NCBI RefSeq assembly: GCF_037013405.1
Contig: NZ_CP146064.1
Location: 1 to 32,000 of the forward strand
Length of the DNA stretch: 32,000 nt
Source: Candidatus Nanosynbacter sp. BB002
Lineage (GTDB): Bacteria; Patescibacteriota; Saccharimonadia; Saccharimonadales; Saccharimonadaceae
Reading direction: 5' to 3'
Part shown: positions 1 to 32,000 of the stretch, one piece after another
How positions within the stretch are numbered: the stretch's first letter is position 1
Layout of the letters: each line of letters opens with the position of its first letter
The notes under the pieces: model-generated
What the model was told of the DNA's origin: nothing
Database searches by the model: none
Seen by the model: the letters and a program-made list of their open reading frames with translations, nothing else
Made by a program: the position numbers and the translations under genes

Positions 1-1353
1 ATGAAAGAACAAGCAATCTGGCAGGGAGTATTGGGTCAGTTAGAATTGACCATTCCGTCTTCTTCATTCTCTGCATGGTTCACAAAAACAAAATTAGAAC
101 TAGTTTCTGACAAAGAGGCAGTTATCATTGTGCCAAATATTTTCGTAGAGGCACAGCTAGAGAAAAAGTTTCATACCGATATTCAAGAAGCTTTAAAATC
201 AAACGGTTTTGAAGGTGTGGTGCGATATAGGATTGGTTCTGGTTCACGAAAAAAAACCGTCAACCGGGATCAGCCAGAAGAGACTGTTCGCCCGACAGAA
301 CGTCGCATCATCGCCCCAACGCAAAAAAACAATAGCAATCTCAATCCGCGCTATACGTTTGATAACTTTATCGTTGGCTCAAGCAACGACCTGGCTTATG
401 CTGCCTGCCAAGCGGTCGCCTCACACCCTGGCCTCAAATACAATCCACTCTATTTATATGGCGGTTCAGGTCTTGGTAAAACCCACCTCATGCAAGCAGT
501 TGGCAATGAAATTATCAAACAACAGCCGTCAGCCCGGGTGCTATACACGACAACTGAAGCCTTTGTAAACGAATTCTTGGATTATATTCGTTTCAAGAAA
601 AAGGGTTTTTCTGATAAATATCGCAATGTTGACGTGCTAATTGTTGATGATATGCAGTTTATTGCCGGCAAAGAAAAAACCCAGGATGAATTTTTTCACA
701 CCTTCAATGACCTCCATCAAAACAACAAACAAATTATCATCAGCTCTGATAAGCCGCCCAAAAGTATCCCTACCCTCACTGACCGACTACGCAGCCGTTT
801 TGAATGGGGTATGGCAATCGATATTCAAATGCCTGACTATGAAACGCGGTGTGCCATCGTCAAAGCAAAGGCTAGCCTCAGCGGTACTGAGCTAGAATCA
901 GGAGTTGTTGAATATCTGGCAGCTAATTTCAAAACAAATATTCGTGAGCTTGAGGGTGCACTCAATCGCCTCCTGGCCTATGCTGACATGCAAGGCTTTG
1001 TGCCAGATGTGGCGGCAGCCGAGAGCGTCTTGGGCGACATGAAACGCGTTCGCCCGCAACACATTACCGCTAAGCAGATTATCGATCGGACGGCGCGCTA
1101 TTTTAATCTCGATCCAAAAGACATGTGTTCAGCCAGGCGTGATAAGTTCATCGTCCAGCCACGACAAATTGCCATGTATCTGTTGCGTAGTGAATTGAAA
1201 ATGAGTTTTCCAAAAATCGCTCAAGAACTTGGCCGTAAAGACCACACCACAGCCATGCACTCTGTTGAAAAAATCACCAAAGAAAGTTTAACCAACCAGC
1301 TAGTGCGCGAACAAATCAATGACGTCAAGGATAAACTATATGTGCAAAATTAG
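1..1353 (+). CDS. dnaA: Chromosomal replication initiator protein DnaA
   Basis: 450-aa ORF. AAA+ Walker A GGSGLGKTHL, Walker B LIVDDMQF, C-terminal DnaA-box-binding helix-turn-helix (KDHTTAMHSVEKI). Followed by a DnaA-box cluster and dnaN. Confidence 0.97.
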   Translation: MKEQAIWQGVLGQLELTIPSSSFSAWFTKTKLELVSDKEAVIIVPNIFVEAQLEKKFHTDIQEALKSNGFEGVVRYRIGSGSRKKTVNRDQPEETVRPTERRIIAPTQKNNSNLNPRYTFDNFIVGSSNDLAYAACQAVASHPGLKYNPLYLYGGSGLGKTHLMQAVGNEIIKQQPSARVLYTTTEAFVNEFLDYIRFKKKGFSDKYRNVDVLIVDDMQFIAGKEKTQDEFFHTFNDLHQNNKQIIISSDKPPKSIPTLTDRLRSRFEWGMAIDIQMPDYETRCAIVKAKASLSGTELESGVVEYLAANFKTNIRELEGALNRLLAYADMQGFVPDVAAAESVLGDMKRVRPQHITAKQIIDRTARYFNLDPKDMCSARRDKFIVQPRQIAMYLLRSELKMSFPKIAQELGRKDHTTAMHSVEKITKESLTNQLVREQINDVKDKLYVQN

Positions 1354-1453
1354 TGGAAAACCTGTGCACGACCTATGGAATTCTATCTGCAGTCTGCGAC
1401 TAAGCTTGTGGCAAAGTCTGGCGGGCTCCGTACGACTGTGGGTTAACTCAGCC

Positions 1454-1600
1454 TTATCCACTGCCTTGTACCAAGTTGATCCACAAAGCTATCCACAGGT
1501 TTTTTCGCCCACTTACCTCTGTCTGAACACTTGTTTTACTCAGTTTCCACAGCACCTATTATTACTAACACCAGATAAAAAATAAGAAAGGTTATATAAT
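1454..1600. other. Candidate oriC: co-oriented DnaA-box cluster plus AT-rich unwinding region in the dnaA-dnaN spacer
   Basis: Near-consensus 9-mers versus TTATCCACA: TTATCCACT (1454-1462), TGATCCACA (1477-1485), CTATCCACA (1489-1497), GTTTCCACA (1543-1551). Weaker reverse boxes TGTGGCAAA and TGTGGGTTA lie around 1408-1445. AT-rich stretch at 1555-1600. Confidence 0.6.
1595..1600 (+). promoter_or_regulatory. -10 box TATAAT 7 nt upstream of the dnaN ATG (leaderless-type start)
   Basis: Sequence is ggtTATATAATagtcactATG. The only SD-like GAAAGG lies about 16 nt from the ATG, which is too far. Confidence 0.4.
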
Positions 1601-1607
1601 AGTCACT

Positions 1608-2708
1608 ATGAAGCTTTCAGTCACACAAGAAAATTTCGCAAAAGCACTCAGTAATATCGGAAGGGTGGCTTCTGGTCGTGTCGAACTTCCTATTTTGAAT
1701 AATATTTTACTTCGCACCGACGGAGGGAGATTGTTGATTGCAGCTACCAATTTGGAAATTGCTTCCACTCAGTACATTGGCGCAAAAATACAATCACCGG
1801 GTTCGATCACTATCCCGGCACGATTGATCTCAGAATTTATCTCAACCCTGCCAAGCGGCACTATCGACCTGGAGACCAAAGACGATCACCTGCACATCAC
1901 CTCTGGCAAATTTAAGTCAGTCATCAATGGTGTCATTGCTGATGAATTTCCAGAGTTACCAACCATCAATGAAGATACAGCAGTGCGCTACGAAATCGCC
2001 ACTGATGATCTGAAAAAAGCGGTGTCGCAAACTATTTTGGCGGCTAGCTCTGATATGGCCCGGGCGGTACTGACTGGGGTATATTGGCATACTTTTGAAG
2101 ACGAGTTATATTTGGCGGCAACCGACGGCTACCGGCTCGCTGAACGAAAACTAATGAAAGCGGACGGCGAAGTTTCAGCCATCATCCCAACGTCTGCCCT
2201 GCAGGAAGTGATTCGTAGTTTGAGTGACGCCACGGAAACCATCGTGATATTATTTGGCGATGACCAAGTTTGTTTCCAAACGCCAGAACTGGAAATTATT
2301 AGCCGCCTAATTGATGGAAAATTTCCAGATTATCGCCAGCTGATTCCTCAACAGTCACAAACGGAAATCATCGTTTCGCGCGCCGACCTCAGCCGCATCA
2401 CCAAAGTTGCCAGTCTGTTCGCTCGAGAGTCAGGCGGCGGCGTTACTATCAATGCTTCGGCTGAAAATAATATCATCTCCATCCACTCCATTGCCTCAGA
2501 ACTTGGTGAAAATACCTCAGAAGCTACCGCTAAGATTTCCGCTGATGGTCAGATTACGCTCAATTCTCGGTACTTGACTGAGGCGTTAAATGTCACCGAC
2601 GGAGATGAAGTGTCGTTTGCTTTCAGTGGTAAACTCTCTCCTTGTATCATCCAATCTACGGCGAAAAAACGTGATTATATCCACATCATTATGCCACTAA
2701 AAAGTTAG
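1608..2708 (+). CDS. dnaN: DNA polymerase III beta sliding clamp
   Basis: 366-aa ORF directly after dnaA. Typical beta-clamp N-terminus (MKLSVTQENFAKAL, PILNNILL), ATDGYRLA motif and C-terminal IIMPLK. Confidence 0.95.
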   Translation: MKLSVTQENFAKALSNIGRVASGRVELPILNNILLRTDGGRLLIAATNLEIASTQYIGAKIQSPGSITIPARLISEFISTLPSGTIDLETKDDHLHITSGKFKSVINGVIADEFPELPTINEDTAVRYEIATDDLKKAVSQTILAASSDMARAVLTGVYWHTFEDELYLAATDGYRLAERKLMKADGEVSAIIPTSALQEVIRSLSDATETIVILFGDDQVCFQTPELEIISRLIDGKFPDYRQLIPQQSQTEIIVSRADLSRITKVASLFARESGGGVTINASAENNIISIHSIASELGENTSEATAKISADGQITLNSRYLTEALNVTDGDEVSFAFSGKLSPCIIQSTAKKRDYIHIIMPLKS

Positions 2709-2709
2709 G

Positions 2710-3438
2710 TTAATAATCACGGAACTTATAACACCATGATGGTCGTCCGTCGCCACATGGTACAGCGGCTCGACTCTCTTTTTCTTTCTTGGTCGGTATG
2801 ATGTAATTATTTACCTTCATATCGTAGTTATCTGGCGTCGCGCCAAGTTTAGCTAATTTCTCTAATATTTGACTCAGGAGAGCTTCGCCATTACGTCCAG
2901 CCATGGTGATACAGATGCCAATTTTATGCGATTTCTTGATATCCGTGCGGTACGGCTGGCAAGAAAATACTCGGTAGTCTCTATCTTCAAACGGCAAATG
3001 TTGTAAGATTGGATTGGCTTTATCGATCTCTTTACCCACCCTATTCACTTCTCGACTACCTAGACCATCTAATACCTTGGCGTATTTTTTCTGTTTCAGT
3101 TCATTTTTTGCCTTGTCGGTTTTTGGCGTCAGGGCGAATAATAATTTTCGCTCCTTCCCTTTTTCTAGATCAAGCTCAACGGTATATGTGTCATAGCCGT
3201 CAGCGCTAAAACTAAAAGTATGTTTACCGCTTTTAACCGCTACGGGCTTGTCAGACTTGATGACCTGATTTTTCACTGAGTCGTACGACATTTTAACAGT
3301 CTCTGGAGCAAAGGTCGCCAGTAATGTAGTATCGTGCGTGACTGTTTGAAATACATAATATGAGATAAGCGCAACAATCAGCGCGCCGATAATCACTGCA
3401 CCGCCAATAATTTTTTGCTTTGTGATGACTGGCTGCAT
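2710..3438 (-). CDS. Membrane-anchored protein with a PEGA-like beta-sandwich segment; last gene of the T4SS-like operon
   Basis: 242-aa ORF with an N-terminal TM (IIGGAVIIGALIVALISYYVF). Segment VKSGKHTFSFSADGYDTYTVELDLEKGKERKLLFALTP resembles the second half of PEGA domains. Cys-containing C-terminal domain. Lies 12 nt downstream of the hydrolase gene. Confidence 0.6.
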   Translation of the reverse strand: MQPVITKQKIIGGAVIIGALIVALISYYVFQTVTHDTTLLATFAPETVKMSYDSVKNQVIKSDKPVAVKSGKHTFSFSADGYDTYTVELDLEKGKERKLLFALTPKTDKAKNELKQKKYAKVLDGLGSREVNRVGKEIDKANPILQHLPFEDRDYRVFSCQPYRTDIKKSHKIGICITMAGRNGEALLSQILEKLAKLGATPDNYDMKVNNYIIPTKKEKESRAAVPCGDGRPSWCYKFRDY

Positions 3439-3450
3439 GATATTTCCTTT

Positions 3451-4683
3451 CTAGGTTTTGTTTGATTGAATGACGCGAACCAAGATATTACCTGGTTGAG
3501 TGAGTTGATAGTCAACAGATCCTTGCTTGATGAATATCGGTACTGTATCTCCAAGGGAGGCATTAGCGGCGACGTAACCTCCACCGACGTCACCAGTGTA
3601 AATTAAAGTATGTCCGTAGCCACCATGGCTTGGGTGGAGGAGGATATCACCTGGCTGCAAGTCTGAAGCAGATGGACGATCGATGATTTTGAATTTTTCT
3701 GGATGAGATTTTACGTAAGTATACTGATCAGTGGTGCCAATTGGCTGGTAATCTTTGTCTGCACCAGAAGTACGCAGCACCGTCGCTACAAATCTACCGC
3801 AGTCAGTGTCTGAACTACCGACGACACTTGGGTTATTCTTTTTGACTGCATCGATATATTCAGCTTTAGCCGTCTGGTTATTAGCCCCTTTGTCAGTATT
3901 TGGATTCCACGCCAACTGCTTGGCTGTATCGACGATGCTCTGCCCGGCGACACTAGACCCATTACCACTACAACCAGTTGCTGATGCTGAACTAATTTGT
4001 GCACCACTCGAATCACCACCGGCGCTTGCCGCGATTTTTGACGGATCGCCGTCTTGGATTTTACCCTTATAGCTGTTGAAAATCTCAGAGGCATACTGGG
4101 CACGGTTACCTTCTTCGCCTGCACCATAGCGCTCAAATGTTTCACCAAACTCAACCGCCAAAGCACTGACACTGCTACCCGATTTGTCAGTGTGTTTAAG
4201 TAGTACTTTCAGACCAGCATTTTCTGCCCCATTCAGCTCCTCCCAGAGGTATTCTAGCTGCCCTTCGATGGTACTGTAATTTGGCTTTTTTTCTAGATTA
4301 GTGCGGCGCCCACCCAGCCACTGCGCGATACCGTATGCACCAATACTGTTGAGGGCGCTCGGATCGATGCGAGATTCCTGCTGGAGGTTACCAGCCACCG
4401 CTGCTGCTTGTACTAACGTTAGACCCTTGCCGGTAAAAAACTTAAGAACTTTTTCTACGTTTTCACCAGAAAGTTCACCAGTCGCAGTATTTTGGGTTGA
4501 GCAGATTTGACCGTTTGGATTGTTGATATTGATGTCATTTAAAATATAGTCTTGGTAAGGAATACCGGCCGGTTGATCCTTCTTCTTTTCTTTATCTTTT
4601 TCTGGCGCTGCTGAGGAGTCGGCGGTCAAAAATATGACACAGCTCACTAAAGCTAGCAATAGACCGATAGTTACTCGTTTCAT
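3451..4683 (-). CDS. Secreted peptidoglycan hydrolase: lysozyme-like (phage-tail-lysozyme type) domain plus NlpC/P60- or CHAP-type cysteine peptidase domain
   Basis: The ORF runs to 4713, but the preferred start is the ATG at 4683 (MKRVTIGLLLALVSCVIF signal peptide, GGAGAG SD upstream, ATGA overlap with the upstream stop). Motif AAAVAGNLQQESRIDP...YGIAQW. C-terminal catalytic-type DCGRFV (Cys) and GYGHTLIY (His). Confidence 0.8.
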   Translation of the reverse strand: MKRVTIGLLLALVSCVIFLTADSSAAPEKDKEKKKDQPAGIPYQDYILNDININNPNGQICSTQNTATGELSGENVEKVLKFFTGKGLTLVQAAAVAGNLQQESRIDPSALNSIGAYGIAQWLGGRRTNLEKKPNYSTIEGQLEYLWEELNGAENAGLKVLLKHTDKSGSSVSALAVEFGETFERYGAGEEGNRAQYASEIFNSYKGKIQDGDPSKIAASAGGDSSGAQISSASATGCSGNGSSVAGQSIVDTAKQLAWNPNTDKGANNQTAKAEYIDAVKKNNPSVVGSSDTDCGRFVATVLRTSGADKDYQPIGTTDQYTYVKSHPEKFKIIDRPSASDLQPGDILLHPSHGGYGHTLIYTGDVGGGYVAANASLGDTVPIFIKQGSVDYQLTQPGNILVRVIQSNKT

Positions 4684-7600
4684 TGTACTCTCCTTGCGTA
4701 GTCCCAGTGCCACGGCTCATCTTTATACCAGCCAGGATTGTTACGGTCTCTTGCCCATGGTGGGTTGACAAAGCCGTATTTTGAGGCATTTGATGCTAGC
4801 CACAGATAAATTGGCGTATTAAAACCTGAACCACCTATATTAATATCTAGGGCTAGTCCATGTCCATGTTTTGATGTTCCTGGAGTTGCTTGTGTTATAC
4901 CGCTTGAGAAGTAATCTTGTTGTGTTGCTAATGTACGGTATGATTCGGTAATTGTCATGTGTTGACCACCATGTTCTTGAGCATAGGCTTCATTCATAGC
5001 ATCGAAAGCTTGAGCGGCCTTTGGATGCATGTAATGTCCTGGTGCAGTTTTCAACTCACTCATGGCTGACAGTGGAATCTCACCGTTTCTGTGTCCACCC
5101 CACGACGCAGGTTCATTTCCAAAAGTCTGTGCTTCTTCTAATTCCGGTGGACCGATAGCGTCGCCGACTGGTCCGCTGCTTGGCTGTTGTGCCCCAGTGT
5201 TGGCTGATGGATCATCAATTTCTTTTGGATAATATTTACCTTCTTTGTCGTCCGCCATCAAGGCCAGGTTGCCAGCTACGGTTAATTCCAAGGCACATGG
5301 ATCGGCCACACTGTACGTCGGGACTAAGTCGCCTTCATGAATCCCATAACTCGCTTCACGCTCTTTGGCTTTGGTTGAACAGACAGCATCGGTGTACTGA
5401 CTTGGGTCGGCTTTATACACTGCTTTGTCAGTAAAACCATGCCAAGTTACACCGAAAGCTCGCATGACGGCTGCTTGGTCATATTTGGCGGCATGCGTGT
5501 TAGTTGGCGTGATGGCAGACGCTAGGGCGACCGGTGCGCGTGCGATTAATCGCATGGTTGAAAAACCGGAAGTTGGCATAACGGCTAGTAACTGTCCAGC
5601 CACCGAACGCTTAAGTGTTGGGTCAAATAACTTCGCCATGAGTGGTTGTTCGCGGAATTCTTCGTCACGCTCTTGCTCGATCTGTTTTGCGAGCACACTG
5701 ACTTGCTGGTTGGTGAGGCGTGCCCCACCGATGCCGTCTGGCTGTTTGGAGCCTGAATCGGCGCCAGCTTGTCCAGCTTCAGTACTACTTTGCATAGTTG
5801 TTGTCAGTCCGCCGTGTAGAGCTTCAAAGTTATTGTTACCCGGCGCGTCAACCCCCACCTCTGGTATACCGAACAGCAAACTCACTGCCCAACCCATGGC
5901 TTTTTCGATCAAGCCTTCAGAGAGTTCAACCAGCTGCTTCAATCCTGGCAATTCCTGTAAATAACTAAAGAACCAGCTAAATACCTTACCGACCGTATCA
6001 CCAACAAAGTCAATGATCGCGCCGAACGTACTATTCCAGGCTTCAGCTATCCCGGCCAACACTTGCCAGACAGGATATTTCGTAAAGGTAGTGTAGTCTT
6101 TGACAATCTTTTTTTCTGGACAGACAAGCTCACCGGGATCTAAGGCAACCACCTTTTCTTCACCACCAACCTCGCACTTGGTGCGAATACCACCGTCCTC
6201 AGCGTAGGCTATTGGGTATAATAATGATGCTGCGGTGTTATTGCCGCCAAATGTTGCCTGAAATATTGGTGCTGCTTCGGCGCCGTCAAATAGCGAGGTT
6301 GCTAACTCAACATGTTGAATATTATCAATTGTTCCCGCCCGAATTTGGTCTCGCGTCAAGACTGGGCTAGCTTCTTCATCATAAGTGAACGCGGTATACA
6401 GCTGCTTCTTTTGGTCAGCTCCGACAATTTCAATAACCTTTTCATTAACTGCTCCAACAATCTTTGCAACCAAATCAATTGCTCCAATGATGGCGTTTGC
6501 AGCCGCTATTTTCTTAAACAGTTGCTTACTGATGATTTTACCTAGCGGTGTGTCTGGTGCTGCTTTGGACAGAGAATCAATATTATTAAGAGCTTCTTTT
6601 TGCCCTTTAATTTTTTTCACCTTTTCATCGGCTTTTGTCTTATTGTCACCTGTCGCTTTTTCAGCTTCTTTTTCTGCTTCGCTAATCTTACTATCGAGGT
6701 CGTTATTTAATTTATCTAACGTGTCTTGGCATTTTTTAGCGTCAGTACCATCCAAACATCCTAAATACGCTGCAAAACGAGGCGACATTTTAGCGGTGAT
6801 ACGTGTATTCATATTTAGCTTAATTTTAGCCTTAAAGTCAGCATATTTTTGACCAGCTTTTTCTGGTATGATGTTAAACTTTTTCACACCGTATTTTCGA
6901 TACAATACACGTTTAGATAGATAGCGCATGAAATAGTTACGTCCGTGAACCTTACGTGTCATCTTTTTTATATGACGACGCATATCTTTGTGAGATAATT
7001 CCTTTTCTACCCCTTGCAGGACAGAGTTCATATCTTTTGACTCAAGATGCATGGTAAATGAGGTCGCTTTACCACCCAGGGTGTTTCTACCACTTGCATT
7101 AAAGACAGCCTTAACGTTTCTTCCTTCTTTTTCAAATTTAGCATCAAGCTGTTCTTCAAACCACGTGCTATATTTTGTAGCTCCCAGGTGACACAAAACA
7201 CCACCGCCAGCACAAAACACGAGATTGGCATCGCCAGGATATGCGGTTTGCATCATTTTCATGGCGACCCAGCGTGTGGTGATATACTCGAGTCGTTGGT
7301 TGATGGCGTGCTGTGGCACAGAGCTGAGCTGGTCGGTGATGGTGGAGACCATGGCATCAAGCTTATATGGCAAAATTGTGAAAAATAACATCATCAGGCC
7401 AAACAACCCTCCACCGATACCGGCTGTGGCACCCCATTTTTTGCGAGTCATATTTGCCAAAAGGTTGCCGCGCTTTTTGTTGCCGGACTTACCCAAAGGA
7501 GACCGAGAGTATAGCTGTTCTTGATTATTAACGCTGTCCGCAGCGTTTAGTCCATCATCTTTCTTGTCGCCATCATAAAAATTATCATTGGCGGCATTAT

Positions 7601-7694
7601 TCTCCATGGAGTTCAGATATTTAGACGTTTGTTCAGAGGCCGGATTGAGCCGTTCATCAACATCTGGATCAGTCGTATAATCAATTCGTGGCAT
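4680..7694 (-). CDS. Large membrane-anchored protein with C-terminal M15 (VanY / D-Ala-D-Ala carboxypeptidase-like, LAS family) zinc peptidase domain
   Basis: 1004-aa ORF. One N-proximal TM (GIGGGLFGLMMLFFTILPY) and a K/E-rich coiled-coil segment. The last ~130 aa carry SKHGHGLALD and EPWHWDY (VanY-type H-x6-D and H-x-H metal ligands). Starts 2 nt after the VirB4 stop. Confidence 0.8.
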   Translation of the reverse strand: MPRIDYTTDPDVDERLNPASEQTSKYLNSMENNAANDNFYDGDKKDDGLNAADSVNNQEQLYSRSPLGKSGNKKRGNLLANMTRKKWGATAGIGGGLFGLMMLFFTILPYKLDAMVSTITDQLSSVPQHAINQRLEYITTRWVAMKMMQTAYPGDANLVFCAGGGVLCHLGATKYSTWFEEQLDAKFEKEGRNVKAVFNASGRNTLGGKATSFTMHLESKDMNSVLQGVEKELSHKDMRRHIKKMTRKVHGRNYFMRYLSKRVLYRKYGVKKFNIIPEKAGQKYADFKAKIKLNMNTRITAKMSPRFAAYLGCLDGTDAKKCQDTLDKLNNDLDSKISEAEKEAEKATGDNKTKADEKVKKIKGQKEALNNIDSLSKAAPDTPLGKIISKQLFKKIAAANAIIGAIDLVAKIVGAVNEKVIEIVGADQKKQLYTAFTYDEEASPVLTRDQIRAGTIDNIQHVELATSLFDGAEAAPIFQATFGGNNTAASLLYPIAYAEDGGIRTKCEVGGEEKVVALDPGELVCPEKKIVKDYTTFTKYPVWQVLAGIAEAWNSTFGAIIDFVGDTVGKVFSWFFSYLQELPGLKQLVELSEGLIEKAMGWAVSLLFGIPEVGVDAPGNNNFEALHGGLTTTMQSSTEAGQAGADSGSKQPDGIGGARLTNQQVSVLAKQIEQERDEEFREQPLMAKLFDPTLKRSVAGQLLAVMPTSGFSTMRLIARAPVALASAITPTNTHAAKYDQAAVMRAFGVTWHGFTDKAVYKADPSQYTDAVCSTKAKEREASYGIHEGDLVPTYSVADPCALELTVAGNLALMADDKEGKYYPKEIDDPSANTGAQQPSSGPVGDAIGPPELEEAQTFGNEPASWGGHRNGEIPLSAMSELKTAPGHYMHPKAAQAFDAMNEAYAQEHGGQHMTITESYRTLATQQDYFSSGITQATPGTSKHGHGLALDINIGGSGFNTPIYLWLASNASKYGFVNPPWARDRNNPGWYKDEPWHWDYARRVQ

Positions 7695-7696
7695 AA

Positions 7697-9538
7697 TTAT
7701 ACTGCTCCATACCCACCAATTGGTGTTTCAGACGGAAGCTGTTGTTTTACAGGTGAAGTATTAATCAGATCATACTCGGTATCACTGGCTTGAATCTGGA
7801 TGTGCACGTGGTTTTGTCCAGCAAAGAACAGCCCCTGTCCAACGGGGAAATTCGCTAAGCGTTTCTGCTCTTCCTCGGTTAGCTTAAACACACTAGAAAG
7901 CACATCAACGGCACTGGATGATTGCTTGAGAAGGAGCTGCATGGATGAGTTGGCAACGATAGCGCGGCCCATTTTACTGCCCACAAAGTCCTCGACGTCC
8001 TGAGTGATGGTAGTGAGTCCTAGTTGATATTTTCGGGCTCGCTTAGCTAGGCTAAACAAGAAGCTAGCTGAGTCTTCATATTTCATCAATTGCCATGCCT
8101 CGTCAACGATCAACATACGCTTTTTCTGGTCGGTTCGAGTGATATTCCAGATGTGATTCAATACAATATACATAGCCGTTGGGCGTAGTTCATCTTCCAG
8201 ATCTCGGATGTTAAAGACTACCATGGCGTTATTGATATCGATATTACTCTGCTGACTGAAAATACCAGCAAAGGTACCTGAAGTAAATTTACGCAGACGC
8301 TGTGCTAACTGTGGACCAGTGCCGCCCATGTGTAGTAATGTATCATACAAATCATGAATGGTTGGCGGTGTTGAATTGTGGGTTAATGGGTCCGACGTGA
8401 TACCAACACGAGCATAGGTGTCGATCAGTGCCTGGTCGATATCTGCTTCCTCTGCCGCGGTTAGTCCGATAGAACCAGCTACTGAACCACCCAACATTTG
8501 ACGCAATAAACCGTGCAGCGTCACCAAATTAGCACGTAACGCGTCGTCTGCTTCTTCGGTGTCAATCACTCGCGGTAGATCAAATGGATTGATGCGCGTG
8601 TCACTATTCAAACTCAAGCGTATATGACTACCGCCCACGGCATCACATAGCTTTTGGTATTCATTTTCCGGGTCGATGATGACAATGTCAGCGCCAGTCA
8701 TCATACTACGCAGTGCTTCCAGTTTCACTGTAAACGACTTACCAGCACCAGACTTTGCAAACACCACCATGTTGGCATTTTCTAGAGAAAATCGGTCAAA
8801 GATCACCAAACCATTGTTATGCATATTGATGCCGTACAACACACCCTTACCGTCGGTTAGGTCAGCAGAGGTGAATGGGAAGCTGGTGGAAATAGCACCA
8901 GTGTTCATGTTGCGGCGGATTTGTAATTGATCCATCAACTGAGGAATGGTGCTGTTCAGTCCCTGTTCTTGCTGATTTGACGCCACTTTACTAAAGATCA
9001 GCTGCTGACCAAAGATAGTTTCAATTTTGTGTTGAATAAAGTTCAGCTCATCAAGGCTATCGGCATAAATCGTCACATATAGTCCGTAACGGAAGAATTT
9101 TTCTGACCCAATCTGTAGCTGGTTACGCAGTTCTTCGGCGTCCTGCAAGGCAGCTTCCATGGCCGGGTCACGCACACGCCCCTTCTCTGCGTTGATATTC
9201 ATACTAGCTTCCAACTGAGTCACTTTTTTACGCAAATTGTTCAGCACCACCTGAGTGTCGACCGGGTAGATAAACATGCTGATATCCAACACCTCGTCGA
9301 TATTAATCACCGAACTCAACCAGCCGGTGTAAATTTCACGAGGATAACCATAGACGTAAATAGTACGGCCATATTTGGCACCCAGTCGGAAATAACTTGC
9401 TTGAATTTCCACACTACTTGGGGCGATAAAATCTCGCAGAGTTCTCACGCCAGTCAAGAAAGCCTGCTCGACCTCAGCTTGTTCGCGAGCACGCTGTTGA
9501 GCGGCGATATCGATGGCATCTAGTTTTTTCTTAGCCAT
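7697..9538 (-). CDS. virB4: VirB4/TrbE-family type IV secretion ATPase (Gram-positive type, lacks the extreme N-terminal domain)
   Basis: 613-aa ORF. Walker A VFAKSGAGKSFTVK, Walker B MLIVDEAWQLM. N-region FIAPSSVEIQASYFRLGAKYGRTIYVYGYPREIYTGWL is typical of Firmicute VirB4 homologs. Strong SD GGAGGAG and a TAATG overlap with the upstream gene. Confidence 0.9.
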   Translation of the reverse strand: MAKKKLDAIDIAAQQRAREQAEVEQAFLTGVRTLRDFIAPSSVEIQASYFRLGAKYGRTIYVYGYPREIYTGWLSSVINIDEVLDISMFIYPVDTQVVLNNLRKKVTQLEASMNINAEKGRVRDPAMEAALQDAEELRNQLQIGSEKFFRYGLYVTIYADSLDELNFIQHKIETIFGQQLIFSKVASNQQEQGLNSTIPQLMDQLQIRRNMNTGAISTSFPFTSADLTDGKGVLYGINMHNNGLVIFDRFSLENANMVVFAKSGAGKSFTVKLEALRSMMTGADIVIIDPENEYQKLCDAVGGSHIRLSLNSDTRINPFDLPRVIDTEEADDALRANLVTLHGLLRQMLGGSVAGSIGLTAAEEADIDQALIDTYARVGITSDPLTHNSTPPTIHDLYDTLLHMGGTGPQLAQRLRKFTSGTFAGIFSQQSNIDINNAMVVFNIRDLEDELRPTAMYIVLNHIWNITRTDQKKRMLIVDEAWQLMKYEDSASFLFSLAKRARKYQLGLTTITQDVEDFVGSKMGRAIVANSSMQLLLKQSSSAVDVLSSVFKLTEEEQKRLANFPVGQGLFFAGQNHVHIQIQASDTEYDLINTSPVKQQLPSETPIGGYGAV

Positions 9539-10452
9539 TAAAAATCTCCTCCATATGGCGATTCACCATTTCCCTTACGGATGTAAGTCGTCGTCAGATC
9601 ATTTGGGTTGCGGACTAATGGCTGACGTGCTGCAGTGTCAGGATTGTAGGAAATATAGAACAATTCTCCAAGCTGCCTGGTGTTGAGTTGCAAACTCTTC
9701 ACGCCCATGGCAAACAAACCATTCATCACCGTATCGATGCGGTTTTTGATCTCATCTTTTGCTTTTTCGTACATCGGCTGATCAATCCTGGTAATCAACG
9801 TTTCCTTCTTACCACTAAAGAAACTGTCAAACAGACCCTTTGCCTGCTGTTTCATGGCATTAACATCGCCGCCGGGGAAATATGGCACCACGATGAAAAA
9901 TCGCTTATCCATAATGTTTGCCTCTTGCGACAGCACTTCTATGAAGTTCATATAGTCATCCATCAACACATTAAGTAACATATTGTCTTGAGAGCGTCGA
10001 ATACGTGACAATCGATCAAGGTATGGACCGATATCAACACGCTGTGATCGTACTAGGATTTGAACTGGAAAATAGAGCGAGTTGAGTAGGTTTTGATAGC
10101 TAAATTCGATAGCCTCTCGCTCACGAGTACTCATCAAATCAAAGTTGATGGATTGACATTCTATCACTGCTCGAAAACTGCCGTCACTCATGATGATCAT
10201 GTTTTCACGCATTTCTGAAAATAATAACGTATTTTGTGTACTGATGGCGCTCTTTTTGTCTTTAGGAGCTGGTGGATTCTGTGGATTTGGAGCTGGCTGA
10301 CCTGGCTGAGTTATACCAGGCTGCATTGGCAACGCTGGCTGACCAGGTTGTGGCTGTTGTGGCGGTAATGGCTGACTAGGCTGTCCAGAAACGACCGGCG
10401 GTGTCGTCGGGTTGGGTGGTAACTGATATGGTTGTTGATTATCTGGTTGCAT
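9538..10452 (-). CDS. T4SS-associated protein: P/Q-rich N-terminus plus a domain resembling the extreme N-terminal domain of full-length Gram-positive VirB4 ATPases
   Basis: 304-aa ORF. The first ~65 aa are almost only P/Q/G/N. The segment MIIMSDGSFRAVIECQSINFDLMSTREREAIEFSYQNLLNSLYFPVQILVRSQRVD resembles my recollection of VirB4 N-termini. No TM and no NTPase motifs. Translationally coupled to virB4. Confidence 0.5.
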   Translation of the reverse strand: MQPDNQQPYQLPPNPTTPPVVSGQPSQPLPPQQPQPGQPALPMQPGITQPGQPAPNPQNPPAPKDKKSAISTQNTLLFSEMRENMIIMSDGSFRAVIECQSINFDLMSTREREAIEFSYQNLLNSLYFPVQILVRSQRVDIGPYLDRLSRIRRSQDNMLLNVLMDDYMNFIEVLSQEANIMDKRFFIVVPYFPGGDVNAMKQQAKGLFDSFFSGKKETLITRIDQPMYEKAKDEIKNRIDTVMNGLFAMGVKSLQLNTRQLGELFYISYNPDTAARQPLVRNPNDLTTTYIRKGNGESPYGGDF

Positions 10453-10459
10453 TTCCCAC

Positions 10460-11389
10460 CTAGCGTAGTGAAATCACCACTTCCTCCTCAGCTGTTTCCT
10501 CTGAGCGTTTATGTATCCGATCTGCTTCTTTTTGTAGGGTCGCTATGGAAAGATCGGAATGATTATTTGCCAAATCTATTATACCAGGGTCAACAGGTTG
10601 TTGTATAGGTTGATTTTGGTCGGTTGGTGGCGTGACGGTAGGTCGTTCCCCTGCCGGAGACAGGACACCTTGACGCATGTGAGGGTACGGGTTGACGGTT
10701 AGTTTTGGTATATCTTCCTCTTGAGCTGCCATGAAAACTGCTGACTGAGTCGGCTGTTGTGTTGTTGGTGTTTGAGGTTTTTGCATGCGCTGTATCAACT
10801 GTTCTCGCCGCTGTTGGTCTGTCTCGGCGATCATATCAGCAATTTGTCGTGAAGTAGTGTTACCCCGATCTAAAATGTCTTCCTCTGCCTGAACGGCGGT
10901 ATTATAGAAATCAGCCTGTAGTGAACTGGCGGTATCTAAATTACCCGTTGCTTCCGGGTTGCCGACGCCGCGGACTGACCAGCCATGCGTGTCAACGATG
11001 TTTGCCAGATATGATAATCGTCGCTGGATCTCTCGTTGATCATAGTTCTTACTCAGGTTCTCTTCCTTAGTTTTTGGTGCTACCACTTCTATCAGCGTCT
11101 CTACTCCGTCTGGCTCCCAGAGCCGCACGCGCGGTTTTAAGAAAAATGATATCACTGCCGCAATATATATTTCCATCGGCTGTTCCTTACGTAGTGGCAA
11201 CGCTAATACGGTGAAAAACACCCCAAATGGCAAAGGAATGATTGCTAATGGTAACAAGGCGACTCCTAGCGCCCACGCTATACCAAAAAAGCCCACCGCG
11301 ATGATGAGAAACACAAATTGCTTAAAACTGAATGGCCCAAGCAGCTTGTCTTCTGCTTCCACATCCTGGGGCACTCTATACACAGCCAT
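10460..11389 (-). CDS. PrgI-family (VirB3-like) membrane protein with a long P/Q/T-rich C-terminal extension
   Basis: 309-aa ORF. N-terminus VYRVPQDVEAEDKLLGPFSFKQFVFLIIAVGFFGIAWALG followed by a second TM matches the PrgI-family pattern. The C-terminal half is low-complexity (QKPQTPTTQQPTQS, PTVTPPTDQNQPIQQPVDPG). Confidence 0.65.
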   Translation of the reverse strand: MAVYRVPQDVEAEDKLLGPFSFKQFVFLIIAVGFFGIAWALGVALLPLAIIPLPFGVFFTVLALPLRKEQPMEIYIAAVISFFLKPRVRLWEPDGVETLIEVVAPKTKEENLSKNYDQREIQRRLSYLANIVDTHGWSVRGVGNPEATGNLDTASSLQADFYNTAVQAEEDILDRGNTTSRQIADMIAETDQQRREQLIQRMQKPQTPTTQQPTQSAVFMAAQEEDIPKLTVNPYPHMRQGVLSPAGERPTVTPPTDQNQPIQQPVDPGIIDLANNHSDLSIATLQKEADRIHKRSEETAEEEVVISLR

Positions 11390-11397
11390 ATGCTACT

Positions 11398-11406
11398 AGT
11401 ATAGCA
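11398..11406 (-). promoter_or_regulatory. Extended -10 (TGcTATACT) 8 nt upstream of the PrgI-like ATG; internal, leaderless-type promoter candidate
   Basis: Minus-strand sequence of the 25-nt spacer is TCTTTGCTATACTAGTAGCAT-ATG, with no SD. Confidence 0.45.
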
Positions 11407-11414
11407 AAGATAGC

Positions 11415-13913
11415 TTAACTAGTTAAATCCTCAGGCTTAATCCCTAGAGAAAGAGATATCTCTCGAATTGTATTACCAGTTTTACCAATTCGACTACTAA
11501 ACCGAGGATCGGTTTGTGCCAAAACAAGGTTCTTGCGCAACGTATCCAGACCAGCTTCATTGATTTGCGAGACAAAGCTTTGGTCGCTCAACGCTTCCTT
11601 TAGTGGCTTTAGGTAAGCCAAGTCTGAACCGACAATTGCTTCGGTCGACAAACCACCGATGTTAAGGTTATCGAGCATAAGTTTCCTCATGTAGTCTGGG
11701 CCGTTCATATTAACATTGTTGGCCTTAATAGCCGCTGCAGCTGCACCACCTAACCAAGCTGGTTTAGCAGAGTTGGACAGCAGCGCGTCACCGTATTCTT
11801 GTGCAAAGTCGTCATTAAGCGCACCGAAGTCGGTTTTTTGCAGCAAGCTTTGGATGGCCACGGCATCTTTACCACCTAACACGTGGTGAATCGCTGCATA
11901 GCGGATATCATCAGTAACCGTCAAGCCGCGTCGACTAACACCATTGGCCAATTCCACCATATCATCATTGCTGACGTTCATGGCATTGAGAATAGTCATA
12001 GCGTTCTCAATCGATTCCTTATTAGCCTTAGTGATGGTGCTACGTGCCGTTGACCACACACGCTGTGAACCACGGTCGTTACCAAAGTACATATTTTCCA
12101 CTGAACCTGCTTGGGCTCGCAACTCCTCCTGGTTGGCTAGATCGTTTGCTAAGATGTAGTCATTAACGCGCTGAATACTGTTTTTTCGCAGTCCTTGAAT
12201 CGCAATACTACGCGCTTCTCGTTGAGTTTCTTCCTGTAGTGTTTCATAGCGGCGGGCAGCTCTCTTTTTCAGGTTGGCTGGTGTCGGTGTACCTTCAACT
12301 TTCATCTCCTCATAAGCGTTTGCGGTTGTGACATCAGCTAGTGATAATTGGTCAGCAGCAGCCCGTGACTCAATATCAGCAATTTGGTTGGCGCGGGAAA
12401 GCTTATAGGCTGCGTCAGCCCGTTTTTGGTAGGCTTCTGAACGAGTTTTGAATTTACGCGAGCGGTAATTAGCCCAGCGCCCCATTTTGCGGATGCCGCT
12501 GAATTTACTTAGTTCGTCGTCAGCTCTGCCCAATGAATTTTTATGAGCCGCCAATTGACTGCGGTCACGTGACCAGTTTTTAGTCCGGTCGATAACACCA
12601 CGGTTTTTATTATTAACGATACCAGCTACTCGACCCAGCACACCGCCGCTCAGCTTGAACACCAGTGGTGCGATGGCTAGGGCTGAAACTTGCACTGCCA
12701 GTCCTAAAATCACCATAATCCATGAATTGGCGTTTTGTAGGATGATTAATCCTGCCAGCTGCGCGCCACCAAATACCACTGAAAATGCTGGGAAAAATAT
12801 CACCAGGGTGAACATTAAGTTTCGCCATTTTTCAAAGAATTTCTCGGTGCCTGGTAACAGATAGCACACGAAAGCCAGCGGTGATATGACCGTTAAGATA
12901 ATCAATAATGCTTGTCGTGCCGCCAAGATGATGAATACAACTGTCAGAGTCAATAAGATACTGGCAATGATGGGCAGTAGCCAGTAAGCGGCTGAAGCTA
13001 ACGATCCGCCAGTTGCTGCCAGTGCGCCATATACGCCTGCAGTCGCTGCGCCACCAGACAGGACCATGGCCACCAAGTCGCTCCAAGTTGGTAGTGGAGC
13101 ACCATTAAACGCGCCGTTTGCCGACACTTGAGAACGGATTTCGTTAAACATATCTTGTAGGGCGACACCAAAGATATTTGACAGATCGATCATCGCAGCA
13201 CATATGATGAAAGACAGGTTAACTAAAATTGCGGCGATAACCACTCGTGGAACTAGTTTTTTAATACCATAGTTACTGATGCCAACTGAGGTTAGCTGTG
13301 AATAAATAACGATCAAAAAGGCGACGATGAACGCTGCATTGGCGATGTTTCGCATGATGTCCCAGGCGACCTTTACCCCAGAGCTATTGTTGGAGCTGTC
13401 TATCGCTGGTGTAGTCATCAGGTCGGAAATCCACGTGTACACTTCATCAATTCCTGAGGCGATTCCGTTAGAAATTGGGCAAATAAACCAACCCGTTCCC
13501 CCTCTCACGTCACATTCTGACTCACTAGGGTTACTGTCCTGTTTGACCTCGATATTCTCTGGTTCGCCTGACTGTGTTGGTGTACTGCCGTTTATGGTGT
13601 ATCTAGCGTATTTCGCGGTAGTAGCAGTTCGTGGATTGCTATTTCCAGCGAAAAATACCACTGTTGATTGATTGCCTTCGGTAGCCTCATAGACCCAGTC
13701 TTTACTGTCGCGACCAAGCAGTTTTTTACGAGCTGTGTCGTTAACTGGTTTGAGGGTTTTGCCATCAACGACCAGTGAGTCGCTTTTCCACTGAGCCTCA
13801 GCGGCATAAACTGAGGTAGAGTTGATGAGTATACCACTAAAAAACCCGACAAAAATACTAATAGTCAGTATGGCAAACCACTGCGACCGACGTATTTGCG
13901 GACGCACTCGCAT
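11415..13913 (-). CDS. VirB6/TrbL-like polytopic membrane protein, paralog 2, with a long cytoplasmic C-terminal domain
   Basis: The ORF extends to 13946. The start at 13913 (MRVRPQIRRSQWFAIL) is preferred because GGAG lies 9 nt upstream. It has a periplasmic/external ~150-aa domain, then motif GGTGWFICPI, then 6 or more hydrophobic helices (NIANAAFIVAFLIVIYSQLTSVGISNYGIKKLVPRVVIAAILVNLSF). A ~400-aa soluble tail is paralogous to that of the next gene. Confidence 0.7.
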   Translation of the reverse strand: MRVRPQIRRSQWFAILTISIFVGFFSGILINSTSVYAAEAQWKSDSLVVDGKTLKPVNDTARKKLLGRDSKDWVYEATEGNQSTVVFFAGNSNPRTATTAKYARYTINGSTPTQSGEPENIEVKQDSNPSESECDVRGGTGWFICPISNGIASGIDEVYTWISDLMTTPAIDSSNNSSGVKVAWDIMRNIANAAFIVAFLIVIYSQLTSVGISNYGIKKLVPRVVIAAILVNLSFIICAAMIDLSNIFGVALQDMFNEIRSQVSANGAFNGAPLPTWSDLVAMVLSGGAATAGVYGALAATGGSLASAAYWLLPIIASILLTLTVVFIILAARQALLIILTVISPLAFVCYLLPGTEKFFEKWRNLMFTLVIFFPAFSVVFGGAQLAGLIILQNANSWIMVILGLAVQVSALAIAPLVFKLSGGVLGRVAGIVNNKNRGVIDRTKNWSRDRSQLAAHKNSLGRADDELSKFSGIRKMGRWANYRSRKFKTRSEAYQKRADAAYKLSRANQIADIESRAAADQLSLADVTTANAYEEMKVEGTPTPANLKKRAARRYETLQEETQREARSIAIQGLRKNSIQRVNDYILANDLANQEELRAQAGSVENMYFGNDRGSQRVWSTARSTITKANKESIENAMTILNAMNVSNDDMVELANGVSRRGLTVTDDIRYAAIHHVLGGKDAVAIQSLLQKTDFGALNDDFAQEYGDALLSNSAKPAWLGGAAAAAIKANNVNMNGPDYMRKLMLDNLNIGGLSTEAIVGSDLAYLKPLKEALSDQSFVSQINEAGLDTLRKNLVLAQTDPRFSSRIGKTGNTIREISLSLGIKPEDLTS

Positions 13914-13975
13914 TTTCAACCACTCCATTACTGTAAATGGTAGCATTTTTTAGCGTAAAAGTCAACTATATGAAT

Positions 13976-16900
13976 CTATCGGCCAAACGCAGTAGGCGGT
14001 CGGTTGCGTCGGTGCTGTGACCGTCCAGTGCCACTGGTGCCACCCTGGTCAATATAGCTCGGTGGAATACTGGTAGCACTCGTCGGATCAGAGGATCTGT
14101 CTACCTGCACAGTAACGTTAACCTGTGGAGCTGGAGCTTGTGTTTGACCACCTGAAGACAATGAATCTGGCTTTGGAGCTTCTACTCCTCGTGCCTGCTC
14201 TTTGATGGCGTAGTAGCGATCAGGAGTCATGCTTGGTGCCTGAGAAGGTGTTGGCTGTGCCACGCCCTGTGGAGCTTGATTTTGCTGCAATGGTGGTACG
14301 GATAATGATTCTGCGGGTATTGATGTTGATAACTTTTTCATTTTAGACGTTGACATTTTTAAGGCCATAGATTCAAAGATATCAGCAGATTCGGCACTAG
14401 CTTGACTGAGATTTCGTGAATTATTTGCGACTTTCTTTGCTTTTTCTACTGTTAATCCACCTTCGTTTATGGCATCAGTAAGAGCGCTTGCACTTTGAGT
14501 AGCAAGTGTTTCGGTGGATAAGCCGCCCACAGACTTGCTTGTCATGGCTGCCAACTCATCACTAGTAACACTATAGCTTTTATTCCCTTCACCTATTGCA
14601 TCAAACCCTGCAACACCGGCTGCGGCTACTCCAGCATCGTACTTCTTTACATTGCCGAGGGCCTTCCCCATCTCGATACTGGTAATTGCTCCGCCGCTTT
14701 CTAGATATTTACGTAATTGTCCTGCGCCCCAGGCGCCCGAGTTGGATAATTCTTCTGCTGCTGCTGCTTGAACGTATTTGTCATCTGACCGTAGAGCTTT
14801 AGCTAAATTACCGTTATATTCAAACCGCAATTTTTTGGCTGCAGCTTCTTGAGATAGTTTATGAATATACTCTTGACCACCAGTAGTAGCTGCCGCAAAC
14901 CCAAGCCGCTTATCCAGTTCACTTCCAGAAGCTTCAGCCAGCCCTTCTCGGTAGCGCTGCTGTTCGCTTTGTTCTGCCAGAGCTGCTCGGGTTTCTCGGT
15001 CGAGTGAACGTTGGTTTATCTTTCTAAAGCCCCGTTGCAGACCACCACTCCAGACACGTCTAGGAGCCTTACTCTTGCTAAAATCTTTCGCCATAAATTC
15101 ACGACGTTTCATACCTGCTCGACGTTTAGCAAACTTACTTCCTGCATTAAGCGCTGGTGCTGATGCCTTGTTCAATAGTCCATTTGCCCGCCCCATCAGG
15201 TTGCCGATGATAGCATTGGATTTCAGTGCCATACCAAGGATGACGAAAGTACCAGCAAATAAAAGTGCCAAAGCCATCAGTTGTTGTACCACTCCGCCGG
15301 TTTTGTCAGCAAGGGCAGTAAAGGCTAATAATTTTAATCCGCCGTAGTATATTGCCGCCAAAGGATAGAGGAAGACCATACCGGTGAAGACTTTTTTCCA
15401 CTTGTCAAAGACACTTTGGGTGTTTGGTAAAATCCAAGCTGCAAATGCCAATGGAGCTAAGATTGCCAGCACCGGTATCACTGCTGATCGAAATACCAAT
15501 GCTAACAACCCTGAGACGATGCCGATCACACCTGGAACGATTGCCATAAGCACAAACATAAACAGGGTTCCAATCCCGAAAACTGAGGCAGCAATTGTTC
15601 CACCAATTAGTGTCGCTCCAGCCGCCGTGCCGCCACCTGCTAAAATTGCTGTCAATAAGGCGCCCCAACCAACATCTTTGTAACTCATATTTTGTATCGG
15701 AGCTGTAATGATTCCTAGCAGAGTACTACCAAGGATGTTTGCGGTATCAACGATGACTTGGATGACAAAGTAGGATATATTCACTGCAACCGCAGCGATG
15801 ATGAAACGAGGTAGCATTTTCTTGATGCCGTAGTTAGAGATACCGACATTTGATACTTGTGAGATAATAATCAAGATAAATACCAGTGCTAACAAGACAT
15901 TAGCAAGGTCTCGCATAGTTTTCCAAGCATCATATGTATTTCCTGTTGCCTGCAAGGGACTTGTAACTAAATATTCTTCTAACATCCCCCAGACCGAGTC
16001 GGCAAAGTCAGCCAGTTTGTCAATAACTGGGCAGATAAACCACCCGATACCCGTTAGTTCACTAGTACACGTTTTTTCCTCTTTTTCTTCTCCTGCCCCC
16101 TCGGTCGACTGTGCTGTAGCGTCAGCGCTTTGCTCCGGAGTATCCCCTACGGAAAGTTCCTTCTGTTCATCTTTATGTTCAGACGCATATTTGGCAAACT
16201 TATCAAAAGCACCCCTGTTGTTTTGGAGCCAAGAACCGATATCGCTACAGCTTACTTCGACTAATCCTCCCTCAGTGTCGTCGGTTGCTGCCAACCAGAC
16301 TTTTTCATTACCCTTGGAAGTCTTATAAATCATGTCGGCGGTTTTGCCACCTGTACTGGTAAATGGAATTTTGTAGTAATAATACCCCGAGCTATCTGGA
16401 TTTTCTTTAGGGATTTCCTTGAGAGATTTATCACCGCTAGCAGAACAACCGCTAGCAGAACTAGTAAATGTTTTTGAATACATATACCATTGTTCGGCGC
16501 TGCCTGAAGCTATAGAAGGTAGGCTGCCGGTGGCATTTTTGATACCGTCTTTGAAACGTTCTTTAATGGCCGCGCCACCCTTTTTTGGTGCACAACCACC
16601 CGGAGGATTTTCGTCAGGAGCTAAATTACTACTAGAATAGTAAACAGTGTATGAAGTAAAATAATTTGGTTTTGATACACTCCGTAAGTCGTTAACATTT
16701 TGTGTAAAACGACCCCAGGAATTCCATTCATACTTTTTACATCTTTCCCAATTTCGAAATACCCAGCCAGCTTTGGTTTGATCAATAAAAAATTTACCAC
16801 CCATATGCCGGTAGAAGTCAGCATATTTAGAAGAGCCCTCCCAAATATCAATCCCCGCTTTTAGGAGGCTAGCACAGCTGAGATCTCCACCGATTTGTTT

Positions 16901-17230
16901 TGTGATGGGGTCGACGCCTGAGTAGGATTTAATACCGCCTTTAGTATTTTTTCCCACAAAGGTATTTGCACGCTCCTCATTATCACCGTTAGATGGCGCC
17001 CAGTTAGAGTCGGTGCTTGTCGTGTTTCTATACCGCATCCCCTCGAAATCGGTCATACATGTCCAATCGTTGGTGCCACGCTTCATTAAATTAGCGTAAA
17101 GTAGTGTTGATTCAACTTTTTGCTTTAACTTCAAACTTTTTGCAGCTTCTGCCTGCGGAGCAAGTAACACCGCTGATATAAGTGCCACTACTAGTGTGGA
17201 GAGTACTATCAACCCTCGCTTTTTACTCAT
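13976..17230 (-). CDS. VirB6/TrbL-like polytopic membrane protein, paralog 1, with a large Cys-containing extracellular N-domain and a P/Q-rich C-terminus
   Basis: The ORF extends to 17263. The start at 17230 (MSKKRGLIVLSTLVVALISAVLLAPQAEA signal peptide) is preferred. After a ~390-aa exported domain come TGIGWFICPV and DLANVLLALVFILIIISQVSNVGISNYGIKKMLPRFIIAAVAVNISYF, which are clearly paralogous to 11415-13913. Long C-terminal tail. Confidence 0.7.
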   Translation of the reverse strand: MSKKRGLIVLSTLVVALISAVLLAPQAEAAKSLKLKQKVESTLLYANLMKRGTNDWTCMTDFEGMRYRNTTSTDSNWAPSNGDNEERANTFVGKNTKGGIKSYSGVDPITKQIGGDLSCASLLKAGIDIWEGSSKYADFYRHMGGKFFIDQTKAGWVFRNWERCKKYEWNSWGRFTQNVNDLRSVSKPNYFTSYTVYYSSSNLAPDENPPGGCAPKKGGAAIKERFKDGIKNATGSLPSIASGSAEQWYMYSKTFTSSASGCSASGDKSLKEIPKENPDSSGYYYYKIPFTSTGGKTADMIYKTSKGNEKVWLAATDDTEGGLVEVSCSDIGSWLQNNRGAFDKFAKYASEHKDEQKELSVGDTPEQSADATAQSTEGAGEEKEEKTCTSELTGIGWFICPVIDKLADFADSVWGMLEEYLVTSPLQATGNTYDAWKTMRDLANVLLALVFILIIISQVSNVGISNYGIKKMLPRFIIAAVAVNISYFVIQVIVDTANILGSTLLGIITAPIQNMSYKDVGWGALLTAILAGGGTAAGATLIGGTIAASVFGIGTLFMFVLMAIVPGVIGIVSGLLALVFRSAVIPVLAILAPLAFAAWILPNTQSVFDKWKKVFTGMVFLYPLAAIYYGGLKLLAFTALADKTGGVVQQLMALALLFAGTFVILGMALKSNAIIGNLMGRANGLLNKASAPALNAGSKFAKRRAGMKRREFMAKDFSKSKAPRRVWSGGLQRGFRKINQRSLDRETRAALAEQSEQQRYREGLAEASGSELDKRLGFAAATTGGQEYIHKLSQEAAAKKLRFEYNGNLAKALRSDDKYVQAAAAEELSNSGAWGAGQLRKYLESGGAITSIEMGKALGNVKKYDAGVAAAGVAGFDAIGEGNKSYSVTSDELAAMTSKSVGGLSTETLATQSASALTDAINEGGLTVEKAKKVANNSRNLSQASAESADIFESMALKMSTSKMKKLSTSIPAESLSVPPLQQNQAPQGVAQPTPSQAPSMTPDRYYAIKEQARGVEAPKPDSLSSGGQTQAPAPQVNVTVQVDRSSDPTSATSIPPSYIDQGGTSGTGRSQHRRNRPPTAFGR

Positions 17231-17254
17231 GTTTTGATGCCCTTTCAGAAAAAA

Positions 17255-17283
17255 CATATACACTACAAATTGTAGTGTATATG
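17255..17283 (-). terminator. Perfect 29-bp palindrome (14-bp arms) followed by T6 on the minus strand: terminator of the lipoprotein gene and/or operator in front of the VirB6-like genes
   Basis: Sequence is CATATACACTACAA-A-TTGTAGTGTATATG. On the minus strand it is followed by TTTTTTCTG. It lies between the stop at 17315 and the start at 17230. Confidence 0.55.
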
Positions 17284-17314
17284 TCTCAAAAGCGCAAATG
17301 CTTAGAAAGTCGGC

Positions 17315-18370
17315 TTACGCTTTACCTTCTTCACGCAATTTTGAATACGGAACATTTTCTTTACGACTAAACTCTAGCTCGCTAATAACAACAGTACCAG
17401 GGCCGATTTTCTTAAATGTAACATTACCCTGCATACCGCCAACTCCAGCTGTTAGTACCCATTCCACAGGCATCGTACCAACGCTATTATTAGCAAGGAA
17501 ATCAGTAATTTTCTCAGAATGCTGGGCGCCATTATCTGGTCGGAATGAGAAAGTCATAGAAATAGTATCACCATCGTATTTTGGCTCACCATGTTCCATT
17601 CCTGCAATAGTGACAGGCCCCAATATCATTTCTGGGTCTATTGGGTTCGTATAGGCCGTCCTGTGAAGACCATTCTCATCATTTTCAAGGTGAGTGCTGT
17701 AATCGATCCGTAATGCTTCTTGTGCATCTATAAGATTTTCCAAGAGACTCTTGAAACCATTCCCGTACTTAATTGGTTGTGATTTTCCACGTGCGTCATT
17801 GCCTGGAGTTTCAAAAACTCCTTTTATGCGATTGAGGATATATGGGGTTAGTGTTGATCCGAAAGTAGGAGGTGTGCTGTTTGCAGAACGATCTTTCTGT
17901 GCCAAATAACTGAACCTTTTTTCGTCATATACCCTACTATATTCAGATGACGGTGGATTTTCCTGATCTTTTTTATCAGCAACTACGTTAACTGTTGTTT
18001 CAATTATAGTACTCAGGTGTCGCATTAATTCGTCGGGGCTTTCGAAAGCACTAACGGGAATGGTTAATTTCTTAGCCTCTTCTTCAGGGAATCTTGTGTC
18101 TACATACGATTCGCAAAGCTCTACCTCTGTTGAAGGATCTAGGTCCAGTGTACGCATCCCTTCAGGAGTTGGAGACACTTCTGGTGAAGGACTGTTCTCT
18201 GCATGCTCAGGCAGTTGTCCTGATGTTTGTTCTGATGTAGTTTCTTTCTTACTACCGCAGGCTGTTAAAGCCATCGCTCCAGCACTGGTCACAAAAAGAC
18301 CCAGGACCCCTCGGCGGTTTATTTCATATACTGATGTTTCTTGTGAATCGCTTGGGTTATACTCTTTCAT
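17315..18370 (-). CDS. Putative Tat-type lipoprotein of unknown function, first gene of the minus-strand T4SS-like cluster
   Basis: 351-aa ORF. N-terminus EINRRGVLGLFVTSAGAMALTACGSKKE has a twin-arginine-like motif, an h-region and an L-T-A-C lipobox. I do not recognise any family in the remainder. Confidence 0.7.
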   Translation of the reverse strand: MKEYNPSDSQETSVYEINRRGVLGLFVTSAGAMALTACGSKKETTSEQTSGQLPEHAENSPSPEVSPTPEGMRTLDLDPSTEVELCESYVDTRFPEEEAKKLTIPVSAFESPDELMRHLSTIIETTVNVVADKKDQENPPSSEYSRVYDEKRFSYLAQKDRSANSTPPTFGSTLTPYILNRIKGVFETPGNDARGKSQPIKYGNGFKSLLENLIDAQEALRIDYSTHLENDENGLHRTAYTNPIDPEMILGPVTIAGMEHGEPKYDGDTISMTFSFRPDNGAQHSEKITDFLANNSVGTMPVEWVLTAGVGGMQGNVTFKKIGPGTVVISELEFSRKENVPYSKLREEGKA

Positions 18371-18441
18371 AACGCTTGGGATTCTTTCTCTGGTTTACTA
18401 CCAGGTTAGTTACACACTATATCTACAATCGATATGGCGTG

Positions 18442-18450
18442 ATTATAACA
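18442..18450 (-). promoter_or_regulatory. Extended -10 (TGtTATAAT) upstream of the lipoprotein gene
   Basis: Minus-strand sequence is tttgTGTTATAATcacgcc, about 70 nt upstream of the ATG at 18370 and just downstream of the tRNA-Asp terminator. Confidence 0.45.
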
Positions 18451-18484
18451 CAAAGTATATGAAAATACAAGACTATAGATCAGC

Positions 18485-18513
18485 AAAATAAAAACACCCT
18501 GTTGCTTGGGTGT
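18485..18513 (-). terminator. Rho-independent terminator after tRNA-Asp
   Basis: Minus-strand hairpin ACACCC-AAGCAACA-GGGTGT followed by TTTTTATTTT. Confidence 0.7.
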
Positions 18514-18516
18514 CTG

Positions 18517-18594
18517 TGGCGCGCCCGACCGGATTCGAACCGGCGATCTCCTCCGTGACAGGGAGGCGTGATGGACCAACTTCACTACGAGCGC
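18517..18594 (-). tRNA. tRNA-Asp (anticodon GTC), CCA encoded
   Basis: Reverse complement is GCGCTCGTAGTGAAGTTGGTCCATCACGCCTCCCTGTCACGGAGGAGATCGCCGGTTCGAATCCGGTCGGGCGCGCCA. It folds as a cloverleaf with anticodon loop CTGTCAC and T-loop GGTTCGAATCC. Confidence 0.93.
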
Positions 18595-18660
18595 ATGTCA
18601 ACTAGCTCGATAATACCAAAGACTTCCCTAATATTCAAGAGCCATCAGGTGAAATGTTGT

Positions 18661-18689
18661 TTGCATTTTGCGTGACAATATCTTACAAT
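18661..18689 (+). promoter_or_regulatory. Sigma70-type promoter of the pilin operon (TTGCAT-17 nt-TACAAT)
   Basis: -35 TTGCAT at 18661-18666, 17-nt spacer, -10 TACAAT at 18684-18689. Lies about 38 nt upstream of the ATG at 18727. Confidence 0.5.
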
Positions 18690-18726
18690 TAGTCACATAT
18701 CAACCTAATATTGGTAGAACAATTCA

Positions 18727-19116
18727 ATGATAAACAGAAATTTCTTTACAAAAACCATCATTGCTGTAGCCCTACTAGTCGGTTTTACTGTTTCAGCTCC
18801 GGTATTTGCTGAGGAGGAGGGTGCGAAGAAATGTGCTGGCGTCGATACTTCAACCATAGAATGTGGCGGTAAAAGCGGTAAAGAGGCTATCTTTGATATC
18901 GTTAAACAGGCGGTAAAAATTTTAACCATGGGTGTAGGTGTCACAGCTGTTGGTGCGGTAGTTTATGGTGGCATATTATTTTCATCATCTGGAGATAAGC
19001 CAGAAAATATCAAAAAAGCTCGCGAGATCTGGATCAATGTTGTGATAGGGTTGCTGCTATACGCCTTCTTTGTCACGCTGACTCAATTCTTAATTCCAGG
19101 AGGAGTATTCTCATGA
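18727..19116 (+). CDS. VirB2/TrbC-like T4SS pilin paralog P1
   Basis: 129 aa. Signal peptide (AVALLVGFTVSAPVFA), variable region with two Cys (KKCAGVDTSTIECGG), TM1, loop YGGILFSSSGDKPENIKKAREIW, TM2. Stop overlaps the P2 start (ATGA). Confidence 0.7.
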   Translation: MINRNFFTKTIIAVALLVGFTVSAPVFAEEEGAKKCAGVDTSTIECGGKSGKEAIFDIVKQAVKILTMGVGVTAVGAVVYGGILFSSSGDKPENIKKAREIWINVVIGLLLYAFFVTLTQFLIPGGVFS

Positions 19117-19538
19117 TCAAACGGGCAATTATAGCAGTTACTTTGGTGTTTATAGGTAGCTTTGGTATGGCATTTGTCAGCACACAACCTGCCTTAGCTG
19201 GTGCTTGTGATGAACGTGGTCGTGTTATAACTCTAAAACCTTGGTTTTATAACTTAACATCTGGTAATTCGTGTGATTTAAAGAGTCCGAGTGAGGCTGG
19301 TGGTTTTGGCCCATACATCTGGCAAATTGCCTTAAACCTTATTGAAGATTTATTCCAAATCACGGGTTATATTGCAGCAGGATACATTATATACGGTGGT
19401 TTTCTGTTCATCACCAGCTCAGGATCACCAGATCGAGCGGTTCGTGGACGAAAAACAGTTTTTAATGCCATTATTGGCTTAGTTATAGCTATCGCCTCAG
19501 TAGGTGTAGTAAACTGGGTATCAGGAGCATTATTGTAA
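19113..19538 (+). CDS. VirB2/TrbC-like T4SS pilin paralog P2
   Basis: 141 aa. Signal peptide ending PALA-GA, two Cys (GACDERG...GNSCDLK), TM1, loop YGGFLFITSSGSPDRAVRGRKTVFNAIIG, TM2. Confidence 0.7.
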   Translation: MIKRAIIAVTLVFIGSFGMAFVSTQPALAGACDERGRVITLKPWFYNLTSGNSCDLKSPSEAGGFGPYIWQIALNLIEDLFQITGYIAAGYIIYGGFLFITSSGSPDRAVRGRKTVFNAIIGLVIAIASVGVVNWVSGALL

Positions 19539-19540
19539 CT

Positions 19541-19837
19541 ATGGAAAAGTTTATCGTTCAAATTGTTAGCCAACTAGGTTCCCCAAGTGACGTAGGAATT
19601 CCTGATCGTAAAGATGATAAGGTGGCATTACAAAGTATAGCGAACCTGGTGTTTGCTATCTCAGCGGTCGTAGCTATCATTTCCATCATCATCTATGGCA
19701 TCATGTATAGTGTATCCGCTGGTGATCCAGGCAAAGTCTCGAAAGCTAAAAACGGTATCATCTATTCGGTGGTTGGTTTGCTGGTGGTATGGTGCGCTTT
19801 TGTTATTACAAATTATGTCGCAGGGAGGTTTAACTAA
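19541..19837 (+). CDS. VirB2/TrbC-like pilin paralog P3, without a recognisable signal peptide
   Basis: 98 aa. Only the two-TM core with loop YGIMYSVSAGDPGKVSKAKNGIIYSVVG. The N-terminus MEKFIVQIVSQLGSPSDVGIPDRKDD is not signal-like. Starts 2 nt after P2, and its stop overlaps the P4 start (TAATG). Confidence 0.6.
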   Translation: MEKFIVQIVSQLGSPSDVGIPDRKDDKVALQSIANLVFAISAVVAIISIIIYGIMYSVSAGDPGKVSKAKNGIIYSVVGLLVVWCAFVITNYVAGRFN

Positions 19838-20211
19838 TGAAAAAAATCGTAACTATTACCGCTACTCTGGCTCTCGCCATAGTCGGTGGTTTTTTGCTGT
19901 CACAAACTGCTTCAGCGGTTGGTATTTATGACGCGTGTAGTACCGATCCAAATAACATTGTCTGTGCTAACAGTAGTGAATCAGTTGACCCGGTCATCAA
20001 AACAGTCATCAGATATCTGCTGATTATCTCTGGTATTGTATCAGTTGTGATGGTTATCATTGGTGGGTTGAAATACAGCACCTCCAATGGCGACAGTGCT
20101 AAGCTAAGCTCTGCTAAGAACACTATCATGTACGCCATCATTGGCGTGATCATCTCTGCTCTTGCGTATGCTATCGTTGATTACGTATTTCTTCGCATAA
20201 TTGGTAAATAG
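19837..20211 (+). CDS. VirB2/TrbC-like T4SS pilin paralog P4
   Basis: 124 aa. Signal peptide ending TASA, two Cys (DACSTDPNNIVCAN), TM1, loop GGLKYSTSNGDSAKLSSAKNTIMYAIIG, TM2. Confidence 0.75.
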   Translation: MKKIVTITATLALAIVGGFLLSQTASAVGIYDACSTDPNNIVCANSSESVDPVIKTVIRYLLIISGIVSVVMVIIGGLKYSTSNGDSAKLSSAKNTIMYAIIGVIISALAYAIVDYVFLRIIGK

Positions 20212-20243
20212 AGCCCAACACAGTATAGACAGACCGTAAAATA

Positions 20244-20252
20244 TGGTATAAT
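20244..20252 (+). promoter_or_regulatory. Extended -10 promoter (TGgTATAAT) for pilin paralog P5
   Basis: Sequence is aaatatGGTATAATgaag, about 45 nt upstream of the ATG at 20298. SD AAGGAAAGGAA lies in the leader. Confidence 0.55.
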
Positions 20253-20297
20253 GAAGTAAAATAACAATCAATTTCCCAAGGAAAGGAAACGAAATTC

Positions 20298-20678
20298 ATG
20301 AAAAAAACCATTATTAAAATAGCTGGCGCGTTTGCCCTTCCTGTGCTGGTTATGGGTGTCGTATTTTTGGCTTCTGGCGACAATGCATTTGCGCAGGTTC
20401 GAGAAGGTTTGAACAAGGTTCAAAACGCCAATACTGGTGCTAGTGCTAACGTTGACGACATCATCTCAAAGTCAATTAACTTTGCATTGATGGCGATTGC
20501 TATCGTATCTGTGTTTATGTTGATCCTTGGTGGTTTCAAATACACCACATCAAACGGTGACAGTGCTAAGGTGACGTCTGCTAAGAATACCATTATGTAC
20601 TCCTTGATCGGTCTGTTGATTGCTATCTTTGCCTACGCTATCGTTAACTTTGTGGTCAATAAGGTTACCGGTAACTAA
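20298..20678 (+). CDS. VirB2/TrbC-like T4SS pilin paralog P5 (own promoter, SD and terminator)
   Basis: 126 aa. Signal peptide ending NAFA, no Cys, TM1, loop GGFKYTTSNGDSAKVTSAKNTIMYSLIG, TM2. Confidence 0.8.
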   Translation: MKKTIIKIAGAFALPVLVMGVVFLASGDNAFAQVREGLNKVQNANTGASANVDDIISKSINFALMAIAIVSVFMLILGGFKYTTSNGDSAKVTSAKNTIMYSLIGLLIAIFAYAIVNFVVNKVTGN

Positions 20679-20694
20679 TCACCTAGTTACATCT

Positions 20695-20728
20695 CAAAAA
20701 ACACCAGTCATTACGACTGGTGTTTTTA
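20695..20728. terminator. Bidirectional rho-independent terminator between P5 (+) and hsp20 (-)
   Basis: AAAAAA-ACACCAGTC-ATTAC-GACTGGTGT-TTTTT: a 9-bp GC-containing stem flanked by A and T tracts. Confidence 0.8.
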
Positions 20729-20746
20729 GTAGAGATCAGTGATTGA

Positions 20747-21223
20747 TTACAGAACTTGAATCTTCTTAGCTTTTTCTTGTTTTACTTTTTCAAAGGTAAT
20801 TGTCAATACGCCGTCTTTTAGCTCTGCTTTCACGCCCTCTTCCTTGACTGCAACTGGAAGAGCCAGGGTGCGCCTAAATTCGCCCCAGTAACATTCTTGA
20901 ATGTGCCAGTTGTTAACTTCAGTCTCGTCACCACTAGACAAGGTACCAGAGATGGTCAAGATGCCGTCAGAGATACTGACATCCAAGTCGTTGCGGTCAA
21001 CACCAGCGGTGCGCGCTTTGATGACCAATTCTCCTTCGGTCTCAAAAACGTCAACCGCCAACTGACCCATTAGGTCATCAGCGTCCTCTTCCCAGTTGTC
21101 TTCGTTGGCAGCAATGGTTGGTGCTACTGGTGCTTGTGCTGGAGCTGACAAATCAGCTTCATCCAAAAATGCAGCAGTTAAATCGTCGTCGGTAAATAAA
21201 TTATCGTCCTGTTTCCGGGCCAT
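20747..21223 (-). CDS. hsp20: Hsp20/alpha-crystallin family small heat-shock protein
   Basis: 158 aa. Acidic N-terminal arm and alpha-crystallin domain (VDVFETEGELVIKARTAGV...DGILTISG...LKDGVLTITFEK). Strong SD GGAGGA. Confidence 0.9.
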   Translation of the reverse strand: MARKQDDNLFTDDDLTAAFLDEADLSAPAQAPVAPTIAANEDNWEEDADDLMGQLAVDVFETEGELVIKARTAGVDRNDLDVSISDGILTISGTLSSGDETEVNNWHIQECYWGEFRRTLALPVAVKEEGVKAELKDGVLTITFEKVKQEKAKKIQVL

Positions 21224-21269
21224 AGTTGTTCCTCCACTCTATTTGGCTCAATTGACAATGTTCTCTATT

Positions 21270-21298
21270 AGTATAACGGTTATGTGCGTTATAATCAA
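21270..21298 (-). promoter_or_regulatory. Candidate hsp20 promoter (TTGATT-17 nt-TATACT)
   Basis: Minus-strand sequence is TTGATTATAACGCACATAACCGTTATACT. It overlaps a plus-strand TATAAT (21290-21295) that could serve comF. Confidence 0.4.
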
Positions 21299-21328
21299 CA
21301 GTGAAAGGCGAAAAACGTAAAAAATACA

Positions 21329-22012
21329 ATGTTTGATGAGTTATTGTCAGTTATCGCTCCCCACTACTGTTATGGGTGTGGGAAAACTGGCCAAACTATT
21401 TGCCCAAAATGTAAAAAATACATCACACAAATGAGCTATACCACATGCGTTTTATGTGATCGGCGTCCCAAACATGGTAACTATTGTGGTAGACATCACT
21501 TCCCTGTTGGGCAGATTTATTGTTTGCTGCTCAGGCGGGGTGCGGTTTTGCAGGCAATTGATGCACTCAAGTTTGAGCGCAAACGGGCTGTGATTAACGA
21601 CTTGGTTGCAATCGCCGACGAATTGTTGCCGCAGCTGCCGGCTAACAGCGTACTAGTCCCCATCCCGACGACGCCACGCAATACACGCATCAGAGGGTAT
21701 GATCATATGAAGCTCATCTGTCGTCAGCTGGGACGAGTCAGGAATATCCCTGTTAAACAGATTATCCAGCGGCGCAACAACGTGACGCAGCATTTTACCA
21801 AATCAGCCAAACAACGAAGACTGCAAGCGAAAGAATTTTTCCGAGTGGCGGGTAATATTGATCCATCCAAGCATTACTACCTGGTTGATGATATCTTTAC
21901 TACTGGTGCCACGGTGCGAGAAGCTGCTCACTGTTTACGTCAGGCGGGTGCTACCTCTGTGACGATCATAGTTCTAACGCGGCACGACTCACAAAAATCT
22001 ACGGTTGATTAG
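21329..22012 (+). CDS. comF: ComF-family phosphoribosyltransferase-domain protein (competence protein ComFC-like)
   Basis: 227 aa. N-terminal Cys4 zinc-finger-like CYGCG...CPKC...CVLC...YCGRH. C-terminal PRT motif YYLVDDIFTTGATVREA. Confidence 0.85.
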   Translation: MFDELLSVIAPHYCYGCGKTGQTICPKCKKYITQMSYTTCVLCDRRPKHGNYCGRHHFPVGQIYCLLLRRGAVLQAIDALKFERKRAVINDLVAIADELLPQLPANSVLVPIPTTPRNTRIRGYDHMKLICRQLGRVRNIPVKQIIQRRNNVTQHFTKSAKQRRLQAKEFFRVAGNIDPSKHYYLVDDIFTTGATVREAAHCLRQAGATSVTIIVLTRHDSQKSTVD

Positions 22013-22464
22013 ACGTGGTGATATGCGCTACCTTTGGCAATTTCCTGTGCGCGATAAAGTTGTTCTGTCAGGAGTAGACGCACAAGTTGATGCGGAAACA
22101 CCAGTTTTGACAGAGACCAAACGACATCAGCCCGCTCGCGTAGTTCCGAAGAAACACCAAATGCCCCGCCAATGATGATGACCACTGACCGACTGTGGGC
22201 GAAGCACTCTTCCAGGAGAGCTGATAACTCCGGAGACGACAGATTGTTGCCTCTTTCGTCCAGTAAAATGACAAAATGGTCTGGTTTGATTTGCTTGAGT
22301 ATCCGTTCAGACTCTTCCTGACGCGCTCTGGGGCCTTCCAGCGAAGAATTAGCCAACAATACCCATTCGACATTCCACGGGGCTCTCAGGCGCTTCTGGT
22401 AGTATTCTAGGCCATCTATGACCCATGAATTATTTTTCTTGCCGATTGTGATAATTTTGAGCAT
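22009..22464 (-). CDS. rlmH: 23S rRNA (pseudouridine1915-N3)-methyltransferase RlmH (SPOUT family)
   Basis: Real start is MLKIITIGKK at 22464. The longer ORF to 22605 is antisense to a tRNA. Family pattern YYQKRL...ILLDERG...SSPELS...IIGGAFG...LSKLVFPHQLVRLLLTEQLYRA. Overlaps the comF stop by 4 nt. Confidence 0.88.
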   Translation of the reverse strand: MLKIITIGKKNNSWVIDGLEYYQKRLRAPWNVEWVLLANSSLEGPRARQEESERILKQIKPDHFVILLDERGNNLSSPELSALLEECFAHSRSVVIIIGGAFGVSSELRERADVVWSLSKLVFPHQLVRLLLTEQLYRAQEIAKGSAYHHV

Positions 22465-22491
22465 AACTAATGGTAAGTATAACCTACCCTC

Positions 22492-22500
22492 TGGTATAAT
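22492..22500 (+). promoter_or_regulatory. Extended -10 promoter (TGgTATAAT) for tRNA-Ser(CGA)
   Basis: Sequence is ccctcTGGTATAATgaaaaagtcaatcac, followed by the tRNA 5' end at 22516. Confidence 0.55.
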
Positions 22501-22515
22501 GAAAAAGTCAATCAC

Positions 22516-22604
22516 GGAGAGGTGCAGGAGTGGTTGAACTGGCCGCTCTCGAAAAGCGGTAAGCCGGCAAGGCTTCGAGGGTTCGAATCCCTCTCTCTCC
22601 GCCA
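22516..22604 (+). tRNA. tRNA-Ser (anticodon CGA), long variable arm, CCA encoded
   Basis: Sequence is GGAGAGGTGCAGGAGTGGTTGAACTGGCCGCTCTCGAAAAGCGGTAAGCCGGCAAGGCTTCGAGGGTTCGAATCCCTCTCTCTCCGCCA. Anticodon loop CTCGAAA. Confidence 0.92.
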
Positions 22605-22617
22605 TGGAATATTTATT

Positions 22618-22642
22618 AAACCCTCGCCACGGTGAGGGTTTT
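22618..22642 (+). terminator. Rho-independent terminator after tRNA-Ser(CGA)
   Basis: AAACCCTC-GCCACGGT-GAGGGTTT followed by TG. Confidence 0.65.
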
Positions 22643-22662
22643 GTACTACCTCAGAAGAATTA

Positions 22663-22671
22663 TGATACAAT
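22663..22671 (+). promoter_or_regulatory. Extended -10 (TGaTACAAT) upstream of the small acidic-protein gene
   Basis: Sequence is ttaTGATACAATgat. An AAAGGAG SD follows at 22690-22696. Confidence 0.4.
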
Positions 22672-22737
22672 GATATTGAAATATCGTAAAAAGGAGATGA
22701 TAATATTGATTTTAACTATGGTATAGACTATAAAAAG

Positions 22738-23028
22738 TTGCCTGAATATATTAAAGTTGCCGAGGAGGTTATTAGGGGCTTAGGAGGAGCAGCAGCTCAA
22801 GAAACAGCAATTGAAGAAGCTCAAGAAGTAGTTGAAGAAAGAACGGATGAACAAATACCACCAGTTGACATTGTTCAGTTCTATACAGCAATGGGAGAAT
22901 ACGGTATTTCTACGCCAGGCGCACTTCTTGCTGCTGATACTGCAGACTCCATTAAGGTAAATCATTTTGAGAACACAGTTAAGTTAGTGCCTGAGCTGTC
23001 TCCTGAAGAGGAGCCGACAGAAGAATAA
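22738..23028 (+). CDS. Small, very acidic hypothetical protein (start codon uncertain)
   Basis: 96-aa ORF from a TTG with no SD. A good SD (AAAGGAG, 22690-22696) sits 8 nt before an in-frame ATT at 22705, which would add 11 aa. Own promoter and strong terminator. I do not recognise any family. Confidence 0.45.
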   Translation: MPEYIKVAEEVIRGLGGAAAQETAIEEAQEVVEERTDEQIPPVDIVQFYTAMGEYGISTPGALLAADTADSIKVNHFENTVKLVPELSPEEEPTEE

Positions 23029-23054
23029 TTCGCGTGAGTGATTTATTATAAAAA

Positions 23055-23082
23055 AACAACTCTTCGTTAGGGAAGAGTTGTT
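23055..23082. terminator. Bidirectional terminator serving the acidic-protein gene (+) and tRNA-Arg (-)
   Basis: AAAAAA-(A)ACAACTCTTC-GTTAGG-GAAGAGTTGT(T)-TTT. Confidence 0.75.
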
Positions 23083-23096
23083 TTGATAATGCTTAT

Positions 23097-23173
23097 TGGT
23101 ACACCCGGCACGATTCGAACGTACGACCTTTGGCTCCGCAAGCCAACGCTCTATCCAGCTGAGCTACGGGTGC
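23097..23173 (-). tRNA. tRNA-Arg (anticodon GCG), CCA encoded
   Basis: Reverse complement is GCACCCGTAGCTCAGCTGGATAGAGCGTTGGCTTGCGGAGCCAAAGGTCGTACGTTCGAATCGTGCCGGGTGTACCA. Anticodon loop TTGCGGA. Confidence 0.9.
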
Positions 23174-23288
23174 ATACAGCCTTTCGGCAAAACCGATTGG
23201 CCATAACAAAAATATAAGGTACCTTCTCTGCTCACATCATGAACATCGAACCTTTACATTCTAACACATATCAAAAGCTAAGAGCAAG

Positions 23289-23786
23289 CTAAAGCTTAAT
23301 GATTCGGATGAGTTTTTCCAAAGCGTCTGGTTTTATCTCTTGCATGGGGAGGCGTGTGCCTAACATATCAACAATTGTCTCCCCTTCTGCTTCTGAAAAG
23401 TAAATGGTTAACCCTGGTGAAAACCGTTTAACGGGAAGTAGTAACACTGAGAATTGACCTTGATATTCAATAACACCAAAGGCTTTGAATTCACTAAAAT
23501 CATACAATTTGTCCGCCACATAGACACCTTTAGGACTAATGGCGTAGTTGATCATGCGAGGGGTTTTGGTGGATAGAGATAGTAACGCCACCGCCATGAT
23601 GGGTATTAACACCGTGAATGTCCAGCTTTTTATCCAAAAAACAGACAGTGCCATGAGTGCCATGATGACCACGGCAAATGATAGATACCAGCCTAGACCA
23701 CGCGCTGGACCTCTGGTCTCTGGGGCGTGCCAAGAAAACGGTTCAGACAGGTCATGAGTTGTTGTTTTGGTTGGTTCTGCTTCCAT
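23289..23786 (-). CDS. Hypothetical membrane protein (two TM helices plus a C-terminal soluble, possibly bacterial PH-like domain)
   Basis: 165 aa. TM pair LGWYLSFAVVIMALMALSVFWI and WTFTVLIPIMAVALLSL. Preceded by a leaderless-type promoter. Confidence 0.6.
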   Translation of the reverse strand: MEAEPTKTTTHDLSEPFSWHAPETRGPARGLGWYLSFAVVIMALMALSVFWIKSWTFTVLIPIMAVALLSLSTKTPRMINYAISPKGVYVADKLYDFSEFKAFGVIEYQGQFSVLLLPVKRFSPGLTIYFSEAEGETIVDMLGTRLPMQEIKPDALEKLIRIIKL

Positions 23787-23792
23787 GGTTTT

Positions 23793-23801
23793 AGTATACC
23801 A
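23793..23801 (-). promoter_or_regulatory. Extended -10 (TGgTATACT) 6 nt upstream of the ATG at 23786 (leaderless-type)
   Basis: Minus-strand sequence is TGGTATACT-AAAACC-ATG, with no SD. Confidence 0.5.
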
Positions 23802-23818
23802 TGAGCATAATGTGTAGG

Positions 23819-24220
23819 CTAGACGTCGGTAGAACCGCCGCTGACGGCGAAGTTAATGACGAACTTGATGATGGCATAGGCAAAAAGAGCAATCAATAGA
23901 CCAATCACGGCATATAAGATGGTGTTTTTGGCGGCAGTAACTGATTCTTTTCGTCCACCGGATATGACGTAGCGAAAACCACCAAAGATAAGCATTACCA
24001 CGCTGACCACAGCGATACCGATCAGCATGAAGTTAATAACCCGACGCACCAGAGAGCTGTCACCATTCCACAGGTTGGTTGGCACGCCATTGCCGCGAGC
24101 TGCCTCTACACCTTCTGCAAAACCACCCTCACCAAGTGCCAGAGCCGGTAGACTAGTGATGGTTAATGCTAACACGGTCGTTATGATGATGCTTGCGCCA
24201 ACGGTTACAATCTTCTTCAT
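23819..24220 (-). CDS. VirB2/TrbC-like T4SS pilin paralog P6 (distal copy in the tRNA island)
   Basis: The ORF extends to 24289. The start MKKIVTVGASIIITTVLALTITSLPALA at 24220 is preferred. Loop GGFRYVISGGRKESVTAAKNTILYAVIG lies between two TMs. A TAATAT box sits 7 nt upstream of the ATG. Confidence 0.75.
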   Translation of the reverse strand: MKKIVTVGASIIITTVLALTITSLPALALGEGGFAEGVEAARGNGVPTNLWNGDSSLVRRVINFMLIGIAVVSVVMLIFGGFRYVISGGRKESVTAAKNTILYAVIGLLIALFAYAIIKFVINFAVSGGSTDV

Positions 24221-24281
24221 AATAGTTATATTATCCTTGGTTGGTAGAAAAAAGTCAACGCTATGGTATTTTGTACAGGTG

Positions 24282-24290
24282 TGGTACAAT
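24282..24290 (+). promoter_or_regulatory. Extended -10 (TGgTACAAT) upstream of tRNA-Ser(GCT)
   Basis: Sequence is gtGTGGTACAATataacc, about 27 nt before the tRNA 5' end. Confidence 0.4.
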
Positions 24291-24316
24291 ATAACCAGGT
24301 TTCATGGTCTACATTT

Positions 24317-24409
24317 GGAGGAGTACCCAAGTGGCTGAAGGGGACGGTTTGCTAAATCGTTAGTACGGAGAGATCTGTAGCGGGAGTTCGAATCTCCCCT
24401 CCTCCGCCA
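24317..24409 (+). tRNA. tRNA-Ser (anticodon GCT), long variable arm, CCA encoded
   Basis: Sequence is GGAGGAGTACCCAAGTGGCTGAAGGGGACGGTTTGCTAAATCGTTAGTACGGAGAGATCTGTAGCGGGAGTTCGAATCTCCCCTCCTCCGCCA. Anticodon loop TTGCTAA. Confidence 0.9.
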
Positions 24410-24468
24410 GAAACTGATATGAAATTCTCAACTTACGGGTTGGGAATTTTTATTTGTGAACAGGAGTA

Positions 24469-24477
24469 TGGTATAAT
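24469..24477 (+). promoter_or_regulatory. Extended -10 promoter (TGgTATAAT) for tRNA-Ser(TGA)
   Basis: Sequence is gagtaTGGTATAATgtgaacagatttct, followed by the tRNA 5' end at 24492. Confidence 0.55.
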
Positions 24478-24491
24478 GTGAACAGATTTCT

Positions 24492-24581
24492 GGAAGGGTG
24501 ACCGAGTGGTTGAAGGTACCGGTCTTGAAAACCGGCGTGCGGTAAAACGTACCGAGGGTTCGAATCCCTCCCCTTCCGCCA
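24492..24581 (+). tRNA. tRNA-Ser (anticodon TGA), long variable arm, CCA encoded
   Basis: Sequence is GGAAGGGTGACCGAGTGGTTGAAGGTACCGGTCTTGAAAACCGGCGTGCGGTAAAACGTACCGAGGGTTCGAATCCCTCCCCTTCCGCCA. Anticodon loop CTTGAAA. Confidence 0.92.
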
Positions 24582-24592
24582 GAATGATATAT

Positions 24593-24620
24593 AAACACCT
24601 CAAGTGGGTGTTTTTTATTT
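24593..24620 (+). terminator. Rho-independent terminator after tRNA-Ser(TGA)
   Basis: AAACACCT-CAAGT-GGGTGTTT followed by TTTTATTT. Confidence 0.7.
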
Positions 24621-24640
24621 GCCATCAACGCGAAATATAC

Positions 24641-24669
24641 TTGACATAAAATAAAACTTATGCTAATAT
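24641..24669 (+). promoter_or_regulatory. Near-consensus promoter TTGACA-17 nt-(TGc)TAATAT
   Basis: -35 TTGACA at 24641-24646, and extended -10 TGcTAATAT at 24661-24669. Drives the 118-aa ORF at 24727. Confidence 0.6.
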
Positions 24670-24726
24670 GATAATCAGGTTTAACAGCGCTCAGTGCGCG
24701 GTAATAAAACATAAACAGAGAGATAA

Positions 24727-25083
24727 ATGAATATATTACAACAGATTATTACACAGTTTACCATATTTGTGAGCCTGACTACTGCTTGTGGTGTACTGAT
24801 GCACGACACCCACGTGGATAAGGCGGTGGTATCAGTATTTAGTGCAGTTGATTTTCAGGGGTCGACTGGTGACGACGGCATGAAAACGACGAGGATTGGC
24901 TCGTCGGCCCATACACACCCGGAACACACATCACTGAGTAGCATCATTCATGATGGATCAGCAAACCCACGTTCGACGCCACGAAATGATGACCGAAAAT
25001 ACATGAAAGTCAAGCGTGCCCAGGGTAATGGCGGCCCTGAGTTTGATGGGCAACGCTTGTGTATCGGTAAGATTTGTTTTTAG
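24727..25083 (+). CDS. Small hypothetical protein with a hydrophobic N-terminus, His/Asp-rich, C-terminal CIGKICF
   Basis: 118-aa ORF behind a near-consensus promoter, with a weak SD (GAGAGA). N-terminal IITQFTIFVSLTTACGVLM may be a signal or anchor. Overlaps the valS stop by 4 nt. I do not recognise any family. Confidence 0.45.
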   Translation: MNILQQIITQFTIFVSLTTACGVLMHDTHVDKAVVSVFSAVDFQGSTGDDGMKTTRIGSSAHTHPEHTSLSSIIHDGSANPRSTPRNDDRKYMKVKRAQGNGGPEFDGQRLCIGKICF

Positions 25084-27635
25084 TTAAACTTGATGACTTC
25101 CAACTCGGTGATGAGTCGTTGGATGAGCGCTTGCTGCTCTGTAATGTGCTGGCGAGTTTCCTCCACTAAGTGGGCTGGCGCTTTTTCAGCGTAGGATGGA
25201 TTGTTGATACGTGCTTCAAGCCCCTCGAGGCGTTTTCTAGCGTCTGCGAGGCGCATTTCTAGCTCAGTTTGGTGCTGGTAGAGCGTTTCATCATCGATAT
25301 CCAGCCACACCTCCCTGTTCGCTGCGGCTAGCCTGAGGCCACGTGGTTGATCAGTGTGTTCAATTGAGGCAAGGCGCATAAGGTGCTTGATAGTGTCGGC
25401 GTTTTCTTTGACCAAGCTGTCGTTGCCGTACAATAAGCGGTATTTTTTATTGCCCGGTAATTCTGTGATCACCCAGCGACCTTCGGAGACTAATTCTTTG
25501 ATTCGTTCAAATTGTTCAGCCTCAATTTCGTCGTATTGTTCAGGTGTTGGCCAAGAGTCGCGCATCAGGATGCCGTCGGTATAGTTGAGCGTCTGCCAAA
25601 TTGTCTCAGTGACGAATGGTGCGAATGGATGAGTAATCCTCAGGCTGGTTGCCAGCACCCACGACAATAATGGGCGGTTGATGGCGGTTTTTGATGATTC
25701 GATATACCAATCGGCGACGTCGTCCCAGATGGCGTGGTAGACCGTTTCGGCGGCCTCAGAAAAGCGGTATTGTTCCAAGCGAACGGCGATGTTGTTGGCG
25801 GCGTCATTCAGCTGGCGAATAATCCAATGATCAGCTGGGGTTTGCGGCTGTAGTGGTACGATGACGTGATTGTCGCCAATTTGTGCTTCAACAAAGCGAG
25901 CGATGTTCCACAGCTTGTTGCAAAAGTTGCGAGCAGCGATGACCGCACCTCTGTTGAAGGCTTGATGTTGGGCTGGTGCGCGGCCGGCGATGATACCCAT
26001 ACGGGTGGCGTCTGAGCCAAATTCTGAGACTAGTTCCATCGGATTGATGACATTACCCTTGGATTTGGACATTTTTTGATTATGCTCGTCGTTGACCATA
26101 CCGTGCAGATAAACGTCCTTGAATGGTAGTTTGCCGGTGCGGTACAGGCTGAGCATAATCATGCGTGATACCCATGCTCGCATGATATCCATACCGGTCT
26201 CCATCAAGCTGGTTGGGAAGTATTTGGCTAGTTCCCCGCCATTGAGGTAATCGGTGACGATGTATGGCCACTGCCCAGATGAAAACCAGGTATCAAAGGT
26301 ATCTTCTTCTCTGATATATGTTGTTCCATTTACAACAATACGCTTTTCGGTCACTCGGGTGTCGAAGATCCAGTCGTTTGAGTCGGTCTCATTGACAAAC
26401 GCTGGGATTGGGATGCCCCATGGGATTTGTCGAGAGATATTCCAATCCTTAAGTTGCTCCAGGTAGGCGATGAGCTCTTTGCGCTTTGAGGCTGGATGGA
26501 AGGTAATCTCCCCCTTCTCTAGCGCCTCGATGGCTGGCTTGGCTAGTGGTTGCATCTTGATGAACCACTGCTCTTTCACCATTGGTTCGATGACGGTGCC
26601 ACATTTGTAACAATGACCGACAGCGTGTTCAATGTCTGACTCACCGCGACGTAGCTCCATGGCTTCTAGGGCTGCTAGAATGCGGCGTCTTGCTTCTTGC
26701 GGATCCAGGCCTAAGAATTGTGGCGGCACATTGATTAATTTGCCATCATGACTGATGATGCTTTTGACTGGTAGACCATGGCGTTCTGCCATCTCAAAGT
26801 CGTTTGGATCATGCGCTGGAGTTATTTTGACGGCTCCGGTACCGTAACTCATGTCAACGTATTCGTCGGCGATGATGGGGATTTCGCGGTCGATGATTGG
26901 CAGGAGAATACGGGTGCCAATGAGCTTTTTGTAGCGCTCGTCATCAGGGTGAACAGCTACCGCTACGTCACCAAGCATGGTCTCAGGACGGGTGGTGGCA
27001 ACTACGATTTCACCAATTTTGTCCAGGGTTGGGTAAGCTATTTTCCATAACGTCCCCTTCTCTGTTTTGTGCTCGACTTCGATGTCAGCAAAACTGGTTT
27101 GATGAGCAGTACAGTAGTTAACGATTCGTTCGCCGCGGTAGATCAGATCATCTTCCCACATCTGTTTGAAGGTATCGTACACCGTCTGTATCACCTTGTC
27201 GTCTAGAGTGAATGTAAGGTGCTTCCAGGAGGCGCTAGTGCCCAAGGCGCGTAGCTGTAATTCCATATTGCCACGCTTTTCTTGGACAAAGTTCCATACT
27301 TGGCTGTACAATTGTTCTCGCGAAAAATCAAAGCGACTTTTACCCTGCTTTGCTAGCTCTTTTTCGTAGACTACCCATGTTTCAAAGCCAGCATGGTCGG
27401 CACCGGGGATAAACACTGCATCATCGCCCTTGAGCCTATGATAGCGAATCAAGATATCCTTCAGATTCATATCAAGCGCGTGTCCGATATGTAGGTTGCC
27501 GTTGGCGTTTGGTGGTGGCATGACGATACTGTACGGCTTACCTTCACCTGTGGGCGCAAAAGAATTACTCGTCTCCCACAGGGCATAGATATCTGGTTCG
27601 TAGTCATTTGGAATGTATTGTTTGGCTAATTGCAT
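25080..27635 (-). CDS. valS: Valine--tRNA ligase
   Basis: 851 aa. Class I HIGH (PNANGNLHIGHAL) and KMSKS (KMSKSKGN) motifs, ValRS-type editing and anticodon-binding regions, C-terminal coiled coil. Confidence 0.96.
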   Translation of the reverse strand: MQLAKQYIPNDYEPDIYALWETSNSFAPTGEGKPYSIVMPPPNANGNLHIGHALDMNLKDILIRYHRLKGDDAVFIPGADHAGFETWVVYEKELAKQGKSRFDFSREQLYSQVWNFVQEKRGNMELQLRALGTSASWKHLTFTLDDKVIQTVYDTFKQMWEDDLIYRGERIVNYCTAHQTSFADIEVEHKTEKGTLWKIAYPTLDKIGEIVVATTRPETMLGDVAVAVHPDDERYKKLIGTRILLPIIDREIPIIADEYVDMSYGTGAVKITPAHDPNDFEMAERHGLPVKSIISHDGKLINVPPQFLGLDPQEARRRILAALEAMELRRGESDIEHAVGHCYKCGTVIEPMVKEQWFIKMQPLAKPAIEALEKGEITFHPASKRKELIAYLEQLKDWNISRQIPWGIPIPAFVNETDSNDWIFDTRVTEKRIVVNGTTYIREEDTFDTWFSSGQWPYIVTDYLNGGELAKYFPTSLMETGMDIMRAWVSRMIMLSLYRTGKLPFKDVYLHGMVNDEHNQKMSKSKGNVINPMELVSEFGSDATRMGIIAGRAPAQHQAFNRGAVIAARNFCNKLWNIARFVEAQIGDNHVIVPLQPQTPADHWIIRQLNDAANNIAVRLEQYRFSEAAETVYHAIWDDVADWYIESSKTAINRPLLSWVLATSLRITHPFAPFVTETIWQTLNYTDGILMRDSWPTPEQYDEIEAEQFERIKELVSEGRWVITELPGNKKYRLLYGNDSLVKENADTIKHLMRLASIEHTDQPRGLRLAAANREVWLDIDDETLYQHQTELEMRLADARKRLEGLEARINNPSYAEKAPAHLVEETRQHITEQQALIQRLITELEVIKFN

Positions 27636-27657
27636 ATGATCTGATTCCTATATATTT

Positions 27658-27742
27658 CACGGGAAAAATAACACACACAAACCATCGAGTACTTTTCACA
27701 CGAAAAAGTACCCAAACGAGTTTATGTGTGTATTCTCCCGTG
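27658..27742 (-). promoter_or_regulatory. Long imperfect hairpin (~85 nt) in the valS 5' leader
   Basis: Minus-strand outer stem CACGGGAGAAUACACACAUAAAC pairs with GUUUGUGUGUGUUAUUUUUCCCGUG (about 23 bp with two bulges). It encloses inner hairpin GUACUUUUUC-GUGU-GAAAAGUAC. No U-tract follows. SD AGGA and the ATG lie about 20 nt downstream. Confidence 0.5.
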
Positions 27743-27757
27743 TTTATTTCTGGTTAT

Positions 27758-27766
27758 AGTATACCA
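27758..27766 (-). promoter_or_regulatory. Extended -10 (TGgTATACT) promoter for valS, giving a ~115-nt leader
   Basis: Minus-strand sequence is ctaTGGTATACTataacc, located 26 nt after the tsaD stop. Confidence 0.5.
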
Positions 27767-27792
27767 TAGAACTGGGATTTTGGCGTCATGGC

Positions 27793-28866
27793 TTACGCCG
27801 CGTCGAGCATGGATAGACTTGGTTGAACTTCAAAGTCATATGGGTCAGCAGGTGAGTCGAATTGGGTGCGGAAATAGCCGAGTGTGGCAATCATGGCGGC
27901 ATTGTCGGTGCAGAGCTGGATGGGCGCGTATTCAATGTTGATGGGCAGGGCGTGGCGCAGTTGGCGACGTAGTTCTTGGTTGGCAGCGACGCCACCAGCA
28001 ATAACGACAGAAGCAGGCTGAAAATTGTCATAGGCTTTCTTGGTTTTATCAACCAAAGTTTTGATGGCGGTGTACTGGAAGCTGGCAGCCATGTTGTGTT
28101 GTAATTCGTCGGTCACCAGGGCAGGGAGCTCGTGTGATGGGAAGGTAAAGTCTTTACCAACTTCCCGCTGTACGGTTCTCAGAACGGCTGTTTTGAGGCC
28201 AGAAAAGGAGAAGTTATACTCACCAGCGAGTTTGGCGATGGGTAGATGAAAGGTCTGCGGATCACCGAGCTCAGCTGCTTTGGCGATAGCCGGGCCACCA
28301 GGGTAGGGCAGGCCGATAATCTTGGCAACCTTATCAAATGCTTCACCAACAGCGTCATCTTGAGTTTGGCCAATGAGCTGGTAGTCACCGTGGTTTTGGA
28401 AAAGGACGAGTTGTGAGTGTCCACCGGAGACGATGAGGGCGAGGAGAGGGAAGACGGGTTGGCTTTTTGGCAGAGTTAAAGATAAATTGTCAGACTGCTG
28501 ATTGATGAAATTAGCATACACGTGAGCCTCTACATGATGTATTTTGTACAACGGTTTGTGATGGATAATAGCGAGAGTGCGGGCGGCGAGAGTACCGATG
28601 AGTAGCGAGCCGATGAGGCCGGGCGCGTAGGTGACGGCGATGGCGTCGATATCGTCCCAAGTACAGGCAGCATCAGACAGAGCTTTGTTGATGACTGGGC
28701 TGATGACTTCCAGGTGTGAACGAGCGGCTACCTCTGGTACTACTCCACCATACGCAGCATGGATGTCGATTTGTGAGTTAACGACGTTTGATAGTAGCAT
28801 GTGACCGTCTTCAATGACGGCAGCAGCTGTTTCATCACAGCTTGATTCAATTCCCAAAATCCTCAT
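27793..28866 (-). CDS. tsaD: tRNA N6-adenosine threonylcarbamoyltransferase TsaD (Kae1/Qri7 family)
   Basis: Real start is MRILGIESSCDETAAAV at 28866. The ORF extension to 29004 overlaps murE and is not family-like. Metal-binding HHVEAH and GGVAAN motifs. Confidence 0.93.
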   Translation of the reverse strand: MRILGIESSCDETAAAVIEDGHMLLSNVVNSQIDIHAAYGGVVPEVAARSHLEVISPVINKALSDAACTWDDIDAIAVTYAPGLIGSLLIGTLAARTLAIIHHKPLYKIHHVEAHVYANFINQQSDNLSLTLPKSQPVFPLLALIVSGGHSQLVLFQNHGDYQLIGQTQDDAVGEAFDKVAKIIGLPYPGGPAIAKAAELGDPQTFHLPIAKLAGEYNFSFSGLKTAVLRTVQREVGKDFTFPSHELPALVTDELQHNMAASFQYTAIKTLVDKTKKAYDNFQPASVVIAGGVAANQELRRQLRHALPINIEYAPIQLCTDNAAMIATLGYFRTQFDSPADPYDFEVQPSLSMLDAA

Positions 28867-28877
28867 AACTATGGCAT

Positions 28878-28886
28878 AGTATATCA
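28878..28886 (-). promoter_or_regulatory. Extended -10 (TGaTATACT) 11 nt upstream of the tsaD ATG
   Basis: Minus-strand sequence is TGATATACT-ATGCCATAGTT-ATG, with no SD. Confidence 0.4.
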
Positions 28887-28932
28887 CATAGTCGCCTCTG
28901 TTGTCTGGAAGTGTGAATCGGCGCGCAAAAAA

Positions 28933-28941
28933 TGTTATCAT
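28933..28941 (+). promoter_or_regulatory. Extended -10 (TGtTATCAT) 6 nt upstream of the murE ATG (leaderless-type)
   Basis: Sequence is aaaaaaTGTTATCAT-ggatat-ATG, with no SD. Confidence 0.45.
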
Positions 28942-28947
28942 GGATAT

Positions 28948-30246
28948 ATGAAACAGATTCTTGTCAAAGCAGCCAGAAGTATTTTGCCCGCCAGTGCTTT
29001 GCATGGTGTGGAAAATGGATATCGCCGAGTCAGAGTACGACTATTGAGCGCGCGGTATGGCAACCCGTCAAAAAATTTGCGAGTTATCGCAGTAACTGGC
29101 ACTAATGGAAAGACAACGACCGCCTGCTACATCAATGAGATCTTGAAGGAAGCTAAATTTAAGACAGCGATGTTCACGACAGCGTTGATCGAGGTGGCAG
29201 GGAAGGCTCAAGTCAATGATTTGAATGCAACAGTGGCTTCGACTGGCAGGATGCAGCAGTTCTTTCGTGATGCAAAAAAGGCCGATGTGGACTATGTCGT
29301 GTTGGAAATCACGTCGCACGCGCTTGATCAGCATAAACTTGACGGAGTGCCGATTGAGGCAGCGGTGATGACCAATTTGACACAGGACCATTTGGACTAT
29401 CACAAGACCATGGAGAATTATGCAGCGGCTAAGAGTAAGTTGTTTGCGCTGGAACCGCGATATATCATTTTGAACCGTGATGATGAATGGTATGACTATT
29501 TTGATCAATTTGTTGCCGGTGAACAAAAAATGACCTACGGTAAACATCCGGAAGCAGAGGCACAGATTCAGCGAGTCAAGCTGTACCGCAAGGGTACTGA
29601 AGCTGATGTGGTTTTGGATCACCAAACGCATTTGGAGCTGGCGACAGCGCTGCCGGGCGAGTTTAATGTGCACAACATGACGGCGGCGGTGACGTTAGCG
29701 TATTTGTTGGGTGTGAAATTACAAGATATCCAAGAAGGTGTGGCTAACGTCGAGGCGGTTCCTGGTAGGTTTGAGCGAGCGGTCGAGGGTGTTGGGTATG
29801 ATGTAATCGTGGACTATGCACACACCCCTGATGCATTGGATAAATTATTAACGGCCGCTCGTAAGATCGCAAAGGGTCGAGTGATTTTGGTGTTTGGGGC
29901 TTGTGGGGATCGCGACAAGAGTAAACGACCAACCATGGGCGAAATTGCTGCCAAAAACACCGACAGGATATTCCTAACCGACGAGGAAAGCTACAATGAA
30001 GATCCTGATCAAATCAGGCGAATGATCTATGAAGGAATTGAACGGGCGCACGGTGACGCCAAGACAACAGAAATTCCTGACCGACGACAGGCGATTGAGC
30101 GAGCACTTGGCTCTGCGCAAAAGGGTGATATGGTGCTGATCACTGGGATGGGGCACGAAAAATACCGAATTGTGAATGGGCAGCGACTACCATGGAATGA
30201 TAGTCAGGTAGTGCGCGAGATTTTAGGGCAGGAAAAAGCAGAATAA
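28948..30246 (+). CDS. murE: MurE-type Mur ligase (UDP-MurNAc-L-Ala-D-Glu : diamino acid ligase), N-terminally short
   Basis: 432 aa. P-loop VTGTNGKTTT already at residues ~50-57. DYAHTPDAL and FGACGDRDKSKRP motifs. The position of the DAP-specificity motif DNPR reads DEES. Confidence 0.85.
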   Translation: MKQILVKAARSILPASALHGVENGYRRVRVRLLSARYGNPSKNLRVIAVTGTNGKTTTACYINEILKEAKFKTAMFTTALIEVAGKAQVNDLNATVASTGRMQQFFRDAKKADVDYVVLEITSHALDQHKLDGVPIEAAVMTNLTQDHLDYHKTMENYAAAKSKLFALEPRYIILNRDDEWYDYFDQFVAGEQKMTYGKHPEAEAQIQRVKLYRKGTEADVVLDHQTHLELATALPGEFNVHNMTAAVTLAYLLGVKLQDIQEGVANVEAVPGRFERAVEGVGYDVIVDYAHTPDALDKLLTAARKIAKGRVILVFGACGDRDKSKRPTMGEIAAKNTDRIFLTDEESYNEDPDQIRRMIYEGIERAHGDAKTTEIPDRRQAIERALGSAQKGDMVLITGMGHEKYRIVNGQRLPWNDSQVVREILGQEKAE

Positions 30247-31536
30247 CTAACTCAATGACTTGCCGAAAAAAGCTTGTTTTTTGTTAAGCCATTCTTTGGA
30301 TTGGCGGACAAGTTTTTCGGTATCTTTCGAACTTTTGAGGAGTGGTTTGATAGCTTCTTCGAGGTAGACACCACCTTGAGATCCTTTGAATAGTAAGACG
30401 GTATCTTGATGAGCCAGGGATTGTAATAATTCTACAGCATCGATGGCTGTATCAAACGATGTAACAGTACAACCGTTGTCTTGGGCGGCTGGCGCCAAGA
30501 ACGTAGCTGCATTGGATCCGATAGTGATAACGTGCGATAGTTGCGCTGGGTCGCATAGGGTACCGAGTGCACGGTGTTCAGACGCTGTTGTGTCACCAAG
30601 CTCGTTCATATCTCCCAAGACGGCGATTTTGGCTTTACCAGGCAGCTGATAGAGTGTTTCGAGGGCTGATTTGGCAGCGAGCGGGCTGGAATTGTACGAA
30701 TCATCGATGATCGTTGAGTTATTAATGCCGCTTAGGAGGTTCATTCGCCCCGACACGGGAGTGAAGTTCTCTAGAGCGGTGATGACACTTTCAACATCAA
30801 GGTTGAACTCCAACGCAACAGCGGCGGCTCCAGCAGCAATGCGTAGCTGATGTTTGGCAACAACAGGCATGATAAACTCACGAGAGGTTTGTTCGCCGTG
30901 GGTGAGAGTACAGGTGTATCCTTGGCTGTGATTGAACTGATGAGCGGTGATGTAATAGTCAGCATCTGGCTCAGTACTGTAAGAAAGATTGCGTTCAGAA
31001 TTGGCAAAAGCGATGAATCCAGAGTTGATATCATCACGGTTATACAGGGTAACGATGCTGTGGCTAGATAGGGCAAATTCTTCTTGGGCTACTGTTTTGA
31101 GATTGCCGAAAAACTCCATGTGCTCAGGAGATATGGCTGTGACGACGAGAATATCAGGGTGAGCGTAGCGACCAAAGGCGGTCATTTCACCGGGGTGGTC
31201 GATGCCAAATTCTTGAACGATGACGTTGATGTCGTGAAGTTGGCGAGCTGAGCGATAGGCGCGGTAGATGGTTGATAGCCAATCAGTGATGGATCGAGGA
31301 TTTTTCGGGCCATCAATACCAAGCATCTCCAGGGGTGCACTAAATTCAGCATTGAAATTACCCCTGTTGGTTCGAACTTTTTTGTTGTGTTTGAGAACGT
31401 CGACGATGGTTGATTTGGTGGTTGTCTTGCCGACGCTTCCGACAACGGCGACCAGGCGAATGTGTGGATTATTGTGGAAAAATTTACGCATAATTCGCAC
31501 CAATAGACACGAGATGAGAGATTTGAATAGCTTCAT
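30247..31536 (-). CDS. murF: MurF-type Mur ligase (UDP-MurNAc-tripeptide--D-Ala-D-Ala ligase), N-terminally short
   Basis: 429 aa. P-loop VVGSVGKTTTK at residues ~32-42. DDSYNSSP, VLGDMNELG and FKGSQG motifs. Its stop abuts the murE stop with 0-nt spacing. Confidence 0.85.
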   Translation of the reverse strand: MKLFKSLISCLLVRIMRKFFHNNPHIRLVAVVGSVGKTTTKSTIVDVLKHNKKVRTNRGNFNAEFSAPLEMLGIDGPKNPRSITDWLSTIYRAYRSARQLHDINVIVQEFGIDHPGEMTAFGRYAHPDILVVTAISPEHMEFFGNLKTVAQEEFALSSHSIVTLYNRDDINSGFIAFANSERNLSYSTEPDADYYITAHQFNHSQGYTCTLTHGEQTSREFIMPVVAKHQLRIAAGAAAVALEFNLDVESVITALENFTPVSGRMNLLSGINNSTIIDDSYNSSPLAAKSALETLYQLPGKAKIAVLGDMNELGDTTASEHRALGTLCDPAQLSHVITIGSNAATFLAPAAQDNGCTVTSFDTAIDAVELLQSLAHQDTVLLFKGSQGGVYLEEAIKPLLKSSKDTEKLVRQSKEWLNKKQAFFGKSLS

Positions 31537-31542
31537 ATAGGT

Positions 31543-31551
31543 ATTATAACA
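31543..31551 (-). promoter_or_regulatory. Extended -10 (TGtTATAAT) 6 nt upstream of the murF ATG (leaderless-type)
   Basis: Minus-strand sequence is TTGTTATAAT-ACCTAT-ATG, with no SD. Confidence 0.5.
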
Positions 31552-31596
31552 ATATCAAGGCGGGAGGGCTATTTTTAGGGAAGGGTATTGAGTGAA

Positions 31597-31623
31597 TTAG
31601 CACTCACCCTTGACGAGTGCTAA
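31597..31623. promoter_or_regulatory. CIRCE operator (HrcA binding site), perfect consensus
   Basis: TTAGCACTC-ACCCTTGAC-GAGTGCTAA equals the consensus TTAGCACTC-N9-GAGTGCTAA. Lies 48 nt upstream of the groES ATG. Confidence 0.92.
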
Positions 31624-31639
31624 CGTGGTGCGATACAAT
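31610..31639 (+). promoter_or_regulatory. Candidate groESL promoter (TTGACG-18 nt-TACAAT) overlapping CIRCE
   Basis: The -35 lies inside the CIRCE spacer and right arm. -10 TACAAT at 31634-31639. Confidence 0.5.
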
Positions 31640-31670
31640 AAGATGTATTGTTAACGAAATGGAGGATATT

Positions 31671-31937
31671 ATGAGTGTACCTATTGAGCCTCTCGGTGAC
31701 CGCGTGGTAGCGGTGCGCGAGGAGGCGAAGACGCAGACGGCTAGCGGACTGTATTTGCCGGATAGCTCGAAGGAGAAGCCAGTGGTTGCTGAGGTTAAAG
31801 CGGTCGGCGGCGATGTCAAGAATGTGAAGGTGGGCGACAAAATTGTTTATAAGGAATATTCGACTACGGACTTGAAAATTGACGGCACGGAATATTTGAT
31901 CGTCCGCGAGGAAGATATTTTAGCAACGGTTGTTTGA
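31671..31937 (+). CDS. groES: Co-chaperonin GroES
   Basis: Start MSVPIEPLGDRVV has SD GGAGGA 5 nt upstream. The upstream GTG extension of the ORF (31617) overlaps CIRCE. Family pattern GLYLPDSSKEKP...VGDKIVY. Confidence 0.93.
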   Translation: MSVPIEPLGDRVVAVREEAKTQTASGLYLPDSSKEKPVVAEVKAVGGDVKNVKVGDKIVYKEYSTTDLKIDGTEYLIVREEDILATVV

Positions 31938-31956
31938 GAAAAGGGGAGTTTACGTT

Positions 31957-32000
31957 ATGGCAAAAAAAGTATTTTACGATGACGATGCGCGCGCTCGCGT
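31957..32000 (+). CDS. groEL: Chaperonin GroEL (5' fragment, truncated by the window end)
   Basis: ATG at 31957 after SD AAGGGGAG. MAKKVFYDDDARAR is GroEL-like. Position is directly after groES. Confidence 0.8.
   Translation, partial: MAKKVFYDDDARAR

What the first reader, a model, noticed from the sequence alone, without database searches (positions are those of the whole stretch)
2710..20678. Origin-proximal, relaxase-less, Gram-positive-type T4SS-like apparatus encoded as core chromosome
Seen in sequence: about 18 kb beside dnaA/dnaN encode a coherent secretion-type gene set. It comprises six VirB2/TrbC-like pilins, a PrgI (VirB3-like) protein, a VirB4 ATPase with Walker A/B motifs, and two VirB6-like polytopic proteins. 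It also includes hydrolases with M15, lysozyme-like and Cys/His peptidase domains, a lipoprotein and a PEGA-like membrane protein. Most genes are translationally coupled (ATGA and TAATG overlaps). Not seen anywhere in the window: VirD4/TcpA-type coupling ATPase, relaxase, VirB11, integrase, oriT-like repeat, or att duplications at the neighbouring tRNAs. Established knowledge: VirB4 plus VirB3, VirB6, VirB8-like proteins and a wall hydrolase form the minimal Gram-positive conjugation channel, and DNA transfer additionally requires a relaxase and a coupling protein. Inference: this is a domesticated, non-conjugative T4SS-derived machine. In a reduced epibiont (Saccharibacteria-like) it could mediate host contact, effector delivery or uptake from the host cell. 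Its substrate and function are unknown.
Basis: partly seen in the sequence, partly recalled or inferred. Interest (0 to 1): 0.85.

Follow-up and report, generated by a model that had tools for sequence, protein, structure and literature searches.

The report
Known Saccharibacteria chromosomal type IV secretion locus

Summary
The gene set is real and sits where the finding says. The window matches Candidatus Nanosynbacter sp. BB002, a Saccharibacterium. Convergent with dnaN lies a minus-strand operon. It encodes a PEGA-like membrane protein, a lysozyme with a weak papain-like peptidase domain, and a membrane-anchored M15/VanY peptidase. It also encodes a split VirB4 (TrsD/TraC-like N-domain protein plus ATPase), PrgI/VirB3 and two paralogous extended VirB6-like proteins. 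A Tat-like lipoprotein with an NTF2-like fold lies upstream, and five VirB2-type pilin genes diverge from the operon. The sixth pilin lies outside the stated range, at 23819-24289.

No relaxase, coupling protein, VirB11, integrase or att repeat occurs in the window or in the 10 kb upstream of dnaA. Across 48 species genomes, VirB4 identity tracks DnaA identity and exceeds it in 47. The operon is convergent with dnaN in all 57 loci where dnaN was detected, so it is vertically inherited core chromosome.

All of this is published: McLean 2020 (TM7x), Wang 2023 (essential in Tn-seq) and Quinonero-Coronel 2025 (phylum-wide, relaxase-less, dnaA-proximal).

The parts
1..2708 (+). Context: dnaA (1-1353) and dnaN (1608-2708). 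Three DnaA-box-like 9-mers lie in the dnaA-dnaN spacer at 1454-1497.
   Evidence: ORFs. DnaA boxes. The exact DnaA sequence equals WP_338520828.1 of Ca. Nanosynbacter sp. BB002. rnpA, yidC and jag lie upstream.
2710..3438 (-). 242-aa protein with one N-terminal TM helix and a weak PEGA/CarboxypepD_reg-like beta-sandwich. It is the last gene of the operon and is convergent with dnaN.
   Evidence: PEGA 14.3 bits, below the 20.8 cut-off. TM helix at residues 10-28. It occupies the same position as the PEGA-domain protein SEML1_0005 in S. epibionticum.
3451..4683 (-). Secreted wall hydrolase with an N-terminal signal/TM segment, a phage-tail-type lysozyme domain and a C-terminal papain-like (CHAP/NlpC-P60/ELLD-like) domain. 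The likely start is the ATG at 4683, an ATGA overlap with the upstream stop. The mechanical ORF runs to 4713.
   Evidence: Phage_lysozyme2 E=4.8e-25. phi29 gp13 in PDB at E=0.004. C-terminal domain: ELLD 0.007, CHAP 0.023, NLPC_P60 0.04, all sub-threshold. Junction sequence. Gene callers give 410 aa.
4680..7694 (-). 1004-aa membrane-anchored protein. About 880 residues carry no annotation and the C-terminus is an M15 VanY-type D-Ala-D-Ala (DD/LD) carboxypeptidase domain.
   Evidence: VanY E=1.5e-14 at residues 887-1000. TM helix at 90-108. No Pfam family for residues 1-880. Same position as the DD-peptidase SEML1_0007.
7697..9538 (-). VirB4 ATPase (C-terminal, motor part), 613 aa.
   Evidence: NCBIfam conju_CD1110 E=6.9e-115, 385 bits against a cut-off of 325, matching profile positions 162-751. 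P-loop_TraG, AAA_10 and DUF87. Walker A and B motifs. Median 85% identity across 80 species loci.
9538..10452 (-). TrsD/TraC-like protein, the detached N-terminal domain of VirB4, preceded by a 65-residue Pro/Gln-rich segment. Its stop overlaps the VirB4 start (TAATG).
   Evidence: Weak matches to the N-terminal parts of three VirB4 models and to TrsD (E 1e-4 to 3e-3). Precomputed PF26593 TraC-like. Composition P 35%, Q 22%. TrsD is the most abundant patescibacterial T4SS component.
10460..11389 (-). PrgI (VirB3-like) membrane protein with an extension of about 220 residues predicted to be cytoplasmic.
   Evidence: PrgI E=6.6e-10, 39.8 bits against 27. TM helix at 25-43.
11415..13946 (-). Extended VirB6-like polytopic protein 1 (843 aa). 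It has a signal/TM segment, an ectodomain of about 120 residues, a GWFICP motif, about six TM helices and a C-terminal domain of about 400 residues.
   Evidence: Paralogue of the next gene (E=9e-42). TrbL E=0.011. Relative P0050 scores TrbL 27.9 bits against 25.9. AF2 model mean pLDDT 80.7. Foldseek PDB ranks 1-5 are all R388 TrwI/VirB6, best E=0.019, TM 0.23-0.34.
13976..17230 (-). Extended VirB6-like polytopic protein 2 (about 1084 aa from the ATG at 17230; the mechanical ORF runs to 17263). Its ectodomain is about 370 residues and the membrane core is the same as in protein 1.
   Evidence: No Pfam match of its own. Same position and size as SEML1_0013, which matched a protein named 'TrbL/VirB6' by structure search.
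17249..17284 (-). Perfect hairpin with 14-bp arms followed by a U-run, between the lipoprotein gene and the first VirB6-like gene. It may be a terminator of the lipoprotein gene or an operator.
   Evidence: Minimum free energy -23.6 kcal/mol, z-score -8.0, 0 of 200 shuffles as good. Sequence.
17315..18370 (-). 351-aa probable Tat-type lipoprotein (RR...LTAC) with an NTF2-like C-terminal fold. It is a candidate VirB8-like accessory protein and membership of the machine is uncertain.
   Evidence: N-terminal sequence. AF2 mean pLDDT 80.0. Top Foldseek PDB matches are almost all NTF2-like, SnoaL or ketosteroid-isomerase folds (E about 0.05, probability up to 0.99), with no VirB8, TraM or TcpC hit. 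The family is narrow, 28 clusters. Found in only 4 of 80 loci.
18517..18594 (-). Context: tRNA-Asp in the divergent intergenic region between the two operons.
   Evidence: No partial tRNA duplication or att repeat.
18727..19116 (+). VirB2-type pilin 1
   Evidence: T4SS_pilin E=3.4e-8. Signal peptide plus two hydrophobic helices. Promoter-like site at 18660-18689.
19113..19538 (+). VirB2-type pilin 2 (ATGA overlap with pilin 1)
   Evidence: T4SS_pilin E=1.6e-7. Junction.
19541..19837 (+). VirB2-type pilin 3 (98 aa, no obvious N-terminal signal peptide)
   Evidence: T4SS_pilin E=9.2e-13. Hydrophobic segments.
19837..20211 (+). VirB2-type pilin 4 (TAATG overlap with pilin 3)
   Evidence: T4SS_pilin E=3.6e-10. 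51% identical to pilin 5.
20298..20678 (+). VirB2-type pilin 5
   Evidence: T4SS_pilin E=1.6e-10. A 148-nt DNA repeat shared with pilin 4 at 74% identity.
23819..24289 (-). Sixth VirB2-type pilin, outside the finding's coordinates. Hsp20, comFC, rlmH and two tRNA genes (tRNA-Ser, tRNA-Arg) separate it from the array.
   Evidence: T4SS_pilin E=5e-7, 30.1 bits against 26.6. 48% identical to pilin 5 and 40% to pilin 4.

Best explanation
Identity (near certain). This is the Candidatus Nanosynbacter sp. BB002 copy of the chromosomal, vertically inherited patescibacterial type IV secretion system. That system is a relative of monoderm (MPF-FATA) conjugation machines, carries a VirB2-type pilin array, and was shown to be essential for epibiotic growth in Southlakia epibionticum.

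Mechanism (inferred from homology).
1. A VirB4 hexameric ATPase, here built from a separate TrsD/TraC-like N-domain protein and the 613-aa motor, docks on a membrane platform made of PrgI/VirB3 and two paralogous extended VirB6 proteins.
2. The lysozyme/papain-like hydrolase and the membrane-anchored M15 peptidase open peptidoglycan, certainly the epibiont's own and possibly also the host's.
3. As VirB4 does in canonical systems, the motor extracts Sec-inserted VirB2-type pilins (six paralogues) from the membrane and polymerises them into an extracellular filament or tube at the epibiont-host interface.
4. No relaxase or coupling protein is associated with the locus, so the machine does not conjugate. 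I take its essential output to be this pilus-type structure, which contacts or breaches the host envelope and probably serves as a conduit. The cargo and its direction are not established.

Shown here: gene content, homologies, conservation and synteny. Shown in the literature: essentiality. Inferred: pilus assembly, the role of the hydrolases, and the conduit function.
For: - Component homologies are above curated cut-offs for VirB4, PrgI, six pilins, the lysozyme and VanY.
- VirB4 is split, with complementary profile coverage in the two ORFs.
- The two VirB6-like proteins are paralogues, and fold and family evidence points to VirB6.
- The organism is Nanosynbacter sp. BB002.
- The gene order matches SEML1_0005-0021 of S. 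epibionticum one for one. It differs only in the lipoprotein's position, the fifth-plus-one pilin arrangement and the missing recF. In S. epibionticum all of these genes except the NTF2-like one and comFC are essential in Tn-seq.
- Vertical inheritance: VirB4 is 81-100% identical in the 80 best loci, VirB4 identity correlates with DnaA identity (rho 0.77, p=1e-10), and it exceeds DnaA identity in 47 of 48 genomes. The operon is convergent with dnaN in all 57 loci where dnaN was detected.
- Conservation falls from cytoplasmic to surface parts: VirB4 85%, TrsD 60%, PrgI 45%, VirB6-like 38% and 32%, lysozyme 29% (medians). This fits a machine whose outer parts co-evolve with hosts.
- No relaxase, T4CP, VirB11, integrase or att repeat in the 42 kb examined.
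- Published phylum-wide analysis agrees: MPF-FATA-related VirB4 clade, TrsD, PrgI, VirB6, pilin arrays of 2-11 genes, relaxase absent, dnaA proximity.
- The FEMS review states the potential to elaborate conjugative pili.
- From established knowledge of Agrobacterium VirB, not tested here: pilus biogenesis needs VirB4 but not VirD4.
Against: - No T4SS pilus has been demonstrated in Saccharibacteria. Cryo-ET of the congeneric N. lyticus showed two pilus types. Of these, the authors judged the thick pilus unlikely to be a T4SS pilus, on size and flexibility.
- No VirB5-like tip protein and no confident VirB8 were found. The NTF2-like lipoprotein gave no direct VirB8 or TraM match, and its counterpart in S. 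epibionticum is non-essential.
- VirB6 assignment rests on sub-threshold sequence scores and low TM-scores.
- McLean 2020 read the small-protein array as secreted cargo, analogous to Ptx, rather than as pilins.
- A T4CP homologue may exist elsewhere in the genome. That could not be checked here.
Confidence: 0.8

Rival explanations
1. Protein-effector exporter. The machine injects or releases epibiont proteins into the host without a coupling protein, as in Bordetella Ptl or Brucella VirB. The pilin-like array acts either as the channel or as the cargo itself.
For: T4CP-less secretion systems exist (FEMS review). Wang 2023 suggests the system 'may instead export proteins'. McLean 2020 compared the array with ptx/ptl. 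The array proteins carry signal peptides.
Against: No candidate effector gene lies in or beside the locus. All six array proteins pass the T4SS_pilin cut-off, so they are pilins rather than toxin subunits. Two-step, Sec-dependent export of the Ptl type presupposes a periplasm, which a monoderm lacks (inference).
Confidence: 0.3
2. Feeding conduit. The T4SS tube works inward and carries host cytoplasmic material (RNA, nucleotides or other macromolecules) into the epibiont.
For: Saccharibacteria lack de novo nucleotide, amino-acid and lipid synthesis, and the T4SS is essential only in the context of growth on a host. A 2026 preprint reports host RNA uptake by another patescibacterium, with tubular structures 'that may be T4SS pili' penetrating the host envelope. 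Phage-tail-type lysozyme and peptidases could breach the host wall.
Against: No link between the T4SS and uptake has been shown; the preprint itself calls the mechanism unresolved. That organism (OT8) was not shown here to be a Saccharibacterium. Inward transport through a VirB-type T4SS is known only for DNA (ComB, Ced), from my own knowledge. A comEC deletion does not affect viability, so DNA uptake is not the essential role.
Confidence: 0.2
3. Ordinary integrative conjugative element, or a decaying remnant of one, inserted near the origin.
For: VirB4 is closest to conjugative ATPases of the CD1110 family. tRNA genes lie nearby.
Against: No integrase, relaxase, T4CP or att repeats. GC content matches the flanks. 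The position is fixed in all 57 loci where dnaN was detected, VirB4 is more conserved than DnaA, and its divergence tracks DnaA divergence. The genes are essential in S. epibionticum.
Confidence: 0.02
4. DNA-uptake or competence apparatus, suggested by the adjacent comFC gene and weak similarity of the ATPase to CedB/CedD.
For: A ComFC-like gene lies at 21329-22012. CedB E=1.4e-12 and CedD E=3.3e-6 partial matches. The comF/T4SS association is noted in class ABY1.
Against: The Ced matches are P-loop-only and far below cut-off (47 bits against 700). In S. epibionticum comFC is non-essential while the T4SS is essential. Competence depends on T4P and ComEC, and a comEC deletion leaves viability intact.
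Confidence: 0.05

Closest known systems
Southlakia epibionticum ML1 T4SS, SEML1_0006-0019 (Wang et al. 2023, Cell; PMC10633639)
   Same: It has the same place (directly after dnaA/dnaN), the same strand arrangement and the same order: PEGA protein, lysozyme + Cys peptidase, DD-peptidase, VirB4 (1839 nt against 1842 nt here), a protein of about 290-300 aa, PrgI, two VirB6-like proteins of about 1000 aa, divergent pilin array, Hsp20, ComFC, tRNA-Ser. Neither has a relaxase or T4CP in the locus.
   Different: ML1 has recF after dnaN, six pilins in one array (five plus one remote here), a second lysozyme domain, and its Tat/NTF2-like protein between the two VirB6-like genes rather than upstream of both.
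Nanosynbacter lyticus TM7x T4SS region with its 'Sec-secreted array' (McLean et al. 2020, Cell Rep; PMC7427843)
   Same: Same genus. The region holds VirB4, VirB6 and PrgI homologues plus an array of four to six small signal-peptide proteins, and is conserved across Saccharibacteria.
   Different: That paper interpreted the array by analogy with pertussis toxin subunits. Here all six proteins pass the T4SS_pilin model, in line with the later literature.
Patescibacteria VirB4 clade / MPF-FATA-related T4SS (Quinonero-Coronel et al. 2025, Microb Genom; PMC12102498)
   Same: TrsD next to VirB4, PrgI, VirB6, VirB2 arrays, non-VirB1 hydrolases downstream of virB4, no relaxase, dnaA/dnaN proximity.
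   Different: Nothing of substance. Two quantitative points were not found in the parts of that paper read here: VirB4 is more conserved than DnaA, and conservation falls from cytoplasmic to surface components.
Monoderm conjugative T4SSs (pCF10 Prg/Pcf, pIP501 Tra, pGO1 Trs, CTn2 CD1110 family)
   Same: VirB4 (best model CD1110), PrgI/VirB3, a TrsD-like protein as in pGO1, VirB6-like polytopic protein(s), and multi-domain wall hydrolases combining a glycosidase and a Cys peptidase.
   Different: These are mobile and carry a relaxase, T4CP and oriT. They lack VirB2 pilins and use adhesins instead. They are not essential to their bearer.
Coupling-protein-less effector T4SSs (Bordetella Ptl, Brucella VirB)
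   Same: They are chromosomal, non-conjugative, work without VirD4 and include VirB2-type pilin genes.
   Different: They are diderm systems with VirB7/9/10 core complexes and VirB11, with known protein cargo, and belong to a different VirB4 lineage (MPF-T).

Membership tests
Type IV secretion system (VirB4-based; MPF-FATA-related) | VirB4-family ATPase with intact Walker A and B motifs | tested here: met
   conju_CD1110 scores 385 bits against a cut-off of 325. Motifs lie at residues 261 and 475.
Type IV secretion system (VirB4-based; MPF-FATA-related) | VirB3/PrgI-type small membrane partner next to VirB4 | tested here: met
   PrgI scores 39.8 bits against 27. The gene lies two genes upstream of VirB4.
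Type IV secretion system (VirB4-based; MPF-FATA-related) | VirB6-type polytopic membrane protein | tested here: inconclusive
   TrbL at E=0.011 is below the cut-off for the 843-aa protein, and the 1095-aa protein has no match. Relative P0050 passes with 27.9 bits against 25.9. The top five PDB folds are all TrwI/VirB6 but with TM-scores of 0.23-0.34. A PDB profile search found nothing.
Type IV secretion system (VirB4-based; MPF-FATA-related) | VirB8-like (NTF2-fold) bitopic protein | tested here: inconclusive
   The 351-aa lipoprotein model has an NTF2-like fold, but no VirB8, TraM or TcpC match was found. The family is narrow and is present in only 4 of 80 loci.
Type IV secretion system (VirB4-based; MPF-FATA-related) | Peptidoglycan hydrolase encoded in the locus | tested here: met
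   Phage_lysozyme2 at E=4.8e-25 and VanY at E=1.5e-14.
Conjugative element (ICE or plasmid-derived) | Relaxase and type IV coupling protein (VirD4/TcpA) | tested here: not met
   None was found among the window ORFs scanned or among the precomputed Pfam hits for genes in the 10 kb upstream of dnaA. The rest of the roughly 804-kb genome could not be scanned with these tools.
Conjugative element (ICE or plasmid-derived) | Integrase and att direct repeats at the boundaries, often at a tRNA gene | tested here: not met
   No integrase was found. The only tRNA-related repeats are the tRNA-Ser genes themselves.
Patescibacterial chromosomal T4SS (Wang 2023; Quinonero-Coronel 2025) | Patescibacterial host and a chromosomal position near dnaA/dnaN that is conserved across species | tested here: met
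   The organism is Nanosynbacter sp. BB002. dnaN is convergent with the operon 5-9 kb from VirB4 in all 57 loci where dnaN was detected.
Patescibacterial chromosomal T4SS (Wang 2023; Quinonero-Coronel 2025) | TrsD-like protein adjacent to VirB4 | tested here: met
   TrsD E=7e-4 and matches to the N-terminal parts of VirB4 models. Precomputed PF26593 TraC-like. The individual scores are weak, but the coverage is complementary to that of the 613-aa ORF.
Patescibacterial chromosomal T4SS (Wang 2023; Quinonero-Coronel 2025) | Array of divergent VirB2-type pilin genes beside the apparatus genes | tested here: met
   Five tandem genes plus one remote gene all pass PF18895. Pairwise identity is 22-51%.
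Patescibacterial chromosomal T4SS (Wang 2023; Quinonero-Coronel 2025) | Essential for growth on the host bacterium | not testable with these tools
   Shown by Tn-seq for S. epibionticum ML1 only. Not tested for BB002.
PEGA domain family (PF08308) | Score above the Pfam gathering threshold | tested here: not met
   The 242-aa protein scores 14.3 bits against 20.8. The ML1 protein at the same position is annotated as PEGA.

The most novel reading that the evidence does not exclude
The machine is a reverse-acting or bidirectional 'feeding tube'. A VirB2-type tube, built by a coupling-protein-less T4SS and inserted through the host wall by its phage-tail-type lysozyme and peptidases, would carry host cytoplasmic macromolecules such as RNA into the epibiont. 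The large cytoplasmic domains of the two extended VirB6 paralogues would replace the coupling protein as gate or receptor. My evidence does not exclude this. It is already hinted at in the literature, so it would be a mechanistic discovery rather than a discovery made by this scan.
Probability: 0.2. Interest if true: 0.85.

Novelty: already known. Interest (0 to 1): 0.22.

Why it matters
The system itself matters. It is described as the first T4SS shown to be essential to the bacterium that carries it, and as unique among monoderm T4SSs in its potential to elaborate a conjugative-type pilus. It is also conserved across a phylum that makes up a large share of uncultivated bacteria, and its substrate may hold the key to how these epibionts live off their hosts.

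This particular finding adds no new kind of object. The locus, its lack of a relaxase, its pilin array and its dnaA proximity are all published. Its modest value is twofold. It confirms that the locus is intact in a named strain (BB002). It also adds a few quantitative points: VirB4 is more conserved than DnaA, conservation falls steeply from cytoplasmic to surface components, and the GC-skew pattern around the locus is odd.

Tried and rejected
- A PDB sequence-profile search with the VirB6-like family alignment found only spurious ATP synthase b hits.
- A PDB phmmer search with the C-terminal domain of the lysozyme protein found nothing useful.
- Pfam at E up to 10 gave no family for residues 1-880 of the 1004-aa protein, the TrsD-like ORF, the 165-aa ORF or the 118-aa ORF.
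- The repeat search found no att-like or oriT-like repeats flanking the locus or the tRNA genes.
- Rfam found only tRNAs.
- The DnaA-box search found no cluster near the skew minimum at 18.8 kb.
- The ICE hypothesis was rejected on content, synteny and conservation.
- The competence hypothesis was rejected because the Ced matches are P-loop-only and because of published genetics.
- A whole-genome scan of BB002 for T4CP and relaxase was not possible.

Full report
**What is in the sequence**

The window opens with dnaA (1-1353) and dnaN (1608-2708) on the plus strand. One base after the dnaN stop, a minus-strand gene string ends. Read 5' to 3' on the minus strand, it runs as follows.

- 17315-18370: a 351-aa protein with a twin-arginine plus lipobox N-terminus (RRGVLGLFVTSAGAMALTAC).
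- 13976-17263: a 1095-aa polytopic protein.
- 11415-13946: an 843-aa polytopic protein.
- 10460-11389: a 309-aa PrgI protein.
- 9538-10452: a 304-aa protein.
- 7697-9538: the 613-aa VirB4.
- 4680-7694: a 1004-aa protein with a C-terminal VanY domain.
- 3451-4713: a 420-aa lysozyme protein.
- 2710-3438: a 242-aa single-pass membrane protein.

tRNA-Asp (18517-18594, minus strand) sits in the divergent intergenic region. Five small plus-strand genes follow at 18727-20678.

**Profile searches**

These matches exceed curated cut-offs:

- All five small proteins match T4SS_pilin (31.7-48.5 bits against 26.6).
- PrgI scores 39.8 bits against 27.
- VirB4 scores 385 bits against 325 for NCBIfam conju_CD1110.
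- Phage_lysozyme2 scores 88.8 bits and VanY 54.4 bits.
- Walker A (AKSGAGKS, residue 261) and Walker B (MLIVDE, residue 475) are intact.

The weaker points are these:

- PEGA is sub-threshold, at 14.3 bits against 20.8.
- The C-terminal domain of the lysozyme protein gives only sub-threshold hits to three papain-like families: ELLD 0.007, CHAP 0.023 and NLPC_P60 0.04.

**Refinements to the anatomy**

1. VirB4 is split.
   - The 613-aa ORF aligns to CD1110 profile positions 162-751.
   - The upstream 304-aa ORF, whose stop overlaps the VirB4 start (TAATG), matches the N-terminal stretches of three VirB4 models and the TrsD model.
   - A precomputed Pfam hit calls it 'TraC-like'.
   - It begins with a 65-residue segment that is 35% Pro and 22% Gln.
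2. The 843-aa and 1095-aa proteins are paralogues.
   - They share a membrane core of about 330 residues (27% identity, E=9e-42), with about six TM helices each.
   - The 843-aa core scores TrbL at E=0.011. A relative with 40% identity (P0050) passes the TrbL cut-off.
   - An AlphaFold model of the core has mean pLDDT 80.7. Its five best matches among 350,542 PDB chains are all TrwI/VirB6 of plasmid R388, but E is only 0.019-0.48 and TM-scores are 0.23-0.34.
   - I regard 'VirB6-like' as probable, not proven.
3. The 351-aa lipoprotein models well outside its disordered N-terminus (mean pLDDT 80.0).
   - Its top fold matches are almost all NTF2-like proteins. That is the fold class of VirB8, TraM and TcpC, but none of those appeared.
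   - Its family is narrow (28 clusters).
   - A strong hairpin plus U-run separates it from the next gene (-23.6 kcal/mol, z-score -8).
   - Its membership of the machine is uncertain.
4. Start codons. The lysozyme gene probably starts at 4683 (ATGA overlap; gene callers give 410 aa). The 1095-aa gene probably starts at 17230.
5. Four of 12 junctions overlap and eight are at most 12 nt apart. The genes are tightly packed, but 'most translationally coupled' overstates it.

**What is absent**

- No relaxase, VirD4/TcpA, VirB11 or integrase domain appears in any window ORF scanned.
- The rest of the window encodes Hsp20, ComFC, RlmH, tRNAs, ValRS, TsaD, two Mur ligases and GroES.
- The 10 kb upstream of dnaA, recovered from metagenome contigs of the same species, holds rnpA, yidC, jag, an ABC transporter and glycosyltransferases.
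- No att-like direct repeats flank the locus or the tRNAs.
- GC content does not differ from the flanks.

**Origin and evolutionary status**

- The DnaA and VirB4 sequences are identical to WP_338520828.1 and WP_338520833.1 of Candidatus Nanosynbacter sp. BB002.
- A scan of one genome per species returned at least 571 stretches encoding VirB4 relatives. The 80 best are 81-100% identical, and almost all are labelled Saccharibacteria, Saccharimonadales or unnamed bacteria.
- Median identities to the window proteins in those 80 loci are: VirB4 85%, DnaA 70%, DnaN 63%, TrsD-like 60%, PrgI 45%, VirB6-like 38% and 32%, pilins 40-46%, lysozyme 29%.
- VirB4 identity correlates with DnaA identity (Spearman rho 0.77, p=1e-10, n=48) and exceeds it in 47 of 48 genomes.
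- dnaN is convergent with the VirB4 operon, 5-9 kb away, in all 57 loci where dnaN was detected.
- This is the signature of an anciently fixed, vertically inherited, strongly constrained core locus whose exposed parts evolve fast. It is not the signature of a mobile element.

**Comparison with what is known**

The locus has been described repeatedly.

- McLean et al. 2020 reported it in the congeneric N. lyticus TM7x. They found VirB4, VirB6, PrgI and an array of four to six signal-peptide proteins, conserved across Saccharibacteria.
- Wang et al. 2023 defined SEML1_0006-0019 of S. epibionticum as 'an apparent T4SS'.
  - They said it resembles Gram-positive conjugative systems, has essential pilins and lacks a recognisable coupling protein or relaxase.
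  - Their tables give the same gene order as the window, from the PEGA protein through the hydrolases, VirB4, PrgI, the two VirB6-like proteins and the pilins to tRNA-Ser.
  - All are essential except the NTF2-like protein and ComFC.
- Quinonero-Coronel et al. 2025 generalised this to the phylum.
  - They described a distinct VirB4 clade related to MPF-FATA, TrsD as the commonest partner, PrgI, VirB6 and pilin arrays of 2-11 genes.
  - They also reported relaxases that are almost absent, T4CP homologues that are mostly distant, and proximity to dnaA/dnaN with a proposed gene-dosage effect.
- A 2025 review lists these systems as unique among monoderm T4SSs.

Every element of the finding's title is therefore already in print.

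**Mechanism**

What follows is inference from homology. The split VirB4 motor sits on a PrgI/VirB6 platform. The wall hydrolases open peptidoglycan. VirB4 extracts the Sec-inserted pilins from the membrane and polymerises them. From established knowledge of Agrobacterium VirB, VirB4 is required for pilus biogenesis and VirD4 is not. A system that has VirB4 and pilins but no coupling protein is therefore best read as a pilus-building machine first.

Whether the resulting structure only adheres, exports proteins or imports host material is open. Points bearing on this:

- A 2026 preprint reports host-RNA uptake in another patescibacterium, with tubular structures that may be T4SS pili, and calls the mechanism unresolved.
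- Against a long pilus: cryo-ET of N. lyticus showed two filament types. Of these, the authors judged the thick one unlikely to be a T4SS pilus.
- DNA uptake is unlikely to be the essential role, because a comEC deletion is viable.

**Verdict**

The novelty is 'already known', and the interest for this scan is low. The open question of cargo and direction remains interesting, but it is already recognised in the field.

Noticed in passing
window 1-32000, plus L081 1-10000 (the 10 kb upstream of dnaA): GC skew stays negative from 10 kb upstream of dnaA, across dnaA, to about 18.8 kb. It then turns positive and reaches +0.2 by 28-32 kb. The cumulative minimum is at 18800, in the first pilin gene just past the T4SS/pilin divergent junction. 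Third-codon-position skew per gene places the step at about 20.7-25 kb. DnaA-box clusters lie at rnpA-dnaA and dnaA-dnaN, and none lies near 18.5 kb. Either the strand switch (oriC) is about 19-24 kb from dnaA, or the 16-kb operon is head-on to replication and compositionally atypical. Only 42 kb was seen, so this is not a global minimum.
   Followed up: partly
window 17249-17284 (minus strand): A perfect palindrome with 14-bp arms (ACAUAUACACUACA.../...UGUAGUGUAUAUGU) is followed by a U-run, between the lipoprotein gene and the first VirB6-like gene. Minimum free energy is -23.6 kcal/mol and the z-score is -8. It could be a terminator that makes the lipoprotein gene a separate transcription unit, or an operator overlapping the operon promoter.
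   Followed up: partly
window 23289-24289 (minus strand): The sixth pilin (23819-24289) lies 3.1 kb from the array. Downstream of it is a 165-aa protein with two TM helices and no family match (23289-23786). Pilins 4, 5 and 6 are the closest paralogues, at 40-51% identity.
   Followed up: partly
L001-L080 compared with window 7697-9538: The VirB4 motor is more conserved than DnaA in 47 of 48 species genomes (median 85% against 70%). Conservation falls steeply towards the surface-exposed components.
   Followed up: yes
window 10258-10452 (residues 1-65 of the TrsD-like protein): A Pro/Gln-rich low-complexity N-terminal extension (35% P, 22% Q) sits on the detached VirB4 N-domain protein. The PrgI protein and the 1095-aa protein also carry Q/P/S-rich tails.
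   Followed up: no
window 21329-22012 (plus strand): A ComFC-like gene (double zinc ribbon plus phosphoribosyltransferase domain) lies two genes from the pilin array, as in S. epibionticum, where it is non-essential.
   Followed up: no
window 22009-22605 (minus strand): The mechanical RlmH ORF runs across tRNA-Ser (22516-22604). The SPOUT domain starts at residue 49, so the true start is probably near 22460.
   Followed up: no
L039 (JAQBNP010000297.1, 3.6-kb contig): A contig filed in a 'Flaviaesturariibacter sp.' (Bacteroidota) MAG encodes a VirB4 84% identical to this Saccharibacteria protein. This is most likely a binning contaminant.
   Followed up: no

Follow-up and report, generated by a model that had tools for sequence, protein, structure and literature searches.

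Tandem VirB6-like paralogues with homologous tails and differing N-terminal domains in a Saccharibacteria type IV secretion locus

Why does a Saccharibacteria chromosome encode two very large membrane proteins side by side near its replication origin, and are both of them VirB6 subunits? The 32-kb stretch of DNA analyzed here, referred to below as the window, comes from a Saccharibacteria (TM7) chromosome and represents the region of its replication origin. Positions 1-2708 contain dnaA and dnaN. After them come genes for PrgI, a TrsD-like protein, VirB4 and cell-wall hydrolases, and five T4SS_pilin genes. An earlier note on this DNA had proposed that two tandem ORFs of the operon, here p1 and p2, are paralogous; both are indeed present on the minus strand, together with the following features.

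17315..18370, minus strand: Tat-signal/lipobox protein gene, upstream of p1
13976..17263, minus strand: p1, candidate extended VirB6/TrbL_3 paralogue of the upstream (A) type, ORF of 1095 aa, probable start Met12 at 17230
17144..17230, minus strand: p1 predicted Sec-type signal peptide MSKKRGLIVLSTLVVALISAVLLAPQAEA/AK, residues 12-40, from sequence reading and hydropathy
16079..17143, minus strand: p1 predicted exported Cys-containing N-domain, residues 41-395
15194..16078, minus strand: p1 VirB6-like polytopic core, residues 396-690
16025-16069, minus strand: p1 Cys-loop CTSELTGIGWFICPV, within the core
15806-15844, minus strand: p1 core motif GISNYGIKKMLPR
15398-15433, minus strand: p1 hallmark ILPNTQSVFDKW, within the core
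14354..15193, minus strand: p1 tail, residues 691-970, a helical ARM-like domain preceded by a basic juxtamembrane segment
13979..14353, minus strand: p1 C-terminus, disordered and rich in Q/P/S, residues 971-1095
11415..13946, minus strand: p2, candidate extended VirB6/TrbL_3 paralogue of the downstream (B) type, ORF of 843 aa, probable start Met12 at 13913
13806..13886, minus strand: p2 predicted signal peptide or signal anchor, residues 21-47, ...NSTSVYA/AEA
13512..13805, minus strand: p2 predicted small exported beta-rich N-domain, residues 48-145
12627..13511, minus strand: p2 VirB6-like polytopic core, residues 146-440
13473-13514, minus strand: p2 Cys-loop CDVRGGTGWFICPI
13245-13283, minus strand: p2 core motif GISNYGIKKLVPR
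12909-12923, minus strand: p2 conserved AARQA, within the core
12825-12860, minus strand: p2 hallmark LLPGTEKFFEKW, within the core
11418..12626, minus strand: p2 tail, residues 441-843, with a coiled insertion between its basic juxtamembrane segment and its helical ARM-like domain
10460..11389, minus strand: PrgI/VirB3-like gene, immediately 3' of p2
7697..10452, minus strand: split VirB4, in two parts
9538-10452, minus strand: 304-aa TraC-like/TrsD part of the split VirB4
7697-9538, minus strand: 613-aa CD1110-family ATPase, the other part of the split VirB4

Translation probably begins at Met12 in both proteins, since SD-like sequences (GGG/GGAG) precede this codon in each and gene-caller products of the orthologues are 1091 aa (p1-type) and 834 aa (p2-type) long. 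The two genes are separated by 29 nt in one operon and lie directly upstream of the PrgI/VirB3-like, TrsD-like and VirB4 genes, which places them within the T4SS cluster. This layout is collinear with that of S. epibionticum ML1. The most variable gene in the operon is the one encoding the Tat-signal/lipobox protein (17315..18370).

VirB6 homologues in the T4SS of Saccharibacteria and other Patescibacteria have already been published (PMC7427843, PMC10633639, PMC12102498). In ML1, SEML1_0011 and SEML1_0013, to which p1 and p2 are equivalent by position only, carry a C-terminal ARM-repeat assignment (ECOD; PMC10633639 Tables S1 and S2); both were called essential in Tn-seq and are needed for epibiotic growth (PMC10633639). 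These three papers are silent on the duplication, on tail homology and on the division into a conserved and a variable copy.

The conserved block common to p1 and p2, noticed earlier from the letters of the DNA, reflects true homology. BLASTP aligns p1 373-718 with p2 120-465 at 26% identity over 365 aa (E 4e-45), and the core family profiles of the two proteins match with an hhalign probability of 100% (E 2e-55). The block motifs are found as quoted, namely CTSELTGIGWFICPV in p1, CDVRGGTGWFICPI in p2 and GISNYGIKK(M/L)(L/V)PR, and a further motif, (I/L)LP(N/G)T(Q/E)x(V/F)F(D/E)KW, is present in both cores. Only the C-x(5-8)-G spacing given for the Cys-loop fails, in p2, where the first Cys lies 4 residues before G-T-G. 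Both Cys of this motif are invariant among 142 family members, and neither paralogue varies at any of the 30 hallmark residues.

The tails (409 aa in p1, 405 aa in p2) are also, by sequence comparison, remotely homologous. The same claim had been made from a shared GGLSTE motif, and here the conclusion stands while its evidence does not: GGLSTE alone is at chance level (BLASTP E 1.1) and is not conserved among orthologues of p1 or of p2. Deep profiles of the two tails align with an hhalign probability of 95.5% (E 1.4e-8). When the juxtamembrane segment is removed, the probability is 89.5% (E 2e-6), over 184 columns in which the GGLSTE positions of the two tails coincide, against E 0.06-0.13 for reversed-sequence controls. 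Furthermore, a p2-type tail HMM directly matches upstream-type tails of other lineages (E 1e-14 to 8e-8). Shallow profiles (17-20 sequences, E 0.006-0.015) had suggested non-homologous tails, a view overturned by the deeper profiles and these bridge hits. In the 80 Saccharibacteria loci examined, every tail domain is accompanied by the core. Because the cores as well as the tails are homologous, the duplication involved the whole gene, and p1 and p2 are, judging from their sequences, anciently duplicated paralogues.

That these paralogues are VirB6/TrbL-like, as had been proposed, is supported by several lines of evidence. Precomputed Pfam annotation assigns TrbL_3 to p1-type orthologues at E<=1e-5 and, more weakly, to p2-type orthologues at <=1e-3; TrbL (PF04610) matches 5 of 51 diverse family representatives, with a best E of 3.2e-6. 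For p1 and p2 themselves, hmmscan against current Pfam-A gives nothing at the gathering threshold (p2 reaches TrbL at E 1.7, p1 has no hit), and an NCBIfam scan gives nothing at threshold. A deep core profile aligns with the R388 TrwI family in the hallmark region over about 65 columns (hhalign 71.7%, E 3.5e-5; reversed controls E 0.05-0.08). This region contains the hallmark P-x-T-x-x-F-F-x-x-W, which reads ILPNTQSVFDKW in p1, LLPGTEKFFEKW in p2 and WQPTHRFFDQW in TrwI. Family-averaged hydropathy and charge profiles are collinear across the p1, p2 and TrwI families: two spans, an acidic loop of ~58 aa and a hydrophobic block of 49-55 aa with K/R at its center are followed by a short loop bearing the hallmark, two further spans and a basic tail.

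AlphaFold2 models of the membrane cores are poor (pLDDT 30-58), and Foldseek searches of the PDB with full-length p1 and p2 models, including these poorly modelled cores, return nothing at E<=1e-3. Searching PDB sequences with profiles from three alignments yields low-complexity noise only, and no solved structure matching p1 or p2 by sequence or fold was found. The family is very large, with 22,980 clusters at E<=1e-3 in a representatives search that has the close relatives among the matches listed; a tblastn search of 72,556 plasmids with the p2 core gave no match.

Extended VirB6 proteins are defined by at least five hydrophobic helices plus at least one large hydrophilic domain (PMC12857230); in p1 and p2, the core lies between an N-domain of about 100-400 aa and a tail of about 405-409 aa. 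Given the TrbL_3 and TrbL matches, the TrwI hallmark alignment and the PrgI/VirB3-VirB4 neighborhood, we read p1 and p2 as duplicated extended VirB6 subunits of a chromosomal Gram-positive-type T4SS, with a probability of roughly 0.72. Published work finds the chromosomal T4SS of Saccharibacteria to be essential for epibiotic growth (PMC10633639). Each protein would then run from a Sec signal through an exported N-domain and a VirB6-type core to a tail of roughly 400 aa, making four parts in all, and both copies would act as membrane-translocon subunits working with PrgI and VirB4.

Two copies are the rule in this group. Every homologue and each of the 80 related loci is from Saccharibacteria, and 67 of these loci have two core-bearing ORFs. 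In a tree of the cores, B-type sequences form one tight clade and A-type sequences are deeply divergent; distant upstream copies were classed by N-domain cluster, position and tree. Classing them by HMM score mislabeled such copies as p2-type and was dropped. Both copies are under purifying selection (dN/dS 0.045 for p2 versus 0.149 for p1), with evolution ~5x faster in the upstream copy and the downstream copy highly conserved. The slow-evolving downstream copy may represent an invariant structural subunit, and the upstream copy, which evolves fast and whose Cys-rich ectodomain is lineage-specific, an adaptable one; the two might assemble into a p1-p2 hetero-oligomer.

The strongly unlike rates could also be taken to mean that p1 and p2 form separate homo-oligomeric channels, serving different life-cycle stages or substrates. 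Tn-seq in ML1 is in line with such a division, as the upstream-type gene is called essential only after the first time point, at which it is called non-essential, and the downstream-type gene is called essential throughout (PMC10633639). However, the genes are adjacent in one operon with their 29-nt gap, co-occur in most genomes and are both required in ML1, and we consider separate channels unlikely.

The translocon reading also implies an orientation, with the N-domain facing outward and the tail toward the cytoplasm. Both proteins start with Sec-type signal sequences with AxA sites, a Cys pair in the N-domain is conserved, and the first 60 residues of the tails contain 12-14 K+R versus 3-5 D+E. 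On account of these three features, an exported N-domain and a cytoplasmic tail are most likely. The number of spans is ambiguous from hydropathy (5, 6 or 7). If the block, of 52-55 residues in this count, were a hairpin around its conserved Arg, six hydrophobic segments would follow the N-domain, so that N-domain and tail would share one side of the membrane; with such an even number, the N-domain would lie outside and so would the 400-aa tail, which would span the wall or face the host, by analogy perhaps with the periplasmic C-domain of F-plasmid TraG. We find this doubtful, as the basic start of the tail agrees with the positive-inside rule, TrwI/VirB6 has a collinear layout, and AlphaFold2 draws the hydrophobic block as a single predicted helix of 44-46 residues. 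The topology of A. tumefaciens VirB6 has been mapped as N-out, five spans and C-in.

What might the added domains do? The N-domains differ, as had been noted, and their sizes are much as given then: about 355-400 aa with 8 Cys in p1 and about 100-150 aa with 2 Cys in p2, the two matching each other with an hhalign probability of at most 1.4%. The p2 N-domain is kept in all B-type orthologues. That of p1 is clade-specific, and other lineages carry BLAST-unrelated Cys-rich domains instead. Tail models are all-helical and confident (pLDDT 80-89), for about residues 800-970 in p1 and residues 570-840 in p2; a conserved basic R...RPP motif closes the C-terminal disordered region of p1. The best Foldseek matches of both tails are ARM/HEAT proteins, at non-significant scores (E 0.08-0.1, TM 0.2-0.3), and in these models the tails look like helical ARM-like repeats. 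Such tails could conceivably serve as protein-docking platforms on the cytoplasmic face.

The earlier note went further, suggesting that the tails recruit substrate in place of a missing VirD4-type coupling protein and that the p1 ectodomain touches the host cell. Pfam and NCBIfam scans reveal no VirD4-like gene within the 32-kb window, Wang et al. recognized neither a coupling protein nor a relaxase in the ML1 T4SS cluster (PMC10633639), and helical repeat-like folds, as predicted for the tails, commonly bind proteins. Against this, the tails show no P-loop NTPase or T4CP signature when scanned against Pfam and NCBIfam at thresholds as loose as E<=10, and no match to the coupling-protein domains T4SS-DNA_transf and TraG-D_C. 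VirD4 homologues are found elsewhere in the genome in 2,918 Patescibacteria genomes, ML1 having one, which is non-essential (PMC12102498). Since VirD4-like genes are thus known elsewhere in many Patescibacteria genomes, absence of the coupling protein is shown for the 32-kb window only.

As for host contact, the variation of A-type ectodomains from lineage to lineage is compatible with it and is not evidence for it. Within the clade (the closest 18 genomes), the p1 N-domain has a dN/dS of 0.09, indicating purifying selection; it is not the fastest-evolving part of p1, being slower than the p1 tail, and per-domain dN/dS gives no sign of positive selection on the ectodomain. Substrate recruitment by the tails together with host contact by the ectodomain seems improbable to us. 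We are equally hesitant about a broader proposal, in which the upstream paralogue and the hypervariable Tat-lipoprotein would form a host-specificity module and the paired ARM-like tails a docking platform for substrate or ATPase that makes a coupling protein dispensable.

Finally, p1 and p2 might be permeases of an unrelated transporter, as the KEGG ABC-2 permease (K01992) and PROKKA labels on the ML1 counterparts (PMC10633639 Table S1/S2) and the weak Pfam support for the window's own proteins would allow, but they match no ABC permease or ATPase family in Pfam or NCBIfam, their operon has no ABC ATPase, and the TrbL/TrbL_3 matches, hallmark motif and PrgI-VirB4 synteny indicate VirB6, which makes this reading very remote.

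The duplicated-subunit reading leaves the current picture of the Saccharibacteria T4SS, the first T4SS proven essential to its owner's growth, unchanged. It does offer three handles for genetic and structural work in the strains that have become tractable: a channel subunit present in two non-redundant, anciently duplicated copies, the pairing of a near-invariant copy with one whose ectodomain is exchangeable, and the homologous helical tails.

Among known systems, ML1 is closest in kind, with the same phylum, origin-proximal operon and family (TrbL_3, PF19590) and likewise two large VirB6-like genes. The Tat-signal NTF2-like gene lies between the two copies in ML1, whereas it is upstream of both here.

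Canonical VirB6/TrbL proteins (R388 TrwI, A. tumefaciens VirB6) have the same order of hydrophobic segments as the core of p1 and p2. They share its central long block with a basic residue and its P-x-T-x-x-F-F-x-x-W loop, their C-terminal part likewise starts out basic, and they too are encoded beside VirB3/VirB4. They are, however, only about 300-350 aa long and without a signal peptide, N-terminal ectodomain or 400-aa tail. Sequence likeness is confined to about 65 columns, and the Cys-loop GxGWxxCP and GISNYGIKK motifs are found in the Saccharibacteria family only.

Other parallels are positional or architectural. PrgH of pCF10 occupies the same operon position as p1 and p2, upstream of PrgI-PrgJ (prgH-prgI-prgJ), and TcpH of pCW3 combines an N-terminal membrane domain with a long C-terminal hydrophilic tail, which is of low complexity, in contrast to the ARM-like tails seen here. 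An hhalign comparison of cores and tails with single PrgH and TcpH sequences gave no signal (E 0.076 and E 0.24). PrgH, TcpH and ConG (ICEBs1) are encoded by single-copy genes on conjugative elements, which have genes for a relaxase and a T4CP as well.

Duplication itself has a counterpart in the rvh system of the Rickettsiales, to which PMC12102498 refers (its ref. 60). The Rickettsiales are diderm Proteobacteria with an MPF-T system; their duplication is independent and their extensions are not known to be related. Their rvh system comprises several adjacent, very large VirB6 copies (RvhB6a-e) with added hydrophilic domains, and the Rickettsiales that carry it are obligately host-associated and have reduced genomes.

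The locus is the origin-proximal, Gram-positive-type type IV secretion system (T4SS) of Saccharibacteria. Candidatus Saccharibacteria/Nanosynbacter are the source of all named homologues and of 80/80 related loci in the GTDB species set, and the published genome of Southlakia epibionticum ML1 is collinear with the window in gene order. This system was described by McLean et al. 2020 (PMC7427843); Wang et al. 2023 (PMC10633639) showed that epibiotic growth requires it, and a survey by Quinonero-Coronel et al. 2025 (PMC12102498) followed. After dnaA and dnaN lies a minus-strand operon, given here 5' to 3', with a pilin array on the opposite strand:

1-1353, dnaA, at the window start
1608-2708, dnaN
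17315-18370, minus, 351-aa ORF, first gene of the T4SS operon
13976-17263, minus, p1, the upstream (A-type) paralogue, 1095 aa
11415-13946, minus, p2, the downstream (B-type) paralogue, 843 aa
10460-11389, minus, PrgI/VirB3-like gene
9538-10452, minus, TraC-like/TrsD gene, 304 aa
7697-9538, minus, VirB4 ATPase, CD1110 family, 613 aa
4680-7694, minus, 1004-aa protein with a C-terminal VanY peptidase domain
minus, phage-lysozyme-2 protein, 420 aa
2710-3438, minus, 242-aa ORF with no family match and one N-terminal membrane span
18727-20678, plus, five divergent T4SS_pilin (PF18895) genes

VirB4 is split (7697-10452, minus) into a TraC-like/TrsD N-terminal part and the ATPase, the stop of the one overlapping the start of the other at 9538; a split VirB4 has already been reported for Patescibacteria. 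The 242-aa ORF occupies the position of a VirB8/PrgL-like component, about 880 aa of the 1004-aa protein outside its VanY domain are unexplained, and purifying selection acts on each of the five pilin genes (dN/dS 0.03-0.09). Elsewhere, a predicted tRNA-Ser (CGA; 22516-22604, plus) overlaps the 5' part of a 198-aa SPOUT methyltransferase ORF (22009-22605, minus), whose true start is probably further downstream; its orthologue in L083 is called at 151 aa.

In the 351-aa ORF there are a Tat-like RRGVLGL motif, a lipobox (LTAC) and a linker rich in Pro and Ser; Pfam gives no match. No other gene of the operon comes close to its variability among 14 close genomes (dN 0.43, dS 1.13, dN/dS 0.38, versus a dN of 0.002 for VirB4). 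Its positional counterpart in ML1, SEML1_0012 (Tat signal, NTF2-like), was non-essential in Tn-seq (PMC10633639).

The earlier note had read p1 and p2 as paralogues, and the membrane core is indeed common to both: BLASTP aligns 365 aa at 26% identity (E 4e-45), and the family profiles match with 100% probability. The core motifs it quoted are present, but the Cys-to-GxG spacing of 5-8 residues is wrong for p2, which has 4. At thirty positions no variation is seen across the two paralogue families; among these are the P-x-T...F-x-K-W residues and both Cys of the C-x(n)-GxGWxxCP loop. As had been proposed, the N-domains are not related at profile level.

The tails, said to share motifs, are homologous in deep profiles, but GGLSTE alone is a chance-level match (E 1.1) that orthologues do not keep. 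Small profiles had suggested that the tails are not homologous, a reading overturned by profiles built from 151 tails of the downstream type and 26 of the upstream type: the hhalign probability is 95.5% (E 1.4e-8) and, without the juxtamembrane stretch, 89.5% (E 2e-6) over 184 columns (p1 ~741-935 versus p2 ~569-786) with the GGLSTE positions in register; reversed controls reach E 0.06-0.13. A plain HMM of the p2-type tail also matches upstream-type tails of other lineages (E 1e-14 to 8e-8), and in the same set of loci a tail was never found without a core. Core and tail being both homologous, the duplication took in core plus tail, and the ectodomains alone differ.

Two core-bearing ORFs occur in 67 of the 80 loci, usually the upstream type followed directly by the downstream type. 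Of the 13 single-copy loci, four are cut at a contig end, and nine belong to environmental lineages for which the available 6.5-10 kb of flanking sequence shows a single copy. N-domains of the downstream type group in one BLAST cluster of 77 members, and the small, beta-rich p2 domain (pLDDT 70-80) is kept in all B-type orthologues. Upstream-type N-domains, most with 6-18 Cys, are spread over singletons and at least three clusters without links (33, 18 and 9 members), a single pair of clusters being marginally related (55.6%, E 1e-4); that of p1 has no recognisable relatives and is modelled by AlphaFold2 with moderate confidence only. In a neighbour-joining tree of cores, the B-type is one tight clade and the A-type is deeply split.

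Purifying selection acts on both genes in a set of 14-18 close genomes, p1 evolving about five times faster than p2 (dN 0.093 versus 0.018; VirB4 0.002). Its fastest domain is the helical tail (dN 0.131), the ectodomain having a dN of 0.052 and a dN/dS of 0.09. Tn-seq in ML1 called both of their positional counterparts, SEML1_0011 and SEML1_0013, essential (PMC10633639). We also observed that dS among close genomes is 0.6-0.98 in the N-domain, core and helical tail of p1, versus 0.25 at its own 3' end and 0.38-0.40 in p2; this excess points to old polymorphism or allelic exchange limited to the upstream gene and the 5' three kilobases of p1.

Both tails contain an all-helical domain modelled with confidence (p2 570-840, pLDDT 80-89; p1 800-970, pLDDT 80-87). 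Their best Foldseek matches are ARM/HEAT repeat proteins, below significance (E 0.08-0.1); 'ARM repeat' was assigned independently to the C-termini of the two large ML1 proteins (Wang et al., Table S2, PMC10633639). The C-terminal 125 residues of p1 (971-1095; 13979-14353, minus) are disordered and Q/P/S-rich, ending in a basic motif, R......RPP, which is kept in the p1 family consensus and may act as a short linear motif for interactions.

The evidence best supports an ancient duplication of an entire extended VirB6 gene, after which the copies divided their labour: p2 would be the nearly invariant subunit and p1 the fast-evolving one with an exchangeable ectodomain, both being parts of a membrane translocon working with PrgI and the split VirB4, with the helical tails as possible cytoplasmic docking surfaces. 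The earlier proposal that the p1 ectodomain contacts the host and the tails replace the coupling protein is neither contradicted nor supported by the present results, and seems unlikely. Many Patescibacteria genomes are reported to encode VirD4 homologues elsewhere (PMC12102498), and Pfam and NCBIfam scans of the tails found no NTPase or coupling-protein signature. Already published are the VirB6 homologues of the locus, its position near the origin, its pilin array and the absence of any coupling protein or relaxase linked to it; a supplementary table also shows the presence of two large TrbL-like proteins whose ends are ARM-like. The duplication as an ancient one conserved across the phylum, the tail homology and the differing conservation of the two copies are not discussed in PMC12102498 or PMC10633639.

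That both proteins belong to the TrbL/VirB6 superfamily, as 'extended VirB6' proteins (as defined in PMC12857230), is well supported by several lines of sequence comparison together with gene position. A current Pfam-A scan of p1 and p2 gave no match at threshold; precomputed annotation places TrbL_3 (PF19590) on orthologues of each, and 5 of 51 diverse family representatives match TrbL (PF04610; best E 3.2e-6). A profile of TrwI, the VirB6 of R388, built from 120 relatives, aligns with the deep core profile (71.7%, E 3.5e-5; reversed controls E 0.05-0.08) over exactly the hydrophobic block and the P-x-T-x-x-F-F-x-x-W loop. Averaged over each family, the profiles of hydropathy and charge run in the same order in p1, p2 and TrwI. 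Two spans are followed by an acidic loop of ~58 aa (shorter in the p1 family, at ~31 aa) and by a hydrophobic block of 49-55 residues with a Lys/Arg at its centre, which in the p1 family is merged into one hydrophobic stretch of 77 residues; then come a short loop with the motif, two further spans and a basic tail. Foldseek and sequence profiles yielded no solved relative, similarity to PrgH or TcpH is not detectable, and AlphaFold2 models the core poorly (pLDDT 30-58).

Read from Met12, p1 and p2 alike begin with a basic n-region, after which come 19 hydrophobic residues and a site of the AxA type (AEA|A in p1 and VYA|A in p2). Cysteines number eight in the p1 N-domain, two in that of p2 and none in the tails, whose first 60 residues hold 12-14 K+R versus 3-5 D+E. 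These features favour an N-domain outside and a cytoplasmic tail, which we regard as quite probable and which requires an odd number of spans. An even number, leaving both on the same side of the membrane, is less likely. By hydropathy the spans number six with the long block as a hairpin and five with it as one span, which is how AlphaFold2 models it. The position of the p1 and p2 genes is that of the VirB6-like prgH of pCF10, directly upstream of prgI-prgJ-prgK, and the five-span count fits the mapped five-span topology of Agrobacterium tumefaciens VirB6.

Follow-up and report, generated by a model that had tools for sequence, protein, structure and literature searches.

A conserved array of VirB2-like pilin genes next to a type IV secretion cluster in Candidatus Nanosynbacter sp. 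BB002

Tandem genes for VirB2-like pilins have been described in several Saccharimonadia. The survey of Quinonero-Coronel et al. 2025 (PMC12102498) reported 441 arrays of 2 to 11 pilins across Patescibacteria, most abundant in Saccharimonadia, with an average identity of 25% and a maximum of 54% within arrays and a type IV secretion system (T4SS) near dnaA; pilin diversity was suggested to possibly aid adaptation to different hosts. The array of Nanosynbacter lyticus TM7x was described in 2020 as a "Sec-secreted array" (McLean et al., PMC7427843), and the tandem pilins SEML1_0014 to SEML1_0019 of Southlakia epibionticum ML1 were each essential by Tn-seq (Wang et al. 2023, PMC10633639). A separate ML1 pilin, SEML1_0024, equivalent to the gene termed P6 below, was reported there as non-essential in co-culture.

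Here, a 32,000-nucleotide stretch (the window; contig NZ_CP146064.1, positions 1 to 32,000) of Candidatus Nanosynbacter sp. BB002, an oral Saccharibacterium, was analyzed, in which six small membrane-protein genes (P1 to P6) lie beside T4SS genes. A preliminary description had implied that the array was novel. The locus is real and not new: it is the published VirB2-like pilin array of Saccharimonadia, which PMC7427843, PMC10633639, PMC12102498 and PMC12857230 already describe. Tandem divergent pilins near virB4, their range of identity and a T4SS near dnaA are all shared with the arrays of PMC12102498. BB002, ML1 and TM7x have in common the PF18895 family, a position after VirB4/PrgI/VirB6-like genes near dnaA, and a downstream order of Hsp20 (minus strand), ComF-like (plus strand) and then a separate opposite-strand pilin. 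A short leaderless third gene is also shared (312 bp in ML1). ML1 has six tandem genes versus five in BB002, the locus of which is described here from sequence, and TM7x has six genes named "ptx-like A-F." No description of the class structure, Cys pairs or P5 promoter was found in the available portions of PMC10633639 and PMC7427843, and the comparison of classes across 70 related loci adds detail beyond the published array.

The six pilin genes and their T4SS context

The array is linked to a monoderm-type T4SS cluster and lies ∼20 kb from dnaA, which is at position 1. The genes of the locus are as follows.

3451-18370, minus strand: T4SS cluster, from Pfam and NCBIfam matches, with the gene set of the published Saccharibacteria T4SS
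3451-4713, minus strand: lysozyme-like gene of the cluster
4680-7694, minus strand: VanY-domain gene of the cluster (1004 aa)
7697-9538, minus strand: VirB4-like ATPase (P-loop_TraG/AAA_10)
9538-10452, minus strand: TrsD-like gene (weak TrsD match)
10460-11389, minus strand: PrgI/VirB3-like gene (PrgI PF12666)
11415-13946 and 13976-17263, minus strand: two large membrane proteins of the cluster
17315-18370, minus strand: variable 351-aa putative lipoprotein of the cluster
18727-19116, plus strand: P1, 129 aa; signal peptide, exported Cys pair (CAGVDTSTIEC), two-helix core
19113-19538, plus strand: P2, 141 aa; signal peptide, Cys pair flanking a PWF/PWY motif, two-helix core
19541-19837, plus strand: P3, 98 aa; short acidic N-terminal tail, then two-helix core, no signal peptide
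19837-20211, plus strand: P4, 124 aa; signal peptide, Cys pair (YDACSTDPNNIVC), two-helix core
20298-20678, plus strand: P5, 126 aa; signal peptide, no Cys, two-helix core
23819-24220, minus strand: P6, 133 aa; signal peptide, no Cys, exported GVEAARGNGVPTNL motif, two-helix core

With five tandem pilin genes and, at a distance of 9.2 kb, the VirB4-like gene of the same cluster, the locus is an array as defined in PMC12102498 (at least two pilin genes in tandem, or with one non-pilin gene between them, near virB4). Its context is that of a chromosomal, relaxase-less T4SS of monoderm type (MPF-FATA-like) with PrgI and TrsD; no relaxase domain was present among the window ORFs scanned, and neither a VirB5 tip protein nor a cyclase was identified.

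The preliminary description had placed five tandem small ORFs at 18727-20678 and a sixth at 23819-24220, and all six are there, as exact matches of NCBI proteins of Nanosynbacter sp. BB002. P6 stands apart on the opposite strand, 3.1 kb away from the other five. When every window ORF of 50 aa or more was scanned with an HMM built from the six, P1 to P6 were the only matches. Similarity to the T4SS pilin profile was found for each protein alone: whole-protein scores against PF18895 (T4SS_pilin) were 33.9, 31.7, 48.5, 40.2, 41.3 and 31.2 bits for P1 to P6, respectively (E values, 2e−7 to 9e−13), all above the curated gathering cut-off of 26.6 bits that defines membership, and their mutual similarity is therefore not a matter of chance. 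The paralogs are indeed strongly diverged, with pairwise amino acid identities of 23 to 48%; P4, P5 and P6 form the closest trio (46 to 48% mutually). Only three columns are invariant in the alignment of P1 to P6, so the inter-helix loop motif proposed earlier is best taken as a loose consensus, which fits P3 to P6 well but P1 and P2 poorly.

The other architectural observations in that description stood. Each protein has a C-terminal pair of hydrophobic helices separated by a short polar loop, and hydropathy agrees across 265 relatives; in an AF2 model of P5, the core hairpin spans residues 52 to 83 and 89 to 124 (pLDDT, 83 to 90). Two Cys residues occur in P1 (C36/C46), P2 (C32/C54) and P4 (C34/C43) and none in P5 or P6, while P3, which NCBI names "pilin," has a single Cys within TM2. 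P3 lacks an N-terminal hydrophobic segment and hence a signal peptide, and because its ATG is the first start after an in-frame stop, this absence is not a start-codon artifact.

Affinity to the TrbC/VirB2 family is more distant. None of P1 to P6 reached the PF04956 cut-off of 27.9 bits (best, P4 with 20.3, P3 with 18.2 and P2 with 14.8). Among 42 family members (alignment A3), all of which matched PF18895, PF04956 matches at an E value of ≤0.01 were obtained for 24 (best, 9.3e−7), scores that indicate similarity at the superfamily level and not membership. An hhalign comparison of the family with eight proteins annotated as VirB2/TrbC of the Agrobacterium type did not reach significance (probability, 5%; P = 0.0075), and the A1 and A3 profiles gave only chance matches to PDB chain sequences (for example, to SecE, MacB and ubiquinol oxidase subunit 2). 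Foldseek of the P5 model against PDB yielded nothing significant (best E value, 0.38), an outcome that tells little about a two-helix hairpin modeled together with its signal peptide. Pilins of the PF04956 family from diderm T4SSs (T-pilus, RP4 and F-like pili) are likewise small, with a signal peptide and a two-helix hairpin, and diderm VirB2/TrbC/TraA systems also encode their pilins with VirB4 and VirB3-like genes. Those systems normally have one pilin gene each, however, and BB002 is monoderm.

Unrelated small membrane proteins, such as holin-like ones, had been named beforehand as an outcome that would count against pilins. This reading is rejected on both Pfam content and T4SS context: no holin family was among the Pfam matches at an E value of ≤1, and the surroundings are a chromosomal T4SS and housekeeping genes. 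It is also extremely unlikely that P1 to P6 are pertussis-toxin-like subunits with Sec signals that are exported through the T4SS as effectors, the original 2020 reading of TM7x. Signal peptides on five of the six and the adjoining T4SS genes would suit such an array, which was proposed in PMC7427843 and used in TM7x transcriptome annotations. All six proteins nevertheless have two C-terminal hydrophobic helices and are T4SS_pilin family members, and in more recent papers such genes are read as encoding pilins. P1 to P6 contain no recognizable domain of a toxin or enzyme, including ADP-ribosyltransferase.

Gene junctions and predicted transcription signals

P1 to P4 were thought to be translationally coupled, and their junctions are as tight as this suggests: an ATGA overlap joins P1 and P2, a 2-nt gap separates P2 and P3, and a TAATG overlap joins P3 and P4, with a GGAG-type Shine-Dalgarno (SD) sequence upstream at each. 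Candidate signals at the locus are listed below.

18660-18689, plus strand: candidate operon promoter for P1-P4(-P5), TTTGCA-18-TACAAT; 9/12 matches in a consensus scan, a pattern match only
20244-20252, plus strand: candidate P5-specific promoter, extended −10 TGGTATAAT, read directly in the 86-nt P4-P5 gap
20697-20727, no strand assigned: predicted terminator between the convergent P5 and Hsp20 genes, a hairpin flanked by a U-run (an A-run when read from the opposite strand)
24230-24258, minus strand: promoter-like site for P6, TTGACT-17-GATAAT; 10/12 matches

P5 had been credited with its own promoter, a strong SD and a terminator. A promoter-like element and a terminator are predicted, but the SD (AAGGAAAGGAAA) is moderate. 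The extended −10 TGGTATAAT is identical in 18 of 18 close genomes, and TGnTAnAAT lies 34 to 54 nt upstream of the start in 29 of 53 P5-class genes from diverged loci. The downstream hairpin has a ΔG of −20.2 kcal/mol (z, −5.5; no equally stable structure in 200 shuffles) and is likely a bidirectional intrinsic terminator, judging by its fold. The consensus promoter/terminator scan picked up neither the extended −10, which has no −35 match, nor the terminator; both are predictions supported by direct reading, conservation and folding. The promoter-like site of P6 sits inside a longer TTG-started ORF, which favors the ATG at 24220 as the true start, and NCBI likewise gives P6 a length of 133 aa (WP_338520847.1).

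Conservation of the pilin classes

P1 to P6 were compared with 70 related loci; 49 diverged loci were used for gene order, 265 pilins from diverged genomes for orthology, and 18 close genomes for dN/dS. The order P1, P2, P3, a gene in the P4 position and P5, followed by P6 on the opposite strand, recurs in the 49 diverged loci, and an opposite-strand P6-class gene downstream of the array is found in most related loci. P1, P2 and P3 were always nearer to their counterparts in other genomes than to a paralog of their own locus (19/19, 43/43 and 41/41, respectively). The three architecture classes recognized in the preliminary description are real and are kept across Saccharimonadia: Cys pairs mark P1, P2 and P4, P3 is leaderless, and P5 and P6 bear neither mark. 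P1 class motifs are conserved in 19 orthologs, with a C-terminal LIPGGVFS typical of the class; exactly two exported Cys residues occur in 30 of 43 P2 orthologs, and two in 30 of 35 members of P4's own class and 27 of 28 of the positionally equivalent class. All 41 members of the P3 class have only two hydrophobic segments.

Values of dN/dS were 0.076, 0.091, 0.072, 0.057, 0.025 and 0.041 for P1 to P6, respectively, a range comparable to those of the neighboring Hsp20 (0.055) and RlmH (0.095) genes. P5 is the most constrained paralog by this measure, and P6 belongs to the class most conserved across genera. P1 to P6 are thus ancient, separately conserved orthologous classes in fixed order and under strong purifying selection, which supports a non-redundant set of subunits. 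The extended −10 conserved across genera, the terminator and the lowest dN/dS make P5 the likely candidate for the major pilin, and P1 to P4 would be minor ones.

P4 and P5 had been reported as about four-fifths identical in their loop-coding nucleotides, and the best 66-nt window (20056-20121 versus 20523-20588) is 80.3% identical. The recent duplication or gene conversion read into this figure did not survive. Where P4 and P5 have the same residue, the codon is also the same in 24 cases versus 18.9 expected, and loop third positions largely differ, so that conversion between the two genes is rejected; the identity reflects amino acids conserved in the loop. Recent duplication is also contradicted by the 250 of 265 pilins from diverged genomes that are nearer to another genome's counterpart than to any paralog of their own locus.

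These results bear on whether the array is a variation system, in which interchangeable pilins would vary the cell surface and so allow immune evasion or a switch of host range. Such a role has been proposed for the VirB2 paralogs of Bartonella and Anaplasma. Those families likewise have several virB2-like genes per locus (PMC12102498), the divergence within the BB002 array is high (23 to 48% identity), and the idea has been offered for Patescibacteria in PMC12102498. Whereas the Bartonella and Anaplasma paralogs are read as variable surface antigens, those of BB002 are conserved, ordered and constrained, and in contrast to the host-adaptation suggestion of PMC12102498 they form fixed orthologous classes under purifying selection. 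Each class is orthologous and in fixed order across genera with dN/dS of 0.025 to 0.09, the P4/P5 conversion signal is absent, and every tandem pilin is essential in S. epibionticum. The fast-evolving gene among close genomes is not a pilin but the 351-aa putative lipoprotein (56% identity; dN/dS, 0.41). Host-range or antigenic variation, which the preliminary description had raised, is therefore very improbable and largely refuted.

A proposed heteromeric tube

We regard it as probable that this chromosomal T4SS pilin array builds a heteromeric tube with a P5 shaft and P1 to P4 as minor subunits. Five of the six proteins would be exported by Sec and cleaved by signal peptidase, and P3 would be inserted without a leader; all would form hairpins of N-out/C-out topology, their conserved basic loop facing the cytoplasm. 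A VirB4-powered machine may then pull the proteins out of the membrane to build a short heteromeric tube. The shaft would consist of P5, the most constrained paralog, with its own conserved promoter and terminator, and the translationally coupled P1 to P4 would be low-copy, non-redundant minor subunits for the tip, priming or base, with the exported segments of P1, P2 and P4 stabilized by disulfides. By analogy only, minor-pilin sets of type IV pili and the pseudopili of type II secretion also combine one abundant major subunit with several co-transcribed subunits of low copy number, each of them required, that have distinct exported parts, although their fold and assembly machinery are unrelated to the BB002 pilins; the analogy is our own.

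P6 could be a separately transcribed accessory or alternative subunit. The tube model offers no account of its dispensability in S. epibionticum despite cross-genus conservation.

As extrapolated from related species, the tube would connect the epibiont to its host Actinobacterium, serving as the conduit that epibiotic growth requires. Cryo-electron tomography (cryo-ET) of Mycosynbacter amalyticus revealed a tube 8.6 to 9.0 nm wide and 61 to 70 nm long, with a tip "barb," that runs from the epibiont inner membrane into the host. It is possible that this tube is the physical counterpart of the pilin array, a link between genes and structure that we infer. More tentatively, and less probably than not, the six classes may make up one heteromeric VirB2-type organelle in a monoderm, namely, a short 9-nm P5 tube with a tip/priming complex of essential, disulfide-bearing P1, P2 and P4 plus the leaderless P3, corresponding to the "lance/conduit with barbed tip" that cryo-ET shows between Saccharimonadia and their hosts.

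Alternatively, P1 to P6 could reside only in the membrane, forming or lining a translocation channel or a cell wall-spanning stalk in which each class holds a defined position, with no pilus; this we consider unlikely. Pili are generally absent from monoderm T4SSs (PMC12102498), no filament has so far been tied to the P1 to P6 genes, and fixed classes, individual essentiality and strong constraint suit a stoichiometric complex equally well. P2 to P6 also scored 18.7 to 33.1 bits against the NCBIfam family NF045849 (Mbov_0395, of a Mycoplasma ICE), a likeness to "pilin-like" proteins of wall-less bacteria that falls below the 40-bit cut-off and marks a distant relative only. Against such a complex, the separate conserved promoter of the P5 class suggests one subunit in large excess, as in a polymer, and the 9-nm tube with a distinct tip has been seen in a related Saccharimonadia species.

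Saccharibacteria cannot live as epibionts without the T4SS and its pilin array. With fixed, non-redundant classes, subunit-specific localization or depletion is a more useful aim than surveys of strain variation, and its own conserved promoter marks the P5 class as the first target for such work. For host specificity, the neighboring hypervariable lipoprotein, rather than the pilins, is indicated as the place to look. If the proposed arrangement is true, a P5 tube with a P1 to P4 tip would be the first T4SS pilus to include a set of minor pilins, and physically it would be the tube through which episymbiotic Patescibacteria feed or inject.

The dnaA-proximal T4SS locus and its published counterparts

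BB002 belongs to the Saccharibacteria (TM7, Patescibacteria), and its chromosome spans ∼804 kb. The eight proteins compared with NCBI entries, among them the products of the six small ORFs, VirB4 and DnaA, were all identical to proteins of Candidatus Nanosynbacter sp. BB002. The window opens at position 1 with the dnaA ATG, followed by dnaN, and the entire T4SS and pilin array lie <25 kb from the presumed origin. This agrees with the placement of Patescibacteria T4SS genes close to dnaA given by Quinonero-Coronel et al. 2025 (PMC12102498). The features of the region are listed below.

3.4 to 18.4 kb, minus strand: monoderm-type T4SS cluster identified by family searches, including a VirB4-like ATPase (P-loop_TraG/AAA_10) and a PrgI/VirB3-like protein, both by family match, and two large proteins without a family match
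3451-4713, minus: phage-lysozyme-like protein (Phage_lysozyme2), cell-wall hydrolase-type, heading the cluster
4680-7694, minus: 1004-aa protein with a C-terminal VanY domain, cell-wall hydrolase-type, also heading the cluster
9538-10452, minus: 304-aa ORF between VirB4 and PrgI, matching TrsD/TraD and the N-terminal portion of VirB4 models only weakly
17315-18370, minus: 351-aa putative lipoprotein, with the T4SS membrane proteins on one side and the pilin array on the other
between the T4SS cluster and P1: tRNA-Asp
18727-20678, plus: five tandem small ORFs, P1 to P5
after P5: a convergent Hsp20 gene, then a ComF-like gene, RlmH and tRNAs
22738-23028, plus: 96-aa acidic ORF, TTG-initiated
23289-23786, minus: 165-aa two-TM ORF, 32 nt 3′ of P6 on the same strand
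23819-24220, minus: P6, after the tRNAs
24230-24258, minus: best P6 promoter-like site (TTGACT-17-GATAAT), its end only 10 nt from the P6 ATG (24220)

A TrsD-like component has been reported in Patescibacteria T4SSs, and the 304-aa ORF probably encodes it. McLean et al. 2020 (PMC7427843) described the array, both for the sister strain TM7x and for Saccharibacteria more widely, as 4 to 6 small Sec-signal proteins adjoining the T4SS, interpreted as pertussis-toxin-like secreted subunits. From 383 Patescibacteria assemblies, Quinonero-Coronel et al. 2025 reported 441 arrays of 2 to 11 pilin genes each, with a mean pilin identity of 25% and a maximum of 54%. The BB002 finding is therefore a re-identified published locus belonging to a system described before; the preliminary observation is confirmed and its interpretation supported in part. 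In the portions of these accounts consulted, no description was found of fixed orthologous classes or conserved class signatures, of a class-wide P5 promoter or purifying selection on the pilins, or of variability concentrated in the neighboring lipoprotein; these are refinements of the published finding rather than a new one.

Pilin identity and orthologous classes

All six ORFs, taken for VirB2-like pilin paralogs in the preliminary description, scored above the threshold of PF18895 (T4SS_pilin; 31 to 48 bits; cut-off, 26.6). An HMM built from P1 to P6, which share 23 to 48% pairwise identity, found no seventh member among the window ORFs. All six scored under the cut-off of PF04956 (TrbC/VirB2), a family matched at an E value of ≤0.01 by 24 of 42 relatives, and they are therefore filed as T4SS_pilin and not as demonstrated PF04956 members. 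When hhalign was run on eight Agrobacterium-type proteins annotated as VirB2/TrbC, the mature N terminus and TM1 aligned in register, although significance was not reached. P2 to P6 showed sub-threshold similarity to a Mycoplasma ICE "pilin-like" family, and PDB searches by sequence and Foldseek were uninformative. The AF2 model of P5 comprised a signal-peptide helix followed by a confidently modeled helix-loop-helix core (pLDDT, 83 to 90). Although their sequence resemblance to true VirB2/TrbC is weak, the window pilins are probably distant relatives of VirB2-type pilins and would work like them. Their interpretation as a secreted effector array is poorly supported.

The cysteine counts (two in P1, P2 and P4; none in P5 and P6) and the absence of any hydrophobic leader from P3 were as first described. 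The proposed inter-helix loop motif shrank to three invariant columns and fitted P1 and P2 poorly.

Scanning one genome per species yielded 70 related loci, virtually all of them saccharibacterial, across which the array anatomy recurs:

First: P1-type gene, exported region variable in length, C-terminal (I/V)PGG(V/L)F motif
Second: P2-type gene, PWY flanked by a Cys pair
Third: P3-type gene, short, signal peptide absent
Fourth: position-4 gene, Cys pair
Beyond a gap of ∼70 to 100 nt: P5-type genes (one or two), Cys absent
1.5 to 3.5 kb away, usually on the opposite strand: P6-type gene, G(V)EAARG.G.PT.L motif

Communities from unsupervised clustering (reciprocal best hits between loci, then Louvain) mapped onto array positions. 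For 250/265 pilins from diverged genomes, the nearest relative lay in another genome rather than among paralogs of the same locus, including all members of the P1 (19/19), P2 (43/43) and P3 (41/41) classes. Every P3-class protein (41/41) had two hydrophobic segments only, exactly two exported Cys were present in 30/35 P4-class proteins and 27/28 of the position-4 equivalent class, and Cys was absent from 40/47 P5-class and 35/45 P6-class proteins. The three architecture classes initially proposed are therefore real, old and conserved.

The exported N-region of the P1 class spans ∼30 to >150 residues between genera and carries 2, 4 or 6 cysteines. After TM2, a near-invariant (I/V)PGG(V/L/I)F ends these proteins (19090-19113 in P1; loci L019, L029, L056, L038, L059 and others), a possible processing or recognition site. 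The Nanosynbacter group has five tandem pilins plus one; loci L020, L030, L038 and L059, from diverged genomes, have six or seven (an extra P5/P6-like gene) plus the opposite-strand P6. According to PMC10633639, the Southlakia epibionticum array is likewise enlarged, with an additional opposite-strand pilin. In Nanosyncoccus-like loci, the P1-class gene has moved beyond P6 on the opposite strand.

Selection, essentiality and expression

Across 18 species-level Nanosynbacter genomes, dN/dS was 0.076 (P1), 0.091 (P2), 0.072 (P3), 0.057 (P4), 0.025 (P5, the strongest constraint) and 0.041 (P6), comparable to the housekeeping neighbors Hsp20 (0.055) and RlmH (0.095). P4 and P5 share ∼80% nucleotide identity over 66 nt of loop-coding sequence, as noted initially, and recent duplication or gene conversion had been suggested. 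This was rejected on codon comparison: identical codons at identical residues numbered 24 versus 18.9 expected from local codon usage, and the loop similarity is therefore attributed to protein-level constraint. In the S. epibionticum Tn-seq study (PMC10633639), all six tandem pilins (SEML1_0014-0019) were individually essential, and SEML1_0024, the separate opposite-strand positional equivalent of P6, was non-essential. Low dN/dS (0.025 to 0.091), the codon comparison and essentiality together speak against interchangeable variants and against the antigenic or host-range variation first envisaged, a reading that is poorly supported. They speak instead for non-redundant subunits.

Variability was found next door. 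The 351-aa putative lipoprotein, with a TAT-like/lipobox N terminus (RRGVLGLFVTSAGAMALTAC), averaged 56% amino acid identity with a dN/dS of 0.41 in 16 close Nanosynbacter genomes, between genes 93 to 99% identical. It had no BLAST match in 52 diverged loci and no family match in Pfam or NCBIfam. It is put forward as a candidate determinant of host specificity or surface variation.

The P1-P4 junctions (ATGA, 2 nt and TAATG) and the 86-nt gap holding TGGTATAAT before P5 were confirmed, and P1-P4-type genes overlap or are tightly packed in all related loci. The extended −10 element of the predicted P5 promoter is identical in 18/18 close genomes, and the hairpin and U-run of the predicted terminator are far more stable than shuffled sequence (ΔG, −20.2 kcal/mol; z, −5.5). 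The Shine-Dalgarno AAGGAAAGGAAA, previously called strong, is moderate. In diverged loci, TGnTAnAAT lay 34 to 54 nt upstream of 29/53 P5-class genes, frequently accompanied by a TTG-type −35 and a ribosome-binding site AAAGGAA. Thus, the P5 class appears separately expressible from the coupled set, which fits the needs of a major subunit and low-copy minor subunits; P5 may be the former and P1 to P4 the latter. Several array genes were up in stable symbiosis in TM7x studies, where values are log ratios only.

P6, its neighbors and the proposed filament

By BLAST identity alone, the P6 class is somewhat better conserved between genera (commonly 42 to 62% to the window paralogs) than other classes (commonly 30 to 55%), in contrast to the non-essentiality of SEML1_0024. 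Besides its exported motif, it carries a C-terminal GG(S/T)(T/N)(D/E)V. Transcripts from the predicted P6 promoter, if it is active, would have almost no leader. The 165-aa ORF is strongly conserved (dN/dS, 0.036); only in Nanosynbacteraceae-like loci does its homolog directly follow the P6-class gene in the same direction, and elsewhere it lies nearby in a different orientation. The 96-aa ORF (dN/dS, 0.50; 76% identity in close genomes; matches in 3/52 diverged loci) may be a small protein that evolves fast, or may not be a real gene.

A pilus is generally absent from Gram-positive T4SSs, according to Wang et al. (PMC10633639), and the main rival explanation is that P1 to P6 remain in the envelope as channel components, never forming a pilus. 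In the filament we propose, five subunits would be Sec-exported and their leaders cleaved at AXA-type sites after residues 27 to 32, and P3, with its short acidic N-tail, would insert without a leader. All six would be N-out/C-out, the lysine-rich loop being cytoplasmic by the positive-inside rule. The VirB4 machine would extract subunits into a short tube with a P5 shaft; P1 to P4 would assemble into a defined complex for tip, priming or base, in which P1, P2 and P4 expose their Cys-pair segments, and P6 may be an accessory or condition-specific subunit. Widths of 8.6 to 9.0 nm fall within the range of conjugative pili. Cryo-ET of Mycosynbacter amalyticus revealed a tube 8.6 to 9.0 nm wide and 61 to 70 nm long, with a barbed tip, that runs from the epibiont inner membrane across to the host; this tube is a candidate for the physical counterpart of the pilin array.
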